NCBI GenBank assembly: GCA_030530605.1
Contig: JAUMUO010000004.1
Coordinates: forward strand, 14,631 to 78,630
Direction: 5' to 3'
Source of the DNA: Candidatus Saccharimonadota bacterium
Lineage (GTDB): Bacteria > Patescibacteriota > Saccharimonadia > Saccharimonadales > Saccharimonadaceae
Length of the DNA: 64,000 nucleotides
In this document: positions 1-64,000 of the stretch, piece by piece
How the letters are laid out: the number at the start of each line of letters is the position of its first letter
Position numbering within the stretch: position 1 is the stretch's first letter
Made by a program: the position numbers and the translations under genes
The notes under the pieces: generated by a model
What the model was told of the DNA's origin: nothing
Database searches by the model: none
Seen by the model: only the letters and a program-made list of their open reading frames with translations

Positions 1-773
1 CCAGTAGCCCCAGATAAATTGCGTGTGCCGAACAAGAGCTTTTGCTGCTTTTCATTAATCGCCTGACGATGGTCGTCCAGCATCTTGGATACTTCAGCAG
101 TCAACTCTATCGGTTGAAGGTGAGCCTTGACTCGGTTATCATCTAGTTTTGTAATGTCAAGCAAATCTCTGAACAGTCGCCCGAGGTGCTGCGAAGCATC
201 GTGTGCCTCTGTTAAATACTTCCTCGCGCGCTCATCTATCGTGGCTGTTTGCGGGTTCAACGCCAAACCTAGATAACCCTCAATTGAAGCCACTGGCGTG
301 CGCATCTCGTGTGAAGCCGTGGAAATAAACTCGGTCTGCTCGTTTTCTTTGGCCAATTCTTGAGCGATATTCCGGAAAGTGATAATCTTTTCTGGTCCGC
401 CAGAAAGCGTCAAAGTAAGATCGATTGGAAATTTTTTACCAGACCGTGTCGCCAACACGAAATCTCGCGAAGAAAATGCCTCGCCCCGCACAATGGCCCC
501 TTTGAGAGGGTTCATATCTTCCTGAATTTGCTGGCCGGTGCCATCCTCTAACCTGAGTACACTAAACAGATATAACCCTGCTACTTCATAAATCCCATTT
601 GCCCCGACCAGGCTCACTGCCGCCGGGTTCGCAAATTTAATTACCCCCGAAGCGTCGATAATTAAAACCCCCTCCGCAATTGAATTAAGCGCTCTCTCGG
701 CCATCAAACTCCCGCCCGAGGGCTTGACCTCAGCCGGTTCTTCAGGTGCCGCTTTTTTGCGAAATATGCTCAT
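1..773 (-). CDS. PAS-domain sensor histidine kinase, partial (runs off window start)
   Basis: Manual minus-strand translation from ATG at 773: MSIFRKK...ALNSIAEGVLIIDASGVIKFANPAA (PAS) ...EFISTASHEMRTPVASIEGYL (HisKA H-box). Not in the ORF track. No obvious TM segment in the part seen. Confidence 0.9.
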   Translation of the reverse strand, partial: MSIFRKKAAPEEPAEVKPSGGSLMAERALNSIAEGVLIIDASGVIKFANPAAVSLVGANGIYEVAGLYLFSVLRLEDGTGQQIQEDMNPLKGAIVRGEAFSSRDFVLATRSGKKFPIDLTLTLSGGPEKIITFRNIAQELAKENEQTEFISTASHEMRTPVASIEGYLGLALNPQTATIDERARKYLTEAHDASQHLGRLFRDLLDITKLDDNRVKAHLQPIELTAEVSKMLDDHRQAINEKQQKLLFGTRNLSGAT

Positions 774-821
774 TTATAATTATTTTAACACAAGTGGAAT
801 AAAATGTGCTAAAATAAATAT
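774..821. promoter_or_regulatory. Back-to-back divergent extended -10 promoters
   Basis: TGC-TAAAAT (hexamer 810-815) 6 nt before + ATG 822; TGT-TAAAAT on minus (hexamer 787-782) 8 nt before - ATG 773. Confidence 0.65.
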
Positions 822-2525
822 ATGAACAAAGACGTGATTTATATTGAACCGGAGGACGATATCACCGATATCATCTCCAAACTGCGAGCAAGTAAGTCTA
901 AAGTCGTCGCACTTGTTCCGCCCAAGAAAATTGGCGTTCTAAGAAGCGCCGTGAACACTAAATTAATTGCTAAAGCGGCTAAATCTGCTGAGAAAGTTGC
1001 TGTAATTGTTACAACGGACAGCGCCTTAATTAAACTTTCGGCTTCTGCTGGTATTCCGGTAGCAAAAAACCTGTCCTCTCGCCCGAAGCTTCCGTCCGAA
1101 ATCACCGAAGAAGATGAAAAGCCGGCTAAAGTCATAGAAGAAAAGGCCGAGGAAAAGTCCACCGAAATTAAGTCTGAAGAAATTGAGAAAAAACCGGAAG
1201 CGGAAAAGCCTGCCGAAAGAAAGTCGGATAAAAAAGACAAGAAAGACAAGAAGAAGGAAAAAGAGGATAAATCCGATTTGCCGTTCTTCAAGCGCTATAA
1301 AAAGTGGATTATCATCGGTTCTGCCGGCTTTGTTTTCTTGGTTCTGCTCGGCATCTGGGCCTTTGCAATTGCCCCGGCTGCCACTATCAATGTTCAAATT
1401 CGCACCACGTCTAACAACTTCTCTGAAGCTGTCTCTTTCACCACTAATAATGGCGCTGCTAGCGCTAAAGATGGAAAGTTTCTACTTGAGTCTAAAGAAT
1501 ACAAACAAGAAAATGCTGTCACCTTTGAGGCTACTGGTAAAAAAGATGTCGGCGAAAAGGCTAAAGGTTATATCGCGATAGAAGTTTATGTTGCCGAACC
1601 TGGCAGTGCTGTTACCGTTCCTGCCGGCACTAACTTTGCTAACAACGGTATGACTTTCACCGCCACCGAAGGGACTTCAGTCACATGGGAAGATGGTGAC
1701 TCTAAAACCGCCATTGTTGAGCAATGTGACAACAAGAGCGAAATTAACCCTTCCGATTTAACCAAGACCGTCAAGCCAGAGGGCTATAAGGGCTGTCTCC
1801 TTACTGCTAAAATGGATGTCGTTGCGGTTGAGGCTGGCGACAAGTTCAACATCTCCCCGACCAGCTCTGGCTGGACCACCAATTTCGGCGGTGCCTACAA
1901 GTCCATTTACAACAAGAGCAGTTTCTCCGGCGGCACCTCCAAGTTAGTTACTATCGTCCAGCAGTCCGACATTGTTTCGGCTCAGGCTGCGCTCGCCGCT
2001 AAAATCACCGGCGACGGTAAGTCCAAATTAATGGCCAGCATTTCTAGCGACCTTATGCCACTAGAAAGCACTTACAAGGAAGAAGCCGGCGAAGCCACCG
2101 CTACTCCGGCGGTTGGTGAAGAGGTTGGTAGCGGTGTCACCCCGAAACTTACTAGCACCACCACTTATACCATCTTAACCCTCGATAAGAAAGATTTGGT
2201 CAAATTTGTTGAAGACAAGACCAAAGCCACTCTTGCTGCCGACCAAAAGATTTATGAAACCACCGAGCCGTTCCTCGAGAGATTTACTGAAGATAGCAAT
2301 GGCGGTTACACCGCTCGCCTCAAGGCCACTACTAAGGTTGGCCCAACCGTCACCGAGGCCGAGATTTTAGAGAAGGCCAAAGGCAAGAAAATTGGCGAGC
2401 TTCAGAGCCAGCTCAAGAGCATCAATGGCGTTAGCTCCTGTAAAGTAGATCCTAGCTTCTTCTGGGTCACCACTATTCCAAACGACGCCAACAAAATCAC
2501 CGTAAATCTTGAAGTGGAGAAATAA
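822..2525 (+). CDS. Membrane-anchored protein with baseplate-J-like extracytoplasmic domain
   Basis: N-terminal alpha/beta domain, K/E-rich linker, one TM (WIIIGSAGFVFLVLLGIWAFAI), then GEKAKG..VTVPAGTNF..F.AT..VVAVEAGDKFNI..FSGGT pattern recalled from Baseplate_J-like proteins (by eye). Confidence 0.55.
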   Translation: MNKDVIYIEPEDDITDIISKLRASKSKVVALVPPKKIGVLRSAVNTKLIAKAAKSAEKVAVIVTTDSALIKLSASAGIPVAKNLSSRPKLPSEITEEDEKPAKVIEEKAEEKSTEIKSEEIEKKPEAEKPAERKSDKKDKKDKKKEKEDKSDLPFFKRYKKWIIIGSAGFVFLVLLGIWAFAIAPAATINVQIRTTSNNFSEAVSFTTNNGAASAKDGKFLLESKEYKQENAVTFEATGKKDVGEKAKGYIAIEVYVAEPGSAVTVPAGTNFANNGMTFTATEGTSVTWEDGDSKTAIVEQCDNKSEINPSDLTKTVKPEGYKGCLLTAKMDVVAVEAGDKFNISPTSSGWTTNFGGAYKSIYNKSSFSGGTSKLVTIVQQSDIVSAQAALAAKITGDGKSKLMASISSDLMPLESTYKEEAGEATATPAVGEEVGSGVTPKLTSTTTYTILTLDKKDLVKFVEDKTKATLAADQKIYETTEPFLERFTEDSNGGYTARLKATTKVGPTVTEAEILEKAKGKKIGELQSQLKSINGVSSCKVDPSFFWVTTIPNDANKITVNLEVEK

Positions 2526-2530
2526 TCTCT

Positions 2531-4129
2531 ATGAAATTAATCGGGCTAGACGTCGGTACAAAGCGCATTGGTGTCGCGAGAGCAGATTCGAGCACTCGCA
2601 TCGCCCTGCCAGTTGGCACACTCGCTGTAGACGGCAAAGAATATGAAGTATTAAAAAAGTTGGCGGATAAACTAAATACCAAATACTTCGTAATTGGGCT
2701 CCCCCGTAACAATTCCGGCAAGGAGACCGCCCAGTCAGAGGTTGCTAAAAAATTTGGCAAGCAATTGGAAAATAGTGTCCCCGGTATTAAAATTCGCTTC
2801 CAAGATGAGTCCCTTACTAGTGTAGAAGCAGAGCAACGCTTAATGAAAAAGGTAAATAAAACTGGCAAAATGTACCAGAAAGGCGAAGTAGATGCCGAGG
2901 CTGCCACGATTATTTTACAGGATTTTTTAGAAACTCTGCCTTCAACCCACGCCGCCGCAGCTTCGCGTCCAGTCGTCGAATTAAAGAAACCTCGCCGTTC
3001 TAGTAAGAATAAAAAACTTGGTTTGAAAATTGCTATTGGTATAGCCGCTGGTGCTATTGCTCTCGGCGCTTTGCTCCTTATATGGTATAGTTCTAATCTC
3101 CGCCCAGTTTATGATTCTAAACTTTGTAAAACATCTTCCGCCGACGATCAGTGTAAGCCAGTCGACTTTACCGTTAAAACGGGCGAGCCGGTTGTAGACA
3201 TCGCCAACAACCTAGAATCTGCCGGTGTCATCAAGAGCTCTTTGGCTTTCCAGATTTATGCCAAACTAAATGGTAGCCAAGACAAAACCCCTAAGCCGGG
3301 CGACTATCAGCTCTCGCGTGCTTCTAGTGTAGAAGAAATTTTCAAACAGCTCGTGGAGGGTTCCAAGTCTGCCAACGTCTTCCAGCTCACCATCCTTCCT
3401 GGCGAAACCATCAAAGACATCAAGAATAAACTAAAAAATCTTGGCTACTCTGAGGAAGAAATCAACACAGCCTTTGCTAAGAATTATGACCACAAAGTCC
3501 TAGAGGGTAAAAAGGACACTTCTGCTTGGGGTGCCGAGCCGCTAGAGGGCTATATCTTTGGTGATACTTATGAGTTCTACATTGGCGAAAGTGTCGAAAA
3601 CATTATCCTTACCACGCTAGATAATCTCTGGGCTGCCGTTGAGGGCAACAATATCATTTCTAAACTTGGTGCTCATGATCTCTCGCTTTATGACGGTATC
3701 ACCCTTGCTTCCATCGTCCAAAAAGAGGCTCACACTTTAGACCAGCCTTATGTCGCGGAAGTCTTTTATAACCGTCTAAAAAACGGCATCCCGCTAGGTT
3801 CGGATGTCACGCTTACTTATGCGCTTAATCTGGTTGATCCAGACCGTAAAACTTATGCCTACAATGCGGATGCTCTTACCTTAGACCACCCATATAATAC
3901 TAGGAACGCCGTTTATACCGGCCTTACCCCCGGCCCGATTAGTAACCCGGGCATTTCCGCCCTACTCGCCGTGGCCGAGCCAAAGGAGCCAGAGGGTTTT
4001 GATGAGAATAGACGAGTATTCTATTTCTTGACAGGGGACGATGGCAAGATGTATTATAGTGACACAGAGGAAGGGCATAACCAGAATATCGCAAATCATT
4101 GTCAGGAGCTCTGTAACGTTAAGTTATGA
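2531..4129 (+). CDS. RuvX/YqgF nuclease fused to endolytic transglycosylase MltG
   Basis: N-term LIGLDVGTKRIGVA / VIGLP / QDESLTS / VDAEAATIILQ = YqgF; TM; C-term LEGYIFGDTY, ASIVQKE, GLTPGPISNPG, YFLTG = MltG/YceG. Confidence 0.85.
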   Translation: MKLIGLDVGTKRIGVARADSSTRIALPVGTLAVDGKEYEVLKKLADKLNTKYFVIGLPRNNSGKETAQSEVAKKFGKQLENSVPGIKIRFQDESLTSVEAEQRLMKKVNKTGKMYQKGEVDAEAATIILQDFLETLPSTHAAAASRPVVELKKPRRSSKNKKLGLKIAIGIAAGAIALGALLLIWYSSNLRPVYDSKLCKTSSADDQCKPVDFTVKTGEPVVDIANNLESAGVIKSSLAFQIYAKLNGSQDKTPKPGDYQLSRASSVEEIFKQLVEGSKSANVFQLTILPGETIKDIKNKLKNLGYSEEEINTAFAKNYDHKVLEGKKDTSAWGAEPLEGYIFGDTYEFYIGESVENIILTTLDNLWAAVEGNNIISKLGAHDLSLYDGITLASIVQKEAHTLDQPYVAEVFYNRLKNGIPLGSDVTLTYALNLVDPDRKTYAYNADALTLDHPYNTRNAVYTGLTPGPISNPGISALLAVAEPKEPEGFDENRRVFYFLTGDDGKMYYSDTEEGHNQNIANHCQELCNVKL

Positions 4130-5286
4130 CCAGAAGAAAACACGAAATAGGAAGATTTTTTAGTAAGTATTGGGCTTACTTGTTGTCTTTTGCTGTGATT
4201 GTCGCTGTGGCCTATTTCGGTTCTCGTGGCAAGGAGCCAATCTCTGATGATTCCACCAACATCCACGTGATTTTTTCTAATAATTATACGGTCACCGCCG
4301 ACCAGGTTTCCGAATTCTATGTCGTTTCAGAAATTGCCAATGCTATGCAATTTGTAAGCTCTAACGAAATTACCAACAACTACATTTCCGTGGCCTTGCT
4401 CCAAGAAACCAACCAAACTATCGACGATATCTCTGGTAAAATTAGCAAACCAACCATCGTGGATGTCTCGCATATTTCGCGTGGGGTCAAGAGCTATACT
4501 GTTCAGCCTGGAGAGACTTTGGATCAAATCGCTTCTCGCTTTGGCGTCAGCACCGACCAAATTCGCTGGTCTAATGGTATGGCTTCTAAAAATATCTCCG
4601 AAGGCCAAAGCCTTTATATCCCAACCGTTTCTGGTATTGCTGTTACCGTCAAGGACGATGACACTGTAGAATCGCTCGCCGACCACTACGGCGCTAAAGC
4701 CGCCGACATTATTTCTTATAATGACCTTGAGACCAACCAAAATCTCAAGGCTGGCCTAGTTATTCTTATCCCAAATGGCGTAATGCCAGAAACCGAGCGC
4801 CCAGAATACGTGGCCCCAGTGGTTGCCACTCCACAAGCCCCACAGACTTACACCTATACTTATCAGAACTACTCATATATTGGTTCTTCTGGTGGCCGCG
4901 AAAACCTTCGAATTGTCCAGCGCTTCTCCTATGCTGAATCCGTTGGTGATCCGGGCAACCGCAACACCCCGGGTCAGTGTACTTGGTATGCTTGGTACTA
5001 TCGCAAACACTATACTTCTAGTCCGCTTCCAGCCACCGTGCTCGGCAACGCCAACGCTTGGGCCTACTCGCTCTCTCGTATGGGCTTTGCCGTCAACAAT
5101 ACCCCGTCCGTGGGCGCCGTCTTCCAAACCACCTCCGGTTACTATGGCCACGTCGGTGTCGTTACATCGGTTAATAAAGACGGTTCCATCACCGTCCGCG
5201 AGATGAACTACAGCGGTATGGCCTTCACTGTCACCGAGTCCAACATTCCAAAGCAGTACGTCGGAATGTACAACTACATCCATTAA
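4126..5286 (+). CDS. LysM x2 + CHAP peptidoglycan hydrolase
   Basis: N-terminal TM; YTVQPGETLDQIASRFGVS and VKDDDTVESLADHYG LysM repeats; GQCTWYA (Cys), GYYGHV (His), REMN of CHAP. Confidence 0.88.
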   Translation: MTRRKHEIGRFFSKYWAYLLSFAVIVAVAYFGSRGKEPISDDSTNIHVIFSNNYTVTADQVSEFYVVSEIANAMQFVSSNEITNNYISVALLQETNQTIDDISGKISKPTIVDVSHISRGVKSYTVQPGETLDQIASRFGVSTDQIRWSNGMASKNISEGQSLYIPTVSGIAVTVKDDDTVESLADHYGAKAADIISYNDLETNQNLKAGLVILIPNGVMPETERPEYVAPVVATPQAPQTYTYTYQNYSYIGSSGGRENLRIVQRFSYAESVGDPGNRNTPGQCTWYAWYYRKHYTSSPLPATVLGNANAWAYSLSRMGFAVNNTPSVGAVFQTTSGYYGHVGVVTSVNKDGSITVREMNYSGMAFTVTESNIPKQYVGMYNYIH

Positions 5287-5301
5287 TGTTATAATATATA
5301 T

Positions 5302-6678
5302 ATGTTTGTAGACGTAGCAAAAGTTGAACTCCACGCTGGCAAAGGCGGGGACGGGGCGGTTTCCTTCCGTCACGAAATCTATATTCCAAAGGGCGGTCCC
5401 GATGGTGGTGACGGCGGTAAAGGCGGCTCTATCATTTTTCGTGCCGACAAAGATACTAATACGCTCCTAGACTTTCGTTACAACCCAATTCTGCGCGCCG
5501 AGGATGGTAAAAATGGCTCCGGACAGCGTTCCGCCGGCCGTTCCGGCAAAGACCTGATTGTAGAAGTGCCGATTGGCACGGTGGTTAGAAGAGACGGAGA
5601 AGTAATTGCCGATTTAACCAAAGATCAGGAAGAGGCGGTAATCGCTAAAGGTGGCGACGGCGGTTTCGGCAATGCTCATTTTAAGTCATCAACGCGCCAG
5701 ACTCCTAAAATCGCGGAGGTCGGCGAGCCGGGTGAAGAATTTATCGCCGAGCTAGAATTAAAACTTTTGGCCGATGTTGGTTTGGTTGGCCTTCCGAATG
5801 CTGGCAAATCTACTTTTCTCGCCAGCGTCTCCAACGCCAAGCCCGAAATTGCTGATTACCCGTTTACCACCATCACTCCAAATCTCGGTGTTGCCACTAT
5901 CGACGGCAAGGATTTGTTAATCGCTGATATTCCGGGTCTCATTGAAGGTGCCGCCGAAGGCAAGGGTCTCGGCCACGCCTTTCTCCGCCATATTGACCGC
6001 ACCGCAGTTTTGTTACACCTTGTAGATGTTTATAATGACGACGCTGGCAAGGCCTATAAAACCATCCGTGATGAGCTTGCCAAATACTCAGATTTGAAAG
6101 ATCGCCCCGAAATCGTCGCGCTCACTAAATGCGAAGGCCTAGACCCAGAGATTATCGCGATGCAGACCGCGAACATCTTACGCGAGAATCCCGACGCTAA
6201 GGTCTTCGCCATCTCCGCCCCCGCCCACCAGGGAATCACAGAGCTGTTGCGGGAATTATGGGAATGTAAGATGAGCGTTCAGGAAGGCCTTGAGCGAACC
6301 CGATTTGAGGAAGATTCTTACAGAGACGAGCACGCGACGGTTCGCGACGCAGTCCCTGCTAAGAATCTGACGAAAATCGAACGTGATGCGAAACAGCCGA
6401 CTGAACGCTCGTCTGACATTCCTACCATCAAACTCTCTGACAAGGCCCTGAAGGATACCTGGTCGGTAGAGAAAGACGGCGATAAATTTGTCGTGACGGG
6501 CGAAAAAATCGAAAAGTTCGCCCGGAAAACCGATTTGTCTAATTATGCTTCCTTGAACCGCTTGCGCGATGTGATGAAGAAAATGGGCATCCGCGCCGAG
6601 CTCACCAACCAGGGCGCCGGTCCGGATAGTATCATTAGTATTGCTGGCAAAGAATTCACACTTGTAGAAGATTATTAA
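5302..6678 (+). CDS. obgE: GTPase ObgE/CgtA
   Basis: Gly-rich Obg fold (GKGGDG..GGPDGGDGG), GLPNAGKST, DYPFTT, DIPG, C-terminal CgtA-like domain. Confidence 0.97.
   Translation: MFVDVAKVELHAGKGGDGAVSFRHEIYIPKGGPDGGDGGKGGSIIFRADKDTNTLLDFRYNPILRAEDGKNGSGQRSAGRSGKDLIVEVPIGTVVRRDGEVIADLTKDQEEAVIAKGGDGGFGNAHFKSSTRQTPKIAEVGEPGEEFIAELELKLLADVGLVGLPNAGKSTFLASVSNAKPEIADYPFTTITPNLGVATIDGKDLLIADIPGLIEGAAEGKGLGHAFLRHIDRTAVLLHLVDVYNDDAGKAYKTIRDELAKYSDLKDRPEIVALTKCEGLDPEIIAMQTANILRENPDAKVFAISAPAHQGITELLRELWECKMSVQEGLERTRFEEDSYRDEHATVRDAVPAKNLTKIERDAKQPTERSSDIPTIKLSDKALKDTWSVEKDGDKFVVTGEKIEKFARKTDLSNYASLNRLRDVMKKMGIRAELTNQGAGPDSIISIAGKEFTLVEDY
6256..6422. repeat. Long palindromic segment inside obgE coding sequence
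   Basis: 6261-6282 and 6401-6422 are a 22-bp inverted repeat (20/22); inner stems 6301-06/6374-79, 6312-20/6360-68, 6333-37/6342-46. Confidence 0.8.
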
Positions 6679-6738
6679 GCTATAAACTACGCCAACTAAT
6701 AAATTGCTCTCTATGGTATAATATACCAAAGGAGTACT

Positions 6739-7199
6739 ATGGATAAAAATGTTAAAACCAGCATTGATGCGCGCAAAAATGCCATCACCAGCACTTATGC
6801 TTTAGAGAGGGAACTAAAAACCAAGTTTGACAACCTATTCAAAAAAATTGAGGACCTCGGAAGAACCGCCAAGGATTCCGCAGATTTTGAAGCCAAGTTT
6901 GCGAGCAGCCCTCTGAATCAGGAATATCTGGACCTCTTCACCGAAATCGCTACCAAAAACACCGCCACCGGCCTCAAGGGCGTGACCAATGCCTCTGGCA
7001 AATCAATGGGTGAAATGGTCGCCAAAGGCGTAATGGACCAGGCCGGCAGTCGTATTAAGCAGGCCGTGATGCCGACTCGCGCCCAAATCAACCAAGCCGC
7101 CTACGACAAGGCCCGCGACATCCCCGGCGTCGGCGACGCTATGGCCGTCAAGCAACACGTTGATTTCTTCTCTCGCTTCAAAAAGCAGAAAGACGAGTA

Positions 7200-7200
<1 letters not shown>
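6739..7200 (+). CDS. Hypothetical protein
   Basis: 153-aa ORF with TGG-TATAAT and AAAGGAG upstream; stop overlaps recG start (TAATG). Confidence 0.75.
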
Positions 7201-9254
<2,054 letters not shown>

Positions 9255-9272
9255 TTGTGCTATAATTAGACT

Positions 9273-9998
9273 ATGAAAAACATCGTTGAGGTGAAAAACT
9301 TTAAGATTGGTTTTGGTGACAAGGAAGTCATCAAAGATTTATCTTTTGAAGTTAAAAAAGGCGAGATTTTTGGCCTACTCGGCTCTAACGGCTCCGGCAA
9401 GACCACCACTATCCGTACTCTGCTTGGTCTTTATCAGCCTTCGGGCGGCGAAATTTTAGTTAATGGTAAAAAGTTCAACCCAGAAAATGCCGAGGTTACT
9501 ATTGGCTATCTTCCGGAGGAAAGAGGTCTTTATAAAAAGGAAACCGTAATTGATACTATGGTTTACTTTGGCCGCCTCAAGGGTTTAGAAAATCCAGAAG
9601 ATTGGAGTAGAAAATATCTAAAACGCGTTGGCCTAGAGGACAAGGAAAATGAAAAACTTGAGAAACTCTCTGGTGGCCAGCAGCAGAAAATCCAGCTCGG
9701 TATCACCATTATGAGCGACCCGGAACTTTTAATTTTAGACGAACCCACCAAAGGTTTTGACCCGATGAACCGCCGGCTCTTGATGGATATTATTGAAGAA
9801 CACCACAAAAATGGGGCCGCCATTATTATGATTACACATTATATGGACGAAGTAGAACGTCTTTGTGACCGTGCGTTGCTCCTAAAAGACGGCGTAGCGA
9901 GGGCCTATGGCACTATTCCTGAAATCAAGAAGAAGTTTAATAATAAGAGCCTAGACCAGATTTTTGTGGACATTTATGGAGGTGGATATGCGGAGTAA
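9273..9998 (+). CDS. ABC transporter ATP-binding protein
   Basis: GSNGSGKTT, LSGGQ, LILDEP. Confidence 0.95.
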   Translation: MKNIVEVKNFKIGFGDKEVIKDLSFEVKKGEIFGLLGSNGSGKTTTIRTLLGLYQPSGGEILVNGKKFNPENAEVTIGYLPEERGLYKKETVIDTMVYFGRLKGLENPEDWSRKYLKRVGLEDKENEKLEKLSGGQQQKIQLGITIMSDPELLILDEPTKGFDPMNRRLLMDIIEEHHKNGAAIIMITHYMDEVERLCDRALLLKDGVARAYGTIPEIKKKFNNKSLDQIFVDIYGGGYAE

Positions 9999-11178
9999 AA
10001 CTTTTGAAGTCATAAGATTTGAAACTATGCGCCAGCTCAAAAAACCAGCTTTCTGGGCGGCCACCCTCCTAATCCCTTTGCTGATAGGGGGCATTTATCT
10101 GATTAGTTTTCTATCTGCGAAGAGCGTAGAAAAAGACCCGGTCTTAAAAGAAGACACTAAAATTGCCATCACGGACGAGGCTGGTATTTTCAACAAGGAA
10201 ACCCCGTTTCTAGTTGACGTTGATAAAGATGCTGGTAGAGAAATGGTTAAAACTGGCAAGGTAGATTTATATTTCTACATCCCGAAAGATTTTGCCGAAA
10301 CTAAAAAGGCTGATTTTTATCATATCTCAGAAGGTCTAGATATTTTCAATAATGATGCCAACATCTTGAAAACTCTGCTTTCAAACGAGGCCGCTTCTAA
10401 GGTTGGCGAGCTGGACACTTTAGCTCTCACTGGTAAGTATGAGGTGACCGACCACAAACTAAATCACGACGGCGAAGATTCTAATGCTCTCGGCAAGGCG
10501 ATTGTCCCGTTTGCTATTGGCATTGTGTTCTTTATGTTTGTGGCGCTCTGTGGCAACCGATTCCTACTTAATGTCGTGGAAGAAAAAGAAAACCGTATCA
10601 GCGAGATGATTTTAACTTCTATCTCGGCTCACCATCTAATCGTCGGCAAGATTATCGCTCTACTTATTCTCAGTGCGATTCAAATTCTCGTGTTAGTTAT
10701 CCCGATTGCGATTTTGATCTTTGTCAATCGCGACAGCCAAATGATTAGCGGGATTCTCAATATGATTGAAGTCGAGCCAATTACAGTAATACTTAGCGCA
10801 CTGCTCTTTATCGCATCCGTAATGTTTTATGCTGGTACTTGTACCTTTGTCGGGGCGCTCACTTCTACCGCTAAAGACGCCTCATCCTTTATTGGGCCCG
10901 CCATCATCTTAATTGTTTTCCCGCTATACTTTATGCAAATGTTTATGGCCACCGATCCAAACGCCATCGTCCAGTTTATGACCTATTTTCCGTTTACCGC
11001 ACCGATTGCCTTGATGCTCAGAAGTGGCTTTGGCACCATCTCCACACTAGAATTCTGTATAGGGCTTGCCGTTGTGGCGGTGTCGGCTGTGATTATGACC
11101 AGGCTCGCTATTGTTACTTTCCAGAAAAATGCCATCAACTTTGGCTCACCACGTTTAAGATCAAGGCGGAAACGCTAG
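9988..11178 (+). CDS. ABC-2 type permease (NatB/YhaP-like)
   Basis: Multiple TMs, VVEEKENRISE motif; start moved to ATG 9988 after GGAGG. Confidence 0.88.
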   Translation: MRSKTFEVIRFETMRQLKKPAFWAATLLIPLLIGGIYLISFLSAKSVEKDPVLKEDTKIAITDEAGIFNKETPFLVDVDKDAGREMVKTGKVDLYFYIPKDFAETKKADFYHISEGLDIFNNDANILKTLLSNEAASKVGELDTLALTGKYEVTDHKLNHDGEDSNALGKAIVPFAIGIVFFMFVALCGNRFLLNVVEEKENRISEMILTSISAHHLIVGKIIALLILSAIQILVLVIPIAILIFVNRDSQMISGILNMIEVEPITVILSALLFIASVMFYAGTCTFVGALTSTAKDASSFIGPAIILIVFPLYFMQMFMATDPNAIVQFMTYFPFTAPIALMLRSGFGTISTLEFCIGLAVVAVSAVIMTRLAIVTFQKNAINFGSPRLRSRRKR

Positions 11179-11187
11179 GTAGGTTTT

Positions 11188-12054
11188 ATGTATTCTGCAG
11201 TAGGACTTCTTAAATACGCAAAAGGTTCGGGTGGGAAATTAGTTGGCACTCACCAGAAACTCGACAAGGCCGCTCGCCGGGCTTTTTCAAGCCTGATTAA
11301 GAAGAAGGCCTTTTTCCCGAATAGTAAAGAAATTATCCACTTTGAAGGTAGCCGCGGGCCGGATGGTCTGAAGCGCAAATCGCCTGGTGTGGACGAGCCG
11401 ATGCATTTTATTATGCCTGATAATGACGACGGTAAGCTTTGGCACTATATTGAAAACCACTCGGCCAACTTACGCAGAGTCTTAAAGGAAATTCAGGACA
11501 ATCCCGAAAAGGCTTACGACGAAGGCACGGATGTGCGCGCGGCCTTTGAGGCGGCTTGGTTGGCTCACGCCATTGTGGACGGCCTTACTCCGGCCCACCA
11601 TTTCCCCTATGAGGAAGCGGTTTCTGAATTGATGTCGGACAAAGATTACTTCCGGATTTTTGGTCAACCGATTAAAGGGATTATGCGCGGTGATAGTCTT
11701 GCCGAGTCCGCAGTTAAAAACTGGCGCTATTGGGGACACAATGGTTATATGAGCAAACATATCGCCTTTGAATATGGCGTGGCGCTCATCGTTACGGCCG
11801 AAGGTTGGGATGCCTTTTATCCAGAAATTTCCCCGAGCGATTTAGTAGATTTAGATTTTAAGACCGAATTTTATAATTCACTAAGGAAGATTCACTCGCT
11901 AGATATGTATACTCGGTTCCGCCAAGATGGTTGGACCTCGGCACTAGGTAAGGAAACCAAGAACATTTTGGTGCCAGAAATCGTTCGCGCCATTGTGTTG
12001 GGCTGGTATGCCTGTCTGCCTGAAGAATCTAAACGTAAAATTACAAAGGAATAG
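11188..12054 (+). CDS. Putative zinc-dependent PLC / S1-P1 nuclease-fold hydrolase
   Basis: Ligand order H (GTHQ), D (GPDG), H (PMHF), HAIVD-x5-H, HIAFE matches phospholipase C/P1 trinuclear zinc spacing; by eye. Confidence 0.55.
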   Translation: MYSAVGLLKYAKGSGGKLVGTHQKLDKAARRAFSSLIKKKAFFPNSKEIIHFEGSRGPDGLKRKSPGVDEPMHFIMPDNDDGKLWHYIENHSANLRRVLKEIQDNPEKAYDEGTDVRAAFEAAWLAHAIVDGLTPAHHFPYEEAVSELMSDKDYFRIFGQPIKGIMRGDSLAESAVKNWRYWGHNGYMSKHIAFEYGVALIVTAEGWDAFYPEISPSDLVDLDFKTEFYNSLRKIHSLDMYTRFRQDGWTSALGKETKNILVPEIVRAIVLGWYACLPEESKRKITKE

Positions 12055-12055
12055 T

Positions 12056-12544
12056 ATGGGTGAGCTCAGAATTTTATCAGGAAAATATAAAGGCACCAAA
12101 CTAGCCTCTCCTGGCGGGGCCACACATCCAATGGGTTCGCGCGAGAAACTAGCGCTGTTTAATATGCTTGCCCCTTATCTTGAAGGCGCTAGGGTTTTAG
12201 ATTATTTTGCCGGCTCCGGCGCTCTCGGCCTTGAGGCTCTCTCACGCGGCGCCGCCGAGGTGGTTTTCTGCGAAAACAACCGCAGGGCCCAAAAGGTCAT
12301 TGAAGATAACATACGGCAAATTGGTGACCGAGCCAATTTTGAAATTGAGGGGTTATTTAGTATTATAATCTCCGATCCACCCTACGATAACTATCAGGTT
12401 CCAGATTACGCCAGTTTGCTCGAAGACGGCGGGATTTTGGCCTTGTCCCATCCCAGTAATTTTGACCCTAAAACCATATCCGGCTTGACACTTCTAAAGA
12501 CTAATAGTTATGCTGCTTGTAATATCTCACTTTTTACAAAATAA
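12056..12544 (+). CDS. rsmD: 16S rRNA m2G966 methyltransferase RsmD family
   Basis: LRILSGKYKG..L, REKLALFN, LDYFAGSGALGLEALSRGA, DPPY; start at ATG 12056. Confidence 0.88.
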   Translation: MGELRILSGKYKGTKLASPGGATHPMGSREKLALFNMLAPYLEGARVLDYFAGSGALGLEALSRGAAEVVFCENNRRAQKVIEDNIRQIGDRANFEIEGLFSIIISDPPYDNYQVPDYASLLEDGGILALSHPSNFDPKTISGLTLLKTNSYAACNISLFTK

Positions 12545-12610
12545 CTCTTCCCAAAACAAAAGAACTATGGTATAATATACTCAAATTATAGAGTAATTGG
12601 AGTTCATATT

Positions 12611-13000
12611 ATGCAACCTAATCCGACCCTTTATGGTCACCAAACTAACAGCCAGAAGATTCGCTTCATTATTATTACCTCTATTGTAGCGATTGTCGTT
12701 CTGGGTATTGCCGTTTGGGCAATCGTCGCTATGGTTAGCGGCAAAAACAAGAATAACACTACTGCCAAAGTTGAGACCGTCGCTGTCAGCGATCAGACCG
12801 ACAAAAAGCAGCAAGAGACTGAGAAGAAATCTTCCAGTGTCACTTCTACCACTGAAGGTGTCACAAAGACTGTCCCAGCTCAGCCAGCTCAACCGACCAA
12901 CGAAGATATCCCTTCTACTGGTCCAGAGGAATTCTTGCCAATTGCCTTGACTGGCGGCACACTTGCGATGTATATCAGCTCGCGCAAATTCGTAAAATAA
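12611..13000 (+). CDS. Small surface protein with N-terminal TM and LPXTG-like C-terminal signal
   Basis: TM at N-term, T/E/K-rich stalk, IPSTG + hydrophobic stretch + RKFVK tail. Confidence 0.7.
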   Translation: MQPNPTLYGHQTNSQKIRFIIITSIVAIVVLGIAVWAIVAMVSGKNKNNTTAKVETVAVSDQTDKKQQETEKKSSSVTSTTEGVTKTVPAQPAQPTNEDIPSTGPEEFLPIALTGGTLAMYISSRKFVK

Positions 13001-13001
13001 G

Positions 13002-13030
13002 AAAAATCCAGCCGAAAGGCTGGATTTTTT
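13002..13030 (+). terminator. Intrinsic terminator
   Basis: AAAAATCCAGCC-GAAA-GGCTGGATTTTT. Confidence 0.85.
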
Positions 13031-13075
13031 GAACGCATCATAATATAATGGTTATATATTAATAAGGAGTTAAAG

Positions 13076-14332
13076 GTGAGGAAAATTAATCTCAAAAAGC
13101 TCGCATTTGCTTTAGCATTTTTCGCGAGTGCTTTTTTGCCAGTCGCGTCAGCTTCCGCTGATGACCAGCCTGGCAACCCGGGCGATCCTGGTCAGATTCC
13201 ATTTGACGGTCGGGCCTATTTTGTCTGGGATTGTAATAGCAAAGTCTGTTACCACCTCTTTGAGGGCTTAAAAACCCCAGAGCAGGGAGTAAATTACATC
13301 AAAAACACCGAAATTACTGACCAAAGCGGCAACGGCGGTGCTTATACCTTTAAGCAGAAAGTAGCCGATTGGGCTTTGCCGATAGATTTCGTTGATAACA
13401 ATGGTAAAATTCTAGACAAATGGGTTGGTAAATCCGCCAAGGAAATTCTTGCTCCGGTGTGGGACGGCGGGGCCAGCATCAATTCAATCGCTTTTGGCGA
13501 TGGTGTAAACTCCATCTCTACTAATGAGGACCAGATGTTTAAGGTTATCATCTATCGCGATGGCTATAAGGCCGTTACAATCGGCGACAGCGCTGATGAC
13601 TACACTTATTTCCCGGCAGTATGGGATGTAACTAGTAACCCAGAGTCTACCTTCAATCCGGAGATTGACATTTCTGGAACTACTGCTGACAAGCCGGCCA
13701 GAGTAGATACTTATCTCGGTGAACCGCTGGTTAGAATCAAGGCCGACGGTATTGCTACTATTAGACCACTAAATGTAAATTCGTCTGCTCTTTCTTACGT
13801 CCAGAAAGATATTAATGTATTTGAGATTAGATTTAATTCTAATTACTACGATCACGTTGTATTTGAATTAAAGGGCACAGACGGTAAAACTTATTACCTA
13901 ATGGTCGCTCGTCTGGCATTCAGCGTTTCTAACGATTTTATGCCAGATAGACCGCACGTCTTTGCCGCTCAGGTGATGTACCCGACCGGCAGCGCCAACG
14001 GTAACACCTATAGTGTGATTGCCACAGTTGTTGACAAAGACGGCAATAAGAAGATTCATACCCTAAAGGCTGAAGATTACGTCAGAAGTTATTACGACAA
14101 TAATCAGGACAAGGAAGTTTCTGAAAATCTCGGCAAGTCATATTCATGCGGGAAGGGCCTTTCTTGTACACAATTCTCAATCACGGTTGGTAACATCCGT
14201 CAGATTGAGGGCGTTTATGTAAACGTCGTAAAGAATAACACCTCAGTAAACGATGTTTATCCGGGTACTTTCAGTGGCTCTAATTTAGGCACATATTGGA
14301 GTTCTGAAGCCAGAAAGGTAGTTTATGAATAG
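13076..14332 (+). CDS. Secreted hypothetical protein
   Basis: GTG start after AAGGAG; signal peptide MRKINLKKLAFALAFFASAFLPVASASA; beta-rich N/D/Y composition. Confidence 0.8.
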   Translation: MRKINLKKLAFALAFFASAFLPVASASADDQPGNPGDPGQIPFDGRAYFVWDCNSKVCYHLFEGLKTPEQGVNYIKNTEITDQSGNGGAYTFKQKVADWALPIDFVDNNGKILDKWVGKSAKEILAPVWDGGASINSIAFGDGVNSISTNEDQMFKVIIYRDGYKAVTIGDSADDYTYFPAVWDVTSNPESTFNPEIDISGTTADKPARVDTYLGEPLVRIKADGIATIRPLNVNSSALSYVQKDINVFEIRFNSNYYDHVVFELKGTDGKTYYLMVARLAFSVSNDFMPDRPHVFAAQVMYPTGSANGNTYSVIATVVDKDGNKKIHTLKAEDYVRSYYDNNQDKEVSENLGKSYSCGKGLSCTQFSITVGNIRQIEGVYVNVVKNNTSVNDVYPGTFSGSNLGTYWSSEARKVVYE

Positions 14333-14342
14333 GAGAGTGAAT

Positions 14343-14720
14343 ATGAAGAAGATTGCTTTAGGTTTCGTCACCGCTCTAGCACTCGCCGCTTCGGTTGTTC
14401 CGTTCACGGCTCGCGCTAAAGATATCAAGACTATCAACGCTTCCGAGGCTAGCGGCAAAGTTTCCGTCTCCGGCACTGCCGAGGCTGGTATGCTTGCCGT
14501 TGCTGTAATGGTTTATGATGAAAGTGGTAAAGATTTAATCGCCTTTGAAACGGCCTCCGTTTCAGATGAAAATCTTTACTACGCCGAAATTAATGTTGCC
14601 GAGGGTAAATACCTCATCAAAGTCGCTGATTACGACGGCGGTGATTTCAAGACCGCAACCGTCGCTCCAGAAGAGAAAAAGGCCATCCCGGCTGCTCCGA
14701 ATTCCGGCGCAGTGAAATAA
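14343..14720 (+). CDS. Small secreted Ig-like protein ending in APNSG
   Basis: GGAG SD, signal peptide MKKIALGFVTALALAASVVPFTARA; start at ATG 14343. Confidence 0.75.
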   Translation: MKKIALGFVTALALAASVVPFTARAKDIKTINASEASGKVSVSGTAEAGMLAVAVMVYDESGKDLIAFETASVSDENLYYAEINVAEGKYLIKVADYDGGDFKTATVAPEEKKAIPAAPNSGAVK

Positions 14721-14727
14721 TTCGAAT

Positions 14728-14756
14728 AAAAATCTACCCTTCGGGGTAGATTTTTT
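14728..14756 (+). terminator. Intrinsic terminator
   Basis: AAAAATCTACCC-TTCG-GGGTAGATTTTTT. Confidence 0.85.
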
Positions 14757-14784
14757 ATGTTAAATCTGATATAATCGGAAGTGA

Positions 14785-14868
14785 GCCCGAGTGGTGAAAT
14801 TGGTATACACGTATGCCTTAGGAGCATATGCCTCGTGCGTGCTGGTTCGAGTCCAGTCTCGGGCACCA
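14785..14868 (+). tRNA. tRNA-Leu (anticodon TAG)
   Basis: GCCCGAG acceptor stem, TATGC-CTTAGGA-GCATA anticodon arm, long variable arm, GGTTCGAGTCC T-arm, encoded CCA. Confidence 0.96.
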
Positions 14869-14985
14869 AAATCCGCCTTTGGCGTTTTTTTGTTGCACCC
14901 CTGTCTCGACCTTGACTATTTTGGCTTCTTATGTTAGAATATAAGAAGTACCTTAAAAATAGAGTTCATAAAGGGGGTAAAGCGA

Positions 14986-16242
14986 ATGATAAAAATAACA
15001 TACGGATTAATTGGAGTATGCGCGGTTTTGGTGATTTTTGTACACATCACCGACACGCTCTCCAAGAAACGCAAGGTATTATTATCTTGTATGGCATTGT
15101 CTGCGATGTTATTGACCATTGCAGACCGCCTTTCGGATATTTATGATGGCGTCGCCATCAATGGTTACATAGTCAGGACCAGTAAGTTTCTGGCTTATGC
15201 GTTAAATTTGGTGATTATTTTCATATTCACCAAATACTTGAAGGATTTGCTAAAACAGGAAGGCAAGCTGGAAAGAACGCCACATAGTATTAAGGCCGTG
15301 GAGTATATCCTAGCTGCTGCTTTTACCACACTGGTAGTATCGCAGTTTATAGGTCTTTATTACTATTACGATGAAGCTAATAAGTATCACAGAGGTAGCT
15401 TCTACCCTGGCTCTTACTTGTATGCTTTCACCGCCCTAATCGTTTTAGTGTATACTATTGCTAAATATCGTAAAAATCTCAGGAAAAGGCTGATTATGCC
15501 ACTCCTTTTATTTACGATAATGCCGGTGGTAACATCTGTAATTCACTATTTTATCGACCAATACACTCTTACGAGTGGGTCGATAGTAGCAATGGCGATA
15601 CTGCTCTATGCGTCGTCTATTATGGACGCGAACGATATGGTGCGCTCTGCAAAAGAAAAGGAAATTGAAACCCAGAAGTTGATGCTTTCGCAAACCGCTG
15701 CGGCTCTCGCCGAGGCGATTGATGCCAAGGACACCTACACCAACGGCCACTCCCAAAGGGTGGCAGAGTATGCTGTCAAAATCGCCGAACAAGCCGGCAA
15801 GACTAAAGAAGAGTGCGAAGAGATTTATCTAATTGCACTTCTTCACGATGTTGGAAAGATCGGCATCCCCAATGCCATCATCAACAAGAAGGGCAAGCTT
15901 ACGGATGAGGAATATGAGATAATCAAAACTCATCCAGTCAAAGGCAACGAAATCTTAAAAAAGATTTCCAGCTCACCCAACCTGTCCATTGGTGCTCATT
16001 ATCATCACGAGCGCTATGATGGCAAGGGTTATCCGGAGAGCCTCAAAGGGGAAGAAATCCCTGAGATTGCCCGGATTATTGCCGTGGCAGATACTTACGA
16101 CGCTATGACTTCTAAACGAAGTTATAGAGATGGCCTGCCCATCGCAAAAGTTAGGCATGAACTCATCAGAGGCATGGGTACACAGTTTGACACGAAGTTC
16201 GCTGGTATTATGGTGAGCCTAATAGACGAAGAAAAAGTCTAG
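14986..16242 (+). CDS. Membrane-bound HD-GYP cyclic-dinucleotide phosphodiesterase
   Basis: Multiple N-terminal TMs; GHSQRV, LHDVGKIG, HHERYDGKGYP, IIAVADTYDAMTS. Confidence 0.92.
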   Translation: MIKITYGLIGVCAVLVIFVHITDTLSKKRKVLLSCMALSAMLLTIADRLSDIYDGVAINGYIVRTSKFLAYALNLVIIFIFTKYLKDLLKQEGKLERTPHSIKAVEYILAAAFTTLVVSQFIGLYYYYDEANKYHRGSFYPGSYLYAFTALIVLVYTIAKYRKNLRKRLIMPLLLFTIMPVVTSVIHYFIDQYTLTSGSIVAMAILLYASSIMDANDMVRSAKEKEIETQKLMLSQTAAALAEAIDAKDTYTNGHSQRVAEYAVKIAEQAGKTKEECEEIYLIALLHDVGKIGIPNAIINKKGKLTDEEYEIIKTHPVKGNEILKKISSSPNLSIGAHYHHERYDGKGYPESLKGEEIPEIARIIAVADTYDAMTSKRSYRDGLPIAKVRHELIRGMGTQFDTKFAGIMVSLIDEEKV

Positions 16243-16248
16243 CACCTT

Positions 16249-16277
16249 AGAGCGTCAGAAATTCTGGCGCTCTTTTT
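16249..16277 (+). terminator. Intrinsic terminator
   Basis: AGAGCGTCAG...CTGGCGCTCT followed by T-run. Confidence 0.75.
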
Positions 16278-16346
16278 CTTTTTTAGCACTACCAAAACCA
16301 AAAAACTTGTGCTAAAATAAATGTATAAACCAAAATTAAGGTGGGA

Positions 16347-17945
16347 ATGAGCAAGATATCAAAATTATTAAATCAGGTTATTGTTGGCAATGTTTTTGAC
16401 GAACCTCGCATTGTTGAAAATTATTCCACAGACCGTAGCATTCTCAAAATGACCCCTGAAATGGTGGTCATCCCCGAAACCACCGATGATGTCCGGCGGG
16501 TTGTGCGTTTTGTTGAGCAATTAAGAAAGCGCGGTGAAAAAACCAGTCTCACCGTGCGTGGCTCTGGTCTTGATAAAACCGGTGCCGACCTCACCGATAA
16601 AATTCTTATTTCTATGGAGCGGATGAATCATATCCAAGAGATAGATTCGCGCTCGCGTCTAGTCCGGGTCCAAGCTGGCATCACTCTTGAAAAGCTCAAT
16701 GCTGCTCTCTCCCTCCACGGTCTGACACTTCCCATAGATGCTAATCCTAAAGAAACCATCGGCTCGCTCATCAATAATTTCACTATTGATGGCTACGCCG
16801 GCAAATATCACGGCATTTCGCATTATGTTGATTGTCTTGAGGCAGTGCTTGCCGATGGCAGCGTTTTACAGACTAGAAATTATAATCGTCGCGGCCTTCA
16901 ACATAAAATTGAAAATGAGGACGACCCAGAGTCTAATATCTACCGCAAGATGAACGATTTGATTAATGATTCTGAAGAGGCTCTAGATACTATCAAGGAA
17001 AAACCCACCATTGACGCCTCGGGTTATCAGATGGCCACTCAGGTAGAGCGCGACGACAGTCGGGTCTTTGAGCTCACCCCGCTATTCTATGCTTCCCAGG
17101 GCACCCTCGGTATTATTACAGAGGTGATTTTGAGATTGGAACCCACCCCGTCCAAAATCACTCGTTTTGCTGCCGGGTTTGAAACCGCCGCTGGGGCTAT
17201 TAGATACATAGAGAGAATTACTTCCCTAGAGCCGCTAGCAGTAGAGATTTATGATGCACATATTTTCGAACAGGCCGCTGAAAACGGCAAGGAACTCGGC
17301 CTCTTTGCTAAGCGTTATAACAAGGGTTATATCGCCATCGTTTCTTTTGACGACAACCGTTTTGCCGTCAAAAAGAAGCTAACTGCCTGTCTCAATGCTA
17401 TTCCAGATTCAGCCGCCGCTATTCTAGAAACTAAAGAGAACACTAAAGATTTCTCGCGCATCCGCACCGCTCTCCGAAGTTATCTCAATAACGACATTAG
17501 AGGTGAGCGCCTCCACCTTGCGGATGATTTCTACCTTCCAAAAGACCGGCTCCTAGATTTCATCAAGCACCTGCCTGAGCTAGAAGAATCTACCAAAAAA
17601 GACCTCCCGCTCTATGGCGATTATCTTACTTCTAATTATTCATTGCGCCCTGATCTTGATATGAGCACCGCCACTGGCCGAAGCAACGCTCTCAAATTCC
17701 TCAAGAAATTTGCTGAATTCCTGGCAGAATATGGCGGCGTCCTTACCGGCGGCTCACCAGAGGGTCGTATTAAAGCCCTGGTAGTAAACAGCGAAGAAGA
17801 TCCCAAAGTCCACGAATTCTATCTTAAAATTAAAGAAGTTTTTGACCCAGATGGCATTATGAACCCTAGCGTTAAATTGGAATCAGATGTTAAAAAATTC
17901 GTCAAGCACTTGAGAACCGAGGTGCTTGAAGGCGTTACAGATTAG
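16347..17945 (+). CDS. FAD-binding oxidoreductase (GlcD / D-2-hydroxyacid dehydrogenase-like)
   Basis: P..VVIPETTDDV, VRGSG.DKTG, VRVQAGITL, ASQGTLGIITE, FDPDGIMNP; start at ATG 16347. Confidence 0.85.
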   Translation: MSKISKLLNQVIVGNVFDEPRIVENYSTDRSILKMTPEMVVIPETTDDVRRVVRFVEQLRKRGEKTSLTVRGSGLDKTGADLTDKILISMERMNHIQEIDSRSRLVRVQAGITLEKLNAALSLHGLTLPIDANPKETIGSLINNFTIDGYAGKYHGISHYVDCLEAVLADGSVLQTRNYNRRGLQHKIENEDDPESNIYRKMNDLINDSEEALDTIKEKPTIDASGYQMATQVERDDSRVFELTPLFYASQGTLGIITEVILRLEPTPSKITRFAAGFETAAGAIRYIERITSLEPLAVEIYDAHIFEQAAENGKELGLFAKRYNKGYIAIVSFDDNRFAVKKKLTACLNAIPDSAAAILETKENTKDFSRIRTALRSYLNNDIRGERLHLADDFYLPKDRLLDFIKHLPELEESTKKDLPLYGDYLTSNYSLRPDLDMSTATGRSNALKFLKKFAEFLAEYGGVLTGGSPEGRIKALVVNSEEDPKVHEFYLKIKEVFDPDGIMNPSVKLESDVKKFVKHLRTEVLEGVTD

Positions 17946-17961
17946 TGTTATAATATACTGT

Positions 17962-19239
17962 ATGAAAACTACAGTAAAGAACTTATCAGAAACCAGGGTG
18001 AAACTAACGGTCACTTTAGATAAAGATGACCTAAAAAAAGCTAAGAAACTTGCCATCGAGGAACTTTCTAAAGAGGTGCGTGTAGCCGGCTTTAGAAAAG
18101 GTAAAGTTCCGGCAGATATGGCCGAGAAATACCTAAGTCCTAATGATATTGCCGGTAAGACTATTGATCTTGCTATCCGCACTACTATCCCAGAAGCCTT
18201 TAATCAGGCCAAGAAGGTTGCGATTCAGATTCCAAAGGTCGAGGCTACTAAATATGTCCCCGATGAATCTGCCGAATATACCGCCGAGGCCGATATTCTT
18301 CCAGAGGTAAAAGTTGGACCATACAAGAACCTCAAGGTTAAAAAAGAGAAAATTGCTGTTAAAGAATCTGAAATTAAAGAGATTTTGGATAACATTGCTA
18401 AGTCTTACGCCGAGAAAAAGGCCGTGAAGCGCGCCGCGAAAAATGGCGACGAAGTGATTATTGATTTCACCGGCAAAAAAGACGACAAGCCTTTTGATGG
18501 TGGCAGTGCCAAAGATTATAACCTACTACTTGGCTCTAAGACCTTTATTCCGGGCTTTGAAGAAGGCATCGTCGGCCACGAGCCGGGCGATAAATTCGAC
18601 CTAGAGCTCACCTTCCCGAAAGATTATCACGCTAAAAATCTCGCCGGGGAGAAAGTTGTGTTTACTGTGCTCATCAAACAAATTAACGAGGTCACAATCC
18701 CCAAATTTGATGACGCCTTTGCGAAAAAGTGTGGCCCGTTCAAGAATATGGATGAGTTAAAAGCCGACATTAAAAAGAACCTAGAAGCCCAGAACAACCA
18801 CAAGCTAGAAGAGAAATATAAAGATGATTTAATAAATGCGCTTGTCAAGGTTTCTAAAGTTGCTGCTCCAGAGGTGATGATTGAAGACCAGGTCAGAATG
18901 GTCAGAGATGACATTTCTAGAAACGCTGCTTCCCAGGGTCTTACCTTTGAAGATTACCTAAAACAAACCGACCAGACCGAAGAAGATTGGAAGAAAGAGG
19001 CTCGTAAAATTGGTGAAGCCAGAGTTAAGGCTTCGCTCGTACTTCAGGTGCTTGCTCGCGATAACAAGATTGAAGCCAGCGATAAAGAAGTAGATACTAA
19101 AATCGCCGAGCTAAAGGATGTCTATCAGAAATCCCCAGAGGCCATTAAGAGCTTAAAGGACCCACGCGTTCGCCAGGACATCAAAAGCCGCCTCACGATT
19201 GAGAAAGTCATTGATTTCTTAATGGATGCCAATAAATAG
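17962..19239 (+). CDS. tig: Trigger factor
   Basis: GFRKGKVP signature, FKBP domain (DFTGK..FDGG..FIPGFEE); start at ATG 17962. Confidence 0.95.
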   Translation: MKTTVKNLSETRVKLTVTLDKDDLKKAKKLAIEELSKEVRVAGFRKGKVPADMAEKYLSPNDIAGKTIDLAIRTTIPEAFNQAKKVAIQIPKVEATKYVPDESAEYTAEADILPEVKVGPYKNLKVKKEKIAVKESEIKEILDNIAKSYAEKKAVKRAAKNGDEVIIDFTGKKDDKPFDGGSAKDYNLLLGSKTFIPGFEEGIVGHEPGDKFDLELTFPKDYHAKNLAGEKVVFTVLIKQINEVTIPKFDDAFAKKCGPFKNMDELKADIKKNLEAQNNHKLEEKYKDDLINALVKVSKVAAPEVMIEDQVRMVRDDISRNAASQGLTFEDYLKQTDQTEEDWKKEARKIGEARVKASLVLQVLARDNKIEASDKEVDTKIAELKDVYQKSPEAIKSLKDPRVRQDIKSRLTIEKVIDFLMDANK

Positions 19240-19267
19240 AAAAACCCGCCCTCTGGGGCGGATTTTT
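19240..19267 (+). terminator. Intrinsic terminator
   Basis: AAAAACCCGCCC-TCTG-GGGCGGATTTTT. Confidence 0.8.
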
Positions 19268-19268
19268 C

Positions 19269-19409
19269 TTGCATTTTTGAAGAAAATTTGCTAAAATATA
19301 TGTAGAGTTTCAGTTGTTTTGTATTGCTGTAAACAAAACAACACCGCCTTATCTTAGGGTCCTACCACCCCTAAAGGGCAATAAATATCAAGTTAATTAG
19401 GAAATACTA
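19269..19409 (+). promoter_or_regulatory. rpsL promoter and two-hairpin 5' leader
   Basis: TTGCAT-17-TAAAAT (19269-19297); stems 19313-22/19333-42 and 19346-19379. Confidence 0.6.
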
Positions 19410-19823
19410 ATGCCAACCATTAATCAGTTGATTAGAAAGCCTCGTAAAAAGGCTGTCAAAAAGTCCAAAGCCCCGGCTTTGGGTTCAATCGTCAATACTT
19501 TGAAGACTCGTTACTACAACCAGCCCGCTCCATTAAAGCGTGGTGTCTGCGTCAAGGTAACCACCAAGACTCCAAAGAAACCAAACTCCGCTCTTAGAAA
19601 AGTCGCTCGTGTGCGTCTAACTAACGGCCAGGAAGTTTGGGCTTACATTGGTGGTGAGGGCCATAACCTCCAGGAACACGCTGTTGTGCTCGTGCGTGGT
19701 GGTCGTGTGCCGGATCTTCCGGGTGTGCGTTATCACATTGTCCGTGGCACTTTGGACCTCCAGGGTGTTGATGGTCGTAAACAAGGCCGTTCTAAGTACG
19801 GCGCCAAGAAGGAGGGTAAGTAA
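19410..19823 (+). CDS. rpsL: 30S ribosomal protein S12
   Basis: [28 protein letters not shown]. Confidence 0.98.
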
Positions 19824-19825
19824 TT

Positions 19826-20305
19826 ATGCCACGTAAAGTTACTAAATCTCTAACCAGAAAAGTTTCTCCAGATCGCAAATATCAGAGCGTTCTCGTTCAG
19901 AGACTTATCAATAAATCTATGCTAGACGGCAAAAAGCAGGCCGCCGAGCGTGCCGTTTACGCCGCTCTTGAAGGCGCTGCCAAGACTCTTAAGTCCGAAG
20001 ATCCAGTAGAGGTCTTTGAAAAAGCCCTTGCTAACGTTTCTCCGGATTTTGAGGTTAAATCTCGCCGTGTCGGTGGTGCTAACTACCAGATTCCATTTCC
20101 AATTTCTGGTCACCGCCAGCAGCACTTCGCTTTCTCTTGGCTAGTTCAGGCCGCTAGAGAGCGCAAGGGTATGCCATATAGCAAGCGTCTTGAGCTTGAA
20201 ATCGTTGATGCTTATAACGAAGCCGGTGCCGCCTTCAAGAAGAAGGAAGATTGTCACCGTATGGCCGAAGCGAACCGCGCCTTCGCACACTTCGCCCGCG
20301 CTTAA
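19826..20305 (+). CDS. rpsG: 30S ribosomal protein S7
   Basis: EVKSRRVGGANYQIP, HRMAEANRAFAHF. Confidence 0.98.
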   Translation: MPRKVTKSLTRKVSPDRKYQSVLVQRLINKSMLDGKKQAAERAVYAALEGAAKTLKSEDPVEVFEKALANVSPDFEVKSRRVGGANYQIPFPISGHRQQHFAFSWLVQAARERKGMPYSKRLELEIVDAYNEAGAAFKKKEDCHRMAEANRAFAHFARA

Positions 20306-20315
20306 TTCGCATTGG

Positions 20316-20343
20316 AAAAATCGCCCTTCGGGGCGATTTTTTG
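20316..20343 (+). terminator. Intrinsic terminator after rpsG
   Basis: AAAAATCGCCC-TTCG-GGGCGATTTTTT. Confidence 0.88.
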
Positions 20344-20386
20344 TTGAAAAACCTATTCTGCTTGTGGTATAATAGAACAAAATTAG

Positions 20387-21397
<1,011 letters not shown>

Positions 21398-21398
21398 A

Positions 21399-21866
21399 AT
21401 GATTTACATCGCATCGGATCATCGTGGGCTTGAACTCAAGAAAAAAATTCTGAAAAGTCATCCAGATTACCTCGACCTCGGGCCAAGAGAGCTAGACCCA
21501 GAAGACGATTATAATGATTTTGCCGTCAATCTGGCCGTCAATATCCGCGATGCTTCCAATGTGACCGCTACTGCCGACCCAGCGGATTTCGGCATCCTCA
21601 TCTGTGGTTCGGCACTTGGTATGGTTATTCAGGCCAACCGCTTCAAGGGTGTTCGCGCTATTATGGGTTTGAATCCAGAGCTCGCCAAAATTGGCCGCGA
21701 GCATAACAATGCTAACGTCCTCTGTCTTTCGGCTGATTTCACCCCCGAGCAAGACATTGAAAAAATCATTGATGTATTTTTAACCACGAAAACCAAAACC
21801 GACGAAAAATATGCCAGAAGAAATGTAAAGCTTGATAAATACGGAGAAAATTATGGCTCTAATTAA
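21399..21866 (+). CDS. rpiB: Ribose-5-phosphate isomerase B family
   Basis: IASDHRG..LK, GILICGSALG, REHNNANVLCL; start ATG 21399. Confidence 0.9.
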   Translation: MIYIASDHRGLELKKKILKSHPDYLDLGPRELDPEDDYNDFAVNLAVNIRDASNVTATADPADFGILICGSALGMVIQANRFKGVRAIMGLNPELAKIGREHNNANVLCLSADFTPEQDIEKIIDVFLTTKTKTDEKYARRNVKLDKYGENYGSN

Positions 21867-22512
21867 TACTGTGATAGTTCCAACTATCCTTGCTGCTGAC
21901 AAAAACCAATTTGGGGCTTTTGTGGCAGCTTATCAGGGGTTTGCCAAGCGTGTTCAGGTTGATATCGCCGATGGCCAGCTTGCGCCGACGCTTACTCTCC
22001 CCGAAAATGAAGCAGTTTGTCCGGCTGAGTGGCAAGTCGACTACCATATGATGGTCGCTCGCCCATCCGAACATATGCAGAATATTTTAGCTTTAAAGCC
22101 ACACCTCTGTGTTTTCCACGCCGAATGTGGCGAAGATCTTCTGCCATTATTCACGCAGCTAAAGGGTGCTGGCATCAAGGCTGGTGTTGCTCTGATGAAG
22201 CAGACTTTCCCGGCCACTTTCCGCGGCGCCATTGAGGCGGCAGATCACGTTCTGATTTTCGCTGGCGAGCTTGGTCGTCAGGGGAGTGAGGCTGATATGC
22301 TTCAAACTGAGAAAATTGATTTAATTAAGGCCATTAATCCTAACGCAGAAATTGGCTGGGACGGTGGTGCTAATATGAAGAATGTCCGTGCTCTTGCCCA
22401 CGCCGGTATTGACGTCATTAACGTTGGTGCGGCTATCGCTGGCGCACCCAACCCTGCTCAGATGTATCAAGATCTTCAGGCCGATTTAGACAAGAAGGGA
22501 GTGGTGCTCTAA
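21853..22512 (+). CDS. rpe: Ribulose-phosphate 3-epimerase family
   Basis: IVPTIL, QVDIADG, DYHMMV, IGWDGG, GAAI; start ATG 21853. Confidence 0.82.
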   Translation: MALINTVIVPTILAADKNQFGAFVAAYQGFAKRVQVDIADGQLAPTLTLPENEAVCPAEWQVDYHMMVARPSEHMQNILALKPHLCVFHAECGEDLLPLFTQLKGAGIKAGVALMKQTFPATFRGAIEAADHVLIFAGELGRQGSEADMLQTEKIDLIKAINPNAEIGWDGGANMKNVRALAHAGIDVINVGAAIAGAPNPAQMYQDLQADLDKKGVVL

Positions 22513-23489
22513 TGGCAAAAATCGTTAGTCTTGGCTCCGCATTACAAGATATTTATTTGATAGATCACGACGATTTTGTCGGTGGCGTTATCCCTGGCGA
22601 GGCCAAAGAGGAAAAAGAGATTTTCAAAAGCCTAGAAATCGGCACTAAGGCCGATATAGACCGCGTTCTTTTTGAAACTGGCGGTGGTGGCACTAATTCT
22701 GCTGTTACTTTTGCCCGCCACGGCCACGAGGCTACTTTTATTGGCAACATTGGTCGCGACAGTGCCGGTGAGGCGATTTTGGCTTGTTTAGACGAAGAGG
22801 GAATTGACAGTTCCTATGTTTATTTTGCGCCCCACAAAAAAACCGGCTGCTCGGTAATTTTGCTTGACACTAAATCTGGCGAGCGCACTATTCTAACTCA
22901 CCGCGGCGCTTCCGCTAAATTCGACAACCTAGACCCTAAAGACCTAGAGGAAATCAAGCCCGATTTTATGTATATTACTTCTCTCCGTGGCGATATGAAA
23001 ACCTTAGAGAAGTTTTTGAAGAAGGCCAAAGAGCTCGGCACTAAAGTAATGTGGAACCCCGGAAAACTAGAAATCAAAGAGGGTAAAAAATTGCTTTCGC
23101 TCTTGAAATACGTTGAAATTTTAATCGTAAATAAAAAAGAAGCCGGCGAGATTGTCGGTGGCACTAATCTTCAGGAGCTCCTAGAAAAATTGAAGGGCTA
23201 CTGCCCAGTAGTGATTATTACAGACGGCGGTATGGGCGCCATCGCCACCGACGGCAAGGAAGTCATCCGTGCTGGTCTTTATGAGGATTGTGCTGTAAAA
23301 GATACAACGGGCGCCGGTGATTCCTTCGGCTCTGGTTTTCTCGCTGCCTATGCTAGCGGCAAATCTTTTGAAAATTCTCTCATCTTTGCGGCTGCTAACT
23401 CCACCTCGGTAGTTGGCAAGCTCGGCGCCAAGCCTGGCATCCTCACAGGTAAAGAAAAACTCCACCAGATGCCTATACAAAATCTCTAA
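22512..23489 (+). CDS. PfkB-family carbohydrate kinase
   Basis: GGGGTNSA, DTTGAGDSFGSGF. Confidence 0.92.
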   Translation: MAKIVSLGSALQDIYLIDHDDFVGGVIPGEAKEEKEIFKSLEIGTKADIDRVLFETGGGGTNSAVTFARHGHEATFIGNIGRDSAGEAILACLDEEGIDSSYVYFAPHKKTGCSVILLDTKSGERTILTHRGASAKFDNLDPKDLEEIKPDFMYITSLRGDMKTLEKFLKKAKELGTKVMWNPGKLEIKEGKKLLSLLKYVEILIVNKKEAGEIVGGTNLQELLEKLKGYCPVVIITDGGMGAIATDGKEVIRAGLYEDCAVKDTTGAGDSFGSGFLAAYASGKSFENSLIFAAANSTSVVGKLGAKPGILTGKEKLHQMPIQNL

Positions 23490-23510
23490 AACATTATATA
23501 ATATAGGCAT

Positions 23511-25508
23511 ATGCCAAAATTTAAGTTAGTTTCTAAATATCAGCCCACCGGCGACCAGCCTGAGGCCATCAAAAAACTTTGTGATGGTCTGGATCGGAAT
23601 GTCCGCGAGCAGACTTTGCTAGGTGTGACTGGTTCTGGTAAGACTTTTACGATGGCGAATATTATCGCGCATCATCAGAAACCGACTTTGGTTTTAGCGC
23701 ATAACAAAACTCTCGCCGCCCAGCTTTTCTCCGAATTTCGTGAATTTTTCCCTGAAAACGAGGTCCACTATTTTGTCTCTTACTTTGATTATTATCAGCC
23801 AGAGGCTTACATTGCTTCTAGTGATACCTATATTGAAAAAGACTCGGCCATCAACGACGAAATCGATCGCCTTCGCCACGCCGCCACCGTCTCGCTCCTC
23901 ACTCGCCCTGACACCATCATCGTCGCCAGTGTCTCCTGTATCTATGGCATCGGCTCCCCCGATCATTACACCGAAATGTCGCTCGCACTAGAGAAGCAGG
24001 ACCAATGGAAAATTAAGAATCAAAAAATTAATCAATCAGATTTTGTTGTTTATCTAGTGGCGATGCAGTATCACCGCAACGACCTAGTCTTCGAGCGCGG
24101 CAACTTCCGCGTGATGGGCGACACGATTGATTTGTTTCCCGCCTCTGGCGAAATCGCTTATCGCTTTGAATTTGGTTTTGACGGCTTAGAGGATGTCAAA
24201 ATCATTGACCCGCTCACCGCCGAGGTTAAAGAAAAACCCGAAAAAGTTTTCATTTTCCCGAATACCCACTACGCCACTCCAAAAGACGAACTAGAACGCG
24301 CCCTAACCACTATCAAGGCTGAGTTCGACGAGCGTCTCAAGTATTTTGAGAAGAATCACAAATATCTTGAGGCCGAGCGTCTTTCCCAGCGCACCAAATA
24401 TGACCTTGAGATGTTAAAAGAAACTGGCTTCGTGAAGGGTATTGAGAACTACTCTCGCCACCTAGATGGCCGAAAAGCCGGCGAGCCGCCTGCTACGCTC
24501 CTTGATTTCTTCCCGGAAGATTTCTTACTGCTTGTGGACGAGTCTCATATGACCTTGCCCCAGGTCCGCGGGATGTATAATGGCGACCACTCTCGAAAAC
24601 AAACTCTGGTTGATTATGGTTTCAGACTTCCGAGCGCCCTTGATAACCGTCCGCTGACTTTTGATGAATTTAATAGCCATATTAAAAACGCGATTTATGT
24701 CTCTGCTACCCCTGGTGATTATGAGCTAGAGCATTCCCCGGAGCCGGCTCAGCAGGTGATTCGCCCGACCGGTCTTTTGGACCCGGAAATAGAAGTCAAG
24801 GGCTCTACTGGACAAATTGACGATTTGATGGAAGAAATCGACGAGCGAATTGCAAAGGGTCAGCGTGTCCTTGTTACCACTCTAACCAAGCGGATGGCCG
24901 AGGATTTGTCAGACCACTTAAAAGAGCGTGGTGTAAAAACCGCCTATATCCACTCCGATATTGATACTTTGGAACGTGGCGATATTCTTCGTGACCTTCG
25001 AAATGGTGTTTATGATGTCCTTGTTGGTATTAACCTCCTGCGTGAGGGCCTAGACCTGCCGGAAGTTTCTCTGGTGGCAATTCTTGATGCCGATAAAGAG
25101 GGCTTCCTCCGTTCCGAAAGTGCCCTGATTCAAACTATCGGTCGTGCTGCTCGTCACGTTGAAGGTAAGGTGATTATGTATGCCGATAACATCACCGAGA
25201 GCATGGAGAAGGCTATTACTGAAACCAACCGCCGTCGCGAGATTCAGCAGGCCTATAATAAAGAACACAGTATCACTCCGCGCGGAATTCAAAAAGAAAT
25301 CTCTAAAGGACTACGTGCGATTATTCCTGAGAAAGAGCAGAAAAATACTCTGGACCTCCGCAAAGTACCAAAAGAAGAATATCCAAAACTGATCAAGCAG
25401 CTTGAATCCGAAATGAAACTCGCCGCCGCGAATCTCGACTTCGAACGCGCCGCCTCTATCCGCGATCTCATTGAAGATATCAAATCCGGCAAAGCCACCA
25501 AAAAATAA
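23511..25508 (+). CDS. uvrB: Excinuclease ABC subunit B
   Basis: [33 protein letters not shown]-terminal UVR domain. Confidence 0.98.
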
Positions 25509-25534
25509 TACCGCTTGTGGTATAATAAATACAT

Positions 25535-26275
25535 ATGGAAGAAAAATTCAAGAAGTGGGTTGAAGACCAACTAGAAAATGAGCTCCCTGGCGCAGATGTG
25601 GAACGCGCGATGGATTATGCCGACGATCTTCTCCACGGCCTCAAAACTATGCGTACCTACCCCCAGGGTGTAGTGATTTATGGCTCTGCCCGGGTCAAGC
25701 CAAATGAAAAATACGCGCTCGCCGCTAGAGAACTCGGCGGGATGCTAGCCAGAAATGGTCACGCCGTTATCACCGGCGGTGGCCCCGGCATCATGGAAGC
25801 TGCGCACCACGGTGCCTTTGAATATGGCGGTCGCACCATCGGCCTCAATATTGAGCTTCCCCACGAACAACACATTAACCCTTACGTCACCGACCAACTT
25901 GAGTTCAAATACTTTTTCGCTCGCAAAGTGATGCTCGCGATGAGCGGCAAGGTCTATGTCTTTTTCCCAGGTGGTTTTGGCACTTTGGACGAATTGACTG
26001 AAATTCTCGTTTTAATTCAAGAAGGTAAGATGCCAAAGATGCCGGTTTTCCTCTATGGCAAGTCCTACTGGCGCGGCCTTGATAAATTCTTCAGAACCCG
26101 CCTCTACAAGGATAAGATGATTCATTTTAACGACCTTGCTATCTATAAAGTCACTAACGACTTAAAAGAAATCGTCCGGACCGCCAATAAAATCGGTCAC
26201 ACCAAAGTTGGCGAAAATGTCTATGACACTCTCGTGGCACTCTCAAAACAGCCGAATTCACCCTTGAAAAATTAA
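25535..26275 (+). CDS. LOG family nucleotide-binding protein (TIGR00730-like)
   Basis: GSAR, TGGGPGIM, YFFARK, PGGFGTLDE. Confidence 0.9.
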   Translation: MEEKFKKWVEDQLENELPGADVERAMDYADDLLHGLKTMRTYPQGVVIYGSARVKPNEKYALAARELGGMLARNGHAVITGGGPGIMEAAHHGAFEYGGRTIGLNIELPHEQHINPYVTDQLEFKYFFARKVMLAMSGKVYVFFPGGFGTLDELTEILVLIQEGKMPKMPVFLYGKSYWRGLDKFFRTRLYKDKMIHFNDLAIYKVTNDLKEIVRTANKIGHTKVGENVYDTLVALSKQPNSPLKN

Positions 26276-26299
26276 ATTAGATTTCCTATAATTATAGAG

Positions 26300-26605
26300 A
26301 TGGATATTACACGCGAGCAAATTGACCACCTCGCTGAGCTTTCCGATTTCAAATTAGAAGAAGCGGAAAAGGAATCTTTGAGAGGTGATCTTGAAAACAT
26401 TATTAAATATATTTCTGAACTAGACAGCCTGGATACCGAGGGTATTGAGCCGACGTATCAGGTTTTTGAAATGGAAAATGTCTGGCGCGAGGACGAAATT
26501 CTCCCCCAGGATGCCGACCGAGAAAAACTCCTAAAAACCGCCCCCGCCTTCCACGGCAAAGAGGGTGTGGAAGATTATCAAATTAAAGTTCCAAAGGTAT
26601 TATAG
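26300..26605 (+). CDS. gatC: Asp/Glu-tRNA amidotransferase subunit C
   Basis: HLAELS, REDE, VPKVL; precedes gatA. Confidence 0.92.
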   Translation: MDITREQIDHLAELSDFKLEEAEKESLRGDLENIIKYISELDSLDTEGIEPTYQVFEMENVWREDEILPQDADREKLLKTAPAFHGKEGVEDYQIKVPKVL

Positions 26606-26607
26606 TT

Positions 26608-27984
26608 ATGAAGATTGCTGATAAAACTACCTCTGCCGTCCAAATGGTCAAAGAGGCCCTAGAAAAAGCTAAGAAATACTCAGATTATCATATCTTTGTG
26701 AGCCTAAACGAAGAAACTGCCTTAAAAAAGGCTGAGGAGATTGACGAAAAAATCGCTCGTGGCGAAAAAGTTGGCCGTCTCGCCGGTGTGCCGTATGCGT
26801 GTAAAGATAACTTCTTGAGTGAGGAAGGGAACACTACTGCTTCTAGTAAAATTTTAGAGCCGTTCAAGGCCCCGATTACTGCCACCGCCGTTGAAAGGTT
26901 AGAGGACGAGGGTGCAATTATGATTGGCCGCGCTAACTTGGATAGCTTTGCTCACGGTTCTTCCACGGAGAACTCTTACTTCGGTCCAACTAGTAACTCT
27001 AAAGATAAAGAGCGCGTTGCTGGCGGTTCATCCGGCGGTTCGGCTGTGGCTGTCGCACTTGATATTGTAGAGTTTGCAACAGGCACCGACACCGGCGGTT
27101 CCATCCGCCAGCCAGCTTCGTTCAACGGTGTTTATGGCTTCAAACCGACCTATGGCACAATTTCTAGATATGGTGTCGTCGCGATGGCTTCCAGCCTGGA
27201 CTGTGTTGGTTTCTTCGCTAAAGACCCGGAAGATATTGATTTATTGATGGAAGTCTGTGCCGGCCAGGACCCGAAGGATATGACCACTCTCCCTGATTAC
27301 TATAATAAAGAAAATGAAATTTCTGCTAGTAAAATTGGTATCGTTAAGGGCTTCGGCCAAGGCCTTGCGCCCGAAATCAAGACGGCCTACGAATCTGAAA
27401 TCGAAAGCTTAAAGAGTAAGGGCTATGAAGTTATCGAGCTTTATATGCCAACTCTAAAATATGCTCTCCCGGTTTATTATATTCTTTGCCCCGCCGAAGT
27501 TTCCTCCAACCTTTCGCGCCACGACGGCGTTCGCTATGGATTCCGCGCCGAGGGTGTCGAAAGTCTAGAAGATGTCTATGGCAAATCTCGTTCCGAGGGC
27601 TTTATGCCAGAGAACAAGCGCCGTATTATGATTGGTAACTTCGTGCTATCAAGTGGCTTTTATGATGCTTATTATCTCAAGGCCGCCCAAGCTCGCACCC
27701 TGATTATCAAAGAATACGAGGAGTCCTTTAAGAAGTGTGATTTTATCCTTACCCCTGTTTCTCCGAACCCAGCCTTCAAACTTGGCGAAAAAACCGGCGA
27801 CCCACTCGCGATGTATATGGAAGATGTTCTCTCAGTTCCTTTGAACCTCGCCGGCCTTCCGGGCTTGGCTATTCCGGTTGGAAAAACTAAAGACGGCCTC
27901 GACCTCGGTCTTCAAATCGTCGGTCCGAGAAGAAGCGATAAATCTTTATTAGCATTTGCTAGCAAAATTAAGGAGGAAAAATGA
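26608..27984 (+). CDS. gatA: Asp/Glu-tRNA amidotransferase subunit A
   Basis: GGSSGGSA, GTDTGGSIRQPA amidase signature. Confidence 0.97.
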   Translation: MKIADKTTSAVQMVKEALEKAKKYSDYHIFVSLNEETALKKAEEIDEKIARGEKVGRLAGVPYACKDNFLSEEGNTTASSKILEPFKAPITATAVERLEDEGAIMIGRANLDSFAHGSSTENSYFGPTSNSKDKERVAGGSSGGSAVAVALDIVEFATGTDTGGSIRQPASFNGVYGFKPTYGTISRYGVVAMASSLDCVGFFAKDPEDIDLLMEVCAGQDPKDMTTLPDYYNKENEISASKIGIVKGFGQGLAPEIKTAYESEIESLKSKGYEVIELYMPTLKYALPVYYILCPAEVSSNLSRHDGVRYGFRAEGVESLEDVYGKSRSEGFMPENKRRIMIGNFVLSSGFYDAYYLKAAQARTLIIKEYEESFKKCDFILTPVSPNPAFKLGEKTGDPLAMYMEDVLSVPLNLAGLPGLAIPVGKTKDGLDLGLQIVGPRRSDKSLLAFASKIKEEK

Positions 27985-28400
27985 ACGGTACGCTCGTAGC
28001 CCTCTTAATCGCTATCTTAATTGTAGGGATTTTGGCCTTTGTCGCTATCACTCTCACTCAAAATCGCAAGCACGGCTTTAATCGCGAAGATTACCAGGCG
28101 GAGTTTCTCTCTATCCAGACCAGTCTCAAAAAGGAATCTCCTGATTCCGCCAGCATGGTAATCGTTAAGGCGGATAAATTGTTAGACCAGGCTTTAATTG
28201 AAATCGGCCTTTCCGGCAAGACTATGGGCGAGCGTCTAAAGAAACTTCACGGTCGCCTCTCTGATGAGAACGGCGTCTGGGCCGCCCACAAGATGCGCAA
28301 CCGTATCGCCCACGAAACTAATTACGCCGCTTCCTACGAAGATGCCAAATACGCCCTCTCTGCCTATAAAACCGCATTAAAAGATTTAGGAGCCATATGA
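27981..28400 (+). CDS. Membrane-anchored protein with HEPN-like RxxxxH motif
   Basis: N-terminal TM; ADKLLDQAL..G..G.TMGERLK; RNRIAH at 28296-28313; ATGA overlaps with both gatA and gatB. Confidence 0.7.
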   Translation: MNGTLVALLIAILIVGILAFVAITLTQNRKHGFNREDYQAEFLSIQTSLKKESPDSASMVIVKADKLLDQALIEIGLSGKTMGERLKKLHGRLSDENGVWAAHKMRNRIAHETNYAASYEDAKYALSAYKTALKDLGAI

Positions 28401-29884
28401 AATACGAAATTACTATTGGCATTGAATGTCACGTCCAGCTAAAAACTAAAACCAAGCTCTTCTCCGAGGTTGATAATGATGCCCGAGAAAAAGAGCCGAA
28501 CTCCTGCGTCTCCCCGGTTGACTACGCGCTTCCTGGTGTGCTCCCGCGCCTCAATAAAGAGGCGGTTAGTCTCGCCGTCCGCGCCGGCTATGCTCTGAAT
28601 TCCGAAATTAATCTCTATTCCCGCTTCGATCGCAAACACTACTATTATCCAGATTTACCGAAAGGCTACCAGATTTCCCAGTTCTACCACCCGATTATCG
28701 GTGCCGGTTTTATTGAGCTACCAAACGGTACTAAGGTTCGCATTGAGCACGCTCATATGGAAGAAGATGCCGGCAAGCTTACCCACTTTAGCAATTATTC
28801 ACTAGTAGATTTGAACCGTGCTGGCACCCCGTTAATTGAAATTGTTTCTATGCCAGACATCCACTCTGCCACCGACGCCCGCGATTATTGTAAGGAACTC
28901 TGGCGAGCTATGACTTACGCCGGTGTCACCTATGGCGACCTTTATAATGGCAATATGCGTTTTGATGTCAACATCTCGCTCGCGCCAGAGGGAGCCAAGG
29001 AGCTTGGCCGTCGCGCCGAAATCAAGAACTTGAACTCCTTTAGAAGCGTTGAGCGCGCCGTGGAATATGAATATGAGCGCCAAAGTAAGATTTTAGACGC
29101 AGGCGAGCGAGTAAAGCAGGAAACTCGCGGGTGGAACGATGCCACCGGCAAGACCACTTCCCAGCGCTCTAAAGAGGAGGCCCAGGATTATCGCTATATG
29201 CCTGAGCCGGACATCCCACCGATTCGCCTAACCCCTGAATTTGTCAAGGAGGAACAAGCAAAAGTCGGCCTGCTCCCGCGTGATTACCGCAAGATGTTTA
29301 AGGGTATCATCCAAGACGATATTTTAGAAGTGCTATTAGATTATCAACCGCTTATGGACTGTTTATGGCAATGTGCTGGCGGCTCTTTCGAAGGGCCTAA
29401 GACTCGGCCGAGCGGCCCGGAGCGGCCCGAGAAAGAGTTGCCAGACATTGCCAAGAGCCATCTGAAGCGTATTGCTAACTGGTTCTCTAGTGTACTCCTA
29501 GCCGAAGAAAAATCCTACGAGATGCTAAATGATTTGCCGTCGTCAAAACAGTTGGACGATCTTGCCGAGATGACCGAAAAACAGGAGCTATCGAGTACCG
29601 GCGCTAAAGAGGTCTTTACGAAGCTCTTTGATCCCCAGATGAAAAATAAGGGGGCTAAAGATATCGCTAAAGAATTAAATGTTCTCCAGGAAAATGACAC
29701 GGGCGCACTTGAGAAAATCGTGGACGAGGTTTTGAGTGACCCGGCCTGCGCCAAAGCCGTTGCGGATTATAAAGCCGGCCAAGAAAAAGTTCTAGGTTTC
29801 TTAGTTGGTCAAGTGATGAAAGCCTCTAAAGGCAAAGCCAACCCTGGCGCCGCCCAGCAAATTCTGAAAAATAAGTTGAAATAA
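28397..29884 (+). CDS. gatB: Asp/Glu-tRNA amidotransferase subunit B
   Basis: GIECHVQL, RKHYYYPDLPKGYQISQ, HMEEDAGK, YRYMPEPD, GFLVGQVMK. Confidence 0.97.
   Translation: MKYEITIGIECHVQLKTKTKLFSEVDNDAREKEPNSCVSPVDYALPGVLPRLNKEAVSLAVRAGYALNSEINLYSRFDRKHYYYPDLPKGYQISQFYHPIIGAGFIELPNGTKVRIEHAHMEEDAGKLTHFSNYSLVDLNRAGTPLIEIVSMPDIHSATDARDYCKELWRAMTYAGVTYGDLYNGNMRFDVNISLAPEGAKELGRRAEIKNLNSFRSVERAVEYEYERQSKILDAGERVKQETRGWNDATGKTTSQRSKEEAQDYRYMPEPDIPPIRLTPEFVKEEQAKVGLLPRDYRKMFKGIIQDDILEVLLDYQPLMDCLWQCAGGSFEGPKTRPSGPERPEKELPDIAKSHLKRIANWFSSVLLAEEKSYEMLNDLPSSKQLDDLAEMTEKQELSSTGAKEVFTKLFDPQMKNKGAKDIAKELNVLQENDTGALEKIVDEVLSDPACAKAVADYKAGQEKVLGFLVGQVMKASKGKANPGAAQQILKNKLK
29363..29453. repeat. Palindromic segment inside gatB coding sequence
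   Basis: 29366-74/29445-53 (9 bp) plus 29376-89/29431-44 (14 bp, two G-T); inner GGGCC/GGCCC. Confidence 0.75.
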
Positions 29885-29947
29885 TCAAAGTATCTATGAT
29901 ATAATAGAAGAAGTCTAAATATTTTTAATGTAAAAATTGAGGAGCCT

Positions 29948-32044
29948 ATGGCAGAAGTAAAAGATTTATCAAAATTTAGGAATATCGGTATCATCGCACA
30001 CATTGACGCCGGCAAAACTACCACCTCCGAGGCGATTCTTTATCGCACCGGTTTGAAACATAAAATTGACCTCGTGAAAGGCGACACCGGCGGTGCTACC
30101 ACCGACTGGATGGAACAGGAGAAGGAGCGTGGCATCACGATTACTTCTGCTGCTGTTACCGCCTACTGGAAGGGTCATCAAATTAACATCATTGACACCC
30201 CGGGCCACATCGACTTTACCGCCGAGGTAGAGCGCTCTCTCCGTGTTCTCGACGGTGCCGTGGTTGTCTTCGACGGTAAGATGGGTGTTGAGGCCCAGTC
30301 CGAGACCGTATGGCGCCAGGCCACTAAATATGGTGTCCCTCGCATCTGTTTCATCAACAAAATTAACCAGACAGGTGGCGATTTTTACAAATCTCTTGAT
30401 TCTATCCACAAGCGTCTTTCTAAGAACGCCGTGGCGATTCATCTCCCAATCGGCTTTGAGAAGGATATTTGCGGTGTTGTTGACCTCATTGATATGAAGG
30501 CCTACACCTACAAAGATTACGCCGATCACGAGCTCACCGTTGGTGAAATCCCGGCCGATATGGTTGAAAAGGCTAAGAACGCCCGTTCTATGCTCGTTGA
30601 AGAGGCTGTCCAGGCCGACGAAGCCCTTATGGAGAAGTTCTTCTCCGAGGGTGAAGATGCTATCACTGAAGAAGAATTGAAGAAGGCTTTAAGAAAGCGC
30701 GTGCTTGACGGCGACTTCTTCCTTGTCACCGGTGGTGATGGTCGTGGCGTGATTGTTGAGAAAGTTCTCGACCTCTGCGCTGACTATCTCCCGTCTCCGC
30801 TTGATCGTGACCAGGGTCAAATCATTGGCACCGACCCGAAGACCGGCGATGAAATCGTCCGAAAGGCTGCCGACAACGAGCCACTAACTGCTCTCGCCTT
30901 CAAGATTGCTACCGACCCGTTCGTAGGTAAGCTTATCTTTATCCGCGTCTATTCTGGCGTCCTCAAATCTGGCTCTTACATCTTAAACGCTACCACCGGC
31001 AACAAAGAGCGTGTCGGTCGTATCGTCCGTATGTTCGCTGACAAGCGCGAGGAAATCTCCGAGGTTACCGCTGGCGATATCGCCGCTGTGGTTGGTCTTA
31101 AAGATACTACCACCGGTACTACTCTCTGTGACCCAGCTCACCCGATTCACCTAGAATCTATCGAGTTCCCAGAACCGCCAGTATCTATCGCGGTTGAGCC
31201 AAAGACTAAGTCCGACCAGGAAAAAATGGCTCTCGGCCTCTCCAAACTCGCCGAGGAAGACCCAACTTTCCGCGTCCATACCGATGAAGAAACCGGCCAG
31301 ACTATTATCTCTGGTATGGGCGAACTTCACCTTGAAATCATTATTGACCGTCTCAACAAAGAGCACGGTGTTGAAGCTAACACCGGCGCCCCACAGGTTG
31401 CCTATCGTGAAACCATCCGCGGCACTGCCGAGGCTCAGGGTAAGCACATCAAGCAGTCTGGTGGTCGTGGTCAATATGGTGATGTTTGGATTAAGTTTGA
31501 ACCAAACGAACCGGGCAAAGGCTTTGAATTCATCGACCAGATTAAAGGCGGTGTCGTTCCTCAGGAATATAGAAAGCCTGTTCAGCAAGGTGTTGAAGAG
31601 ACCCTTAACGGCGGTGTTATTGCCGGCTACCCAGTTGTAGACGTCAAGGCCACCCTCTATGATGGCTCCTACCACGATGTCGACTCTAGTGAGCTCGCCT
31701 TCAAACTCGCTGGCTCTCTTGCTACCCGCGAAGGTATCGCCAAAGCTTCTCCGGTGCTCCTTGAGCCTGTGATGAAACTTGAGATTACTACCCCTGAAGA
31801 ATTCATGGGCGACGTCATTGGCGACATCAACTCTCGCCGTGGCCGCATTGATGAAATGGAAGACCTCGCCGGCGGTGCTAAGCTAATCAAGGCTTTCTGC
31901 CCGCTTGCTAACCTCTTCGGTTATACTAGCGACCTCCGCTCAATGTCGCAAGGTCGTGCTGCTTCCTCTATGGAGCTCTTCGCTTACGAGGAAGTCCCGC
32001 CTAACGTAGCTCAGGAAATCATCGCAGAGCGCGCTGCTAAATAA
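29948..32044 (+). CDS. fusA: Elongation factor G
   Basis: [37 protein letters not shown]. Confidence 0.98.
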
Positions 32045-32045
32045 T

Positions 32046-32082
32046 AGAAAAGACCCCGAAGCTTATCGCCTCGGGGCTTTCT
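32046..32082 (+). terminator. Intrinsic terminator after fusA
   Basis: AGAAAAGACCCCGA...TCGGGGCTTTCT. Confidence 0.7.
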
Positions 32083-32355
32083 AAAGAGTTTCTTTCTTTG
32101 GAGATTTTCGGGCTCTCCATACACCCATTTTTAATGTTTTTGGGCAAATGCTATAGGCATCACCTCCCTTTGAATAAATTTTCCCACGTCGTTGCAACAT
32201 GATCTTTCCCACCAATGAGCAACGAATCACGCGGACGTTATCATTGAGGTTAAGCGGCCCTCTGTAGAGATCCGTCAGCTGTTTTGCTTGTTCAATAATA
32301 CTTTATCATACATCATATTTACATCCTCCTTTAAAAGCTGTATGACAACCATTAT

Positions 32356-32384
32356 ATTATATCACAAAACTATTATTTTTTCAA
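32356..32384 (-). promoter_or_regulatory. Minus-strand sigma70-type promoter
   Basis: TTGAAA (32384-79) -17- TATAAT (32361-56) with TGA extension. Confidence 0.6.
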
Positions 32385-32419
32385 GGGGTAATTTGCCAAG
32401 TTGACAGATTTACAACTTA

Positions 32420-32448
32420 TTGACATTTTATGAATGGTAGTCTATAAT
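32420..32448 (+). promoter_or_regulatory. Consensus sigma70 promoter of the giant gene
   Basis: TTGACA (32420-25) -17- TATAAT (32443-48). Confidence 0.8.
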
Positions 32449-32598
32449 CGTCTAGATACCTTTTTTTATGCTGGAATAAAATAGCAAAAAGGGGTCGTAG
32501 TTTAACATGATAAGATAAGTTAGTTATAAGCCTAAGGAGGTGAAAAAGAGAAGGCTTAAGATTGTAACTCGTTGATTGTTTCAGAAGTGGAGGACGAT

Positions 32599-35500
32599 AT
32601 GAAGAAAATGAATCGAACTTTGCAGAAATACCTAGCAGTTATTCTGTCAGTAATGGTGGCAGTTTGTTCAACGCCGACTGTGACTTACGCACAGTTGGCA
32701 GAGACTGATACTGTTACCATCGCATTCAATACCGGTGAAGATGCCGGTTACGTTACGACGCCCGACGGCTATGATTACGACGGGGAAGGTGCCCCGGGAA
32801 TTTACTCAAAGAGTTTCACCGAAACAAGCGAAGGCGAAACGGTTACGCTACTTGATGCCCCTGACGATATTCCGCTTGGCAAAGTATTTGTCAAATGGGA
32901 ATCAGAGGATGGTGCAGATTGCGAACCGGGCGACGTTATGGCGCTCAGTACCTTGGATGTTGATGATGGTGACACTTACACCTTCACTGCAGTCTACGCT
33001 GATATTTACAGCATAGAATACGATGTGAACGGCGGTAATGACCCCGCGACAGCAAACCCGACTTCTTGGAATGTCACAGACGGTGATATCCTGCTCAATA
33101 ACCCCAGCTATACCGACGATATTTATACGTTTAATGGCTGGTGGCTTGCTGACGACACCGAGTTTGAAGAGGGACAAGAGATTACCAGCGCAATCACTAC
33201 CTTAAATAGCACTCTTTTCGATGCTATCTCCGGCAGTTCGATTAAGCTGGTAGCTGATTGGTACCCGACTGATTTTACCGTTGCCCTTTATGGATTAAAC
33301 GGTGTAAGCTCGGATTCAATTAGTGCCTTAGAGAACCTTGGTTTCGACATGGATGACGAAGATGCTCCGACAACCGCAACGGCATCGTTGACCGTAGAAG
33401 ACGCTATCACTATCCCGGCCCTTGAAAAAGAGGGCTATCGCTTTGTTAAGTGGGATGATGGCAATGATTCTACAGATGACGGTACTACTATTGAATTAGC
33501 CGCAGGAGACATCCGCAGTGGTCTAGACTTCACGGCTACTTTCGAACAGGAACACACGTTGACCCTTTCGGGGTTAGCAAACATTGACGACGGCTCAGTT
33601 GCTGCTCTGGAAGGACTTGGCTTTACCGTCGGCAGTAGCACCGCTACAAAGGTGTTCACCGCTAGCGATACAGCTTTCGATCTCCCGAATGTTGAGTCGG
33701 ATAGTTATGAGTTCTTTGGCTGGTACACCGACGACCCTACTTCAGCAAGTAAGGATGTTGAGTTTGACCCCGGCGTTGATACGGACACGACCTATACGGC
33801 CAGGTTCGCAAACTCCTATAGTGTTACCTTTATGGACGGCACTACGGAGCTTGATACGCTTGGATTCATGTATCAGACGGACGAAACTTCTATCAGATTG
33901 CCCGCATTGCCGGATAAGGATTACTATTCTGGCGAAGGTTGGGTAATTGTTGGCGACGAGACTGAGACTGTCTATACGTCAGATGCAGATTTAGATCTCG
34001 AAACCATCGGCATTGAGGACGAAGATGATTATACCAACTTAGTCTTTGATGCGAGTTATACTGCAACACCTTTTACTATCACTCTGACTGGCTTAAGTGG
34101 CGTAAGCGAAAATTCAATCGCTGAATTAGAGGATATCGGCTTCACTATGGATGATGAGGACGCTCCGACAAGCGCTACTGTTACTAAGACTGTAGAGGAT
34201 GCTCTTACTATCCCGGCAATCGTAAAGGATGGCTACCGCTTTATTAAGTGGGACGACTCCGATAGCGGAACTGTGGATGGAAGAGCTGTAGATTTTGAAG
34301 TAGGCGAGATTACTGATAACTTCGAATTTGCTGCTACCTTTGAGCAGGAGTACACCTTGACCCTTAACGGGGTAGCTGGTATTACCGCTGGCTCAGTTGC
34401 AGATCTGGAAGAAAAAGGCTTCACCGTTAGCGGAAATACCGCTGCTTTGGTATTCATCGACGACGATGAAGAATTTGTTATTCCTAACGTAGCTAAGGAA
34501 GGTTATGATTTCTTTGGCTGGTACGCTGGTGATGATCCTACATCTGCGGCTTTGGATTTAACTTTTGATCCTAGTACTGCAGCAGATGCAAGCTACACCG
34601 CAAGCCTTATAAGGTCTTACACCGTTACCTTCATGGACGGCATGACCGAGCTCACGTCTCTTGGCTTCACGTATTTAACAGGGGCAGATTCAATCAACCT
34701 GCCGGCACTCGCAGACAAAGATGGTTATACCAGCGATGGTTGGGTGCTTCAGGGCGACGAGACTGCTACCGAAAGAGAAGCAGGGGCAACTTTAAGTCTT
34801 GCAGACATTGGTATCGAGGATGAGGAAGACGAGACCGACCTGGTATTCGTCGCTAAATATTCAACTATTCCTTATACCATCACTCTCTCTGGTCTAGACA
34901 ATGCGGATAGCGATTCTATTACCGCTCTGGAAGCCGTTGGCTTCACTCTGAGCGATAACAACGTAGAAGCAACCGCAGTTAAGACCGTTGAAGATGCTGT
35001 TACTATCCCGGCCATGAGTGGAACAGGTTTCCGCTTCCTTGGCTGGCAGAAAGATGGCACGGGCACTGACTTCTTAGACGAAGTTGTGCTTGAAGAAGGC
35101 GATATCTTAAGCGACTTAAATTATACAGCTGTACTTAAACAGGAATACACCCTTAGCCTTACTAGGTTAGGCGGAATTACTGACAGCACAGTTGAGGCGC
35201 TTGAGGCCGACGGCTTCACCATTAGTAATGGCACCGCTACAAAGAAGTTTATCAACACAGATTCCGTTGTTGTGCTCCCGACAGTTGCTAAGGCCAACTA
35301 TGATTTCCTTGGTTGGTACGCATCTGGACAGAGCGAGACGACAGCAAGTACAAATGTTACATTTGACCCTAGCGAAGAACAGAATGGTAGGTATGTGGCA
35401 AGGTTTGTGAGATCCTACACCGTTACTTTCATGGACGGTACCACAGAACTTACAGATCTCGGCTTTACCTATCTGACTGGCGCAGAGTCAATTAATCTTC

Positions 35501-38500
35501 CGGCAGTTCCCGGCAAGACGGGTTATACTAATCTTGGCTGGTCCTTAGTAGATGGCAGTAACATCTACGAACCCGGCACTACTCTGGAGCTTTCGAATAT
35601 CGGCATCTCCAGCGCAGAGGATGAGCAAAACCTTGTCTTCGTTGCGGAGTACGAAACCATACCCTACACCATCACCCTTACCGGGTTAACGGGTGTAAGC
35701 GAGAATTCTATCGATGCGCTTGAAGACATTGGCTTCACCGTTGAAGATGGTACCGCTACTATCACCAAGACTATTGAGGATAGTCTTACTATTCCTGAAA
35801 TCAGCAAAGATGGCTTCCGCTTCATGAAGTGGGATGACAGCGACGCTGAAACTACGGATGGCAAGACTGTCGAATTAGCAGTAGGAGATATCGACGATGA
35901 TCTTAGCTATGCGGCTGTCTTTGAGCAGGAGTACACCTTGATCCTGGCTGGGTTAGAGGGTATCACTTCAGCCTCAGTTGCAGCTTTGGAAGACAAGTTT
36001 ACCGTTAACGACGATGGGACAGCCACGCTGATCTTTGTCGATGATGACGAAGCTTTTAATCTTCCGGCAGTAGCCAAGACCGACTATGATTTCCTTGGTT
36101 GGTACACTGGCGATGATCCTACCACTGCAACTTTAACTGTTAACTTCAATCCTAGCACCGCAGCAGACGCGACTTACACGGCAAGGTTCGTGAGGTCTTA
36201 CACCGTTACTTTCATGGACGGCACTACAGAGCTCGCTGATCTTGGCTTTACGTATCTGACGGGTGCTACGTCAATCACCATACCGGCAATTCCAGACAAG
36301 CTTGGTTACACTTCGGGCGAAGGCTGGTACCTGCAAGGTGACGAAACGGCAACACTTTATACTGCTGGTACTTTAACACTTGCGACCATCGGTATAGAGG
36401 ACGCTGACGACGAGACCAACTTGATCTTTGTCGCAGATGAGTATACTATCAACAACAACACTGTCACCCTCCTCGGGTTGGATGACATCAGTACAGCATC
36501 TGTTACCGCTCTTGAGTCCGCTGGATTCACCCTGAGCGAGAACAAAGCTACAGTCACCAAGACCGTTGAGGATAGCCTTACTATCCCGGCCATTTCTAAG
36601 CTTCACAAAGTATTTGATGGCTGGCAGAAGGGCACTGACGAACCGACCGCCACAGTCACACTGGCAGTTGGCGAAATCACAGGAAACTTAAGTTATACGG
36701 CTACGTTCTCTAGCGCAAAGACCATCACAGTTAGTTTCGACCTTGACGGCGGCGCCTTCCAGGCAGCTGACATAGAGGGTTGGGATGACTTTGGTTATGT
36801 TGTAGGAACGAACGAAGCTTTGGCAGCTTATGTCGACGACAATCTGGCTACTATCAACAACATTCCGGCACCAATTAAGGCAGACAATGTCTTTACAGGC
36901 TGGACCGTAAACGGTGGCACAGATAAGGTAATGAGTTACACCTTGCCCGCTCCTAATAACCAGGCAGTTGCACTCGTAGCTACTTGGATCGCAGGCGAAG
37001 AGGGCGAGACCATTATTCAGACAGAAGGTAACGCTGCTGGAAAGATCGATAACAGCTCTGTTAATGATATCAAGGATATTCTTGATGATAACGTTGGCAC
37101 TGGCGAAACTTCAGTAACAAAACTCTTCATCGAAGAGGACTTGACTGATACTCACGCTGGTACGGCCATCGAAGACAAGCTGGAAGAAGCTTTCGGCGGT
37201 ACAACTGCAAATATCACTAAGACTTACGTTGATATTGATATCACGCAGTATATCACTTCTGTTTCAAACAACAGCATTGCTAGTGAAATCCACGACCTCG
37301 GACGCGTTGTAGACATTATCTACACACCGACAAATGGCGTGGCTAATCTGAAGGCAGTAGTTCGCGAGCATGACGGTAACCCCAAGACCTACACAAGGTT
37401 TAAGGAACTTGCAACCGCACCGACCGGCGAGCTTGTAGATGGAACCTATTTTATTGACGACCCTGTCGTACATATTTACACCAGGTTCTTCTCAACCTAC
37501 GCTCTTGGTTATGCAACCGGAGTATACATGGTAAGCTTTGACGCTAACGGCGGTAACGAGACCTATGACCCTGTTTACACTGATCAGCTTGGCACATTGC
37601 CGACACCTACAAGGTCAGGCTATTGGAGCTTCCTGAAGTGGACCTATCCTGATGGAAGCGCGGCCGCAACTGGCGACACAATCACTCAAGATACTACGCT
37701 TACTGCTCAGTGGAAGGATACAACACCTCCCGGACCTGGGCCTGGACCTGGACCGAGTTCTTATACCGTCACCTTTGATTCAAATGGTGGTAAACCGGTT
37801 AGCTCGATCACGGTTACAGACGGTAAGTTGCCTGCTCTTCCGGAAACTACGAAAGAGAACAACACCTTCGACGGTTGGTTCTATGCAAATGGAACTAAGG
37901 CAGCAGTTGGTGATACAATCACAAGCGATGTCACTCTTACCGCTAGATGGACACAGAGTGGCACGTTCACTGTTTACTTTGATACTCAAGGTGGTACTGC
38001 AGTAGATCCTATTACTGTAACAGATGGCAAGCTTCCGACTCTCCCGACTACAACTAAGGAAGGTAACGCTTTCAACGGTTGGCTCTATGAGAACGGAAGC
38101 AAAGCAGTAGCTGGCGACGTAATTACTGGCAATGTTACCTTAACCGCAAGCTGGACACCTGGAGTAACGAATTACACTATCACCTTCGATGCTAACGGCG
38201 GTAGTGCTGTAGCTCCTATGACTGTTTCAGACAACAAACTCCCGAAACTGCCTGACAGTACGAGGGAGAAGTACACTCTTGACGGCTGGTTCTACGCAGA
38301 TGGTACCAAGGCAGCAGCTGGTGATGTCATCAAGGCAGACACCACCTTGACTGCAAGATGGACCAAGGTTAAAGAACCCGCTCCGACAGAGGTCGTCCCG
38401 ACCAAGAATGGTGTAGTAGTAGCAAAGAACAACGATGGTAAAAACACCGTTACACTGCTCGATGGTACTAACTACGGCAAGAAAGCTTCTATCAACACTA

Positions 38501-39903
38501 TCAAGGGAACGGACAAGAAGACCTACAAGATTACCAGAATCTACGATGAAGCCTTTAAGGGCAATACTACTATCACTAACGTATCCATCGGCTCTAACGT
38601 ACTGTTTATCGGCGACAGCGCTTTTGACGGCTGTACTAACCTGAAATCGGTATCGTTTGGTAGCAAGGTGAAAGAAATTGGTGATAGAGCCTTTGCTGGT
38701 ACAGCAATCACTAAGGCTAATGTCTCTGGTAAAGTAGAAACTATCGGCAGCTATGCTTTTGCTGGCTGTACCTACCTGAAATCTGCGTCTATCGCAGGTA
38801 AAGTCAACTCAATTGGCGAATCAGCTTTCGACGGCTGTACTGCTCTTGCTACAGTGAAGATCGGAAATACGGTGAAGACCGTTAGCGCTAGAGCGTTTGA
38901 CGGCTGTACAGGTCTGAAGACGTTAAATATCGGATCTGGAGTAGAGGTTATCGGAGTTGGCGCCTTTAGCGGATGTAGTAATTTGGCTACGCTTACTATT
39001 GGTATGTCGAATATCCCTGATGGGCTGTTTAGCGGATATGCTAACCTTAAGAAAGTAACTATTGGCAAAACTGTTAAGTCTATCGGCGAATCTGCATTTG
39101 CTAGCACTGGAATTACCAGAATCAGCTTATCTGGTAAGTTAGAGTCTATCGGCGATTATGCATTCTATAATTGCCAGAGTCTTACTTCATCAAGTATGAG
39201 CAAGTATGTTAAATCTGTTGGCGCTTGCGCATTCCAGAATTGTTCGAGCATGAAGACCGCTTCTCTCGGCTCTAATGTTGAGACTGTTGGCGATTATGCT
39301 TACGCTGGTTGTGCTAGCCTGAAGTCATTCAAGGTTGGCAAGACAGTTAAGACTATGGGTATTGAAGTACTCGACGGCTGTACCAACCTGGCCACTCTTA
39401 CCATAGACATGGCAAATATCCCTGATAATTTACTCAAGGGTAGCACCAGTCTTAAGAAGGTGAGTATTGGCTCCAACGCCAGAACGGTTGGCGACAGCGC
39501 ATTTAACGGCTGTACTAACCTCAAGACATTGACTCTGGGCGGCAAGTTAGTTGGCATCGGCGACTACGCCTTTGCTGGTACCGCTATCACCAAGGCTACT
39601 ACAAGTAAGACAGTTACAACTATCGGCAACTACGCCTTTGCAAACTGTGCTAACCTGAAGTCGGCTACGATCGGCGCAGGAGTGACCTACATTGGTGCTG
39701 GCGCTTACTCAGGCGACGCTAACCTTGCTACTCTTACAGTTAATTCAAGCAACTTAACTACTACAGAGGCTGTAGGCAATGATTTCATCAGCGGAATCAA
39801 AGCTAACGCGACTGTGAAGATACCTAAGAAGGTATTCGACCAGACCAAGAGCGTCTTTGAGGCCAAAGGTGGTGCCGGCAGTCAGATCAAGTACAAGAAG
39901 TGA
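32599..39903 (+). CDS. Giant secreted surface protein: InlB B-repeat (Flg_new)-like domains + C-terminal BspA-type LRRs
   Basis: GGAGG SD before ATG 32599, signal peptide; many Y(T/S)VTF..GG..LP.P.K.GY.F.GW modules; PPGPGPGPGPS linker; C-terminal IG..AF.GC..LK.V.IG repeats (LRR_5-like). Confidence 0.88.
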   Translation: MKKMNRTLQKYLAVILSVMVAVCSTPTVTYAQLAETDTVTIAFNTGEDAGYVTTPDGYDYDGEGAPGIYSKSFTETSEGETVTLLDAPDDIPLGKVFVKWESEDGADCEPGDVMALSTLDVDDGDTYTFTAVYADIYSIEYDVNGGNDPATANPTSWNVTDGDILLNNPSYTDDIYTFNGWWLADDTEFEEGQEITSAITTLNSTLFDAISGSSIKLVADWYPTDFTVALYGLNGVSSDSISALENLGFDMDDEDAPTTATASLTVEDAITIPALEKEGYRFVKWDDGNDSTDDGTTIELAAGDIRSGLDFTATFEQEHTLTLSGLANIDDGSVAALEGLGFTVGSSTATKVFTASDTAFDLPNVESDSYEFFGWYTDDPTSASKDVEFDPGVDTDTTYTARFANSYSVTFMDGTTELDTLGFMYQTDETSIRLPALPDKDYYSGEGWVIVGDETETVYTSDADLDLETIGIEDEDDYTNLVFDASYTATPFTITLTGLSGVSENSIAELEDIGFTMDDEDAPTSATVTKTVEDALTIPAIVKDGYRFIKWDDSDSGTVDGRAVDFEVGEITDNFEFAATFEQEYTLTLNGVAGITAGSVADLEEKGFTVSGNTAALVFIDDDEEFVIPNVAKEGYDFFGWYAGDDPTSAALDLTFDPSTAADASYTASLIRSYTVTFMDGMTELTSLGFTYLTGADSINLPALADKDGYTSDGWVLQGDETATEREAGATLSLADIGIEDEEDETDLVFVAKYSTIPYTITLSGLDNADSDSITALEAVGFTLSDNNVEATAVKTVEDAVTIPAMSGTGFRFLGWQKDGTGTDFLDEVVLEEGDILSDLNYTAVLKQEYTLSLTRLGGITDSTVEALEADGFTISNGTATKKFINTDSVVVLPTVAKANYDFLGWYASGQSETTASTNVTFDPSEEQNGRYVARFVRSYTVTFMDGTTELTDLGFTYLTGAESINLPAVPGKTGYTNLGWSLVDGSNIYEPGTTLELSNIGISSAEDEQNLVFVAEYETIPYTITLTGLTGVSENSIDALEDIGFTVEDGTATITKTIEDSLTIPEISKDGFRFMKWDDSDAETTDGKTVELAVGDIDDDLSYAAVFEQEYTLILAGLEGITSASVAALEDKFTVNDDGTATLIFVDDDEAFNLPAVAKTDYDFLGWYTGDDPTTATLTVNFNPSTAADATYTARFVRSYTVTFMDGTTELADLGFTYLTGATSITIPAIPDKLGYTSGEGWYLQGDETATLYTAGTLTLATIGIEDADDETNLIFVADEYTINNNTVTLLGLDDISTASVTALESAGFTLSENKATVTKTVEDSLTIPAISKLHKVFDGWQKGTDEPTATVTLAVGEITGNLSYTATFSSAKTITVSFDLDGGAFQAADIEGWDDFGYVVGTNEALAAYVDDNLATINNIPAPIKADNVFTGWTVNGGTDKVMSYTLPAPNNQAVALVATWIAGEEGETIIQTEGNAAGKIDNSSVNDIKDILDDNVGTGETSVTKLFIEEDLTDTHAGTAIEDKLEEAFGGTTANITKTYVDIDITQYITSVSNNSIASEIHDLGRVVDIIYTPTNGVANLKAVVREHDGNPKTYTRFKELATAPTGELVDGTYFIDDPVVHIYTRFFSTYALGYATGVYMVSFDANGGNETYDPVYTDQLGTLPTPTRSGYWSFLKWTYPDGSAAATGDTITQDTTLTAQWKDTTPPGPGPGPGPSSYTVTFDSNGGKPVSSITVTDGKLPALPETTKENNTFDGWFYANGTKAAVGDTITSDVTLTARWTQSGTFTVYFDTQGGTAVDPITVTDGKLPTLPTTTKEGNAFNGWLYENGSKAVAGDVITGNVTLTASWTPGVTNYTITFDANGGSAVAPMTVSDNKLPKLPDSTREKYTLDGWFYADGTKAAAGDVIKADTTLTARWTKVKEPAPTEVVPTKNGVVVAKNNDGKNTVTLLDGTNYGKKASINTIKGTDKKTYKITRIYDEAFKGNTTITNVSIGSNVLFIGDSAFDGCTNLKSVSFGSKVKEIGDRAFAGTAITKANVSGKVETIGSYAFAGCTYLKSASIAGKVNSIGESAFDGCTALATVKIGNTVKTVSARAFDGCTGLKTLNIGSGVEVIGVGAFSGCSNLATLTIGMSNIPDGLFSGYANLKKVTIGKTVKSIGESAFASTGITRISLSGKLESIGDYAFYNCQSLTSSSMSKYVKSVGACAFQNCSSMKTASLGSNVETVGDYAYAGCASLKSFKVGKTVKTMGIEVLDGCTNLATLTIDMANIPDNLLKGSTSLKKVSIGSNARTVGDSAFNGCTNLKTLTLGGKLVGIGDYAFAGTAITKATTSKTVTTIGNYAFANCANLKSATIGAGVTYIGAGAYSGDANLATLTVNSSNLTTTEAVGNDFISGIKANATVKIPKKVFDQTKSVFEAKGGAGSQIKYKK
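33271..36715 (+). repeat. Internal tandem repeat: about four ~795-bp three-domain units plus a partial fifth
   Basis: Units begin near 33271, 34070, 34870, 35661, 36457 (ITL.GL...SI.ALE..GF / QEYTL.L.GL / SYTVTFMDGTTEL); boundaries approximate. Confidence 0.8.
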
Positions 39904-39927
39904 TTTTAATTAACTTATCTTATCGGG

Positions 39928-39958
39928 AGGGGTCCTTGCTCTTTAAGGGCCCCTTTTT
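39928..39958 (+). terminator. Intrinsic terminator after giant gene
   Basis: AGGGGTCCTT...AAGGGCCCCT followed by T-run. Confidence 0.75.
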
Positions 39959-40081
39959 CATGGTAAAAATTAAGCGATTTTCCTCTTTACAACCCCCCAA
40001 AAATCATGTAAAATAGTAGTAAGTGTCTGGAGATGGTTTTTATTAGTGCTACCAGACAATTAATAAAAGGAGAATAAAAGA

Positions 40082-41266
40082 ATGGCAAATTTTGACCGTT
40101 CCAAGCCACACATTAACGTTGGCACCATGGGTCACGTCGACCATGGTAAAACCACTCTTACCGCTGCTATTACTGCGGTTCTAGCAAAAAAGCTTCCTAG
40201 CGAAGTTAACAAGCCGGTCGCTTACGACCAAATCGACAACGCCCCTGAAGAGAAGGCTCGCGGTATTACTATCGCTACTTCCCACCAGGAATACGAGTCT
40301 GAAAAGCGTCACTATGCCCACGTCGATATGCCGGGCCACGCTGACTACATTAAGAACATGATTACCGGTGCTGCCCAGATCGATGGCGCTATCCTCGTCG
40401 TCGCTGCGAACGATGGTCCGCTTCCGCAGACCCGTGAGCACGTACTTCTCGCCCACCAGGTGAACGTTCCAAAAATCATCGTCTTCTTGAACAAGATGGA
40501 TCTCGCTGACCCAGAGCTCGTCGAGCTCGTTGAGATGGATGTCCGCGAACTCTTGAACAAGTACGGCTTCGATGGCGACAACGCCCCAATCATCAAGGGT
40601 TCCGCTACCAAAGCTCTCGAAGGTGATGCTGAAAACGAACAGGCTATTATGGACCTCGTTAAGGCTATGGACGAATACTTTGATGTTCCAGAGCACGATC
40701 TTGACAAACCATTCCTAATGCCAATTGAAGACGTCTTCTCTATCAAAGGCCGTGGTACTGTTGCTACTGGTCGTATCGAGCAGGGTGTCGTCAAATTGAA
40801 CGACGAAGTTGAAATCGTCGGTCTTAAGGACACTCAGAAGTCCGTCGTTACCGGTATCGAGGCCTTCCACAAGACTCTTGATCAGGGTCAGGCTGGCGAT
40901 AACGCAGGTCTTCTTCTCCGCGGTATCGAGCGCGATCAAATCGAGCGTGGTCAGGTTATCGCTGCCCCAGGTAGCATTACCCCACACACCGAGTTTGAAG
41001 GTGAAGTTTACATCTTGAAGAAAGAGGAAGGCGGCCGCCACACCCCGTTCTCCAAGGGTTACAAGCCACAGTTCTACTTCAGAACTACCGACGTTACCGG
41101 CGAAGTTGAGCTTCCAGCTGACAAGGAAATCGTTATGCCTGGTGACACCGTCACTTTCAAGGTTAAACTCCTTGCCCCAATCGCTATGAACAACAACGAC
41201 CGCTTTGCTATCCGTGAAGGTGGCAAGACCGTTGGTTCTGGTGTTATCACCAAGATTGTAAAATAG
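40082..41266 (+). CDS. tuf: Elongation factor Tu
   Basis: [29 protein letters not shown]. Confidence 0.99.
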
Positions 41267-41271
41267 CAATT

Positions 41272-41303
41272 AAAAAAAGAGCCGTTTACAAGCGGCTCTT
41301 TTT
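41272..41303 (+). terminator. Intrinsic terminator after tuf
   Basis: AAAAAAAGAGCCG-TTTACAAG-CGGCTCTTTTT. Confidence 0.85.
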
Positions 41304-41387
41304 GGTGTATAATATACACTGTTATAAATTAATATCAGGCTAGAAAAACTCCATTCTTTCGAGGTTATCTAGCGAGAAAGGAATTAA

Positions 41388-41711
41388 ATGGCAGAAGCCA
41401 AAAAAGAAGGTTTAAAAATCCGTATCCGCCTCAAGGCCTATGACCACCGCGTCATCGACCAGAGCGCTAAGCAAATTGTTGACACCGCCATCAGAACTGG
41501 TGCCAATGTCAGCGGCCCAGTGCCTCTTCCGACCAAAAGAAGCACCTTTACCGTAGTCAAGAGCCCACACGTCTATAAGACCGGTGGTGAGGCTTTCGAG
41601 ATGAAGGTTCACAAGCGCCTGATTGACATCACCAATGCCACCCCAAAGACGATCGATTCACTTCAGAATCTCTCGCTCCCAGCTGGCGTTGATGCTGAAA
41701 TCCGTATGTAG
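41388..41711 (+). CDS. rpsJ: 30S ribosomal protein S10
   Basis: [33 protein letters not shown]. Confidence 0.98.
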
Positions 41712-41739
41712 AAAAAAGCCCCCATTTAGGGGGCTTTTT
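41712..41739 (+). terminator. Intrinsic terminator after rpsJ
   Basis: AAAAAAGCCCCC-ATTTA-GGGGGCTTTTT. Confidence 0.85.
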
Positions 41740-41952
41740 GTTGCCTTTGTGCAAAATGAAAAGCGCCAGTCCTAAGACTGGCGCAGTTCTTCAGCCGGGT
41801 CACTTCCGGTTCTTCAAACCAGTCGCTATCCTTCCAATTCGGGTAAAGCCCATCGAGCTTAGCTCTGAACTGGTGGTTTATAATTGAAGCTATACTGCAT
41901 TGTCCCTAAAATGTCAAGGTGACAAACCCGTAGGATTTGATATAATAGATGT

Positions 41953-43245
41953 ATGCGTATTACCGCAAAATTTAAGAAGAAATTTTACTTCGTAGCTGCA
42001 GGGTATTTTCGCTTTTTTGCAAATCACGCTCTGAAGCGTTGGCACCCCCGTATTATCGCTATCACCGGCTCTGTCGGTAAAACTACGATGCTACACCTAG
42101 TAGAGACCCAGCTAAAAGACGAAGCGCACTATTCCCACGATGCGAACTCGGCCTTTGGTATCGCTTTTGACCTCGTGGATCTCCGAGGCGTCACCGGTTC
42201 TAAAGCCCGCTGGTTTTACCTGATTTTTGCCGTCCCCGTTAAATCGCTTTTTGTAAAGCATAAAGAGAAGTTTTATATTGTTGAGATTGATGGTGAGCGC
42301 CCCCACGAAACCGAATTCTTGGCTACCTGGCTAAAGCCCGAGATTACCCTTTGGGTCTCTCTCGGCCGCTCTCACGCCGTCCAATACGAGCAGCAGATTA
42401 GAGATGGTATCTTTGAGAACCTCGATAAAGCCATCACCCACGAGTTTGCCACTCTCCCGGAGAACACCAGAAAAGTCATCTATATCGACGGTGATGTTCC
42501 TCTAATGGTCAAAGCCACCGAAAAGATTCTCAAAAAAGGCAAAACAAAGGCCGATGTCATCAGATATTACAAAAAAGACCTCAAAAAATACGATGTCACC
42601 CCTGATAGCACCACCTTTGAATTAAAAAGCGGCCTAAAATTCAAGTTCGCTCAACCGATGCCAAAAGACATGGCTATCCAGCTTTTAATGCTAGAAGGCC
42701 TAATGGACTATCTTAAAATTAAGATTAACACCAACCTCACCAACATGGTGGTTGCCCCCGGTAGAAGCAGCTTCTTCGAGGGTAAAAACGGCCTTAAAAT
42801 TATTGATAGCTCCTATAATGCCCACCTTATCTCCGTCCAATCTATTCTTGAAATGAGCAAGGAGATGCCAGAGAAGAAAAAGTGGTACATCATCGGTGAT
42901 ATGGTAGAACAGGGCTTTATTGAGGGTGATGAGCACGCTAAGCTAGCGGATTTAATTGCTGACGCCAAGCCTACCAAGGTTCTCCTGGTTGGCCGCCGCA
43001 CCAAGAAATACACCTACCCAAGATTAAAGGAACTAAAAGTAGACGCAGAGACTTTCTCAGATGTCAGGCCGGCCCTGAAGTATATTGAACAAAATACCAA
43101 AGGCGACGAGGTTCTGATTTTCAAAGGTTCGCAATATCTAGAGTGGATTATTGAGAAATTATTAAAAAATCCCGCGGATGCCGAGAAATTGCCCCGTCGG
43201 GAGAAAGCAGCCACCAAGCGTCGCGAAAAAAGAGGGTTAAATTAA
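41953..43245 (+). CDS. Mur ligase family protein (MurF-like)
   Basis: IIAITGSVGKTT, IIDSSYNA, IGDMVEQG, FKGSQ. Confidence 0.85.
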   Translation: MRITAKFKKKFYFVAAGYFRFFANHALKRWHPRIIAITGSVGKTTMLHLVETQLKDEAHYSHDANSAFGIAFDLVDLRGVTGSKARWFYLIFAVPVKSLFVKHKEKFYIVEIDGERPHETEFLATWLKPEITLWVSLGRSHAVQYEQQIRDGIFENLDKAITHEFATLPENTRKVIYIDGDVPLMVKATEKILKKGKTKADVIRYYKKDLKKYDVTPDSTTFELKSGLKFKFAQPMPKDMAIQLLMLEGLMDYLKIKINTNLTNMVVAPGRSSFFEGKNGLKIIDSSYNAHLISVQSILEMSKEMPEKKKWYIIGDMVEQGFIEGDEHAKLADLIADAKPTKVLLVGRRTKKYTYPRLKELKVDAETFSDVRPALKYIEQNTKGDEVLIFKGSQYLEWIIEKLLKNPADAEKLPRREKAATKRREKRGLN

Positions 43246-43253
43246 GGAGGAAT

Positions 43254-43979
43254 ATGACCACGATTTATGTTATTCACGGCTGGACTTACACTGTAGAGCC
43301 CTGGAAGCGCACCATTGCCGAGCTAAAGGAAAAGGGTATAAAGATACAGATGTTAAATGTCCCTGGTCTTACCGCGCCTTCTAACAAGGTCTGGACGATA
43401 GAGGATTATGTCAAATGGGCAGACCGCAACATCCCTAAAGATGCCATTGTCTTAGGCCATAGTAACGGGGGTCGTATCCTTCTAAACCTCCTCTCTGAAA
43501 AGCCAGGCAAGGTTAAACACCTTATCTTGGTGGATGCCGCCGGCGTATACGAAGAAAGCAAGAAAAGGGACCTCAACCGTAAGGCCTCTAAAGTGTTCGC
43601 CCCCCTTAAAAAGGTCAAGCCTCTCCGGAAAGTCTATCATAAACTACTTGGGGCCTCTGATTACGACCGTGCCCCTGAGAATATGAAGCAAACCCTTTCA
43701 AATATGCTTGATTCCGACAAAAAATTAGATATTTCCAAGGTTACCACTCCTACTACTATCCTCTGGGGCCAAAAAGATACTACCACCCCGCCCCGCCAGG
43801 CCGAAAAGATGCACGAGCTTCTGCCAAACTCCACTTTAGATTTTTATGCCAACTGGAATCACGCCCCCTATATTTCGGATCCAGCCGGTTTTGCCAGGGC
43901 TATCGCGAAAACCGTCAAAAGTGTCACCAATGTCGACCCAAGCCGCTCGCTCGCCTCTAAAACTAAGGGGGTAATTTAG
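43254..43979 (+). CDS. Alpha/beta hydrolase
   Basis: IHGW, GHSNGG nucleophile elbow, WGQKD, NHAP. Confidence 0.9.
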   Translation: MTTIYVIHGWTYTVEPWKRTIAELKEKGIKIQMLNVPGLTAPSNKVWTIEDYVKWADRNIPKDAIVLGHSNGGRILLNLLSEKPGKVKHLILVDAAGVYEESKKRDLNRKASKVFAPLKKVKPLRKVYHKLLGASDYDRAPENMKQTLSNMLDSDKKLDISKVTTPTTILWGQKDTTTPPRQAEKMHELLPNSTLDFYANWNHAPYISDPAGFARAIAKTVKSVTNVDPSRSLASKTKGVI

Positions 43980-45770
43980 GTGTATTTCCTCGGTCAGGCC
44001 TCCACATACAAGTTTACAGATGTCATAAGGCATACTTTTTCATTTGGTACAAAAAGTAATCTCAACGAACTTCGGGCCTACCTCGCCGCTCACTACGGCA
44101 CCACTAAAGACCGAGTAGCAGTTTATCACAGCGGCCGTACCGGCCTAGCTATCGCCTTGGATCGCCTCGTCCCTAAAGAATCAGAGGTCATTGTCACCGC
44201 TTTAACCTGTTACGCTGTTTATGAAGCTGTCTCCGAGGCCGGCTGTATTCCAGCTTTTGCCGATATAGATAAAGACACTATCCATTTCGGTCCAAAAGAG
44301 TTGAAAACCGCTCTCGCTTTGCACCCAGACGCAAGAGCCGTAGTCGTTCAGAATAATCTCGGTATCCCTTGTGATATCAGAGGTATTGAAAAAATCTGTA
44401 AGAAATATGGCCTAGTTTTGATAGAAGATTTGGCACATTCCATGGGGATTCATTATAAAGACGGCCGTGAAGCTGGCACCATCGGAGATGCCGTAGTTCT
44501 ATCTTTTGGTAAAGGTAAAGCCATTGATACCATCTCTGGTGGCGCGGTAATTTTCACTAGTCCAGATTCTCCAACTATTTCCCAACCTTCCCGCCGCCCG
44601 CGCCTCTCGGACCGCCTCAGAGACCGCTGGTATCCGTTTTTTGGCCTTTTAATTCGCGGCTTCTATCATATTGGAAATCTTGGCCGTCTCTTCACCAGCT
44701 TTCTCTTGAAAATCCACTTTATCCAGCGTTCCGCCGATGCCGAGCTAGAACCTCTGGACCGCATCACCTTCTGGCAAGCCAAATTGGCCCTAAAACAGAT
44801 TAAAAAGATTCCTCGCTCCGGCAGAAAGCCGATTCGTGAGCCGTTCTTTGTGGATGATAGAGAATATTTACTGAAAGAATTAGAGCGAGGAGGCTTCGTC
44901 TTTGATGATATCTGGTACAGTTGCCCGGTTTCCCCTATTAGATACTACCGCCGGGTAAATTTCCCAGAAGAGGAGTGCCCGATGGCAATTTGGGCTGCCG
45001 AGCACCTAATAAATCTCCCCACCTGGTATTCTAAAAAAGATTTGAAGCCAGCTAGGAAGCTAATTGAGCGCTATATTGTAAAAGAGGAGGATATGCCGGA
45101 TCTCTCTTTGAAACTTACCCCAGAGGCCCCTGTAAAGGCCCCAAAAGAGCCATCTAAAAAACCCGTCAACATCTCCAAAGAACCTAAAAAGACCCCGCGA
45201 AAAGCTTCTGCTGCTCGCACCCCTGTAAAGTCCGATCTAGACTTCGCCCTCGCCGAACTCCAAGTCATGCCGGAAGAAGAGCTTTATGCCGAAGACGAGG
45301 AAGATGAGTATGATGATTATTATGGGCAGGCTGGTGACCTTCGCCGGGCTGTTGAAGGGTGGTCCGAAAATGGGGTCCCCCCTGAAGAAGCTTTTTCCGA
45401 AGGAAAAAGTTCTTTAGGGGTAAATTTTCGGGACAGGACCGTCCAAAGCCAGTGGCTTTGGACGGAAAGGCAAACTCGTGCGCGAATGCGCACGAGGAAA
45501 CTTACCCCGAAACACCCGCGCGGAACGAGCCAGTCTGCTATTCAAGCAGGGGACATCAATTATTCTGAAGTAGTCTATGACAAACTGAATAAAAAGCACT
45601 TAAACCGCACTAATATCATTGACAAAAATACCAACTCTGATGGCACTTCCGTTACCTTGACCAGGGAAGAACGTTTCCCAAAGAAACCCACCACCGACAA
45701 TCTCCCCAAAATCCGTCAATATAAGAAGCCTGAAAAAGGCCCAGAAACCACCGAGGGCAAAGTATGGTAA
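43980..45770 (+). CDS. DegT/DnrJ/EryC1/StrS aminotransferase family protein with ~230-aa C-terminal extension
   Basis: SGRTGL, IEDLAHS, LSFGKGKAID..GG; family domain ends near residue 365. Confidence 0.82.
   Translation: MYFLGQASTYKFTDVIRHTFSFGTKSNLNELRAYLAAHYGTTKDRVAVYHSGRTGLAIALDRLVPKESEVIVTALTCYAVYEAVSEAGCIPAFADIDKDTIHFGPKELKTALALHPDARAVVVQNNLGIPCDIRGIEKICKKYGLVLIEDLAHSMGIHYKDGREAGTIGDAVVLSFGKGKAIDTISGGAVIFTSPDSPTISQPSRRPRLSDRLRDRWYPFFGLLIRGFYHIGNLGRLFTSFLLKIHFIQRSADAELEPLDRITFWQAKLALKQIKKIPRSGRKPIREPFFVDDREYLLKELERGGFVFDDIWYSCPVSPIRYYRRVNFPEEECPMAIWAAEHLINLPTWYSKKDLKPARKLIERYIVKEEDMPDLSLKLTPEAPVKAPKEPSKKPVNISKEPKKTPRKASAARTPVKSDLDFALAELQVMPEEELYAEDEEDEYDDYYGQAGDLRRAVEGWSENGVPPEEAFSEGKSSLGVNFRDRTVQSQWLWTERQTRARMRTRKLTPKHPRGTSQSAIQAGDINYSEVVYDKLNKKHLNRTNIIDKNTNSDGTSVTLTREERFPKKPTTDNLPKIRQYKKPEKGPETTEGKVW
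45320..45557. repeat. Multi-hairpin palindromic segment inside the DegT-like gene
   Basis: Perfect stems 45439-50/45454-65 (12 bp), 45475-83/45488-96 (9 bp), 45391-98/45402-09 (8 bp), 45417-23/45502-08; closing stem 45325-35/45529-39. Confidence 0.85.
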
Positions 45771-46795
45771 ACACCATCACAAAGCAGGATTTGCTCGTCG
45801 TCTGGGACGAAAACATCAAAAAATACCACGCTGAAGCTAATTTTCTTCAGTCCTCCTTCTGGTGTCTCACTAACGAAGCTGTTGGTCATAAGGCTATCGC
45901 CCTAGATTTTGACGCCGGCAAATGTGCCGCGCTTTGTATTATTAAAGCTGCCCGGCGTGGCCGTTATCTTGAGGTCCCGGGTGGTCCGTTAATTGACTGG
46001 TCCGACAAAAACTCCGTTGCCGAGATGATGGGAGAGCTAAAGAAGGCCGCCAAAGCCAACAAATGTGCCTTTGTTCGTCTCCGCCCCCAGCTCCTAAATA
46101 CCTCTGGAAATCTCAAATTGCTAAAAAATTTAGGCTTAAAACCCTCCCCGATGCATCTTCATGCCGAGCACACCGTGATTATAGACCTCAAAAAATCAGA
46201 AAATGAGCTACTTGGCGATATGCGCCGCCAAACCCGTTACGAGGTCCGTCGCGCCGAGAAATTAAAGCTCAAAGTAGACAGCCTTTCTGCCGACAATAAA
46301 CATTTCAAGGAGCTGCTTGATGAATTTTACAAAACCCAACAACAGACTGCCTCGCGCCAGCACTTCATCCCGCCTAGCAAGAAAGATCTTGAAGCCGAAT
46401 GTGGCGCTTTCGGCAAAAATGCCAGCCTTTATGTCGCCCGCACCGAAGAGGGTGAGCCAGTAGCCTACGGCTTAATCTTAAAATATGGCAAGGAAGCGGA
46501 TTATTTTGAGGCTGCCAGCACCGACCTAAATCGCAAACTCCCTGGAGCCTACGCTCTACTCTGGCAAGCTATGAAGGACCTAAAAGCCGAGGGTTATGAA
46601 CGTTTTAACCTCTGGGGTATCGCTCCAGCCGGCCAACCTAACCACCGCTATGCCAAAGTTACCACCTTCAAAACCGGCTTTGGTGGCGAAATTGTCAATT
46701 TCGTTCCTGCCCACGACCTAGTCATCTCCAAAGTCAAATACCTTCCCGACCTTTTAATCGAAACCGCCAGGAAACACCACCGCCACTTGGGCTAG
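45764..46795 (+). CDS. FemABX family peptidoglycan peptidyltransferase
   Basis: ANFLQSSFW, GGPLIDW, RRQTRYEVRRA, FNLWGI, FKTGFGG. Confidence 0.9.
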   Translation: MVNTITKQDLLVVWDENIKKYHAEANFLQSSFWCLTNEAVGHKAIALDFDAGKCAALCIIKAARRGRYLEVPGGPLIDWSDKNSVAEMMGELKKAAKANKCAFVRLRPQLLNTSGNLKLLKNLGLKPSPMHLHAEHTVIIDLKKSENELLGDMRRQTRYEVRRAEKLKLKVDSLSADNKHFKELLDEFYKTQQQTASRQHFIPPSKKDLEAECGAFGKNASLYVARTEEGEPVAYGLILKYGKEADYFEAASTDLNRKLPGAYALLWQAMKDLKAEGYERFNLWGIAPAGQPNHRYAKVTTFKTGFGGEIVNFVPAHDLVISKVKYLPDLLIETARKHHRHLG

Positions 46796-46813
46796 ACGTG
46801 GTATAATTAAATT

Positions 46814-47842
46814 ATGTCGAAGTATACTTTTGAAGATTGTAATGATAAAAAGCTTTGGGATGATTTTGTCACCAGTTTTCCAGAGGCAAATTTCCTTCAA
46901 TCTTTTGATTTCTATGAATTTCACAAGAGCCGTGGCAACGAGATTGTCCGCCGTCTAGCTAAGGACGGCGATAAAATTGTCGCAGCCTATGCCGGGGTAG
47001 TTGAGCACGCAAAACGCGGTCGTCACCTGGCGATTGCTGGTGGCCCGATTCTAGACTGGAAAAATAAATCGCTTAGAGATGCGGTATTTGAAGATATTAA
47101 AGAGGGTGGCAAGAAGAATAACTGTGTCTTTGTCCGTATCCGTCCACAACTAGAGCTCTCCGATAAATCCCTAGCCCTGTTTGAAAAAGAACTAAAAACC
47201 AAAAAAGCTCCAATGTATCTTTCGGTGGAGTTCGCCGGAATACTAGATTTGACCAAATCCGAAGATGAAATTTTAGCCGGTATGCGCCAGAGATTGCGCC
47301 GGGCCCTTAGAAAAGCCGCCAAGAATAATATCACTGTCGAAAAGTCCACCGACCCCAAAGATATCAAGACTTTTTATGATATCCAGCTCCAGACCGCAAA
47401 AAGACACGATTTCTTTGCCTTCTCGGAGGATTTTCTAACTAAACAATTTGCCGCTTTCGCCCCTAATGGCGAGGCCGTGCTTTACACTGCTAAATATAAC
47501 GGCGAAATTCTAGCCCAAAACTTTATGATTTTCTACGGCAACGAGGCCTCTTATCACTATGGCGTTTCGTCCGAGCTTGGCACTAAACTCTCCGGCGCTC
47601 CACTGCTTCATATGGAGGCGATGCGAGATGCTAGGGAACGTGGAATTAACAGATATAATTTCTGGGGCATTGTGGACGAAGATGATACTAAACACCGCTT
47701 CTATGGGGTGTCCTGCTTCAAGCGCGGCTTTGGGGTGACCGAGCTAAAATACGTCCCGGCCCACGATTTAATCTTAAAACCAGCTGCCTACAGAAAGACT
47801 TTGGCTATTGAGACTCTCCGCCGCCATCTCCGCCACGTCTAA
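46814..47842 (+). CDS. FemABX family peptidoglycan peptidyltransferase (second paralog)
   Basis: ANFLQSFDF, GGPILDW, YHYG.S, YNFWGI, FKRGFG. Confidence 0.9.
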   Translation: MSKYTFEDCNDKKLWDDFVTSFPEANFLQSFDFYEFHKSRGNEIVRRLAKDGDKIVAAYAGVVEHAKRGRHLAIAGGPILDWKNKSLRDAVFEDIKEGGKKNNCVFVRIRPQLELSDKSLALFEKELKTKKAPMYLSVEFAGILDLTKSEDEILAGMRQRLRRALRKAAKNNITVEKSTDPKDIKTFYDIQLQTAKRHDFFAFSEDFLTKQFAAFAPNGEAVLYTAKYNGEILAQNFMIFYGNEASYHYGVSSELGTKLSGAPLLHMEAMRDARERGINRYNFWGIVDEDDTKHRFYGVSCFKRGFGVTELKYVPAHDLILKPAAYRKTLAIETLRRHLRHV

Positions 47843-47919
47843 CTTGTAAAAATAGATATTTTATGTTATAATACAAGTAGTGTTAGCTCTTTAATTTTTA
47901 TTCCAAAGGGGGTGAAAAA

Positions 47920-48546
47920 ATGGAATCTGTGAAAGTAGCAAATTTTTGGGCTAAGTTGTCCTGCCCGAAATGGGACAAGTTTAGACCTCTTCGGCATTTT
48001 GCCAGGAACAGATATCGTAAATTGGCCCAGAAATGCTGGGAGTCTGAAGTTTGGCAGAGAAAGATTAAGCAATATAAGTCCGGCAACTGGAACATTGACA
48101 CCTATCCCGGACCTTACTACCATCAATACTTTGCTGACTGGGAAGAGAATGATAGCCCAGAAGGTTACAACCTGATTAGCGACCAGAGTAACTGCGTCAT
48201 CAAATATTCCACCAGCTATTGTGCCTGGAAGATATTTGAGGCGACTGGCGTCTGGCCCCAAAAAATTAGCAAAGAAAGGCTTGATGCCAAACGCTGGGTT
48301 CAGTTTTTGGCCGAGGCCGGCTACACCGAGGTCGTAAAAGATCTTGACCCCAGATATTACTATGTTGGCATTAACCCCGATATCGGAGAATGGGGGCTGG
48401 TCGTCTGGCTGGAAAGTATTGAGGATAAAGATGAGGTAATTGTATCATCATATCCTGACAAGAGGCACCAGTGGTGGGCAACCGAGAAAGATGCCTACAC
48501 TTGGGTGAAAATCTGCCCAAGACCTTCCAAACAAAGCGATGCTTAA
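47920..48546 (+). CDS. Hypothetical protein, possibly degenerate CHAP-like domain
   Basis: Own TGT-TATAAT, SD-like AGGGG and terminator; YSTSYCAWK / LDAKRW / GEWGLVVWLE resemble CHAP blocks without the catalytic Cys/His. Confidence 0.6.
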   Translation: MESVKVANFWAKLSCPKWDKFRPLRHFARNRYRKLAQKCWESEVWQRKIKQYKSGNWNIDTYPGPYYHQYFADWEENDSPEGYNLISDQSNCVIKYSTSYCAWKIFEATGVWPQKISKERLDAKRWVQFLAEAGYTEVVKDLDPRYYYVGINPDIGEWGLVVWLESIEDKDEVIVSSYPDKRHQWWATEKDAYTWVKICPRPSKQSDA

Positions 48547-48562
48547 AATAGCATCGCTTTTT
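48533..48562 (+). terminator. Intrinsic terminator overlapping stop codon
   Basis: AAAGCGATGCT-TAAAAT-AGCATCGCTTT(TT). Confidence 0.8.
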
Positions 48563-48621
48563 CTTTCTAAAGTTAACAAACTGTGCTATAATAAACATAA
48601 CAATAAAGTGGAGATAATATT

Positions 48622-49281
48622 ATGTCAAACCGTAAGGTCAGAAAATACATTGAGTCGCATTGGCTCATCTTTGCCCTTCAAGGGATAGTCGGGCTACTTT
48701 TCGGGTGGTTCGTTATGTTTACCAACATCGACAAAGTCAGCACACTTGTCATCATCGCCGGCATCACCTTGCTTGTGCTTGGGGTAATAGACCTCGCCAA
48801 CCTAATCTACCGCAAACGCCGCCAGCAAAACTGGGGCCTTGCTCTTATTTTAGGGATACTGAACTTCGGTATCGGCCTTGCGCTTCTCTTCACTAAAGAT
48901 TTAAACGTCGCCTGGGCCTTGAGCTTACTGGCTGGCTACACCATCTTCTGCGGCGTCTTTGAAATCTTGCTCGGGTTCAAATCTCTCTCCGACCCGACCG
49001 ACCGCTTTATGTGGATTGTTTGTGGCATCTGTGCCTGTATTCTTGGCTTTGTCGTTCTCAACTCTGGCCACTTTGAAAACCCCACTACCTTCATTAAGTT
49101 CTTCGGTACTTACACTATGATTTATGGCATCACCGCCTTAATCTATGCCGTTCATAACAAGAACGAGCTCGCCGAGGAAAAAGAAGAACGCCGTCTCGCT
49201 CGTGAGCGCCGTAAAAAAGAAGCCGAAAAGCGGAACAGGAATCCTCTTTCTCGTATCTTCAAATCTATTAAAAAGAAGTAG
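48622..49281 (+). CDS. HdeD/DUF308 family membrane protein
   Basis: Six hydrophobic segments with W..F.LQGI.GLLFG and GI.EI..G pattern; basic C-tail. Confidence 0.8.
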   Translation: MSNRKVRKYIESHWLIFALQGIVGLLFGWFVMFTNIDKVSTLVIIAGITLLVLGVIDLANLIYRKRRQQNWGLALILGILNFGIGLALLFTKDLNVAWALSLLAGYTIFCGVFEILLGFKSLSDPTDRFMWIVCGICACILGFVVLNSGHFENPTTFIKFFGTYTMIYGITALIYAVHNKNELAEEKEERRLARERRKKEAEKRNRNPLSRIFKSIKKK

Positions 49282-49312
49282 GGTGTGCTATAATAAAGTC
49301 TCAAGGAGTTTT

Positions 49313-50155
49313 ATGAAATACCAACTACCAAAAAAAGCTATTATCACTGATGCTGGCTTTGCTAGCCGGTACCTGCCTATTACTAAAGTTATTCCAAAAG
49401 CGATGCTCCCGATGGGCGCCAAGCCAATCATGCAACTCTGTGTTGAAGAATGTATCGCCGCTAGCATTGAGGAGATTATTATCGTCGCCACTCCTGCTGG
49501 TCGCCCGATTTATGACGATTATTTCCACAAAGAGGTCCCTCAAATCAAAGCCTTGCTTGAAAAACAGGGTAAAGCGGACCGCTACGAGCCAGTTCGTGAG
49601 GTCCTAGAAGATTTCCCGAAGATCACTGTCATTGAGCAAGATCCTAATCTCCCTTATGGCAACGGCTCCCCAATTGCTTCCGCTAGAGAATTTATCAACG
49701 ACGACGAGGCTTTCGTAGTACTATACTCGGACGATGTCGTCTTTGGTACCTCTGATGTTAAAACTTTGATTGAATCTTACGAAAACCACGAAGATGCCGA
49801 GGCTATCATCATCGCCCAGGAAATGCCACGCGAAGTCCTCAATAAATACGGTATCATTCGCCTCAAGAACGAGGAAGATATGACCCTTGAAAATATCGTT
49901 GAAAAGCCGGCCATTGAAGATGCCCCGTCTAACCTCACTAGCTATGGTCGCTATCTCCTAACTCCGGAAGTTTTCCAGTATTTGAATCCTGATAACACCG
50001 GTCTTGATGGCGAACTTTGGACCGTCGATGCCATCACCGACCTCACCAAAGACGGCCCGGTTTACGTTGAGAAAACCAAGGGAACTTGGATGACCACTGG
50101 CGACCCCAAAAATTACGCGGCCGCCTGCGCATATTATAATAAGGAGAATCTATAA
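49313..50155 (+). CDS. UTP--glucose-1-phosphate uridylyltransferase family
   Basis: KAIITDAGFASRYLPITKVIPKAMLP, EQ..PYGNG, VEKP, GRYLL; start ATG 49313 after AAGGAG. Confidence 0.88.
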   Translation: MKYQLPKKAIITDAGFASRYLPITKVIPKAMLPMGAKPIMQLCVEECIAASIEEIIIVATPAGRPIYDDYFHKEVPQIKALLEKQGKADRYEPVREVLEDFPKITVIEQDPNLPYGNGSPIASAREFINDDEAFVVLYSDDVVFGTSDVKTLIESYENHEDAEAIIIAQEMPREVLNKYGIIRLKNEEDMTLENIVEKPAIEDAPSNLTSYGRYLLTPEVFQYLNPDNTGLDGELWTVDAITDLTKDGPVYVEKTKGTWMTTGDPKNYAAACAYYNKENL

Positions 50156-50415
50156 TGAACACTGCTGAATGGATTATTATGATAATTTTAGCCGCTACAC
50201 TCTTTATCTTCCTTTTAATCGGCATTATCGTACTCGTAAAAATCTCTAAATTAATCAAAGAAACTCGCCGCTTCATTGAAACCGGTCAAGAATTCGCCGA
50301 TAAAGCCTCTGGCGTCGCTGGCAATCTTTATGAAATGACCCTGGTTGGAAGCATAAGCGGTCTTGCCAAACGCATTAAAAAGCAATATAATAAGTTTAAG
50401 AAAAGCGAAGATTAA
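50155..50415 (+). CDS. Small single-TM protein (DUF948/YtxG-like)
   Basis: N-terminal TM followed by helical region; precedes YtxH-like gene. Confidence 0.6.
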   Translation: MNTAEWIIMIILAATLFIFLLIGIIVLVKISKLIKETRRFIETGQEFADKASGVAGNLYEMTLVGSISGLAKRIKKQYNKFKKSED

Positions 50416-50430
50416 TAAGAAAGGTGGGAT

Positions 50431-50676
50431 ATGACATCCAAGAAAAAACATCGTTTTCTACTCGGCGCCCTAGTCGGTGCTACTGCTGGCATCTTGCTAG
50501 CGCCAAAGTCCGGTAAAGAAACTCGAGCCGACATCAAAAAAGGTGGCAAAAAGGCTTACAAGAAGGCCCGTGCCACTGGTGCCAAGACCGTCGCCCAGGC
50601 TAAAAAAGTCAAGCGCACTGTCACCCGTGACGCCAAAAAGGCCGCAAAAAGCGTTAGCCACACTAAAAAGAAATAA
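50431..50676 (+). CDS. YtxH domain protein
   Basis: FLLGALVGATAGILLAPKSGKETR signature. Confidence 0.9.
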   Translation: MTSKKKHRFLLGALVGATAGILLAPKSGKETRADIKKGGKKAYKKARATGAKTVAQAKKVKRTVTRDAKKAAKSVSHTKKK

Positions 50677-50677
50677 C

Positions 50678-50704
50678 AAAATCGGCCCTTCGAGGCCATT
50701 TTTT
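50678..50704 (+). terminator. Intrinsic terminator
   Basis: AAAATCGGCC-CTTCGA-GGCCATTTTTT. Confidence 0.7.
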
Positions 50705-50728
50705 GTTGAAAAATGTTATAATAGTACT

Positions 50729-53700
50729 ATGTCCCCGGAGGTCAAATTAACACCCGTTTCAACCGGCAAAGATTTAAAGCCGTCTGATTTTGTACACCTC
50801 CATAACCACACCCATTACTCTCTTCTTGACGGTCTCACTAAAATCCCAGATTTAATTGATTTTGTTAAATCAGAAGGTATGGAGGCCGTCGCTGTCACCG
50901 ACCACGGCACTATGACCGGCCTAGTTGAACTCTATAAAACCGCAAACGACGCCGGCATCAGGCCCGTCCTCGGGCTTGAAGCTTATGTCGCCGCCCGTAA
51001 ATACACAGACAAAGACCCAGCTCACGACAAAGAGCGCTTTCATATCACTCTTCTCGCTATGAATAATCAGGGCTACGAAAACCTCTGTCGTCTCATGACT
51101 GAAGCCGAAATTAATGGCATGTATTACAAGCCCCGTATCGACCACGATTTGATGGAAAAGTATAACGAGGGCATCATCTGTCTCTCTGGCTGCGCCTCTT
51201 CTGAAATCTCCGTTCGGCTCAAAGAAGGGGATTACGAGGGCGCCAAAAAACTCGTAGACTGGTATGCCAAGACTTTCAAAGACCGTTTTTATCTTGAAAT
51301 GCAAGACCACGGTCATCCCGATTCGCCCACTCACTGGGAGACCCAAAGAAAAATCAATGAAGGTCTCCAAAAAATCGCCAAAGAAACCGGCCTGCCCCTC
51401 ACGGTTACTTGCGATGGCCACTACTTAAAGCACGAAAATCAAGAGGCCCACGAAATTCTCCTCTGTATTGGCACCGCCGCCAACCTCAGCGACCCTAACC
51501 GAATGTCCCTAAAAGATTTCCAACTTCACGTCATCCCACCAAAAGATATTCTCTCCCGCTGGGGTAAAGATTGTCCCGAGGCTGTCAGAAACACTAAGCG
51601 CATCGCCGAACGCTGTAATGTAGATCTTCAGCTTGGCCGCATCCTGATTCCGAAATTCCCAGGCATCCCGGGGGGTCTCAGTGAAAAAGAATACCTAGAC
51701 CAACTAGTTTTTCGTGGTCTAGCCTTCCGTTATGGCGGCAAAACCGAAGAAGAAGCCGAGAAACTCTCTATAAAAGAGTGCCGCAAACTTCTTACTAAAG
51801 AGCAACTGGAAAGAATTGATTACGAGCTTTCCGTAGTGGATAAAATGGGCTACAATGGCTACTTCCTAATCGTCCAAGATTTCATCAACTGGGGCAAAAA
51901 GAAACGTATCGTCTATGGCCCAGGCCGTGGCTCCGCCGCCGGTTCACTCCTCGCCTACGCCCTCAGAATTACCGAGCTCGACCCCTTAAAATACGACCTG
52001 TTCTTCGAGCGTTTTCTGAACCCAGACCGTATCTCTATGCCAGATATTGATACCGACATCCAAGATACCCGCCGCGACGAGGTTATCCAATACTGTACTG
52101 AGAAATACGGCCGCGGCCGCGTCTCCAACATCGTCACTTTTGGTAAAATGATGGGGAAGACCGCCGTTCGCGACGTTGCTAGAGTCCTTGAAGTCCCTTA
52201 TGCGGAATCGGACCGCATCGCTAAATTAGTCCCGGATCCTACTATGGGTCACCACGTCCCTCTTAAAGAAGCCATCGTAAATGTCCCCGACCTTAAAAAT
52301 GAATACGAAACCAACCCCACCGCAAAAGAAGTCATTGATTTTGCGATGCAGCTCGAAGGCACCATCCGCTCACACGGTGTTCACGCCTGCGGCGTAGTGA
52401 TTGCCCCGGACGACCTCGTCAAATTCCTTCCCCTTGAAGTATCCAGAAAACAGACTAACGGCGAACAAACCCTCGCCGCCCAATTCCCAATGACTCAAAT
52501 TGAGGAGCTCGGCCTGCTTAAAATGGACTTTCTCGGCCTTTCTAACCTTTCCGTGATTAACAACACCCTCCGGATGGTCCGCAAAGTCTACGGCAAAGAC
52601 CTTGATATGTACCAGCTCCCGCTTGACGACCCCGAAACTTACGCATTGCTCCAACGCGCCGAGACCACCGGTGTCTTCCAGCTTGAATCTGCCGGTATGA
52701 AACGCTATCTAAAAGACCTCAAAGCCTCGCGTTTTGAAGATATTATCGCTATGGTAGCGCTCTATCGCCCTGGTCCGATGCAATTTATTGACAGTTTCAT
52801 TAGAAGAAAGCACGGCAAAGAGCCTATCACCTATCTCCACCCCGGTCTAGAAAGCGCCCTGAAAGACACTTATGGCATCCTGATTTACCAAGAGCAGTTC
52901 ATGCAGATTTCTCGGAGCTGGTGCGGCTTCACCGGCGGCCAGGCTGATACCTTAAGAAAAGCCGTTGGTAAAAAGAAGATCAAATTGATGGAAGAGGTTA
53001 AGCCACAGTTCATCAAAGGTGCCGTCGAAGTCGGTGGCGCGACCGAAGAAATCGCCGAAACTTTCTGGTCCCAGCTACTTGATTTTGCGAACTACTGTTT
53101 CAACAAGTCCCACGCCGCGTGCTACGCCCTGATTGCTTATTGGACTGCCTATCTCAAAGCCCACTTTCCAGACGCTTTTATGGCCGCCCTGATGACCGCC
53201 GATATGCGCTGGACCGACCGCCTCGCGATTGAGATTTCCGAATGTAAAAAAATGGGTCTTAAAGTCCTCGGCCCAGACATTAACCAGTCTTACGGCGACT
53301 TTGGTATCGTCAAAGGCGAGAAGACTATTCGTTTTGGCCTCTCCGGTATCAAATCTATGGGCAAAGCCCTAGTTGAAGAAGAAGTCATCCCCGAACGTGA
53401 CAAAAACGGCCCCTTCAAATCCGTCTGTGACTTTGCTTCCAGAGTAAATTGTACCAAGTTCAACAAACGATCCTGGGAAGCCGCCATCAAAACCGGTGCT
53501 TTTGACCGCTTCAATGACCGCTCCGATTTACTTTATAACCTAGAGACCATCCAGGCTTATGGCACTAAAGTTCAAAAAGATAGAGCCTCTGGTCAGACCG
53601 ACTTATTCTCGGCCTTTGGCGATGCCGGCGCCGTGCCAGAACCAGAAATCAAACAAGCCCCGGTCAAAGCCTCTGAAAAAGAGCAGCTTCTTTGGGAAAG

Positions 53701-54463
53701 AGATTTGATGGGTCTTTATCTTTCCGCTCACCCACTCGATAAATACGATACTTTCTTTGAAGAACAGTGTCACCCATTCTCTATGGTCTGCGCCGAGAAC
53801 AACGACAAAATTGTCTCTATCGGTGGCATTATCACCGATGTCCGCACTATTTTGACCAAGTCTCAAAGCAAAATGGCCTTTGTTAAAATTGAAAATAAAT
53901 CTGGCGAGCAAGAAATCGTGGTCTTTCCGAGTGTTTTTGAAGAGTGCGGCGCCAAGCTCGTCCAGGATAATGTCATTAAATGTACTGGCCGCGTCAATGC
54001 TACCGACAAAAACGGCAACATCGTCTCCGACGTCAAGGTTCTAGCCGAAAATATCGAACTTATTGCCGACGAAACCCTCACGAGTTACAAGCCCACCGGC
54101 CAAAAACTCGCCGCCCCCAAATCTGCCCCTCGCCGTGGCGGTAAAAAGAGTTATACCTCTTCTGAACGCGTAAAAAGAAATTTCGAAAAACCGGTGGAAG
54201 AGCCTCTAAAGCCCGTTGAAAAGCCCAAAGACCACTCAAACGAGAAACTCTGGTGTCTCATCAAAGACCCCGATAACACTGAAATCCTAAACGAAATTAA
54301 ACATCTCTGTGATTTACATCCCGGCCTGAACGAGATTATCTTGGTGCTTGAGGAGAATGGCGAGAAAAAGCCTCTGCGCCTTCCGTTCAAGATTGAACTT
54401 TCCGACGAACTTATCAAACCCCTCACCAAGCTCCTAAGCAACGACGCTGTAAAAGTAAAATAA
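50729..54463 (+). CDS. dnaE: DNA polymerase III alpha subunit
   Basis: PHP HLHNHTHYSLLDG, GPGRGSAAGS, MPDIDTD, KMDFLGL, FNKSH; start at ATG 50729. Confidence 0.97.
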   Translation: MSPEVKLTPVSTGKDLKPSDFVHLHNHTHYSLLDGLTKIPDLIDFVKSEGMEAVAVTDHGTMTGLVELYKTANDAGIRPVLGLEAYVAARKYTDKDPAHDKERFHITLLAMNNQGYENLCRLMTEAEINGMYYKPRIDHDLMEKYNEGIICLSGCASSEISVRLKEGDYEGAKKLVDWYAKTFKDRFYLEMQDHGHPDSPTHWETQRKINEGLQKIAKETGLPLTVTCDGHYLKHENQEAHEILLCIGTAANLSDPNRMSLKDFQLHVIPPKDILSRWGKDCPEAVRNTKRIAERCNVDLQLGRILIPKFPGIPGGLSEKEYLDQLVFRGLAFRYGGKTEEEAEKLSIKECRKLLTKEQLERIDYELSVVDKMGYNGYFLIVQDFINWGKKKRIVYGPGRGSAAGSLLAYALRITELDPLKYDLFFERFLNPDRISMPDIDTDIQDTRRDEVIQYCTEKYGRGRVSNIVTFGKMMGKTAVRDVARVLEVPYAESDRIAKLVPDPTMGHHVPLKEAIVNVPDLKNEYETNPTAKEVIDFAMQLEGTIRSHGVHACGVVIAPDDLVKFLPLEVSRKQTNGEQTLAAQFPMTQIEELGLLKMDFLGLSNLSVINNTLRMVRKVYGKDLDMYQLPLDDPETYALLQRAETTGVFQLESAGMKRYLKDLKASRFEDIIAMVALYRPGPMQFIDSFIRRKHGKEPITYLHPGLESALKDTYGILIYQEQFMQISRSWCGFTGGQADTLRKAVGKKKIKLMEEVKPQFIKGAVEVGGATEEIAETFWSQLLDFANYCFNKSHAACYALIAYWTAYLKAHFPDAFMAALMTADMRWTDRLAIEISECKKMGLKVLGPDINQSYGDFGIVKGEKTIRFGLSGIKSMGKALVEEEVIPERDKNGPFKSVCDFASRVNCTKFNKRSWEAAIKTGAFDRFNDRSDLLYNLETIQAYGTKVQKDRASGQTDLFSAFGDAGAVPEPEIKQAPVKASEKEQLLWERDLMGLYLSAHPLDKYDTFFEEQCHPFSMVCAENNDKIVSIGGIITDVRTILTKSQSKMAFVKIENKSGEQEIVVFPSVFEECGAKLVQDNVIKCTGRVNATDKNGNIVSDVKVLAENIELIADETLTSYKPTGQKLAAPKSAPRRGGKKSYTSSERVKRNFEKPVEEPLKPVEKPKDHSNEKLWCLIKDPDNTEILNEIKHLCDLHPGLNEIILVLEENGEKKPLRLPFKIELSDELIKPLTKLLSNDAVKVK

Positions 54464-54514
54464 ACATCAAATCTGTGGTATAATTATAAGAAGTTATAAT
54501 ACGCGAGGATTTTT

Positions 54515-56890
54515 ATGGACAAATACGACCCAATTAAAATTGAAGAAAAATGGCAAAAGAAATGGGAAGAGGAAGATGCTTTTAAGGCCAGCGAAAACGG
54601 CCTCAAGACTAAAGACGGTCGCCCAAAGGCTAAGATGTTCCTAGCCGAGATGTTCCCGTATCCTTCTGGTGCCGGTCTTCACGTTGGTCACGTCCGCAAC
54701 TTTACCATCGTCGATGTCCTTACTCGCTTCTACCGCCAACAGGAAATGAATGTCCTACGCCCCTTTGGCTACGATACTTTTGGCCTCCCTGCGGAAAACT
54801 ATGCCATCAAAACCGGCATCTCTCCTCAATCCGCGACCGAAACCAACATTAATAACTTTAGAAAACAGGCCAAGCGCCTCGGCCTCGCGATTGACTGGTC
54901 TAGAGAAATCAACACTAGTGATCCAGAATACTACAAATGGACCCAGTGGTGCTTCCTTCAGCTCTACAAAAAAGGCCTCGCCTATCGTAAAGAATCTGAA
55001 CAGTGGTGGTGTCCAGTAGACCAGACCGTCCTTGCCAACGAACAGGTTGAAGGCGGCAAATGTTGGCGCTGTGGTCACGAAGTTGAAAAGAAGAAGATGA
55101 AACAGTGGTTCTTCAAAATCACCGACTACGCTGATGAACTCTTAAACGACGTCGACGCTCTTGACTGGCCCGAAAAGATCAAAACTATGCAGAAGAACTG
55201 GATTGGCCGCAGCGAAGGTGCCGAGATAGAATTTGATAACATCACTGTCTTTACCACTCGCCCAGATACCATCTTTGGTGCCACCTTCCTCGTCCTTGCC
55301 CCGGAACATCCTTTGGTCGCCGAACTCGTCACCGACGAAACTAGAGCAAAAGTCGAAGCCTACATCAAAGAAACTCAAAAGAAGTCCGATATTGAACGCC
55401 AAGAAAACAAGGAAAAAACCGGCGTCTTTACTGGCTCATACGTCAAAAACCCAGCCACCGGCGAAGAAATCCCGGTCTGGGTCGCTGATTATGTCCTAAT
55501 GGGTTACGGCACTGGTGCCATTATGGCCGTTCCTGCTCACGATGACAGAGATTACGAGTTTGCCGAAAAATTCAATCTCCCGATTAAAACCGTCATTGAA
55601 AAACCTGAAGACAGCGAGGATGACGATAAATGCTACCACGGCGAAGGTAAATTAGTTAATTCCGGCCAGTTTAACGATACTGATTCCTACGATGCTAGAG
55701 AACAAGTCGTGGCTTGGCTAGAGAGCCAAGGTGTCGGAAAGAGCAAAGTCACCTACAAGATGCGCGACTGGCTGATTTCTCGCCAACGCTACTGGGGCTG
55801 CCCGATTCCTATTGCCTATGATAAAAATGGCGACCCCCATCCGATTCCAGAAGACCAACTCCCGGTCATAATTCCTGAAGTCAAAGATTACCAGCCTGAC
55901 AACTCTGGCCGTTCCGCCCTCGCCAAGGCCAAAGATTGGCTCAAAGTCACCATCGACGGCGAAGAAATGACTAGAGAAACCGACACGCTAGATGGCTACG
56001 CCTGTTCCTCCTGGTATCTCTGGCGCTACGTCTCCCCGCACGACGACAAAGCCGCCTGGGACCAGGATGCCATTAAATACTGGGCCCCGACCGATATTTA
56101 CGTTGGTGGCGACCACGCTGTTGCTCACCTCTTATACATCCGCTTCTGGTGTAAATTCTTTAACGACCAAGGTCTTCTACCGTTCAGAGAACCGGTTAAA
56201 ACCTTGCTTTACAACGGCTACATCAACGCCCCCGACGGCAAGAAGATGAGCAAGTCCAAGGGTAATGTTATCGATCCGCTTGACGTCATTAATTCCGGCT
56301 ACGGTGCCGATACTCTGAGAACCTATGAAATGTTCATCGGCCCTTACGACCAAGATGCCGCCTGGGATACCAATAGTATCGGCGGTGTCTACCGCTTCCT
56401 AAACCGCTGCTGGACTCTCTGTTTCGAAAGTGAACCCACTAACGATAATAAAATTATCCGAAATAAAACCGTCAAGCGCGTCACCGAGGACCTCCACCGC
56501 CGCAGCTTCAACACCGCCGTCGCCGCCCTTATGGAATATGTCAATGAGCTTTACAAATCCGGCGCCAGCAAAGAGGATGTCATTACTCTCGCAAAACTCC
56601 TCGGGCCGTTCGCTCCGCATCTCTCCGCTGAAATGCTTGAACACCTAAACTCCGACGACGTCTGGCCAACCTGGGACGAAAAGGCCCTTGTAGAAGACGA
56701 GGTAGAAATCGTCGTCCAGGTCAACGGCAAACTTCGCGCCAAGATTAAGGTCAGCACTGAGGATGCCGAGACTCAGGCCATCGTAGAAGGCATTGCTCTC
56801 CAAAACGAGAACGTTAAGAAATTCGTAAGCGGCGCTCCGAAGAAAACCATCTATGTTGAAAAAGCTAAGCTCTTAAATATCGTAGCCTAA
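54515..56890 (+). CDS. leuS: Leucine--tRNA ligase
   Basis: MFPYPSGAGLHVGH, FTTRPDT, GTGAIMAVPAHD, KMSKS. Confidence 0.98.
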   Translation: MDKYDPIKIEEKWQKKWEEEDAFKASENGLKTKDGRPKAKMFLAEMFPYPSGAGLHVGHVRNFTIVDVLTRFYRQQEMNVLRPFGYDTFGLPAENYAIKTGISPQSATETNINNFRKQAKRLGLAIDWSREINTSDPEYYKWTQWCFLQLYKKGLAYRKESEQWWCPVDQTVLANEQVEGGKCWRCGHEVEKKKMKQWFFKITDYADELLNDVDALDWPEKIKTMQKNWIGRSEGAEIEFDNITVFTTRPDTIFGATFLVLAPEHPLVAELVTDETRAKVEAYIKETQKKSDIERQENKEKTGVFTGSYVKNPATGEEIPVWVADYVLMGYGTGAIMAVPAHDDRDYEFAEKFNLPIKTVIEKPEDSEDDDKCYHGEGKLVNSGQFNDTDSYDAREQVVAWLESQGVGKSKVTYKMRDWLISRQRYWGCPIPIAYDKNGDPHPIPEDQLPVIIPEVKDYQPDNSGRSALAKAKDWLKVTIDGEEMTRETDTLDGYACSSWYLWRYVSPHDDKAAWDQDAIKYWAPTDIYVGGDHAVAHLLYIRFWCKFFNDQGLLPFREPVKTLLYNGYINAPDGKKMSKSKGNVIDPLDVINSGYGADTLRTYEMFIGPYDQDAAWDTNSIGGVYRFLNRCWTLCFESEPTNDNKIIRNKTVKRVTEDLHRRSFNTAVAALMEYVNELYKSGASKEDVITLAKLLGPFAPHLSAEMLEHLNSDDVWPTWDEKALVEDEVEIVVQVNGKLRAKIKVSTEDAETQAIVEGIALQNENVKKFVSGAPKKTIYVEKAKLLNIVA

Positions 56891-57374
56891 ACAGCGCCAT
56901 CCCCGCCGCCACCGAAACATTAAACGACTCTTTTTGACCTTCCATCGGAATTTCCAAAAATAAATCTATGCGGTCATAAAGTTCCGGCGAAATCCCTTCC
57001 ACTTCCTCGCCCAAAACCAAGACCACCTTATCAGAAATCAAAGTAGGAAGCCCTGAATCGGAAAGCAAAACCGTTTCTTTTTCTAAATTATTTTCAAGTC
57101 CTAAAATCTGATAACCATCTTCCCTAAGCTTCGTCAAACTCTTTGAAATATCGGAAGCCCAAGAAGTAGGAACCATCTTTTCCGCCCCCAGCGCCGACTT
57201 ATGAATCTGGCGCTCTAACTTAGAAGCAAGATGTGGTAATACTCCCGGCTTATCAAACCACGGTGTATAACCCGAACAAATCACCCGCGATACTCCCAGC
57301 CCTTCGGCTGTGCGCAAAATCGCCCCCACATTATAAGTCGAACGAATATTATGAAGCGCGAGCACAATTTCCAT
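56865..57374 (-). CDS. TrmH/SpoU RNA methyltransferase
   Basis: LHNIRSTYNVGAILRTAE, LGEEVEG, IPM.G..ESFNVSVA. Confidence 0.92.
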   Translation of the reverse strand: MEIVLALHNIRSTYNVGAILRTAEGLGVSRVICSGYTPWFDKPGVLPHLASKLERQIHKSALGAEKMVPTSWASDISKSLTKLREDGYQILGLENNLEKETVLLSDSGLPTLISDKVVLVLGEEVEGISPELYDRIDLFLEIPMEGQKESFNVSVAAGMALFRLRYLRA

Positions 57375-57482
57375 AGAGTCTATTATACAACAAAAACCCC
57401 TAAAAACTTAAAATTCAGGCTTGCCACCATAAAAATCTTGTGATATGATAGTAGGTAAGTTATAGAATAATAGGAGCATAAA

Positions 57483-57659
57483 ATGCCAGAACCTAAAAAA
57501 CAGAGCAGCCCTCGGAAGACCGGTCTTCGCCGGAGTCATCTCCGTTTGAAGCTTGCTCGTAGTGTTAACAAGAAGTCCGCAGTCAAGGCTTTTGAAACTG
57601 CGAAGAAAACCCCTAATTTGAAGGTTAAAACCGTTAAAGTTAAGGCAAAGAAGAAGTAA
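57483..57659 (+). CDS. rpmF: 50S ribosomal protein L32 (Cys-free form)
   Basis: Manual translation MPEPKKQSSPRKTGLRRSHLRLKLAR...KAKKK (58 aa, below ORF-track cutoff); GGAG SD; precedes nusB. Confidence 0.85.
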   Translation: MPEPKKQSSPRKTGLRRSHLRLKLARSVNKKSAVKAFETAKKTPNLKVKTVKVKAKKK

Positions 57660-57662
57660 TTT

Positions 57663-58220
57663 ATGGCAAGTAATCGGCATTTAGGTAGAATTATATCTCT
57701 CCAGAGCTTGTACGAATATGAGTTCCGGAGTAAGGCGGGCGATACTACGGCCGACATTGATACGATTATTGCTAAAAATATCGAGCCCTATGAAAAAGCT
57801 CTGGGTGATACCGAGTTCGTTTACACTCTTACGCACGGCGTAGTCAAAGAGCTAAAACACCTAGATGAGGCTCTTCAGCCCATCGCTCCAGAGTGGCCTA
57901 TTGCCAGTATTGCGGCTATTGATCGCAATACTCTACGCATTGGCTATTATGAGCTCGAGTTTTCCAGCGATACCGTACCGCCAAAAGTTGCCATCAACGA
58001 AGCCGTAGAGCTTGCCAAAGCTTTCGGTTCAGACAACTCTTCTAAATTTATCAATGGAGTTTTGGGGACAGCCTTGAAACAGCTTCACCCCGATTTTAAG
58101 GATACAAATGAACAATCAAACCAGGATGACAAGACGGCCTCTGCCAGCGGAAAAAAGACCGCTAGGAAGAAACCCGAATCCAACCAGACAGCGAAAGATT
58201 CCGGAGGCTCTGCCGACTAA
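57663..58220 (+). CDS. nusB: Transcription antitermination factor NusB
   Basis: RH..R...[34 protein letters not shown]. Confidence 0.95.
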
Positions 58221-58722
58221 ATCTTACAAAGAATCTCCGTTTTCAAAGCTAAAAAATTCAGTTTTCAGGAAGAAACCCGCGATTAAAGAAATCGTACGCG
58301 AGCCAACTTCTGGTGGCATCGTTTTCCGGATGAGCCGCGATAACAAAGACATAGAGGTCTTATTAATTCAAGATTCTAAAAATCGTTGGACCATCCCGAA
58401 AGGCCATATCGAGCCAGGTGAAACCGCCAAAGTCACCGCCGTGCGCGAAATCGGCGAAGAGGCCGGTCTTCATCACGTAGAAGTCTTAACTTGGCTCGGC
58501 AAAATTCATTTCAAATATCGCCGTATGGACAAGCTCGTTCTTATGACCACCCAGATTTACCTAGTTCGCGCCTTAGATTCTCACGAGGTCCCCACTAAAG
58601 AAAAGTGGATGAACGGTATTAAGTGGTTCAAATTTAACGACGCTCTAGATGCTATCGAATATGAAGATATCGAAAAACTTATGCTAATTGCTAAAAAGAA
58701 AATTCGCGCAGGAGAGGTATAA
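58108..58722 (+). CDS. NUDIX hydrolase
   Basis: [28 protein letters not shown] box. Confidence 0.9.
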
Positions 58723-59522
58723 TGAATAACGCTAGTTTTATGACCAAAGAGGAAATCGCTAAATACCAAGATTTCGCTAAAGAAAAACTTGGCTTCAAAT
58801 TCAAGGATCCAAATCTCTTTATTACCGCCCTTACCCATCGAAGTTATGTCAACGAGCATCTCAAAACTTGCCCCGAGCACAACGAGCGCCTAGAGTTTCT
58901 TGGCGACGCTATTTTGGAGCTCGTCAGCTCAGATTTCTTATTTAGAAACTTCAACCAGCCAGAGGGAATTATGACTTCTTGGCGTTCCGCCCTAGTTCGC
59001 ACCGAGTCCATCGGTGACGCCAGCTACAAACTTGGTTACGATTCACTTGTTCGTATGTCTAAAGGGGAGCAGGTTGGTTCCTCTCGCTCTCACGCCGTTA
59101 TTATGGCCGACTGTTTCGAGGCCGTCATTGGCGCAATCTATCTTGATCAAGGTTTCAAAACCGCTCGTGAGTTTATCTATAATCATATTTTAGTTAAAAT
59201 TGACGATGTCATTGAGCGCGAAACTTGGCGCGACCCCAAGTCTTACTTCCAGGAGCTCTCTCAGCATTTTGACGGTGTCGCCCCAGAATATCGCACTTTG
59301 AGAGAAGACGGCCCAGACCACGATAAAACTTTCACCGTTGCCGCCTATGTCAACGGGGAATCAGTCGCCACTGCCTCCGGCCACTCTAAGCAAGAGGCTC
59401 AGGTCGCTTGCGCCGAACAAGCTATCCAGCTTTACCGCAAGAAATACGCCAAAGAATTACCAAAACACGAAATCCCTAAACAACTTTGCCCAGATTGGCT
59501 AAATTCCGCCTACCCAATCTAG
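58722..59522 (+). CDS. rnc: Ribonuclease III
   Basis: ALTHRSY, NERLEFLGDAIL, dsRBD (GPDHDK.F..G.SKQEA). Confidence 0.96.
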   Translation: MNNASFMTKEEIAKYQDFAKEKLGFKFKDPNLFITALTHRSYVNEHLKTCPEHNERLEFLGDAILELVSSDFLFRNFNQPEGIMTSWRSALVRTESIGDASYKLGYDSLVRMSKGEQVGSSRSHAVIMADCFEAVIGAIYLDQGFKTAREFIYNHILVKIDDVIERETWRDPKSYFQELSQHFDGVAPEYRTLREDGPDHDKTFTVAAYVNGESVATASGHSKQEAQVACAEQAIQLYRKKYAKELPKHEIPKQLCPDWLNSAYPI

Positions 59523-59584
59523 GCTTGTCAAAAAAACAAAACTAGTGTATAATCTATACTACTATAAGTTAACAAGGAGAAATT

Positions 59585-59995
59585 ATGCTAGCGATTCGCA
59601 TGCAACGTAATGGCCGAGCGCACTATCCTACGTATCGGATAATCGTCCAAGAAGCGCAGCGCCATCCCCTTTCGGGTCGCGTTGTTGCCGAGGTCGGCAA
59701 TTACAACCCCCAAACTAAACAAACTGTACTCGACAAAGAAAAAATCGAGTTCTATCTTAAAAACGGTGCCCAGCCGAGCTCTCGCGTGGCTCGCGTTCTG
59801 AAGACTAACAAAATCAAGCTTCCAGATTGGTACAAAGAAGCTCCAGAGAAACACTCTGCTGCCAAGCACGCCGACAAGCTTCGCAAGAACCAGCCAAAAG
59901 AAGAGGCTCCTGCTGAAGCCCCAGCTGAAGAAGCTCCTGCCGAAGCTCCGGCTGAAGAAACCCCTGCTGAAGAAAATTCAGAAGCTGAAGCTTAA
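59585..59995 (+). CDS. rpsP: 30S ribosomal protein S16 with acidic EAP-repeat tail
   Basis: IRMQR.GR..P.YRIIV, G.YNP, GAQPS; C-terminal EEAPAEAP repeats. Confidence 0.95.
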   Translation: MLAIRMQRNGRAHYPTYRIIVQEAQRHPLSGRVVAEVGNYNPQTKQTVLDKEKIEFYLKNGAQPSSRVARVLKTNKIKLPDWYKEAPEKHSAAKHADKLRKNQPKEEAPAEAPAEEAPAEAPAEETPAEENSEAEA

Positions 59996-60035
59996 ACGTG
60001 ATATAATAGTATTACAGTAATCAAAGGAAAATCTT

Positions 60036-60440
60036 ATGTCAACTATTGATCAGCAATTCGTAGAATACATCGTCAAAACCCTCGTCAACAATCCTGATAA
60101 AGTTGAAGTTGAACGCACTATTGATGAGAAGGGCGTCTTGCTTGCTCTCACCGTCGCTCCGGAAGATGTCGGCCGTGTAATCGGCAAGCGCGGTGTCACC
60201 GCCCAGTCCATCCGCACCCTTCTTCGCGCCCTCGGCACCAAGAACGATGCTCGTTACAATCTTAAAATCGTCAATTCTGATGAAGGCGCCCCGGCTCGCC
60301 CGGCCGAATCTGCCCAAGTGGAAGAGGCTCCGGTCGTCGAAGAAACTGAAGAAATCACCGAAGTCGAGGAAGAGCCATCTTCCGACCTCGCCGAACGCAC
60401 TCGTTCTGAATTAGCAGACCTAGACGATCTAGATATTTAG
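60036..60440 (+). CDS. KH-domain RNA-binding protein (KhpA-like)
   Basis: DVGRVIGKRG..AQSIRTLL; follows rpsP. Confidence 0.92.
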   Translation: MSTIDQQFVEYIVKTLVNNPDKVEVERTIDEKGVLLALTVAPEDVGRVIGKRGVTAQSIRTLLRALGTKNDARYNLKIVNSDEGAPARPAESAQVEEAPVVEETEEITEVEEEPSSDLAERTRSELADLDDLDI

Positions 60441-60494
60441 AAAAAAGTCCAAAAAAGTACTTGCGCAATTTATCGCGCTCGTGTATAATTAAAT

Positions 60495-60598
60495 TAGTTC
60501 TAAATAAGCTTTAAAACTGCGAGAAATAAAGCTAGAACAACAATCACAAGTTGAGAGTTTATCTATGCTTAACAAGCCGCCCGAGAGGCGGTTTGTTG
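60495..60598 (+). ncRNA. Candidate ~100-nt small RNA or attenuated leader
   Basis: TTGCGC-17-TATAAT (60461-60489), hairpin 60497-60538, terminator 60571-60597; no credible ORF. Confidence 0.35.
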
Positions 60599-60647
60599 GT
60601 TCTCGGCCAAAAATAACAAAAATATCAAAAAATCTTCAAAATCCCCC

Positions 60648-60801
60648 TTGTAAAATTTTACAACCTGCGCTAAAATAATTATTAAGAAGTAGTGTGTCCT
60701 ATTTTTGGGAGTACAGAGAATTAGCGAGGCTCTGTATGAAATAGAGACAGTATTCTTCGGCGCTGAAAGAATATCAAATACACTAATAAAAGAGGTATTA
60801 A
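60648..60801 (+). promoter_or_regulatory. rpoB promoter with palindromic -35 region and structured leader
   Basis: TTGTAA-17-TAAAAT; TTGTAAAATTTTACAA is a perfect palindrome; stems 60690-97/60778-85, 60712-18/60730-36, 60751-57/60767-73. Confidence 0.55.
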
Positions 60802-63800
60802 GTGAGTACAAATACGAAGAGCGAGTCTCGTGTCTTCTTCACTGAAGGCGACCAGGCTCTCCCGATTCCTGATCTGATTGCTCATCAGAAGGATTCTTGG
60901 GAAGATTTTGTCAAAAATGGCCTGAGAGAAGTTTTCTCAGAGCTAAACCCGATCGATGACTACACCGGTCAAAAACTATCTTTGCGGTTCAAGGACTATG
61001 AGTTCCGCGCCCCAAAGCAAAACGAACACGATGCTAAAATCAATCTTATGACCTATGAAGCTCCGCTTCACGTCAAGGTTGAGCTTGAAAACAAAGTTAA
61101 AGGCACTAAAAAGGAACAGGACATCTTCTTTGGTGACTATCCTTGGATGACCGACCGCGCGACCTTCATCATCAACGGTACCGAGCGTGTCGTAGTTTCC
61201 CAGCTCATCCGCTCCGCCGGTGTATTCTTCACCGCTGACAACGTCAACGGTAAGAACTACTACGGTGCCAAAGTTATTCCTGGACGTGGTGCTTGGCTAG
61301 AATTTGAAACCGCGATGAACGGTGCTATCTACGTCAAGATTGACCGCCGCCGCAAGATTCCGGTCACCACTCTTCTTCGCGCCCTCGGCGTAGCTAAGAA
61401 GTCTGAAATCTTAGAGCATTTCAAAGATGTTGATACCGGCGATATTAAATACATTGAAACCACCCTTGATAAAGACACCACCTCCGGCCAGTCCGAGGCC
61501 CTTATCGAGGTCTACAGAAAGCTCCGCCCGGGCGACCTCGCGACTGTTGAAAACGCAAAGTCTATGATTGAGCGCACTTTCTTTGATTACAAACGCTATG
61601 ACTATTCCAGTGTTGGTCGTTTCAAGATGAACCAAAGACTTGGTTTTGATACTCCAAACGACAACGAGCACCGCACTCTCCAGATGAAGGATCTTATTGC
61701 CATCATCAGCGAGATTATCCGCTTGAACAACACCCAGGATGCTCCGGATGACATCGACTCCCTATCCAACCGCCGCATTAAACTAGTCGGCGAATTGGTC
61801 CAGCGTCAGTTCCGTCTTGGCATGCTTCGTCTTCAGAGAAACATCCTGGACCGTATGTCTATGGCCAATGTCGAAGATGTCACCCCATCCCAGCTTATCA
61901 ATGCCCGCCCGGTTGTGGCTGCTGTTAAAGAGTTCTTCGCTTCATCCCAGCTCTCCCAGCTTATGGATGAAACCAACCCATTCTCCGAACTCGCCCACAA
62001 GCGCCGTCTTTCCTCTATGGGTCCTGGCGGTCTTACCCGTGAGCGTGCCGGCTTCGACGTCCGCGACGCTCACCCAACTCACTACGGTCGTATCTGTACC
62101 GTAGAAACCCCAGAAGGTGCCAACGTTGGTCTCGTGCTAAACCTTGCGACCTACGCTCGTATTAATGAATACGGCTTCATTGAGGCCCCTTACCGCGTCG
62201 TCAAGAACGGTAAAGTCACCGATGAGGTAGTTTACGTTGACGCCGCCACTGAAGAGGGTATGATCATCGCTGACACTTCCGCTAAAATTGATAAAAACGG
62301 CAAATTCGTTGAAGCCCGTGTCTCCGCTCGTGTCCACGGCCATCCAACCCAGGTTGAATCTAGCAAAGTCACTCACATCGATGCCGCTCACAAAGAGATT
62401 CTTGGCGTCTCCGCTAGCTTGATTCCATTTGTTGAGAAAAACCGTGTTGACCGCTCTCTCATGGCCTGCGCTATGCAGAAACAGGCTGTCCCTCTACTTC
62501 GCCAAGACAACCCCGTCGTTGGCACCGGTATTGAAGGTGAGGTAGCCAAGAACACTTCCCAGCTCGTTACCGCTAAAGAGGCTGGTGAAGTCATCAAGGC
62601 CGACGGCGTCTCCGTTATTGTTCGCTACAAAAACGCTGGTGACGTTGAATATCCTTTGATTCACTTTGAAAAGACCAACGACGACCGTTGTTACAACCAG
62701 CGCTGTAAAGTCGCTCGTGGTCAGAAACTCAAGAAAGGCGACACCATCATTGAAGGTGCCTCCATCAACAATTCCGAGCTCGCCCTCGGCCGCGACCTGC
62801 TCGTCGCCTTCATGCCATGGCGCGGCTACAACATGGACGACGCTATCGTAATTAGCTCTCGCCTTGTCCAAGATGATGTTCTTACCTCTATCAACATCAA
62901 GGATTACGACGTTGAAGTCCGCGAGACTAAGCTCGGTCCAGAGCAAGTTACCCGCGATATCCCGAATGTTTCCGAACACTCATTAAGACATCTCGGTGAA
63001 GACGGTATCGTAGCCGTTGGTTCTGAGGTTGTCCCTGGTGATATCCTTGTTGGTAAAATCACTCCAAAGGGTGAACAGGAGTTAAGCTCTGAGGAGCGCC
63101 TCCTTCGCGCTATCTTCGGCGAAAAAGCCAAAGATGTCCGCGACACCTCTGTTCGTATGAACGGTTCTTCCACCGGCAAAGTTGTCGGCGTTCGCGTTTA
63201 CACTCGCGAAAAAGGCCACGAACTCAAAGCTGGTGTCTTAATGCAAATCAAAATCTTCGTTGCCGAACTCAGGAAAATCGGCGTCGGCGATAAGCTCTCC
63301 GGCCGCCACGGTAACAAAGGTGTGGTTTCCCGTGTTCTCCCAGTTGAGGATATGCCATTTATGGAAGACGGTACCCCAATCGACGTGATTCTATCCCCGA
63401 TGGGTGTGCCTTCCCGTATGAACCTCGGTCAGTTGTTTGAGATTCACCTCGGTATGGCCGCCACTAAACTCGGCTACAAAGTTGCCACCCCGTCCTTCAA
63501 CGGTGTCCCGGACGAAATCATCTCTAAGGAACTTGAGAAAGCCGGTCTTTCTCGCGATGGCCGCGTCCAACTTTACGATGGTATGACTGGCGAACCATTT
63601 GAAGAGAGAACTTCCGTTGGTGTGATGCACATGTTGAAACTTCACCATATGGTTGACGATAAAATCCACGCCCGTTCTACTGGTCCATACACTATGGTCA
63701 CCCAACAGCCGCTCGGTGGCAAGGCTCAAAACGGTGGTCAGCGTTTCGGAGAAATGGAGGTCTGGGCTCTCGAAGCTTACGGTGCCGCCACTACTCTCCA

Positions 63801-64000
63801 AGAGATGCTCACCATCAAGTCAGACGACGTCTACGGCCGTGCCAAAGCTTACGAAGCCATCATCAAGAGAAACCCAATTGAAGGTCCAAAGCTTCCAGAA
63901 GGTTTCAACGTGCTTGTAAAAGAGCTTCAAGGCCTTGGTCTGAAAGTAGATCTATTAGACCACGGTGATAGCACCGATGCTTCCGACGTTATCGAAGAAA
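60802..64000 (+). CDS. rpoB: DNA-directed RNA polymerase beta subunit, partial (runs off window end)
   Basis: GTG start after GAGG; INGTERVVVSQL, SSQLSQLMD..NP.SELAHKRR, GDKLSGRHGNKG, GGQRFGEMEVWALEAYGA. Confidence 0.98.
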   Translation, partial: MSTNTKSESRVFFTEGDQALPIPDLIAHQKDSWEDFVKNGLREVFSELNPIDDYTGQKLSLRFKDYEFRAPKQNEHDAKINLMTYEAPLHVKVELENKVKGTKKEQDIFFGDYPWMTDRATFIINGTERVVVSQLIRSAGVFFTADNVNGKNYYGAKVIPGRGAWLEFETAMNGAIYVKIDRRRKIPVTTLLRALGVAKKSEILEHFKDVDTGDIKYIETTLDKDTTSGQSEALIEVYRKLRPGDLATVENAKSMIERTFFDYKRYDYSSVGRFKMNQRLGFDTPNDNEHRTLQMKDLIAIISEIIRLNNTQDAPDDIDSLSNRRIKLVGELVQRQFRLGMLRLQRNILDRMSMANVEDVTPSQLINARPVVAAVKEFFASSQLSQLMDETNPFSELAHKRRLSSMGPGGLTRERAGFDVRDAHPTHYGRICTVETPEGANVGLVLNLATYARINEYGFIEAPYRVVKNGKVTDEVVYVDAATEEGMIIADTSAKIDKNGKFVEARVSARVHGHPTQVESSKVTHIDAAHKEILGVSASLIPFVEKNRVDRSLMACAMQKQAVPLLRQDNPVVGTGIEGEVAKNTSQLVTAKEAGEVIKADGVSVIVRYKNAGDVEYPLIHFEKTNDDRCYNQRCKVARGQKLKKGDTIIEGASINNSELALGRDLLVAFMPWRGYNMDDAIVISSRLVQDDVLTSINIKDYDVEVRETKLGPEQVTRDIPNVSEHSLRHLGEDGIVAVGSEVVPGDILVGKITPKGEQELSSEERLLRAIFGEKAKDVRDTSVRMNGSSTGKVVGVRVYTREKGHELKAGVLMQIKIFVAELRKIGVGDKLSGRHGNKGVVSRVLPVEDMPFMEDGTPIDVILSPMGVPSRMNLGQLFEIHLGMAATKLGYKVATPSFNGVPDEIISKELEKAGLSRDGRVQLYDGMTGEPFEERTSVGVMHMLKLHHMVDDKIHARSTGPYTMVTQQPLGGKAQNGGQRFGEMEVWALEAYGAATTLQEMLTIKSDDVYGRAKAYEAIIKRNPIEGPKLPEGFNVLVKELQGLGLKVDLLDHGDSTDASDVIEE

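Follow-up and report, generated by a model that had tools for sequence, protein, structure and literature searches.

We observed that obg, gatB and a DegT-like aminotransferase gene of a Saccharibacteria genome each carry a strongly self-complementary segment. These three segments are probably copies of palindromic DNA repeat elements of ruminant-gut Saccharibacteria, which would spread without a transposase and be read through. The elements are like the Rickettsia palindromic elements (RPEs), and this resemblance, proposed in the first-pass annotation, is supported by their occurrence as in-frame palindromic repeats in housekeeping genes; how they are mobilised we only infer. We analyzed a 64 kb stretch of DNA (hereafter, the window) and compared it with sequences from 80 related ruminant-gut Saccharibacteria species ('Candidatus Nanosyncoccus') and 14 metagenome contigs, a set made up of genome segments. 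The three segments lie where the annotation had placed them. The features are given below in window coordinates, with folds as RNA MFE and z relative to dinucleotide shuffles.

5302..6678, + strand: obg (GTPase ObgE), host gene; Pfam GTP1_OBG 3-155, MMR_HSR1 158-276, DUF1967 389-452
6256..6422, + strand: obg palindromic element; arms 6261-6282 and 6401-6422; fold -71.9 kcal/mol, z -7.2
28397..29884, + strand: gatB, host gene; Pfam GatB_N 6-283, GatB_Yqey 355-494
29363..29452, + strand: gatB palindromic element; fold -47.7 kcal/mol, z -5.7
29382..29439, + strand: conserved core of the gatB element; peptide FEGPKTRPSGPERPEK; member of a ~89-nt dispersed family
43980..45770, + strand: DegT/DnrJ-like aminotransferase, host gene; Pfam PF01041 26-196, homolog alignment
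45325..45540, + strand: composite element in the DegT linker; fold -119.6 kcal/mol, z -7.8
45438..45503, + strand: nested 66-nt DegT insertion; two perfect small hairpins, flanking 3-nt direct repeat ACC

The obg, gatB and DegT-like hairpins are the three strongest local folds of the window. No dinucleotide shuffle reached the native MFE (0/200). Resampling of synonymous codons, the control that the annotation had called for, gave z values of -7.3 (obg), -5.0 (gatB) and -6.0 (DegT), and none of the 300 resamples reached the native values. The claimed self-complementarity thus beat both types of shuffle. The segments had also been called GC-rich; they are enriched, only moderately (0.51-0.61 compared to 0.47 for the window). 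An open frame contains each hairpin, at a site where homologs have short variable loops: the linker between the G domain and the C-terminal domain of Obg, a loop of GatB, and the linker of the DegT-like protein, all length-variable. Short segments in homologs had been expected there and are found, but the DegT homologs do not simply end at this point: the variable acidic linker is followed by a conserved C-terminal domain of ~100 aa. At the gathering threshold, Rfam matched only a tRNA in the window, and Pfam revealed no intein and no LAGLIDADG domain in the three host proteins.

The interiors of the three elements differ while all of them fold, as noted at first pass; they are unrelated to one another, and the three are members of different families. 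The resemblance of their left ends was upheld for two of them. The window contains exactly two instances of TTATGGSAATGT, each at a hairpin start (obg and gatB), whereas the third match, in DegT, is at chance level. The TTATGG assigned as the DegT end is a 6-mer within host Tyr-Tyr-Gly codons, and GACATC is found 12 nt beyond the hairpin (45325-45540), where it forms part of a motif conserved in the host protein, G-[DST]-I-N-Y-S-E. The GACATT assigned to obg belongs to a conserved host D-[LI]-P-[VT]-I motif, also present in insertion-free Obg proteins, and the left 'end' of this element is an inverted copy of that host sequence. An Asp-Ile common to all three as an element end is not supported: on the right side, the 'ends' assigned to obg and DegT consist of codons that the host genes conserve. 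With unrelated interiors, host-derived right ends and a chance-level third match, a single family bounded by TTATGG...GACAT[TC] is not supported either. The segment length of ~90-240 bp had to be revised as well: relative to empty alleles the net insert is +81 nt in gatB and about +93 nt in obg, and the polymorphic DegT sub-element is 66 nt. Alignment to orthologs did not return clean lineage-specific indels, as 108 nt stand in for a ~27 nt ancestral loop in gatB and the obg linker has been wholly replaced.

The obg element replaced an ancestral ~25-aa K/E-rich linker. The alignment of the window Obg to solved Obg structures stops at residue 319 ('ELLREL'), insertion-free homologs are 424-431 aa long, and the element translates as LWECKMSVQEGLERT...TERSSDI. 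Its arms form an inverted repeat, I1, of 22 nt (91 % complementary). Homologous elements have the same orientation in two relatives (L003, L005) and an inverted interior in two others (L001, L008). Between L001 and L003 the element is 85.9 % identical over 163 nt on opposite strands, while its site and length are the same in both. One independent metagenome contig (run X7) spans it. No second copy was found in the relatives and metagenomes examined; the obg element may be mobile, by analogy with the other families and because it occupies a hot spot.

GatB is 495 aa in the window compared to a modal length of 468 aa in homologs, and an empty allele (PLMEKLAEV-KDVKRIANWF) is present in L086. The outer pair of arms (29367-29381, 29440-29452) is confined to the lineage of the window; P0123/L087 has the same arms with a different apex. 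The core belongs to a dispersed family (nhmmer E = 1.4e-15, covering positions 15-72 of the 89 in the model) with an 89-nt consensus common to 8 unrelated genes. A TrmD copy in L058 matches it at 94 % identity, and copies occur in 14 metagenome contigs, in YchF, MiaA, UvrD, CysRS, an IleRS-like protein and Tgt. In metagenomes the core gives a depth spike with divergent loose ends at 29383 and 29432-29437. Full-length copies have imperfect terminal inverted repeats, GGGTGGCC...CAGGACCC, and in many copies both sides are shortened symmetrically (to model positions 15-72, 6-75 and 4-75) and the arms are different ones.

The DegT element is a composite of three inner hairpins enclosed by an outer stem. 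A 98 % identical relative (L085) has the element minus the nested piece, and this 66-nt insertion is the sole indel between the two across 14 kb of 98 % identical DNA. It is missing from three metagenomes: contigs of runs X1 and X9 skip exactly 66 nt, and X26 skips 70 nt with GGGG in between. The segment 45464-45506 was found again with different flanks in X1, X2, X9 and X26, and the interior at 45337-45440 is represented by higher-depth unitigs in run X2. Short-read assemblers often broke at hairpin edges (runs X1, X3).

We observed dispersed families of palindromic elements of 60-250 nt (F1, F2, F3, F11 and the gatB core) in the comparison set. One element is found in different genes, in both orientations and in up to four copies per 21 kb. 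In L046, four F1 copies lie within 21 kb: two in obg, in opposite orientation and 95.7 % identical, and the others in TrmD and AlaRS. F2 occurs in Obg, TrmD and pseudouridine synthase, again in both orientations, and stretches of 87-116 nt reach 92-96 % identity between different genes within a genome. Element-carrying genes in the relatives encode Obg, TrmD, pseudouridine synthase, AlaRS, YchF, UvrD, MiaA, Tgt and aminoacyl-tRNA synthetases; in-frame inserts are also present in GatB, DegT-like, RluB-like and RsmD proteins. Metagenomes showed repeat-type depth spikes with divergent flanks. The suspicion of shared origin and mobility is supported for dispersed, evidently copied families, and not for the three window copies as one family.

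Nearly all copies leave the reading frame open in either orientation. All strong F1 and F2 copies lie inside ORFs (36/36), and non-coding DNA also holds some element copies. F1 is open in 5 of 6 frames and is read in one per orientation, a count that represents few independent events. Certain loops are hit repeatedly. At least 6 extra residues are present in the Obg beta-turn VV[KR][KR]|DG in 17 of 77 species, the GatB loop carries an insert in 30/121, and many of the 53 species compared for TrmD have an insert in a loop of this protein. When 116 lineage-specific inserts spanning 18 aa or more were tested without bias, 27.6 % folded at z < -3, compared to 0/116 control segments; part of these inserts are not hairpins. 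Elements of 60-250 nt would survive almost only in-frame, in tolerant surface loops or interdomain linkers. Because survival would be almost confined to places where the frame stays open, read-through with added peptide is expected, contributing 20-80 residues rich in Arg, Ser, Gly, Pro, Ala and Glu to housekeeping proteins. The intact frames of essential genes suggest that the inserts are translated.

The elements are layered: a conserved apex is surrounded by complementary outer arms that are specific to each copy and frequently duplicate neighbouring codons of the host gene. Stems often run 10-16 nt into conserved codons at one flank, which makes the arm opposite an inverted copy of host sequence. 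The host-derived arm is upstream in some copies and downstream in others; there is thus no polarity favouring a particular replication model. Flank complementarity is copy-specific (p = 3.8e-4 for the gatB family and p = 3e-3 for F2, Mann-Whitney). Covariation analysis showed 94.6 % of cells paired, and 17 pairs had double changes compared to 8.7 +/- 1.6 after shuffling (0/500) and at most 7 in slid controls. Double changes were found in 48 cells and one-sided (G-U type) changes were very few; arm covariation is almost purely from Watson-Crick to Watson-Crick. No consistent direct target duplication was found in the flanks of F1, F2 and the gatB family, which are inverted repeats, and no target motif was consistent across copies. 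Neither the scanned ORFs of the window nor the Pfam records for ~80 kb of loci in relatives showed a transposase domain; for the window this agrees with the remark that it holds no mobilizing enzyme.

These data bear on whether we are dealing with classical non-autonomous transposons (MITE, REPIN or PATE type) mobilised by a transposase that is encoded elsewhere and recognises the hairpin or its ends, in which case the layered arms would be due to subfamilies that diverged and to nested insertion into loops of older copies. We consider this rather unlikely. Dispersed multi-copy elements in both orientations with presence/absence polymorphism would fit it, as would the terminal inverted repeats of the full-length gatB family, the ACC repeat flanking the recent 66-nt DegT insertion, and the nested hot-spot pattern, which fits entry into existing hairpins. 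The scans of window ORFs and of relatives' loci, however, yielded no transposase domain, the copies showed no consistent direct duplication or target motif, the ends shift from copy to copy, with symmetric truncations of variable extent, and arms complementary to conserved host codons cannot have come with the element. It is very improbable that nothing moves at all and that fast-mutating linkers form hairpins de novo by local template switching, with convergent similarity between sites. Such local formation would account for the single-copy obg element, for adjacent host sequence copied in arms and for small inner hairpins that are perfect palindromes, as fresh inverted duplications would be. 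It is already contradicted for F1, F2 and the gatB core by the long near-identical stretches across genes of one genome, by a consensus common to 8 unrelated genes and by the depth spikes with different flanks.

We give hardly any credence to a functional RNA or intervening sequence that is removed or bypassed (intron-like, RNase III-processed or 'byp'-like ribosome hopping), even though the structure is strong, conserved and covarying and the window has an RNase III gene. All copies that lie in essential genes leave an open, stop-free frame in either orientation, which would be needless if the segment were removed. No Rfam family matched the elements, the covariation lacks G-U intermediates, sizes and sequences vary freely, and the element is tolerated in both orientations and in non-coding DNA. 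Group I/II intron identity was rejected because 87 nt is too small. The probability that the palindromes are assembly or amplification artefacts of metagenome-assembled genomes is close to nil: breaks of short-read assemblies at hairpin edges would suit an artefact, but the elements recur, with ordinary patterns of substitution, in assemblies made independently and by different pipelines (ENA, NCBI MAGs, Logan), in-frame elements occur across hundreds of homologs, and the X7 contig crosses the obg element.

To our knowledge, no enzyme that mobilises RPEs has been identified (Ogata et al. 2000/2002; Claverie & Ogata 2003). RPE-1 to RPE-10 are palindromic repeats of ~100-150 bp, many of them inserted in-frame in unrelated ORFs at fold-compatible positions (PMC10969869), and their repeat identity is lost over time (PMC6649704). 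The elements described here are likewise hairpin-forming palindromic repeats of the ~100-150 bp class. They form several dispersed sequence families, the window obg element being single-copy, and lie in-frame in unrelated housekeeping ORFs of a small-genome, host-dependent bacterium, with a predicted fused peptide; no transposase was identified here either. They differ from RPEs in phylum (Patescibacteria/Saccharibacteria) and in sequences that appear unrelated, and are an analogue rather than a member. They also differ in layers with copy-specific arms templated on host flanks, in both orientations at one site, interior flips and recurrent hot-spot loops, and in nested sub-elements polymorphic between 98 % identical genomes.

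Coding palindromes of Nematomorpha mitochondria are inverted repeats with both arms translated, dynamic gain and loss, and a proposed origin by template switching (PMC6649704). Both systems have long inverted repeats inside coding genes with arms evolving in concert; Watson-Crick covariation and inverted copies of adjacent coding sequence are found here as well. The Nematomorpha repeats are perfect, lie in conserved gene parts and are not described as dispersed families, whereas ours form families common to several genes and lie in variable loops. PARCELs (palindromic amphipathic repeat coding elements) are described as intragenic tandem repeats that give surface variability (PMC2996958). As described, they are similar in being palindromic repeats coding in either orientation in small-genome bacteria, and different in not being single insertions into enzymes.

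MITEs (Correia/CREE, ERIC, BOX, RUP) and REP/REPIN-RAYT systems are mostly intergenic and have terminal inverted repeats, target duplications and a cognate IS or RAYT; REPs are extragenic, 20-40 nt long, with a conserved head and a RAYT gene. Our elements are similarly short, of non-coding size, hairpin-forming and multi-copy. Unlike MITEs, most copies are intragenic with predicted translation, boundaries are variable and symmetric, and in place of a fixed-length direct target duplication there is only the 3-nt ACC at the 66-nt insertion. They depart from REP/REPIN in the intragenic location of all strong F1/F2 copies, in size (60-250 nt) and in the lack of a RAYT in the sequence examined. In Magnusiomyces mitochondria, 'byp' elements break the frame and are skipped by the ribosome, as is the bypassed segment of T4 gene 60. 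They too are short GC-rich hairpin insertions within coding regions, but here the frame is kept, which makes read-through the simplest interpretation.

The inverted copies of flanks, the symmetry of the truncations and a covariation of Watson-Crick type only favour a DNA-hairpin/template-switch route over classical transposition. The copied unit would be a DNA stem-loop, and template switching during replication (snap-back or microhomology-mediated), rather than a cut-and-paste transposase, would make new copies and outer layers; we infer this mechanism from the arrangement of the sequences. Recombination between arms may flip the interior. Selection would retain in-frame, stop-free copies in permissive loops, and hot spots would therefore arise. 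More tentatively, the elements might represent a transposase-independent, structure-defined class of mobile DNA, in which template switching during replication copies a stem-loop from one locus to another and enlarges it where it sits, with an inverted rather than direct duplication of the target flank. The resulting nested 'onion' palindromes would flip, shed and regain apices in essential genes, continuously making new peptide loops in CPR minimal proteomes.

CPR bacteria, Saccharibacteria among them, are considered extremely streamlined. Selfish palindromes that are predicted to be translated have repeatedly invaded their core genes for translation-related functions (Obg, GatB, TrmD, aminoacyl-tRNA synthetases, YchF, Tgt, MiaA). 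We found no report in the literature of Rickettsia-like in-frame palindromes in this phylum, and the elements would be a second, independent instance of what is seen in Rickettsia, here in a different host-dependent lineage. With many species and natural empty and filled alleles at hand, the long-standing question of how elements of this kind move can be put to the test. In practice, the elements disrupt short-read assemblies and inflate and de-align marker proteins for MAG phylogenomics, and they may serve as strain-level markers. For the organisms themselves, they would supply essential proteins with new surface loops.

The palindromic segments that the first-pass annotation reported in obg, gatB and a DegT-like gene were all found in place, and all three fold on themselves very strongly. 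The window elements are as follows.

6256-6422, element in obg
29363-29452, element in gatB, with its core at 29382-29439
45325-45540, composite element in the linker of the DegT-like gene

Folding energies were −71.9 kcal/mol for the obg hairpin (6256-6420; z = −7.2), −47.7 kcal/mol for the gatB hairpin (29363-29449; z = −5.7) and −119.6 kcal/mol for the DegT-like hairpin (45320-45557; z = −7.8), and in each case 0 of 200 dinucleotide shuffles were as low. When synonymous codons were redrawn according to codon usage in the window, leaving the peptide unchanged, z was −7.3, −5.0 and −6.0, respectively (0 of 300 resamplings as low as native). Sliding and local-fold scans ranked the three segments as the top folds of the 64 kb, a gene-dense Saccharibacteria contig. 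Other strong folds were not elements. The fold at 8070-8154, in recG, was read as conserved gene sequence because relatives match at the orthologous recG position; those at 41241-41316 and 41680-41830 are intergenic, terminator-like hairpins; and the fold at 20213-20295 falls in conserved 3′-terminal sequence of an ORF taken, from its translation, to encode ribosomal protein S7. An Rfam scan of the window returned tRNA as the sole match. All results are from metagenome assemblies, and independent assemblies agree.

For the three host proteins, the best homologs came from ruminant-gut MAGs of 'Candidatus Saccharibacteria' and 'Ca. Nanosyncoccus'. The obg element starts exactly at the end of the G domain (…ELLREL, residue 319, the last residue aligning to solved Obg structures) and stops where the C-terminal domain begins, at the conserved D-[LI]-P-[VT]-I-K-L. 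The Obg linker is hypervariable in both length and sequence (120 close homologs); insertion-free Obg proteins (424-431 aa) have a K/E-rich linker of ~25 aa, which is entirely gone in the window. GatB has a modal length of 468 aa and reads …PLMEKLSEV-KDVKRIANWF; the window protein carries an additional 27 aa at the sole internal variable site, where 30 of 121 homologs have at least six extra residues. At the DNA level, 108 nt stand in place of ~27 nt of an empty gatB allele (L086). The DegT-like element lies within an acidic variable linker between an aminotransferase domain (~370 aa) and a conserved C-terminal domain (~100 aa; …INYSEVVYD…EGKVW). Homologs had been expected to have a short linker or to have ended at the inserted segments; the DegT-like protein has not ended there, because the conserved domain lies beyond the linker. 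We observed no Pfam match for the C-terminal domain (residues ~525-596, window 45550-45770; INYSEVVYD…HLNRTNIIDKN.NSDGT…NLPKIRQYKKPEKGPETTEGKVW), which this clade has joined to the aminotransferase and which 368-370-aa homologs lack.

The first-pass annotation had joined the three elements into one family with the ends TTATGG...GACAT[TC]. Part of this stood: the window has exactly two TTATGG[GC]AATGT sites, one where the obg hairpin begins and one where the gatB hairpin begins, a match that is unlikely to be chance. The third end failed, since the DegT-like TTATGG is host Tyr-Tyr-Gly codons. In the DegT-like gene, GACATC falls beyond the hairpin, within G-[DST]-I-N-Y, a conserved motif of the host, and GACATT of obg is the host Asp-Ile of D-[LI]-P, which is present in insertion-free Obg too. 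The obg left arm, GGAATGT, is the reverse complement of host sequence on the GACATT side. As a genome-wide motif the shared end was discarded (TTATGGSAATGT at ≤2 mismatches, 12 matches vs 8.8 expected). Because the ends are mostly host codons and the interiors are unrelated, the three window elements are not one ends-defined family. As a speculation, the obg locus may have been the source from which the outer layer of the gatB element was copied.

The gatB core, by itself, belongs to a dispersed family. It was 94% identical to a copy in TrmD of a related locus (L058), and a metagenome scan with a 29-nt gatB-core pattern identified 14 contigs. Copies were present in YchF (Pfam-confirmed) and in MiaA, UvrD/PcrA, CysRS, an IleRS-like synthetase and Tgt (at L091-L101, names other than YchF were read off translated sequences), and about six more were in short-ORF or intergenic DNA. 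Nine copies have in common a consensus of ~89 nt, GGGTGGCCRAAAT…ATTYGGMCAGGACCC, of which the window copy represents model positions 15-72, plus arms of its own. When metagenome contigs were mapped on gatB, we observed a 4-6-fold depth spike at 29395-29427 and several differing continuations at 29383 and 29432-29437. The pattern had 0 matches in viral contigs, and there was thus no sign of a phage vector.

Local folds were sought in the obg neighbourhoods of 80 species (1.5 Mb in all), and every candidate was compared with every locus. Family F1 (~110 nt), which other species also carry in the Obg linker, has four copies in 21 kb of a single locus (L046): TrmD and AlaRS contain one each, and obg contains two (opposite orientation, 95.7% identical). 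Both orientations of family F2 were seen among its sites in Obg, TrmD and an RluB-like pseudouridine synthase; it translates as …SAAARDLAPAARGDGPAGRG… in one and …SRPAGPSPRAAGANSRAAALRN… in the opposite. A further example is common to Obg and an unknown 567-aa protein. All F1 and F2 hits (36 of 36) were within ORFs; an F1 frame preference was set aside, the independent events being too few. Insertion recurs at hot spots, namely the Obg linker, the Obg beta-turn VV[KR][KR]|DG (at least six extra residues in 17 of 77 species) and a TrmD loop ahead of HYIILCPHYEG (inserts in many of 53 species). In an unbiased test of 116 lineage-specific inserts (≥18 aa) from conserved proteins, 27.6% had z < −3 and 17% had z < −5, compared to 0 of 116 same-length control segments with z < −3.

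Two features of individual relatives were also recorded. A hairpin element of ~190-240 nt (−121.6 kcal/mol) lies at 17044-17283 of L003, in an RsmD-like methyltransferase; neither L001 nor the ortholog in the window (11993-12544) has it. Here too the GACATT at the right end encodes host Asp-Ile, from the conserved …IIISDPPYD motif, and 76 nt of the element are 88% identical to a TrmD element of L084. At L046 10410-10480, the F1 copy in obg is followed immediately by a tandem duplication of 39 nt (GACGGATATTCTCG.G.CCTTTTAGCCGAC), giving DGYSRVLLADPTRDGYSRALLADL; the duplication is direct and covers the element's right arm and host flank.

The elements are layered: each has a conserved apex or core, and the complementary arms around it vary between copies. 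Standard pairs made up 94.6% of pair cells in the gatB family. Two-sided changes were found at 17 of 30 pairs, above shuffled levels (8.7 ± 1.6; 0 of 500 reached it) and above slid partners (≤7 pairs), and one-sided, G-U-type changes were rare. Homogenisation of arms at the DNA level fits this covariation better than selection on an RNA. Immediately outside the family-conserved envelope, complementarity was higher between the two flanks of one copy than in mismatched pairs (P = 3.8e-4 in the gatB family, 3e-3 in F2 and 0.06 in F1). Truncated gatB-family copies were symmetric (model positions 15-72, 15-71, 10-71, 6-75 and 4-75 of 89). Host sequence can template an arm: in YchF (LRELASEGG), UvrD (RLWNLLGGGG) and TrmD (AREMSG) one arm is host codons and the opposite arm their reverse complement. 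The YchF and UvrD stretches are presumably conserved, judging by the E. coli and B. subtilis sequences, and AREMSG looks conserved in an alignment of TrmD homologs. Obg-site stems extend 10-16 nt into host codons conserved in 77 of 77 species, upstream in some and downstream in others. We rejected a host-derived arm that is always downstream, as 18 Obg linker copies pair more upstream and 17 more downstream (10 and 6, respectively, at Obg site 1).

The obg and DegT-like elements had no dispersed relatives in the 1.5 Mb of related loci. BLAST of the obg element against these loci recovered orthologous obg-site copies only. The obg element is single-copy in the data examined, and its mobility is putative. 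Close relatives carry its interior in either orientation, site and length being unchanged (one way in the window, L003 and L005, the opposite in L001 and L008; L001 and L003 are 85.9% identical over 163 nt on opposite strands), with frames open in both orientations. The DegT-like element, with no BLAST relatives in the same loci, is also present in a 98% identical relative (L085, GCA_045652995.1), minus 66 nt (45438-45503) that form two perfect small hairpins and are the sole indel across 14 kb. This segment is polymorphic: in contigs of the ruminant-metagenome runs X1 and X9 precisely this stretch of 66 nt is missing, its boundary being ambiguous by 3 nt (ACC…ACC), and an X26 contig omits 70 nt. 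The small hairpin CTCGTGCGCGAATGCGCACGAG with its flanks (45464-45506) recurs at other loci, with other flanks, in four runs (X1, X2, X9 and X26). One X9 contig has two CTCGTGCGCGAATGCGCACGAG copies 66 nt apart with another perfect hairpin (ATAAACTTCCTGTGGAAGTTTAT) between them. Because partner hairpins have a common loop (CC[AT]GTGG) and differing complementary stems, tandem arrays of such units may exist.

Several differences in the surrounding genes were noted. Between obg and recG there is a 153-aa ORF with no Pfam match (window 6739-7200, L003 11401-11862), which is missing in L001 (11377-11402), whose Obg is 90% identical to that of the window, a small-gene presence/absence polymorphism. 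recG is two ORFs (74 and 545 aa) in L004 (11081-13122) and an intact 683 aa in the near-identical L003 (11901-13952); the split may reflect a frameshift, sequencing error or pseudogene, and no strong hairpin was seen at the break. A giant ORF at 32572-39903 (2443 aa), whose L085 ortholog has no Pfam hit on record, contains diverged internal repeats of ~0.9 kb (34075-35015 with 35668-36593, 69% identical; 33427-34048 with 35806-36430).

We infer that the unit copied is the DNA stem-loop. Template switching during replication, either by snap-back on the nascent strand or mediated by microhomology, would copy it to new sites and grow its stem outward; the recent 66-nt insertion, with its 3-nt repeat, is consistent with such a route. 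The main rival is a transposase encoded elsewhere in the genome that mobilises the elements. Transposase Pfam domains were absent from the window ORFs scanned, in agreement with the earlier remark that the window holds no mobilising enzyme, and from the Pfam records of relatives' loci. A 236-aa ORF of L085 was rejected as a mobilising gene, having no Pfam hit and being membrane-protein-like. It is encoded on the minus strand by an additional 543 + 170 nt within 7017-7974 of L085, at a site flanked by rpsJ and a Mur-ligase gene; in the counterpart region of the window (41711-41953), all that is left is a 105-nt remnant with terminator-like hairpins at 41713-41740 and 41758-41789. Recombination between arms would flip the interior, and selection would purge copies that break the frame or the fold, leading to hot spots in exposed loops and to 'replacement' of unconstrained linker sequence.

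The first-pass annotation had likened the segments to Rickettsia palindromic elements (RPEs) or REP/MITE-like repeats. RPEs comprise several families of ~150 bp found in-frame in unrelated metabolic genes (PMC10969869). They are the closest analogue, and the Saccharibacteria elements, dispersed and in-frame, behave alike; as these belong to another phylum, we liken them by description and do not file them as RPE members. Unlike RPEs, they are layered, with arms specific to each copy and inverted flanks templated by the host; their orientation can flip, they recur at hot spots, and they contain nested sub-elements that are polymorphic. The match to classical MITEs and REPs was poor: the F1 and F2 copies are intragenic, the flanks of F1, F2 and the gatB family carry no consistent direct target duplication, and the ends, although shared among full-length gatB-family copies, are symmetrically truncated in many others. 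Coding palindromes of Nematomorpha also have translated arms and a proposed template-switch origin (PMC6649704), but are not dispersed families. A full-text literature search retrieved no paper connecting such elements with Saccharibacteria, Patescibacteria or CPR.

Intact frames in essential genes suggest that the inserts are translated, with predicted junction peptides such as LWECKMSVQEGLER and SFEGPKTRPSGPERPEK; metatranscriptome X25 had a single match, of 48 nt at <90%. The window also encodes RNase III (58722-59522; Ribonucleas_3_3 and dsrm). The hairpins in obg, gatB and DegT-like mRNA would be long, near-perfect and plausible RNase III substrates, and the elements might therefore lower or regulate the expression of their host genes.

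Follow-up and report, generated by a model that had tools for sequence, protein, structure and literature searches.

A giant adhesin-like surface gene at the variable fusA–tuf site of Saccharibacteria and its likely exchange among relatives

The interval between fusA and tuf was analyzed in a 64,000-nucleotide stretch of the Candidatus Saccharimonadota contig JAUMUO010000004.1 (the window), and it was found to hold an open reading frame on the forward strand, from 32599 to 39903, that encodes a protein of 2,434 aa. We consider this gene to be a surface adhesin cassette that diversifies fast and is exchanged horizontally, belonging to a Saccharibacteria family at a variable fusA–tuf site, with a probability of about 0.6. 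Around 20 beta-grasp domains of the InlB-B-repeat/Flg_new type make up a long, strongly acidic stalk, which is followed by a conserved central domain and by a basic BspA-type LRR block as the probable binding head. In this reading, alleles of the gene are swapped or replaced through homologous recombination, with the highly conserved genes on either side and the conserved LRR-coding 3′ end supplying the homology, and natural transformation would be a plausible route of such exchange.

The giant gene and its predicted protein

The longest open frame of the giant gene extends from 32572 to 39903, and the ATG at 32599 was taken as the start because of the GGAGG upstream of it and its agreement with the MKK... 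start of the orthologs. The features of the locus are given in Table 1; the ORF anatomy, the placement between fusA and tuf, the promoter, the GGAGG and the terminator were all re-found in the sequence as first described. The promoter-like site at 32420–32448 gives the giant gene a leader of about 150 nt, and no Rfam family matching the leader or the spacers was found. The fusA product is 98% identical at the amino-acid level to that of a related genome, G020, and 89–94% identical to all other matches of full length within the genus, and the hairpin that follows fusA is probably a bidirectional terminator. The broken small ORF has one copy in the genome and is missing both in G020 and in the genome that encodes the ortholog P0004, whose spacers measure 274 nt, and a Pfam search gave no match and no family for it. 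The spacer contains no integrase- or transposase-sized ORF, no flanking direct repeats were found, and there is no tRNA at the insertion site, the sole tRNA of the window being at 14785.

Table 1. Coordinates of the features of the fusA–tuf locus, numbered from the first nucleotide of the window.
Feature	Coordinates	Strand	Details
fusA (EF-G), conserved left flank of the variable site	29948..32044	+	TIGR00484, 1021 bits
Hairpin 3′ of fusA	32053..32077	.	10-pair stem, called on the minus strand
Broken small ORF with its own AGGAGG	32081..32352	-	25-aa and 49-aa pieces in different frames
Divergent promoter-like site facing the broken small ORF	32356..32384	-	TTGAAA-17-TATAAT with TG, 11/12
Promoter-like site of the giant gene	32420..32448	+	TTGACA-17-TATAAT, 12/12; best of the region
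Shine-Dalgarno GGAGG	32589..32593	+	5 nt 5′ of the ATG; read from the sequence
CDS of the 2,434-aa protein	32599..39903	+	mature protein ~254 kDa, pI ~4.05
Predicted Sec signal peptide, aa 1-31	32599..32691	+	...TYA|Q; judged by eye
N-terminal acidic region	32692..33272	+	charge profile; one weak, sub-threshold Flg_new-like domain at 33007-33198
Tandem array of ~265-aa units	33273..36720	+	net charge about -200; four full TFMDG units and a partial unit preceding them
Central region, aa 1375-1642	36721..37524	+	most conserved, single-copy; from alignments; no Pfam family
Four canonical Flg_new / InlB B-repeat domains	37525..38355	+	PF09479: 37525-37710, 37762-37944, 37966-38148, 38173-38355
PG linker, aa 1708-1721	37720-37761	+	TTPPGPGPGPGPSS; after the first canonical Flg_new domain
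BspA-type LRR block (LRR_5), basic	38533..39753	+	PF13306: 38533-38919, 39010-39390, 39451-39753
Approximate recombination breakpoint relative to L007	38950..39000	.	identity step
Basic C-terminal tail, aa 2395-2434	39781..39900	+	pI 10; no TM segment, no sorting signal
Terminator-like hairpin and T-run 3′ of the giant gene	39925..39960	+	core stem 39938-39950; longer stem visible
tuf (EF-Tu), conserved right flank	40082..41266	+	NCBIfam; own promoter-like site at 39986-40014
rpsJ	41388-41711		NCBIfam

The layout proposed in the earlier note, with a signal peptide, a stalk, InlB-B-like domains, a PG linker and a Lys-rich BspA-type LRR block, was recovered by the Pfam matches, the repeats and the structure model, with the signal peptide recognized by eye only; a lipobox is unlikely, since Cys23 is not conserved among the orthologs. 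The acidic stalk, which had been described as about four tandem three-domain units, consists of four units and a partial one. The full units start at aa 407, 674, 940 and 1201, with the TFMDG motif at aa 409, 676, 942 and 1203 and a spacing of 267, 266 and 261 aa, and the repeat search at the DNA level detected families with a period of 783–801 nt, to which TRF is blind because a period of ~795 nt exceeds its limit. In the AF2 model of a stalk unit (pLDDT 93.8, pTM 0.77), each unit is predicted to be formed by three beta-grasp, InlB-B-repeat-like domains, and Foldseek matched the unit to 2y5p, the InlB B-repeat (prob 0.98, TMt 0.67), as well as to ubiquitin and ISG15 chains. The core of the central region (aa 1463–1647) has only 78 homologs among 1.84 billion representative proteins, and in these it is always followed by Flg_new repeats and a head that varies. 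When PDB sequences were searched with a profile of the central region, no match fell below E=0.18, and the AF2 model of the region, built from 7 sequences, reached a pLDDT of 41.

Both Pfam families of the protein were matched far above threshold, LRR_5 (PF13306) over 4 stretches with E=1.4e-108 and 358.4 bits (cut-off 27.7), and Flg_new (PF09479) over 8 stretches with E=1.5e-75 and 249.7 bits (cut-off 27), together with TIGR02543 (69.2 against 20.95); the only other Pfam family reported was LRR_8, as a match without stretches. The acidic/basic split noted earlier is evident, as the stalk (aa 33–1374) has a pI of 4.05 and a net charge of -200, compared with a pI of 9.3 and a net charge of +21 for the LRR block and tail (aa 1926–2434), and 12 of the 14 Cys residues of the protein are located in the LRR block. 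The reported absence of an LPXTG motif and a C-terminal TM segment also held, with no LPXTG-like motif (LP.[TSA]G) in the whole protein and no hydrophobic stretch visible in the C-terminal sequence, and Pfam detected no GW, LysM, SLH or other wall-binding family. Two sortases are encoded in the genome.

Relatives, synteny and the variable fusA–tuf site

The closest homologs of the giant protein are Saccharibacteria proteins with 50–63% identity, whose records are titled Candidatus Saccharibacteria, and three of them are located at the same fusA/tuf locus. P0004 (2,402 aa) lies in the order fusA, gene, a 172-aa ORF and tuf in two independent assemblies, P0003 (1,777 aa) is directly 5′ of tuf, and in G020 fusA is followed by the gene; G020 has two copies that are 78% identical, and its contig holds the gene in two frames or ORFs. 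The ortholog P0005 is at another locus, after leuS. In L006, L007 and G020, the three contigs that extend into fusA or tuf, the flank is ~79–96% identical in nucleotides to the window. A true ortholog was detected in 2 of the 25 sampled species of the genus, the window's own genome included, and a pattern scan of GTDB genomes, which reaches close relatives only, detected just the two known Saccharibacteria MAGs. The gene family has so far been encountered only in Saccharibacteria MAGs and in metagenome contigs. LRR_5 was present in 31 of 121 species of the genus; in the window's genome the giant gene is the only LRR_5 gene, and Flg_new occurs in four other proteins. Alleles carry between 2 and 4 stalk units, and related proteins harbor a Big_2 or DUF5648 head in place of the LRR. 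The lineage apparently comes from gut-type metagenomes; a ruminant-gut habitat is not asserted here because it rests on sample names only, the study accession SRP278969 having no match in a literature search.

Substantial variation in the fusA–tuf gap was observed across the genus, ranging from 110 to 8,040 bp with differing cargo. The gap holds unrelated ORFs in G022, G003 and G036, no family being found for those of G022, and at least five species have other genes after fusA and tuf elsewhere. In the comparison with L007, the closest relative, tuf was 96% identical in nucleotides (third-position identity 0.88) and the last ~900 nt of the giant gene were 88–95% identical, whereas the sequence 5′ of ~38950 was diverged to synonymous saturation. 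The nucleotide identity steps from 0.62–0.85 on the left to 0.88–0.95 on the right, and the third-position identity from 0.50 to 0.84 (Fisher p=2e-26, for the single close pair tested, the window's genome G000 and L007). A recombination breakpoint was therefore placed at this step, since the 3′ end is similar while the sequence 5′ of it is near saturation. Repeat mis-pairing is not the cause of the divergence, as the third-position identity of the single-copy central domain is 0.39. The L007 contig ends in the promoter region, where identity is patchy, so that the breakpoint on the left is not placeable.

In the central-domain tree, G020 and the P0004 genome formed one group and L007 and L048 another, and G000 joined neither G020 nor L007, contrary to EF-G and tuf. 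In the EF-G tree, which is of a single gene and has several unresolved forks, G000 and G020 were sisters, both with the gene, and the P0004 genome was placed with G022. From these comparisons the gene appears not to be inherited simply vertically, its alleles being mosaic and at odds with the housekeeping genes, and allele exchange at the locus would explain why very close relatives have very different stalks and heads.

Composition and the weighing of alternatives

No other 7.3 kb of the genome deviates as strongly as the giant gene, whose atypical composition, pointed out in the earlier note, was seen in both the codon model and the tetranucleotide test. A cross-validated gene-specific codon model gave +0.08 and +0.15 bits/codon, compared with -0.21 ± 0.076 for other genes, and the tetranucleotide distance of the region was 2.08 against 0.98 ± 0.20, ranking 1 among 338 windows of the genome. 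The whole-gene codon log-likelihood against the genome model and the RSCU PCA did not flag the gene; the cross-validated model is more informative, since strong strand asymmetry dominates the codon variation of the genome. An enrichment of GCA, ACA and GTA had been noted by eye, of which that of GCA is clear (0.37 against 0.14), while ACA (0.19 against 0.12) and GTA (0.30 against 0.19) rise only mildly, and the larger shifts are in codons that had not been listed, namely CCA (0.03 against 0.33), AAG (0.72 against 0.37), AGA+AGG (0.73 against 0.29) and CAG (0.82 against 0.51). The odd signature is common to all the orthologs, each relative to its own flanks, and the giant LRR genes of two unrelated genomes show a shift in the same direction to AGC, AGA and CTT. 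The oddity may come partly from a biased, repetitive protein. There is no GC step at either gene junction.

The earlier note had taken this composition to suggest a gain from a Firmicutes-like organism, inserted between fusA and tuf. The gene's own promoter and terminator, its patchy presence in the genus and the abundance of giant LRR_5 and Flg_new proteins in Clostridia and Bacteroides MAGs are also in keeping with such a gain, but as a recent event, from a donor such as rumen Clostridia, we regard it as quite improbable. The top matches were Saccharibacteria orthologs, not Firmicutes proteins, and their presence at the shared locus is largely the very result that the earlier note had named as speaking against its proposal. 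No Firmicutes donor was identifiable, the matches outside Saccharibacteria being weak and covering the LRR block (≤34% identity, ~17% of the query) or generic Flg_new sequence (22–24%) only, and the N-terminal 1,661 aa have ≤24% identity outside the small family, apart from one match at 29%, which covers 19% of the query. The signature shared by the orthologs either predates the lineages or travels with the gene; the codon use is no nearer to two sampled genomes of the candidate-donor type, which host giant LRR genes (r=0.52–0.63), than to its own genome (r=0.69); and the integrase, tRNA and direct repeats of an insertion were not found. An ancient origin from a Firmicutes-like donor is possible. 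That a foreign contig was joined between fusA and tuf in assembly or binning is exceedingly improbable: the genome is a MAG of 10 contigs and this region is compositionally its most deviant, but fusA-gene, gene-tuf and fusA-gene-tuf each occur on a single contig among independently assembled relatives, L007 is colinear across the 3′ gene end, the spacer and tuf (88–99% identity per 100-nt window, with one spacer window at 71%), and the GC content passes both junctions without a step.

Strictly vertical descent within a subclade, in which the protein evolves very fast through diversifying selection and repeat turnover and the gene is repeatedly lost but never exchanged, agrees with the shared locus in four lineages, with the sister position of G000 and G020 and with the ability of stalk repeats to grow or shrink in place. 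It is nevertheless unlikely, since selection on the protein cannot explain near-saturated synonymous sites in the 5′ 85% of the gene beside a third-position identity of 84–88% at the 3′ end and in tuf, and since the central-domain tree contradicts the EF-G and tuf relationships and the P0004 genome groups with G022, whose site holds unrelated cargo. A further alternative concerns function, namely that the protein is truly secreted and serves not in attachment to a host bacterium but as a released binder or a decoy, or is aimed at the animal host, feed particles or phage. No cell-wall anchor was found, BspA-type LRR proteins of other organisms bind animal proteins, and the Big_2 or DUF5648 heads of relatives leave the ligand class open; on the other side, displayed adhesins are usually built as a long stalk that ends in a binding module, and multiple adhesins are essential for the epibiotic growth of cultivated Saccharibacteria on their hosts (PMC10633639). 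We hold this alternative to be rather unlikely.

Proposed function and comparison with known systems

The exchanged-adhesin reading is supported, as far as the architecture goes, by the adhesin-like design of the predicted surface protein, and a host-attachment role is plausible. The protein would be retained at the surface, and the ligand of its LRR head would sit on the host bacterium or on some other surface in the gut, with its diversification presumably reflecting host specificity or evasion; as no anchoring signal was found, it may be released rather than displayed. To our knowledge, host recognition by Saccharibacteria is largely open, the known components being type IV pili and a few adhesins, all from oral isolates. 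The fusA–tuf locus offers a concrete, highly variable candidate for host recognition in uncultivated lineages, apparently of gut type, and it indicates that a giant surface gene might be exchangeable between close relatives even though it is set between core translation genes. Saccharibacteria are naturally competent and recombine with arms of ~1 kb (PMC10633639). Tentatively, the fusA–tuf spacer of this gut or rumen lineage might be a dedicated swap site, at which competent cells would replace a whole host-recognition adhesin cassette, both its stalk length and its binding head, in one step with the conserved genes as arms, and the allele present would then set the bacterial host to which the epibiont can attach. 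The results also call for caution in HGT calls, as the codon oddity travels with the gene family within the phylum and points to no foreign donor. The central domain (aa ~1463–1647) is a small uncharacterised module without a Pfam family, for which a structure would be worthwhile.

Among known systems, the family of BspA-type LRR proteins (LRR_5), to which Tannerella forsythia BspA belongs, has been associated with adhesion and co-aggregation, and hundreds of giant proteins with LRR_5 and Flg_new were found in gut Clostridia and Bacteroidota. Only the LRR block aligns with these giants, and no more than a handful of Saccharibacteria-type proteins have the acidic triple-beta-grasp stalk and the central domain; the LRR is C-terminal, without a T9SS CTD, LPXTG or S-layer module. 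The match to the HupY/LrrG adhesin (NF047961) is local to the LRR, with 91 bits against a cut-off of 1,250, so the protein is not a member of that family. Listeria InlB shares the beta-grasp B-repeat fold of the stalk domains (Foldseek 2y5p and InlB 36-392 entries) and the combination of LRR and B-repeat without LPXTG. However, in InlB an internalin-type LRR with a cap and an IR domain lies at the N-terminus, there is a single B-repeat, and GW modules lie at the C-terminus, whereas the giant protein has a C-terminal BspA-type LRR, ~20 B-repeat-like domains and no GW modules, and the N-terminal cap, internalin LRR and inter-repeat Ig-like domain that define internalins are absent from it.

One oral TM7 clade, T1, is enriched in LRR proteins, which are clade-restricted accessory proteins inserted within otherwise conserved loci and for which a role in adherence was proposed (Shaiber et al. 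2020, PMC7739484); those proteins were reported as COG4886 with 12–24 copies per genome, whereas a single 2,434-aa LRR_5 gene with a giant stalk was found here, in another lineage. Rod-like stalks, namely the SHIRT repeats of SGO_0707, the SpyCEP C-terminal domains and YwfG, are likewise made of tandem small beta domains and were top Foldseek matches, a likeness at the level of the single domain, as the global TM-scores are low (0.2–0.3). They have a sortase-anchored C-terminus and an N-terminal binding domain, unlike the giant protein with its putative C-terminal head and no anchor, and the repeat number varies between alleles of the giant gene as it does in such stalks. Of the marks of a genomic island, the atypical composition is present, and mobility genes, a tRNA, direct repeats and a donor homolog are not. 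The two marks of a recombination-driven surface-protein locus were both observed, a synonymous step inside the gene and a gene tree discordant with its flanks.

Coordinates and architecture of the giant gene

The window is part of contig 8 of the 10-contig, 678-kb genome G000, whose closest relatives are listed as uncultured Candidatus Saccharibacteria bacterium. The open frame spans 32572-39903 (+), and ATG 32599 was taken as the real start because GGAGG stands 5 bases before it and the MKK... N-terminus of the 2,434-aa product is the same in all orthologs aligned. Downstream of the stop codon there is a hairpin and T-run, and the 150-nt leader matched no Rfam family. The str/S10 operon order usual elsewhere is broken here (window 26300-32044 and 41388-43245), with gatC-gatA-(139 aa)-gatB instead of rpsL-rpsG upstream of fusA and a MurF-like ligase instead of rplC downstream of rpsJ.

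Features of the giant gene, its product and its neighbours (nucleotide positions of the window unless marked aa)
Feature	Position	Strand	Remarks
fusA	29948-32044		left neighbour
Broken small ORF	32081-32352	-	between fusA and giant gene; AGGAGG; pieces of 25 aa and 49 aa in different frames
Promoter-like site of broken small ORF	32356-32384	-	11/12
Promoter-like TTGACA-17-TATAAT	32420-32448		12/12 match
Giant gene	32599-39903	+	2,434 aa
Signal peptide, Sec-type	aa 1-31		judged by eye
Acidic repeat region (stalk)			after signal peptide; ~265-aa unit x4 and a partial copy
Central region	aa 1375-1642		single-copy
Four canonical Flg_new domains	37525-38355		PG linker after domain 1
LRR_5 block	38533-39753
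C-terminal tail			basic, 40 aa
tuf	40082-41266		right neighbour
rpsJ			right neighbour, with tuf

The Pfam search of the giant protein revealed LRR_5 (BspA-type, 358 bits) and Flg_new/InlB B-repeat (250 bits, in eight stretches), and no other family of substance. The stalk DNA is repetitive with a period of 783-801 nt and 60-87% nucleotide identity between copies, and copies of the TFMDG motif stand at aa 409, 676, 942 and 1203. An AlphaFold2 model of a single stalk unit, obtained with 11 paralogous and orthologous copies as input, displayed three small beta/alpha domains (pLDDT 93.8, pTM 0.77). In Foldseek, single stalk domains matched the InlB B-repeat (2y5p, probability 0.98, TMt 0.67); further matches were chains of ubiquitin and ISG15 and the stalk domains of surface proteins from Gram-positive bacteria. 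These results bore out the three-domain units described in the earlier note and predict a stalk of about 20 beta-grasp domains in a row. The acidic/basic charge split noted before is also real, with a pI of 4.05 and a net charge of -200 in the stalk versus a pI of 9.3 and +21 in the LRR block and tail.

The central region, for which AlphaFold2 gave a pLDDT of 41, shows the highest conservation in alignments across the alleles, and a search of 1.84 billion representative proteins with its core (aa 1463-1647) found only 78 homologs (E<=1e-3). Flg_new repeats stand directly behind the matched core stretch in seven of nine homologs examined, and 7/9 likewise have a C-terminal module of variable type (LRR_5, Big_2 or DUF5648), suggesting a modular family layout that looks like stalk, core, Flg_new and exchangeable head.

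Relatives, composition and the question of foreign origin

A whole-length protein search yielded four specific relatives and then a cliff: P0004 (2,402 aa, 57% identity), P0005 (2,489 aa, 52% identity, Candidatus Saccharibacteria bacterium), P0003 (1,777 aa, 50% identity) and P0008 (1,413 aa, 62% identity across the shared part). Matches beyond these four were giant proteins from Clostridia, Bacteroides and unnamed MAGs, and aligned in the LRR block only, at no more than 34% identity and over ~17% of the query. When the N-terminal 1,661 aa were searched, the same four were again the only specific matches; behind them came generic Flg_new proteins (22-24% identity; Methanomassiliicoccus, Kiritimatiellae and others) and one additional match at 29% identity covering 19% of the query. 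The P0004 gene is found in the order gatCAB, fusA, gene, 172-aa ORF and tuf in two independent assemblies, the P0003 gene lies directly 5' of tuf, and in G020, a genome whose EF-G is 98% identical, the giant gene follows fusA and reaches the contig end; P0005 is encoded at another locus, behind leuS and a CdiA_C-domain ORF. The recent Firmicutes-like donor proposed earlier could not be named, the specific relatives being Saccharibacteria with three at the fusA/tuf locus, and protein similarity and synteny place the giant gene in a family carried by Saccharibacteria. The set of domains might go back to a foreign source in the distant past. Synteny in independent assemblies of relatives argues that the gene-flank junctions are real. 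Of 121 species sampled in the genus, 31 have LRR_5, and Flg_new was detected in four other proteins of G000.

The 172-aa ORF of the P0004 genome (L005 17375-17893) is missing from the window and matched no family. At the P0005 locus (L001 6716-7114, L002 12728-15235), the 132-aa ORF with CdiA_C, a contact-dependent toxin C-terminal domain, is located ~2.9 kb upstream of the gene with leuS between, and a second Flg_new protein of 835 aa is encoded downstream.

Several synonymous codon choices of the giant gene fall in the extreme tails of the distribution over the genome's genes, namely GCA (0.37 versus a genome mean of 0.14), CCA (0.03 versus 0.33), AAG (0.72 versus 0.37), AGA+AGG (0.73 versus 0.29) and CAG (0.82 versus 0.51). 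Codon models trained on one half of the gene and scored on the other beat the genome model by +0.08 and +0.15 bits/codon, where other genes average -0.21 +/- 0.076. The tetranucleotide distance of 2.08, against 0.98 +/- 0.20, makes it the most deviant 7.3-kb stretch (rank 1/338); its GC content is no different from the flanks. The claim of atypical composition therefore held in both tests, but the ACA and GTA excesses it had named are weak, with the signal residing in other codons. All relatives (5/5) carry the same odd codon signature compared with their own flanking genes, and codon usage correlates with the gene's own genome at r=0.69 versus only 0.52-0.63 for two non-Saccharibacteria genomes that carry the best-named or best-scoring matches. 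Giant LRR_5/Flg_new genes of these two unrelated genomes (L063 10001-21217, L064 4589-17200) use AGC, AGA and CTT more than their flanking genes do, a shift in line with that seen here, so part of the codon signal may be a property of the giant LRR gene class.

Elsewhere in G000, small secreted/membrane ORFs at C7:4107-7634 (three adjacent), C4:11259-11861 and C2:22048-22710 resemble the giant gene's codons (LLR about 0 to +0.1, genome mean -0.21) and may come from one and the same pool of exchanged accessory genes. Other stretches with strongly atypical tetranucleotides are C2:1-9000 and C8:74826-78500 (window ~60200-63900), with distances of 1.5-1.9 versus 0.98 +/- 0.2. The first codon-usage axis (37% of variance) separates + from - strand genes, with C-ending against G-ending codons; the asymmetry between strands is thus very pronounced and can hide or imitate the signature of foreign genes.

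A variable site with mosaic alleles

A true ortholog was obtained from only one of 24 other species of the genus, G020. Within the genus, fusA and tuf are 110 bp to 2.3 kb apart, and in the order up to 3.6 kb, against 8.0 kb here, with unrelated ORFs in the spacers of G022 and G003 (2.1-2.3 kb) and G036 (3.6 kb). In at least five species, other genes follow fusA (ABC transporters, regulators, glycosyl-modifying enzymes) and tuf is elsewhere. The G003 spacer (L021, G003:C24:16057-18508) contains its own LRR_5 gene on the opposite strand (ORF 1403-2284, 293 aa), suggesting that BspA-type LRR genes arrived at this site more than once; its product apparently has no signal peptide, and two small multi-pass membrane proteins are encoded alongside. 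The broken small ORF beside the giant gene occurs once in G000 and matched no family. Neither the spacer of G020 nor that of the P0004 genome, each 274 nt long, contains it, and it is probably what is left of older, decaying cargo.

With species history taken from single-gene trees, the EF-G tree places G000 and G020 as sisters and pairs the P0004 genome with G022, which has no giant gene. The central-domain tree is discordant with these housekeeping relationships, grouping G020 with the P0004 genome and L007, the locus closest by tuf, with another locus, L048. The alleles hold two to four stalk units. Between L007 and the window, tuf is 96% identical in nucleotides (third-position identity 0.88) and the last ~900 nt of the giant gene and the spacer are 88-95% identical, while left of about 38950-39000 identity falls to 60-85%, and one Flg_new domain and about three LRR units are inserted or deleted. 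Among codons for a shared residue, third-position identity is 0.84 downstream of aa 2130 but 0.50 upstream (Fisher p=2e-26). Mis-paired repeats were ruled out as the cause because the single-copy central domain is also low, at 0.39, and so was protein-level selection, which is unable to saturate synonymous sites. The simplest reading of these alignments is that a recombination event swapped most of the giant gene; since L007 ends in the promoter region, only the right breakpoint is placeable. In G020, two central-region versions, 78% identical in nucleotides, each occupy a ~1.5-kb contig (L009 C101, L015 C100), with LRR ends on C78 and C8; either paralogy or the co-assembly of alleles from different strains could account for them. 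Short-read assemblies evidently fragment at this gene.

Putative function and comparison with known surface proteins

The giant gene, located at a recombining, variable site, encodes a ~254-kDa Sec-exported protein whose long beta-grasp stalk is acidic and whose LRR head is basic. Its domains would fit an adhesin with a head that attaches to a ligand of some other cell; in the case of an epibiont, the envelope of the host bacterium would be the first candidate, and allele turnover might then reflect host range or evasion. Release into the medium rather than display is a live alternative, favored by the lack of an anchor: neither an LPXTG-like motif nor a hydrophobic C-terminal stretch was found, yet two sortases are encoded in G000. 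The basic head may bind either the cell's own wall or that of the host. Indirect support comes from the literature. Epibiotic growth of cultivated Saccharibacteria depends on several adhesins, and these bacteria are naturally competent and integrate DNA via ~1-kb homology arms (PMC10633639), for which conserved fusA and tuf might hypothetically serve well. One oral TM7 clade is enriched in LRR proteins with a proposed adherence role (PMC7739484).

LRR proteins as putative Saccharibacteria adhesins were thus noted earlier, and what is new is the variable fusA-tuf site as location and the clear mosaic allele structure. Identity with internalins was rejected, as the LRR are of another type and position and cap/IR, LPXTG and GW are missing, and so was identity with HupY/LrrG (91 versus 1,250 bits). 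The protein satisfies the sequence definitions of LRR_5 and Flg_new, which places it among the giant LRR_5/Flg_new surface proteins, a known class still uncharacterised in function, from which it is distinguished by its lineage-specific stalk and unannotated core domain.

What the first reader, a model, noticed from the sequence alone, without database searches (positions are those of the whole stretch)
45070..45770. DegT-like aminotransferase with ~230-aa tail containing a multi-hairpin DNA element
After the family domain the ORF continues through K/P-rich and D/E-rich low-complexity sequence, then through 45320-45557. That segment has perfect 12-, 9- and 8-bp hairpins nested in longer-range stems. 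It looks like a structured RNA or REP/PATE-type element captured in frame, and the ORF stays open to overlap the next femABX gene.
Basis: partly seen in the sequence, partly recalled or inferred. Interest (0 to 1): 0.6.

Follow-up and report, generated by a model that had tools for sequence, protein, structure and literature searches.

The report
Nested selfish hairpin repeats inside a gene

Summary
ORF 43980-45770 (596 aa) has a DegT domain and a 230-aa tail. The tail runs through an unusually stable structure (z = -8.5) and overlaps the femAB start.

- **Tail:** it is native. Eighteen related proteins share a variable linker and a conserved 73-aa C-terminal module. Contigs from four runs show no stop near 45070.
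- **Structured segment:** 45326-45538 consists of two nested repeats.
- **Outer element:** 147 nt (49 codons), one long hairpin with 9-nt terminal inverted repeats. The closest species-level ortholog lacks it. Its peptide sits in frame in 14 protein clusters of about 12 unrelated families, and copies without a long spanning ORF also exist.
- **Inner module:** 66 nt (22 codons, 45438-45503), flanked by ACC on both sides. Contigs from two runs and protein P0002 lack exactly this piece. It has 9 copies in this 678-kb genome, 5 of them fused to the ACCA end of tRNA genes.
- **Support and limits:** both repeat families show compensatory base changes. There is no Rfam match, and I found no Y1, TnpB, DDE_Tnp_1 or tyrosine-recombinase gene.

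Best reading: RPE-like selfish palindromic DNA tolerated in a disordered linker. The way it moves is unknown. The inner module's preference for tRNA ends is the most novel part.

The parts
43980..45770 (+). Whole ORF, 596 aa: DegT-like aminotransferase plus native tail, interrupted by the composite repeat
43980..45074 (+). Conserved enzyme part (aa 1 to about 365), DegT/DnrJ/EryC1 family
   Evidence: Pfam E 6e-34 on aa 26-196; conserved to about aa 365 in 19 aligned sequences; AF2 pLDDT mostly 65-93 over aa 21-370, with dips to about 46-57
45075..45325 (+). Hypervariable K/P-rich then D/E-rich linker of the native tail. Contains an in-frame GAGGAGG (45084-45090) plus ATG 45093-45095
   Evidence: Length and sequence vary among 19 relatives; pLDDT <50 from aa 380; sequence
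45326..45437 (+). Outer palindromic element, 5' arm plus apical hairpin plus start of 3' arm (begins with the 9-nt terminal inverted repeat)
45438..45503 (+). Inner 66-nt two-hairpin module (model R1), codons 487-508, flanked by ACC 45438-45440 and 45504-45506. It can equally be placed at 45441-45506
   Evidence: Contigs of runs X3 and X4 join 45437 to 45504 (skip 66, 3-nt ambiguity); P0002 lacks exactly 22 aa here; R1 match 45438-45508, 93.6 bits
45504..45538 (+). Outer element, rest of 3' arm, ending in the terminal inverted repeat. A 35-nt remnant of this piece (91% identical, same frame) sits in the genome's dnaX-like gene on another contig
45546..45767 (+). Conserved C-terminal module of the tail (aa 523-596), function unknown
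   Evidence: 73% identical to G020 ortholog; present in all 19 aligned sequences, with many invariant columns
45764..46795 (+). Downstream FemAB-family gene whose start overlaps the stop of the DegT-like ORF

Best explanation
The tail of this DegT-like protein is native: a variable, disordered linker followed by a conserved 73-aa C-terminal module. Two small non-coding repeat elements have inserted into that linker, one inside the other. First, a 147-nt palindromic element (one long imperfect hairpin with 9-nt terminal inverted repeats) landed there, in a lineage that includes this genome and the source of P0002. Later, a 66-nt two-hairpin module landed inside its 3' arm at an ACC. Elsewhere that module sits mostly on the ACCA 3' end of tRNA genes. 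Both inserts are multiples of three and lack stops in the frame used. Translation therefore runs through them, adding 49 + 22 residues and still reaching the conserved C-terminal module and the overlapping femAB start. Shown: the insertions and their boundaries, multi-copy status, occurrence in unrelated genes, structural covariation, and presence/absence polymorphism. Inferred: the elements are selfish and tolerated rather than useful; they spread at the DNA level, or possibly through RNA; and only in-frame, stop-free insertions in permissive loops survive selection. The mobilising enzyme is unknown.
For: Native tail:
- The G020 ortholog (530 aa) matches aa 1-443 (67%) and aa 523-596 (73%), and its residues 454-456 bridge the place where this ORF has aa 444-522.
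- All 19 aligned sequences share the C-terminal module; only the window protein and P0002 carry the element.

No lost stop:
- Contigs from X1-X4 cover 44900-45437 with no indel and no listed base difference near 45070.

Outer element:
- Its peptide occurs in frame in 14 protein clusters of about 12 families: DnaX-like, PheT, amidase, UvrD-like helicase, translational GTPase, DegT, ArgRS, Der (two different sites), MnmA, TatD, PF03602 and GT4.
- DNA copies are 142-147 nt with conserved termini. One lies between genes and carries a TGA in the usual frame.
- Each of the four other copies folds as one hairpin, z -6.0 to -8.1.
- 16 of 56 pairs have compensatory changes, and 0 of 500 shuffles reach this.
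- The G000 Der and PheT orthologs lack it.
- Model R2 finds further copies in G020 (7 matches), G509 (6) and G510 (4), counts that include reverse-strand echoes and duplicate contigs. Four examined G020/G509 copies have no spanning ORF of 100 aa or more, though two of these lie near contig ends.

Inner module:
- 9 strong matches in the genome.
- 10 of 21 pairs are compensatory, 96% of cells are paired, 0 of 500 shuffles reach this.
- 5 of 9 copies overlap a called tRNA 3' end by 4 nt. In other Saccharibacteria records, 11 of 21 strong matches do the same.
- An exact 66-nt empty allele is seen in runs X3 and X4, and in P0002.

Disorder:
- AF2 gives aa 380-596 pLDDT below 50 almost throughout.
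Against: - No target-site duplication could be defined for the outer element.
- No Y1 transposase, TnpB, DDE_Tnp_1 or tyrosine recombinase was found in the genome. There is only one rve fragment and three ~381-aa reverse transcriptases, at least one of which belongs to a DGR. Mobility is therefore inferred from distribution, not from machinery.
- Every protein-embedded copy found by peptide search is in one orientation and frame. A search with the reverse-frame peptide found nothing. That also fits selection on the peptide or an RNA-level role.
- Outer-element covariation rests on only 5 DNA copies.
- No contig in the four runs bridges the filled inner-module junctions. Two have the exact empty form and X2 a near-empty form with 4 other letters, so the filled allele rests on this assembly alone.
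- This genome holds only one full outer copy, one 35-nt remnant and one weak candidate.
Confidence: 0.78

Rival explanations
1. The structure is a functional cis-acting RNA element in the mRNA. It might be a processing, stability or translation-pausing signal acting between the DegT-like gene and the translationally coupled femAB gene. The inner module would then be a tRNA-trailer processing or stabilising motif reused here.
For: Very stable fold, stronger on the sense strand (z -8.5 against -6.4). Covariation in both elements. The inner module is fused to tRNA 3' ends in several genomes, which could reflect a role in tRNA transcript maturation. All peptide-detected intragenic copies share the orientation of their host genes.
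Against: The closest species-level ortholog (G020), 17 other related proteins and two runs' exact empty-site contigs lack one or both elements while keeping the tail and the gene overlap. Host genes of the outer element are functionally unrelated. Which tRNAs carry the inner module differs between genomes, and 1 of 36 same-genus genomes sampled has any copy. No Rfam family matches.
Confidence: 0.1
2. The 49-residue segment is a protein-level module (a shuffled mini-domain or linear motif) selected for its peptide. The DNA palindrome would be incidental.
For: The same peptide, in the same frame, is found in 14 clusters. No reverse-frame peptide was found.
Against: One copy between genes has a stop in that frame, and four further copies lack a long spanning ORF. 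Divergent copies change the peptide heavily (47-49% identity) while keeping pairing through compensatory changes. A variant reads the 3' end in another frame. AF2 confidence is below 50. A candidate copy lies antisense in a helicase ORF.
Confidence: 0.05
3. Assembly artefact: the tail, or the nested inner module, arises from a chimeric join through repeats or from a lost stop codon.
For: The inner module is a repeat. No contig from four runs bridges its filled junctions in this gene. At least one database protein (P0024, helicase N-terminus plus ArgRS C-terminus joined at the element) looks like a chimera made at this repeat.
Against: Independent contigs and P0002 confirm the tail and the outer element. 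This copy's first-hairpin stem gave no separate match in the own-genome BLAST. The junctions share only ACC with the target, which is too short to cause a k-mer chimera (the k-mer argument is inference).
Confidence: 0.05

Closest known systems
[quoted passage not shown]
   Same: About 150-nt palindromic repeats inserted in frame into unrelated housekeeping genes of a reduced genome. They add a conserved peptide, have no known transposase partner, and are tolerated by the host protein. This is as described in passages of the review PMC10969869, which cites Ogata et al. 2000; I did not read the original paper.
   Different: Different phylum (Saccharibacteria/Patescibacteria). I tested no sequence relationship. 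Copy number per genome is low (1-7 matches in the 4 genomes searched with R2). Here a second, unrelated repeat is nested inside the first, and both stay in frame.
Bacterial MITEs with intragenic in-frame copies (e.g. QMITE1 of Coxiella, ERIC, BOX)
   Same: Terminal inverted repeats, small size, non-coding origin, and fusion to host ORFs on insertion (review passages; Coxiella paper seen only as listing and abstract).
   Different: No target-site duplication could be defined and no parent insertion sequence was found.
REP/REPIN elements with RAYT, and IS200/IS605-derived PATEs
   Same: Hairpin-forming repeats. For the inner module, the element's own right end is the same short word (ACC) as the target on its left. 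That resembles how IS200/IS605 elements insert 3' of a short target without duplication (that mechanism is recalled, not from a call).
   Different: No Y1 transposase or TnpB in the genome. REPs are 20-40 nt with GTAG/CGTC tags (abstract of PMC3733652), and these tags were not looked for here. The two hairpins of the inner module are unlike each other.
Integrative elements and retro-elements that use tRNA 3' ends
   Same: The inner module abuts the ACCA end of tRNA genes and itself ends in ...ACC(A), so the tRNA end is regenerated downstream. Some loci carry partial duplicates of the tRNA 3' half next to it.
   Different: It is only 66-72 nt and encodes nothing. No integrase was found. It also forms tandem arrays.

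Membership tests
RPE-like in-frame palindromic repeat (outer element) | Palindromic repeat of about 100-150 nt folding as one long hairpin | tested here: met
   142-147 nt, single hairpin, z -6.0 to -8.1 in 4 other copies; 16 of 56 pairs compensatory
RPE-like in-frame palindromic repeat (outer element) | Copies inserted in frame in unrelated protein-coding genes, absent from orthologs | tested here: met
   14 clusters, about 12 families; absent from G020 DegT and from G000 Der and PheT orthologs
RPE-like in-frame palindromic repeat (outer element) | Sequence homology to Rickettsia RPE families | not tested
The claim is about kind, not homology.
MITE | Terminal inverted repeats | tested here: met
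   9-nt termini pair in all 5 copies, 100% of cells paired in helix 1
MITE | Target-site duplication of fixed length | tested here: inconclusive
   Flanks of 5 copies show no consistent duplication, and the empty sites available are from diverged species
MITE | Related autonomous IS or transposase in the same or related genomes | tested here: not met
   No DDE_Tnp_1, Y1_Tnp or TnpB in G000; one rve fragment only. Other genomes were not examined for this.
REP/RAYT or IS200/IS605-derived PATE | Y1 (HUH) transposase gene present | tested here: not met
   PF01797: 0 matches in G000 (95.7% complete), while the control rings in 6 of 14 genomes
Known structured RNA family (Rfam 15) | Match to a curated covariance model | tested here: not met
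   No match at E<=1 in 43000-47500 apart from a chance miRNA hit elsewhere. At the gathering threshold the whole window gives only one tRNA.
DegT/DnrJ/EryC1 aminotransferase (host protein) | Pfam PF01041 match above the curated cut-off | tested here: met
   118.3 bits against a cut-off of 19.8, but only profile positions 24-190 of 360. The rest is conserved among relatives. Catalytic residues were not examined.
Inner module as a tRNA-3'-end-associated repeat | Non-random fusion to tRNA 3' ACCA | tested here: met
   5 of 9 copies in G000, and 11 of 21 in other records, overlap a called tRNA end by 4 nt

The most novel reading that the evidence does not exclude
The 66-nt inner module is a new kind of minimal mobile element. 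It targets the ACC(A) 3' terminus of tRNA genes and, occasionally, any ACC. It carries its own ACC(A) end, builds a target-adjacent hairpin whose lower stem differs at every copy, and amplifies in tandem. It may move through an RNA intermediate primed at a CCA end, in a genome that has three reverse transcriptases but none of the four transposase/recombinase families searched apart from one rve fragment. Together with the outer RPE-like element, it would show that ultra-small Patescibacteria genomes, like Rickettsia, are remodelled by selfish hairpins that add residues to essential proteins.
Probability: 0.2. Interest if true: 0.8.

Novelty: new variant of a known kind. Interest (0 to 1): 0.6.

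Why it matters
In-frame selfish palindromes are a textbook oddity of Rickettsia. Finding the same phenomenon in Saccharibacteria points to a general consequence of genome reduction or of a host-dependent lifestyle. Here it includes a nested double insertion that is still polymorphic in gut populations, and copies in translation and replication genes (PheT, ArgRS, DnaX, Der, MnmA).

There are practical consequences. These repeats inflate ORFs, create chimeric contigs and chimeric proteins in metagenome assemblies (P0024), and can be mistaken for novel domains or RNA genes.

The inner module's fusion to tRNA ends is an unexplained regularity. It is testable with existing data and, in principle, in cultivable Saccharibacteria.

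Tried and rejected
- **Rfam:** no family fits at E<=1 around the locus or at gathering threshold over the window. The tRNA-Ile/tRNA-Ala locus that holds a module copy shows no rRNA, so my idea that this copy sits in an rRNA spacer was dropped.
- **DNA BLAST of the 261-nt segment:** none of 400 other family genomes matched. The method is too insensitive, and only 2 candidates were scored per genome.
- **JGI metagenome scan with the 49-aa peptide:** 597 pattern hits, none confirmed.
- **Reverse-frame peptide search:** nothing found. This is weak evidence, because the tool says long proteins crowd out relatives.
- **Target-site duplication of the outer element:** comparing filled and empty Der and PheT sites between species was inconclusive.
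- **Similarity between the first-hairpin 5' arm and the downstream flank:** seen in several inner-module copies by eye but not tested statistically, so no claim is made.
- **Candidate second outer-family copy:** in the G000 UvrD-like helicase gene (C4:50331-50473, 42 bits, antisense). All 12 same-genus relatives searched lack roughly 30-40 aa there, but the size does not match a 143-nt insert cleanly. It is kept only as a candidate.
- **Reverse transcriptases as mobilisers:** three ~381-aa RTs exist. One has a DGR-type template/variable repeat, so they are more likely DGR enzymes. No link to the repeats was shown.
- **Sequencing runs:** no RNA holder was listed, so nothing can be said about expression. 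No contig bridged the filled inner-module junction.
- **Complex prediction, fold search and the protein atlas:** not used, because no binding or fold claim is made.
Full report
**Observation.** ORF 43980-45770 (+) encodes 596 aa. The next ORF, a FemAB-family gene, starts at 45764, inside the last codons. Pfam recognises DegT/DnrJ/EryC1 on aa 26-196 (E 6e-34), and conservation among relatives runs to about aa 365. Beyond that lie K/P-rich and then D/E-rich sequence, and then the structured segment. Folding 45300-45580 gives -124.6 kcal/mol against -86.1 +/- 4.5 for shuffles (z -8.5, 0 of 200). The antisense strand gives z -6.4. No Rfam family matches.

**The organism.** The assembly has 677,640 bases in 10 contigs. 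A contig of its same-genus relative G020 gave the same match as a public record titled as an uncultured Candidatus Saccharibacteria bacterium (L014 and L050). Nineteen of the 20 records matching the inner-module pattern carry that name, many from ruminant gut. The gene neighbours are a Mur-ligase-like gene, an alpha/beta hydrolase and two FemAB genes, which indicates a cell-wall locus.

**The tail is native, not an artefact.**
- Homologs were found in 38 of 41 same-genus genomes, and their open frames range from 346 to 745 aa.
- The closest species-level ortholog (G020, 530 aa) aligns to aa 1-443 (67%) and aa 523-596 (73%). Its residues 454-456 bridge the point where this ORF has aa 444-522.
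- In an alignment of 19 sequences, all share a hypervariable linker and a conserved 73-aa C-terminal module ending in the same residues, overlapping the femAB start.
- Contigs of four public runs (two studies) cover 44900-45437 with no indel and no listed base difference near 45070.
- AlphaFold2, run with that alignment, gives mostly confident structure for aa 21-370 and pLDDT below 50 for almost all of aa 380-596.

**The outer element.** A search with the tail found P0002 (574 aa, 87% identical over the whole tail). It also found proteins of quite different families that share only about 50 residues with the tail. A search with that 49-residue stretch alone returned 14 clusters:
- DnaX-like, PheT, amidase, a UvrD-like helicase and a translational GTPase;
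- DegT (P0002), ArgRS, and Der at two different positions;
- MnmA, TatD, a PF03602 methyltransferase-like protein and a GT4 glycosyltransferase.

At the DNA level, five copies have conserved 9-nt terminal inverted repeats and lengths of 142-147 nt. They are the window copy, Der and GT4 in G509, PheT in G510, and one copy between an unknown ORF and pilM in G510. The copy between genes carries a TGA in the usual frame and points against both neighbouring genes. The four copies other than the window's each fold as one long imperfect hairpin (z -6.0 to -8.1). On the five-copy alignment, 87% of cells pair, 16 of 56 pairs carry compensatory changes, and no shuffle of 500 reaches this. The orthologous Der and PheT genes of the window's own genome lack the element.

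A covariance model of the element (R2) finds more copies, some from divergent subfamilies:
- G020 has 7 matches, G509 has 6 and G510 has 4. These counts include reverse-strand echoes and duplicate contigs.
- Four of the G020 and G509 copies that I examined have no spanning open frame of 100 aa or more. Two of these four lie near contig ends.
- In a draw of 151 same-genus genomes, 6 have a match at E <= 1e-6 under the stricter filters.
- By peptide, 3 of 369 genus genomes have it.

In the window the element spans 45326-45538, which is 147 nt once the nested piece is removed, or 49 codons.

**The inner module.** Part of the segment (about 45438-45508) has other copies in the genome. A covariance model from nine copies (R1) gives nine strong matches in the genome (E 5e-21 to 2e-14). 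The other ten listed hits are weak or reverse-strand echoes. The structure is a 12-bp hairpin and a 9-bp hairpin, joined and followed by conserved single-stranded stretches. The lower stem of the first hairpin differs in every copy. Of all cells, 96% pair, 10 of 21 pairs are compensatory (9 of the 12 in the first hairpin), and 0 of 500 shuffles reach this.

- Five of the nine copies overlap the last four bases (ACCA) of a called tRNA gene: Pro-tgg, Pro-ggg, Arg-ccg, Val-gac and Met-cat. A sixth follows a tRNA-like acceptor remnant after tRNA-Ile.
- A degenerate pattern found 20 stretches in species-representative genomes.
- Of 30 model matches in those loci, I dropped the window's own match, a duplicate locus and 7 weak hits. 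Of the 21 strong matches left, 11 overlap a called tRNA 3' end. Others follow partial tRNA 3' duplicates or form tandem arrays with a 66-nt period.
- Only 1 of 36 sampled same-genus genomes (G020, one copy) has it, and none of 24 genomes from other families of the order.

**Nesting and polymorphism.** P0002 lacks exactly the 22 residues encoded by 45438-45503. Contigs of runs X3 and X4 join 45437 directly to 45504, skipping 66 nt. The join has a 3-nt ambiguity because ACC stands at both ends. X2 has a near-identical empty form with four other letters. The insert starts at a codon boundary (codon 487) and is 22 codons long. The inner module is open in all three forward frames. No contig in the four runs bridges the filled junctions, so the filled allele rests on this assembly. 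A chimera is unlikely, because this copy's first-hairpin stem gave no separate match in the own-genome BLAST and the junctions share only ACC (inference).

**Further traces in the same genome.** A 35-nt stretch that is 91% identical to 45504-45538 lies in the same reading frame in the linker of the dnaX-like gene. A database DnaX (P0022) has the full element at the corresponding place. A weak R2 match (42 bits) lies antisense in the UvrD-like helicase gene. Its insertion point follows the same short sequence motif as in P0024, which carries the canonical element in sense. Twelve of 12 same-genus relatives lack roughly 30-40 residues there.

**Mechanism.** What is shown is insertion, tolerance and spread. 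How the elements move is not shown. The genome has no match to Y1_Tnp, TnpB, DDE_Tnp_1 or Phage_integrase. It has one rve fragment and three ~381-aa reverse transcriptases. One of these sits next to a 260-nt repeat pair whose 19 differences all fall on T of one copy, the adenine-specific signature of a diversity-generating retroelement read on the other strand. I therefore favour orphan, RPE-like selfish palindromes. Their surviving intragenic copies are those that kept the frame in permissive, disordered or surface regions. The inner module's ACC target and its own ACC(A) end suggest either insertion 3' of a short target without true duplication, or a CCA-end-dependent process. Both ideas are inference.

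**Comparison with what is known.** A 2024 review of prokaryotic MITEs (PMC10969869; passages read) describes Rickettsia palindromic elements of about 150 bp integrated in frame in unrelated genes and encoding a conserved peptide. It also lists in-frame MITE fusions in Coxiella, enterobacteria and Anabaena. Full-text searches found no report of such elements in this group among the papers listed. The searches combined Saccharibacteria, Patescibacteria, CPR or TM7 with terms for palindromic elements, MITEs, selfish DNA or intragenic repeats, plus one search for repeats downstream of tRNA genes. Only listings and abstracts were seen, and the library does not include most subscription journals.

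**Verdict.** It is best filed as a new variant of the in-frame selfish palindrome phenomenon, in a new phylum, with a nested and polymorphic second insertion. That second element's link to tRNA 3' ends is unexplained.

Noticed in passing
G000 contig C2:65500-70500 (L063: 1760-2905 RT; 2959-3218 and 4180-4439 repeat): A diversity-generating retroelement. A 381-aa reverse transcriptase is followed by a 260-nt repeat pair, 93% identical, whose 19 differences all lie at T of the RT-proximal copy (A on the other strand). The distal copy overlaps the 3' end of a minus-strand 208-aa ORF. Two more paralogous RTs (C5, C4) each follow an unannotated 320-334-aa ORF; no repeat pair was found there.
   Followed up: partly
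G000 C9:22355-22425, C9:10551-10622, C9:25958-26028, C7:25375-25446, C7:73713-73783, C4:160069-160140; loci L036-L053: The inner module is fused to the ACCA end of various tRNA genes, and the tRNAs differ between genomes. It sometimes sits next to partial duplicates of the tRNA 3' half (L048, L051, C4:160032-160068) or in tandem or composite arrays (L035, L045, L049, C4:117285-117420).
   Followed up: partly
protein P0024 (ENA-derived, 555 aa): The N-terminal part is a UvrD-like helicase and the C-terminal part is the ArgRS anticodon-binding end, nearly identical to P0027. They are joined exactly at the outer element. This is probably an assembly chimera, or a recombination, across the repeat.
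   Followed up: no
window 45546-45767: The 73-aa C-terminal module of the tail is strongly conserved in 19 Saccharibacteria DegT-like proteins, and the last residues are invariant where the femAB start overlaps. It has no Pfam match and low AF2 confidence, and its function is unknown.
   Followed up: partly
window 45084-45095: A strong Shine-Dalgarno-like GAGGAGG and an in-frame ATG lie just after the enzyme domain, so the tail could also be translated on its own. The motif is not conserved in the G020 ortholog.
   Followed up: no
G000 whole genome: No match to the tyrosine-recombinase family PF00589 at E<=0.01 in a genome rated 95.7% complete, although the control rings in 14 of 14 reference genomes. 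This suggests no XerC/D-type recombinase, or a very divergent one.
   Followed up: no
G000 C1:8991-9025 (minus strand), dnaX-like gene: A 35-nt remnant of the outer element's 3' arm, 91% identical and in the same reading frame as in the window. It suggests an old insertion that has been mostly deleted.
   Followed up: partly
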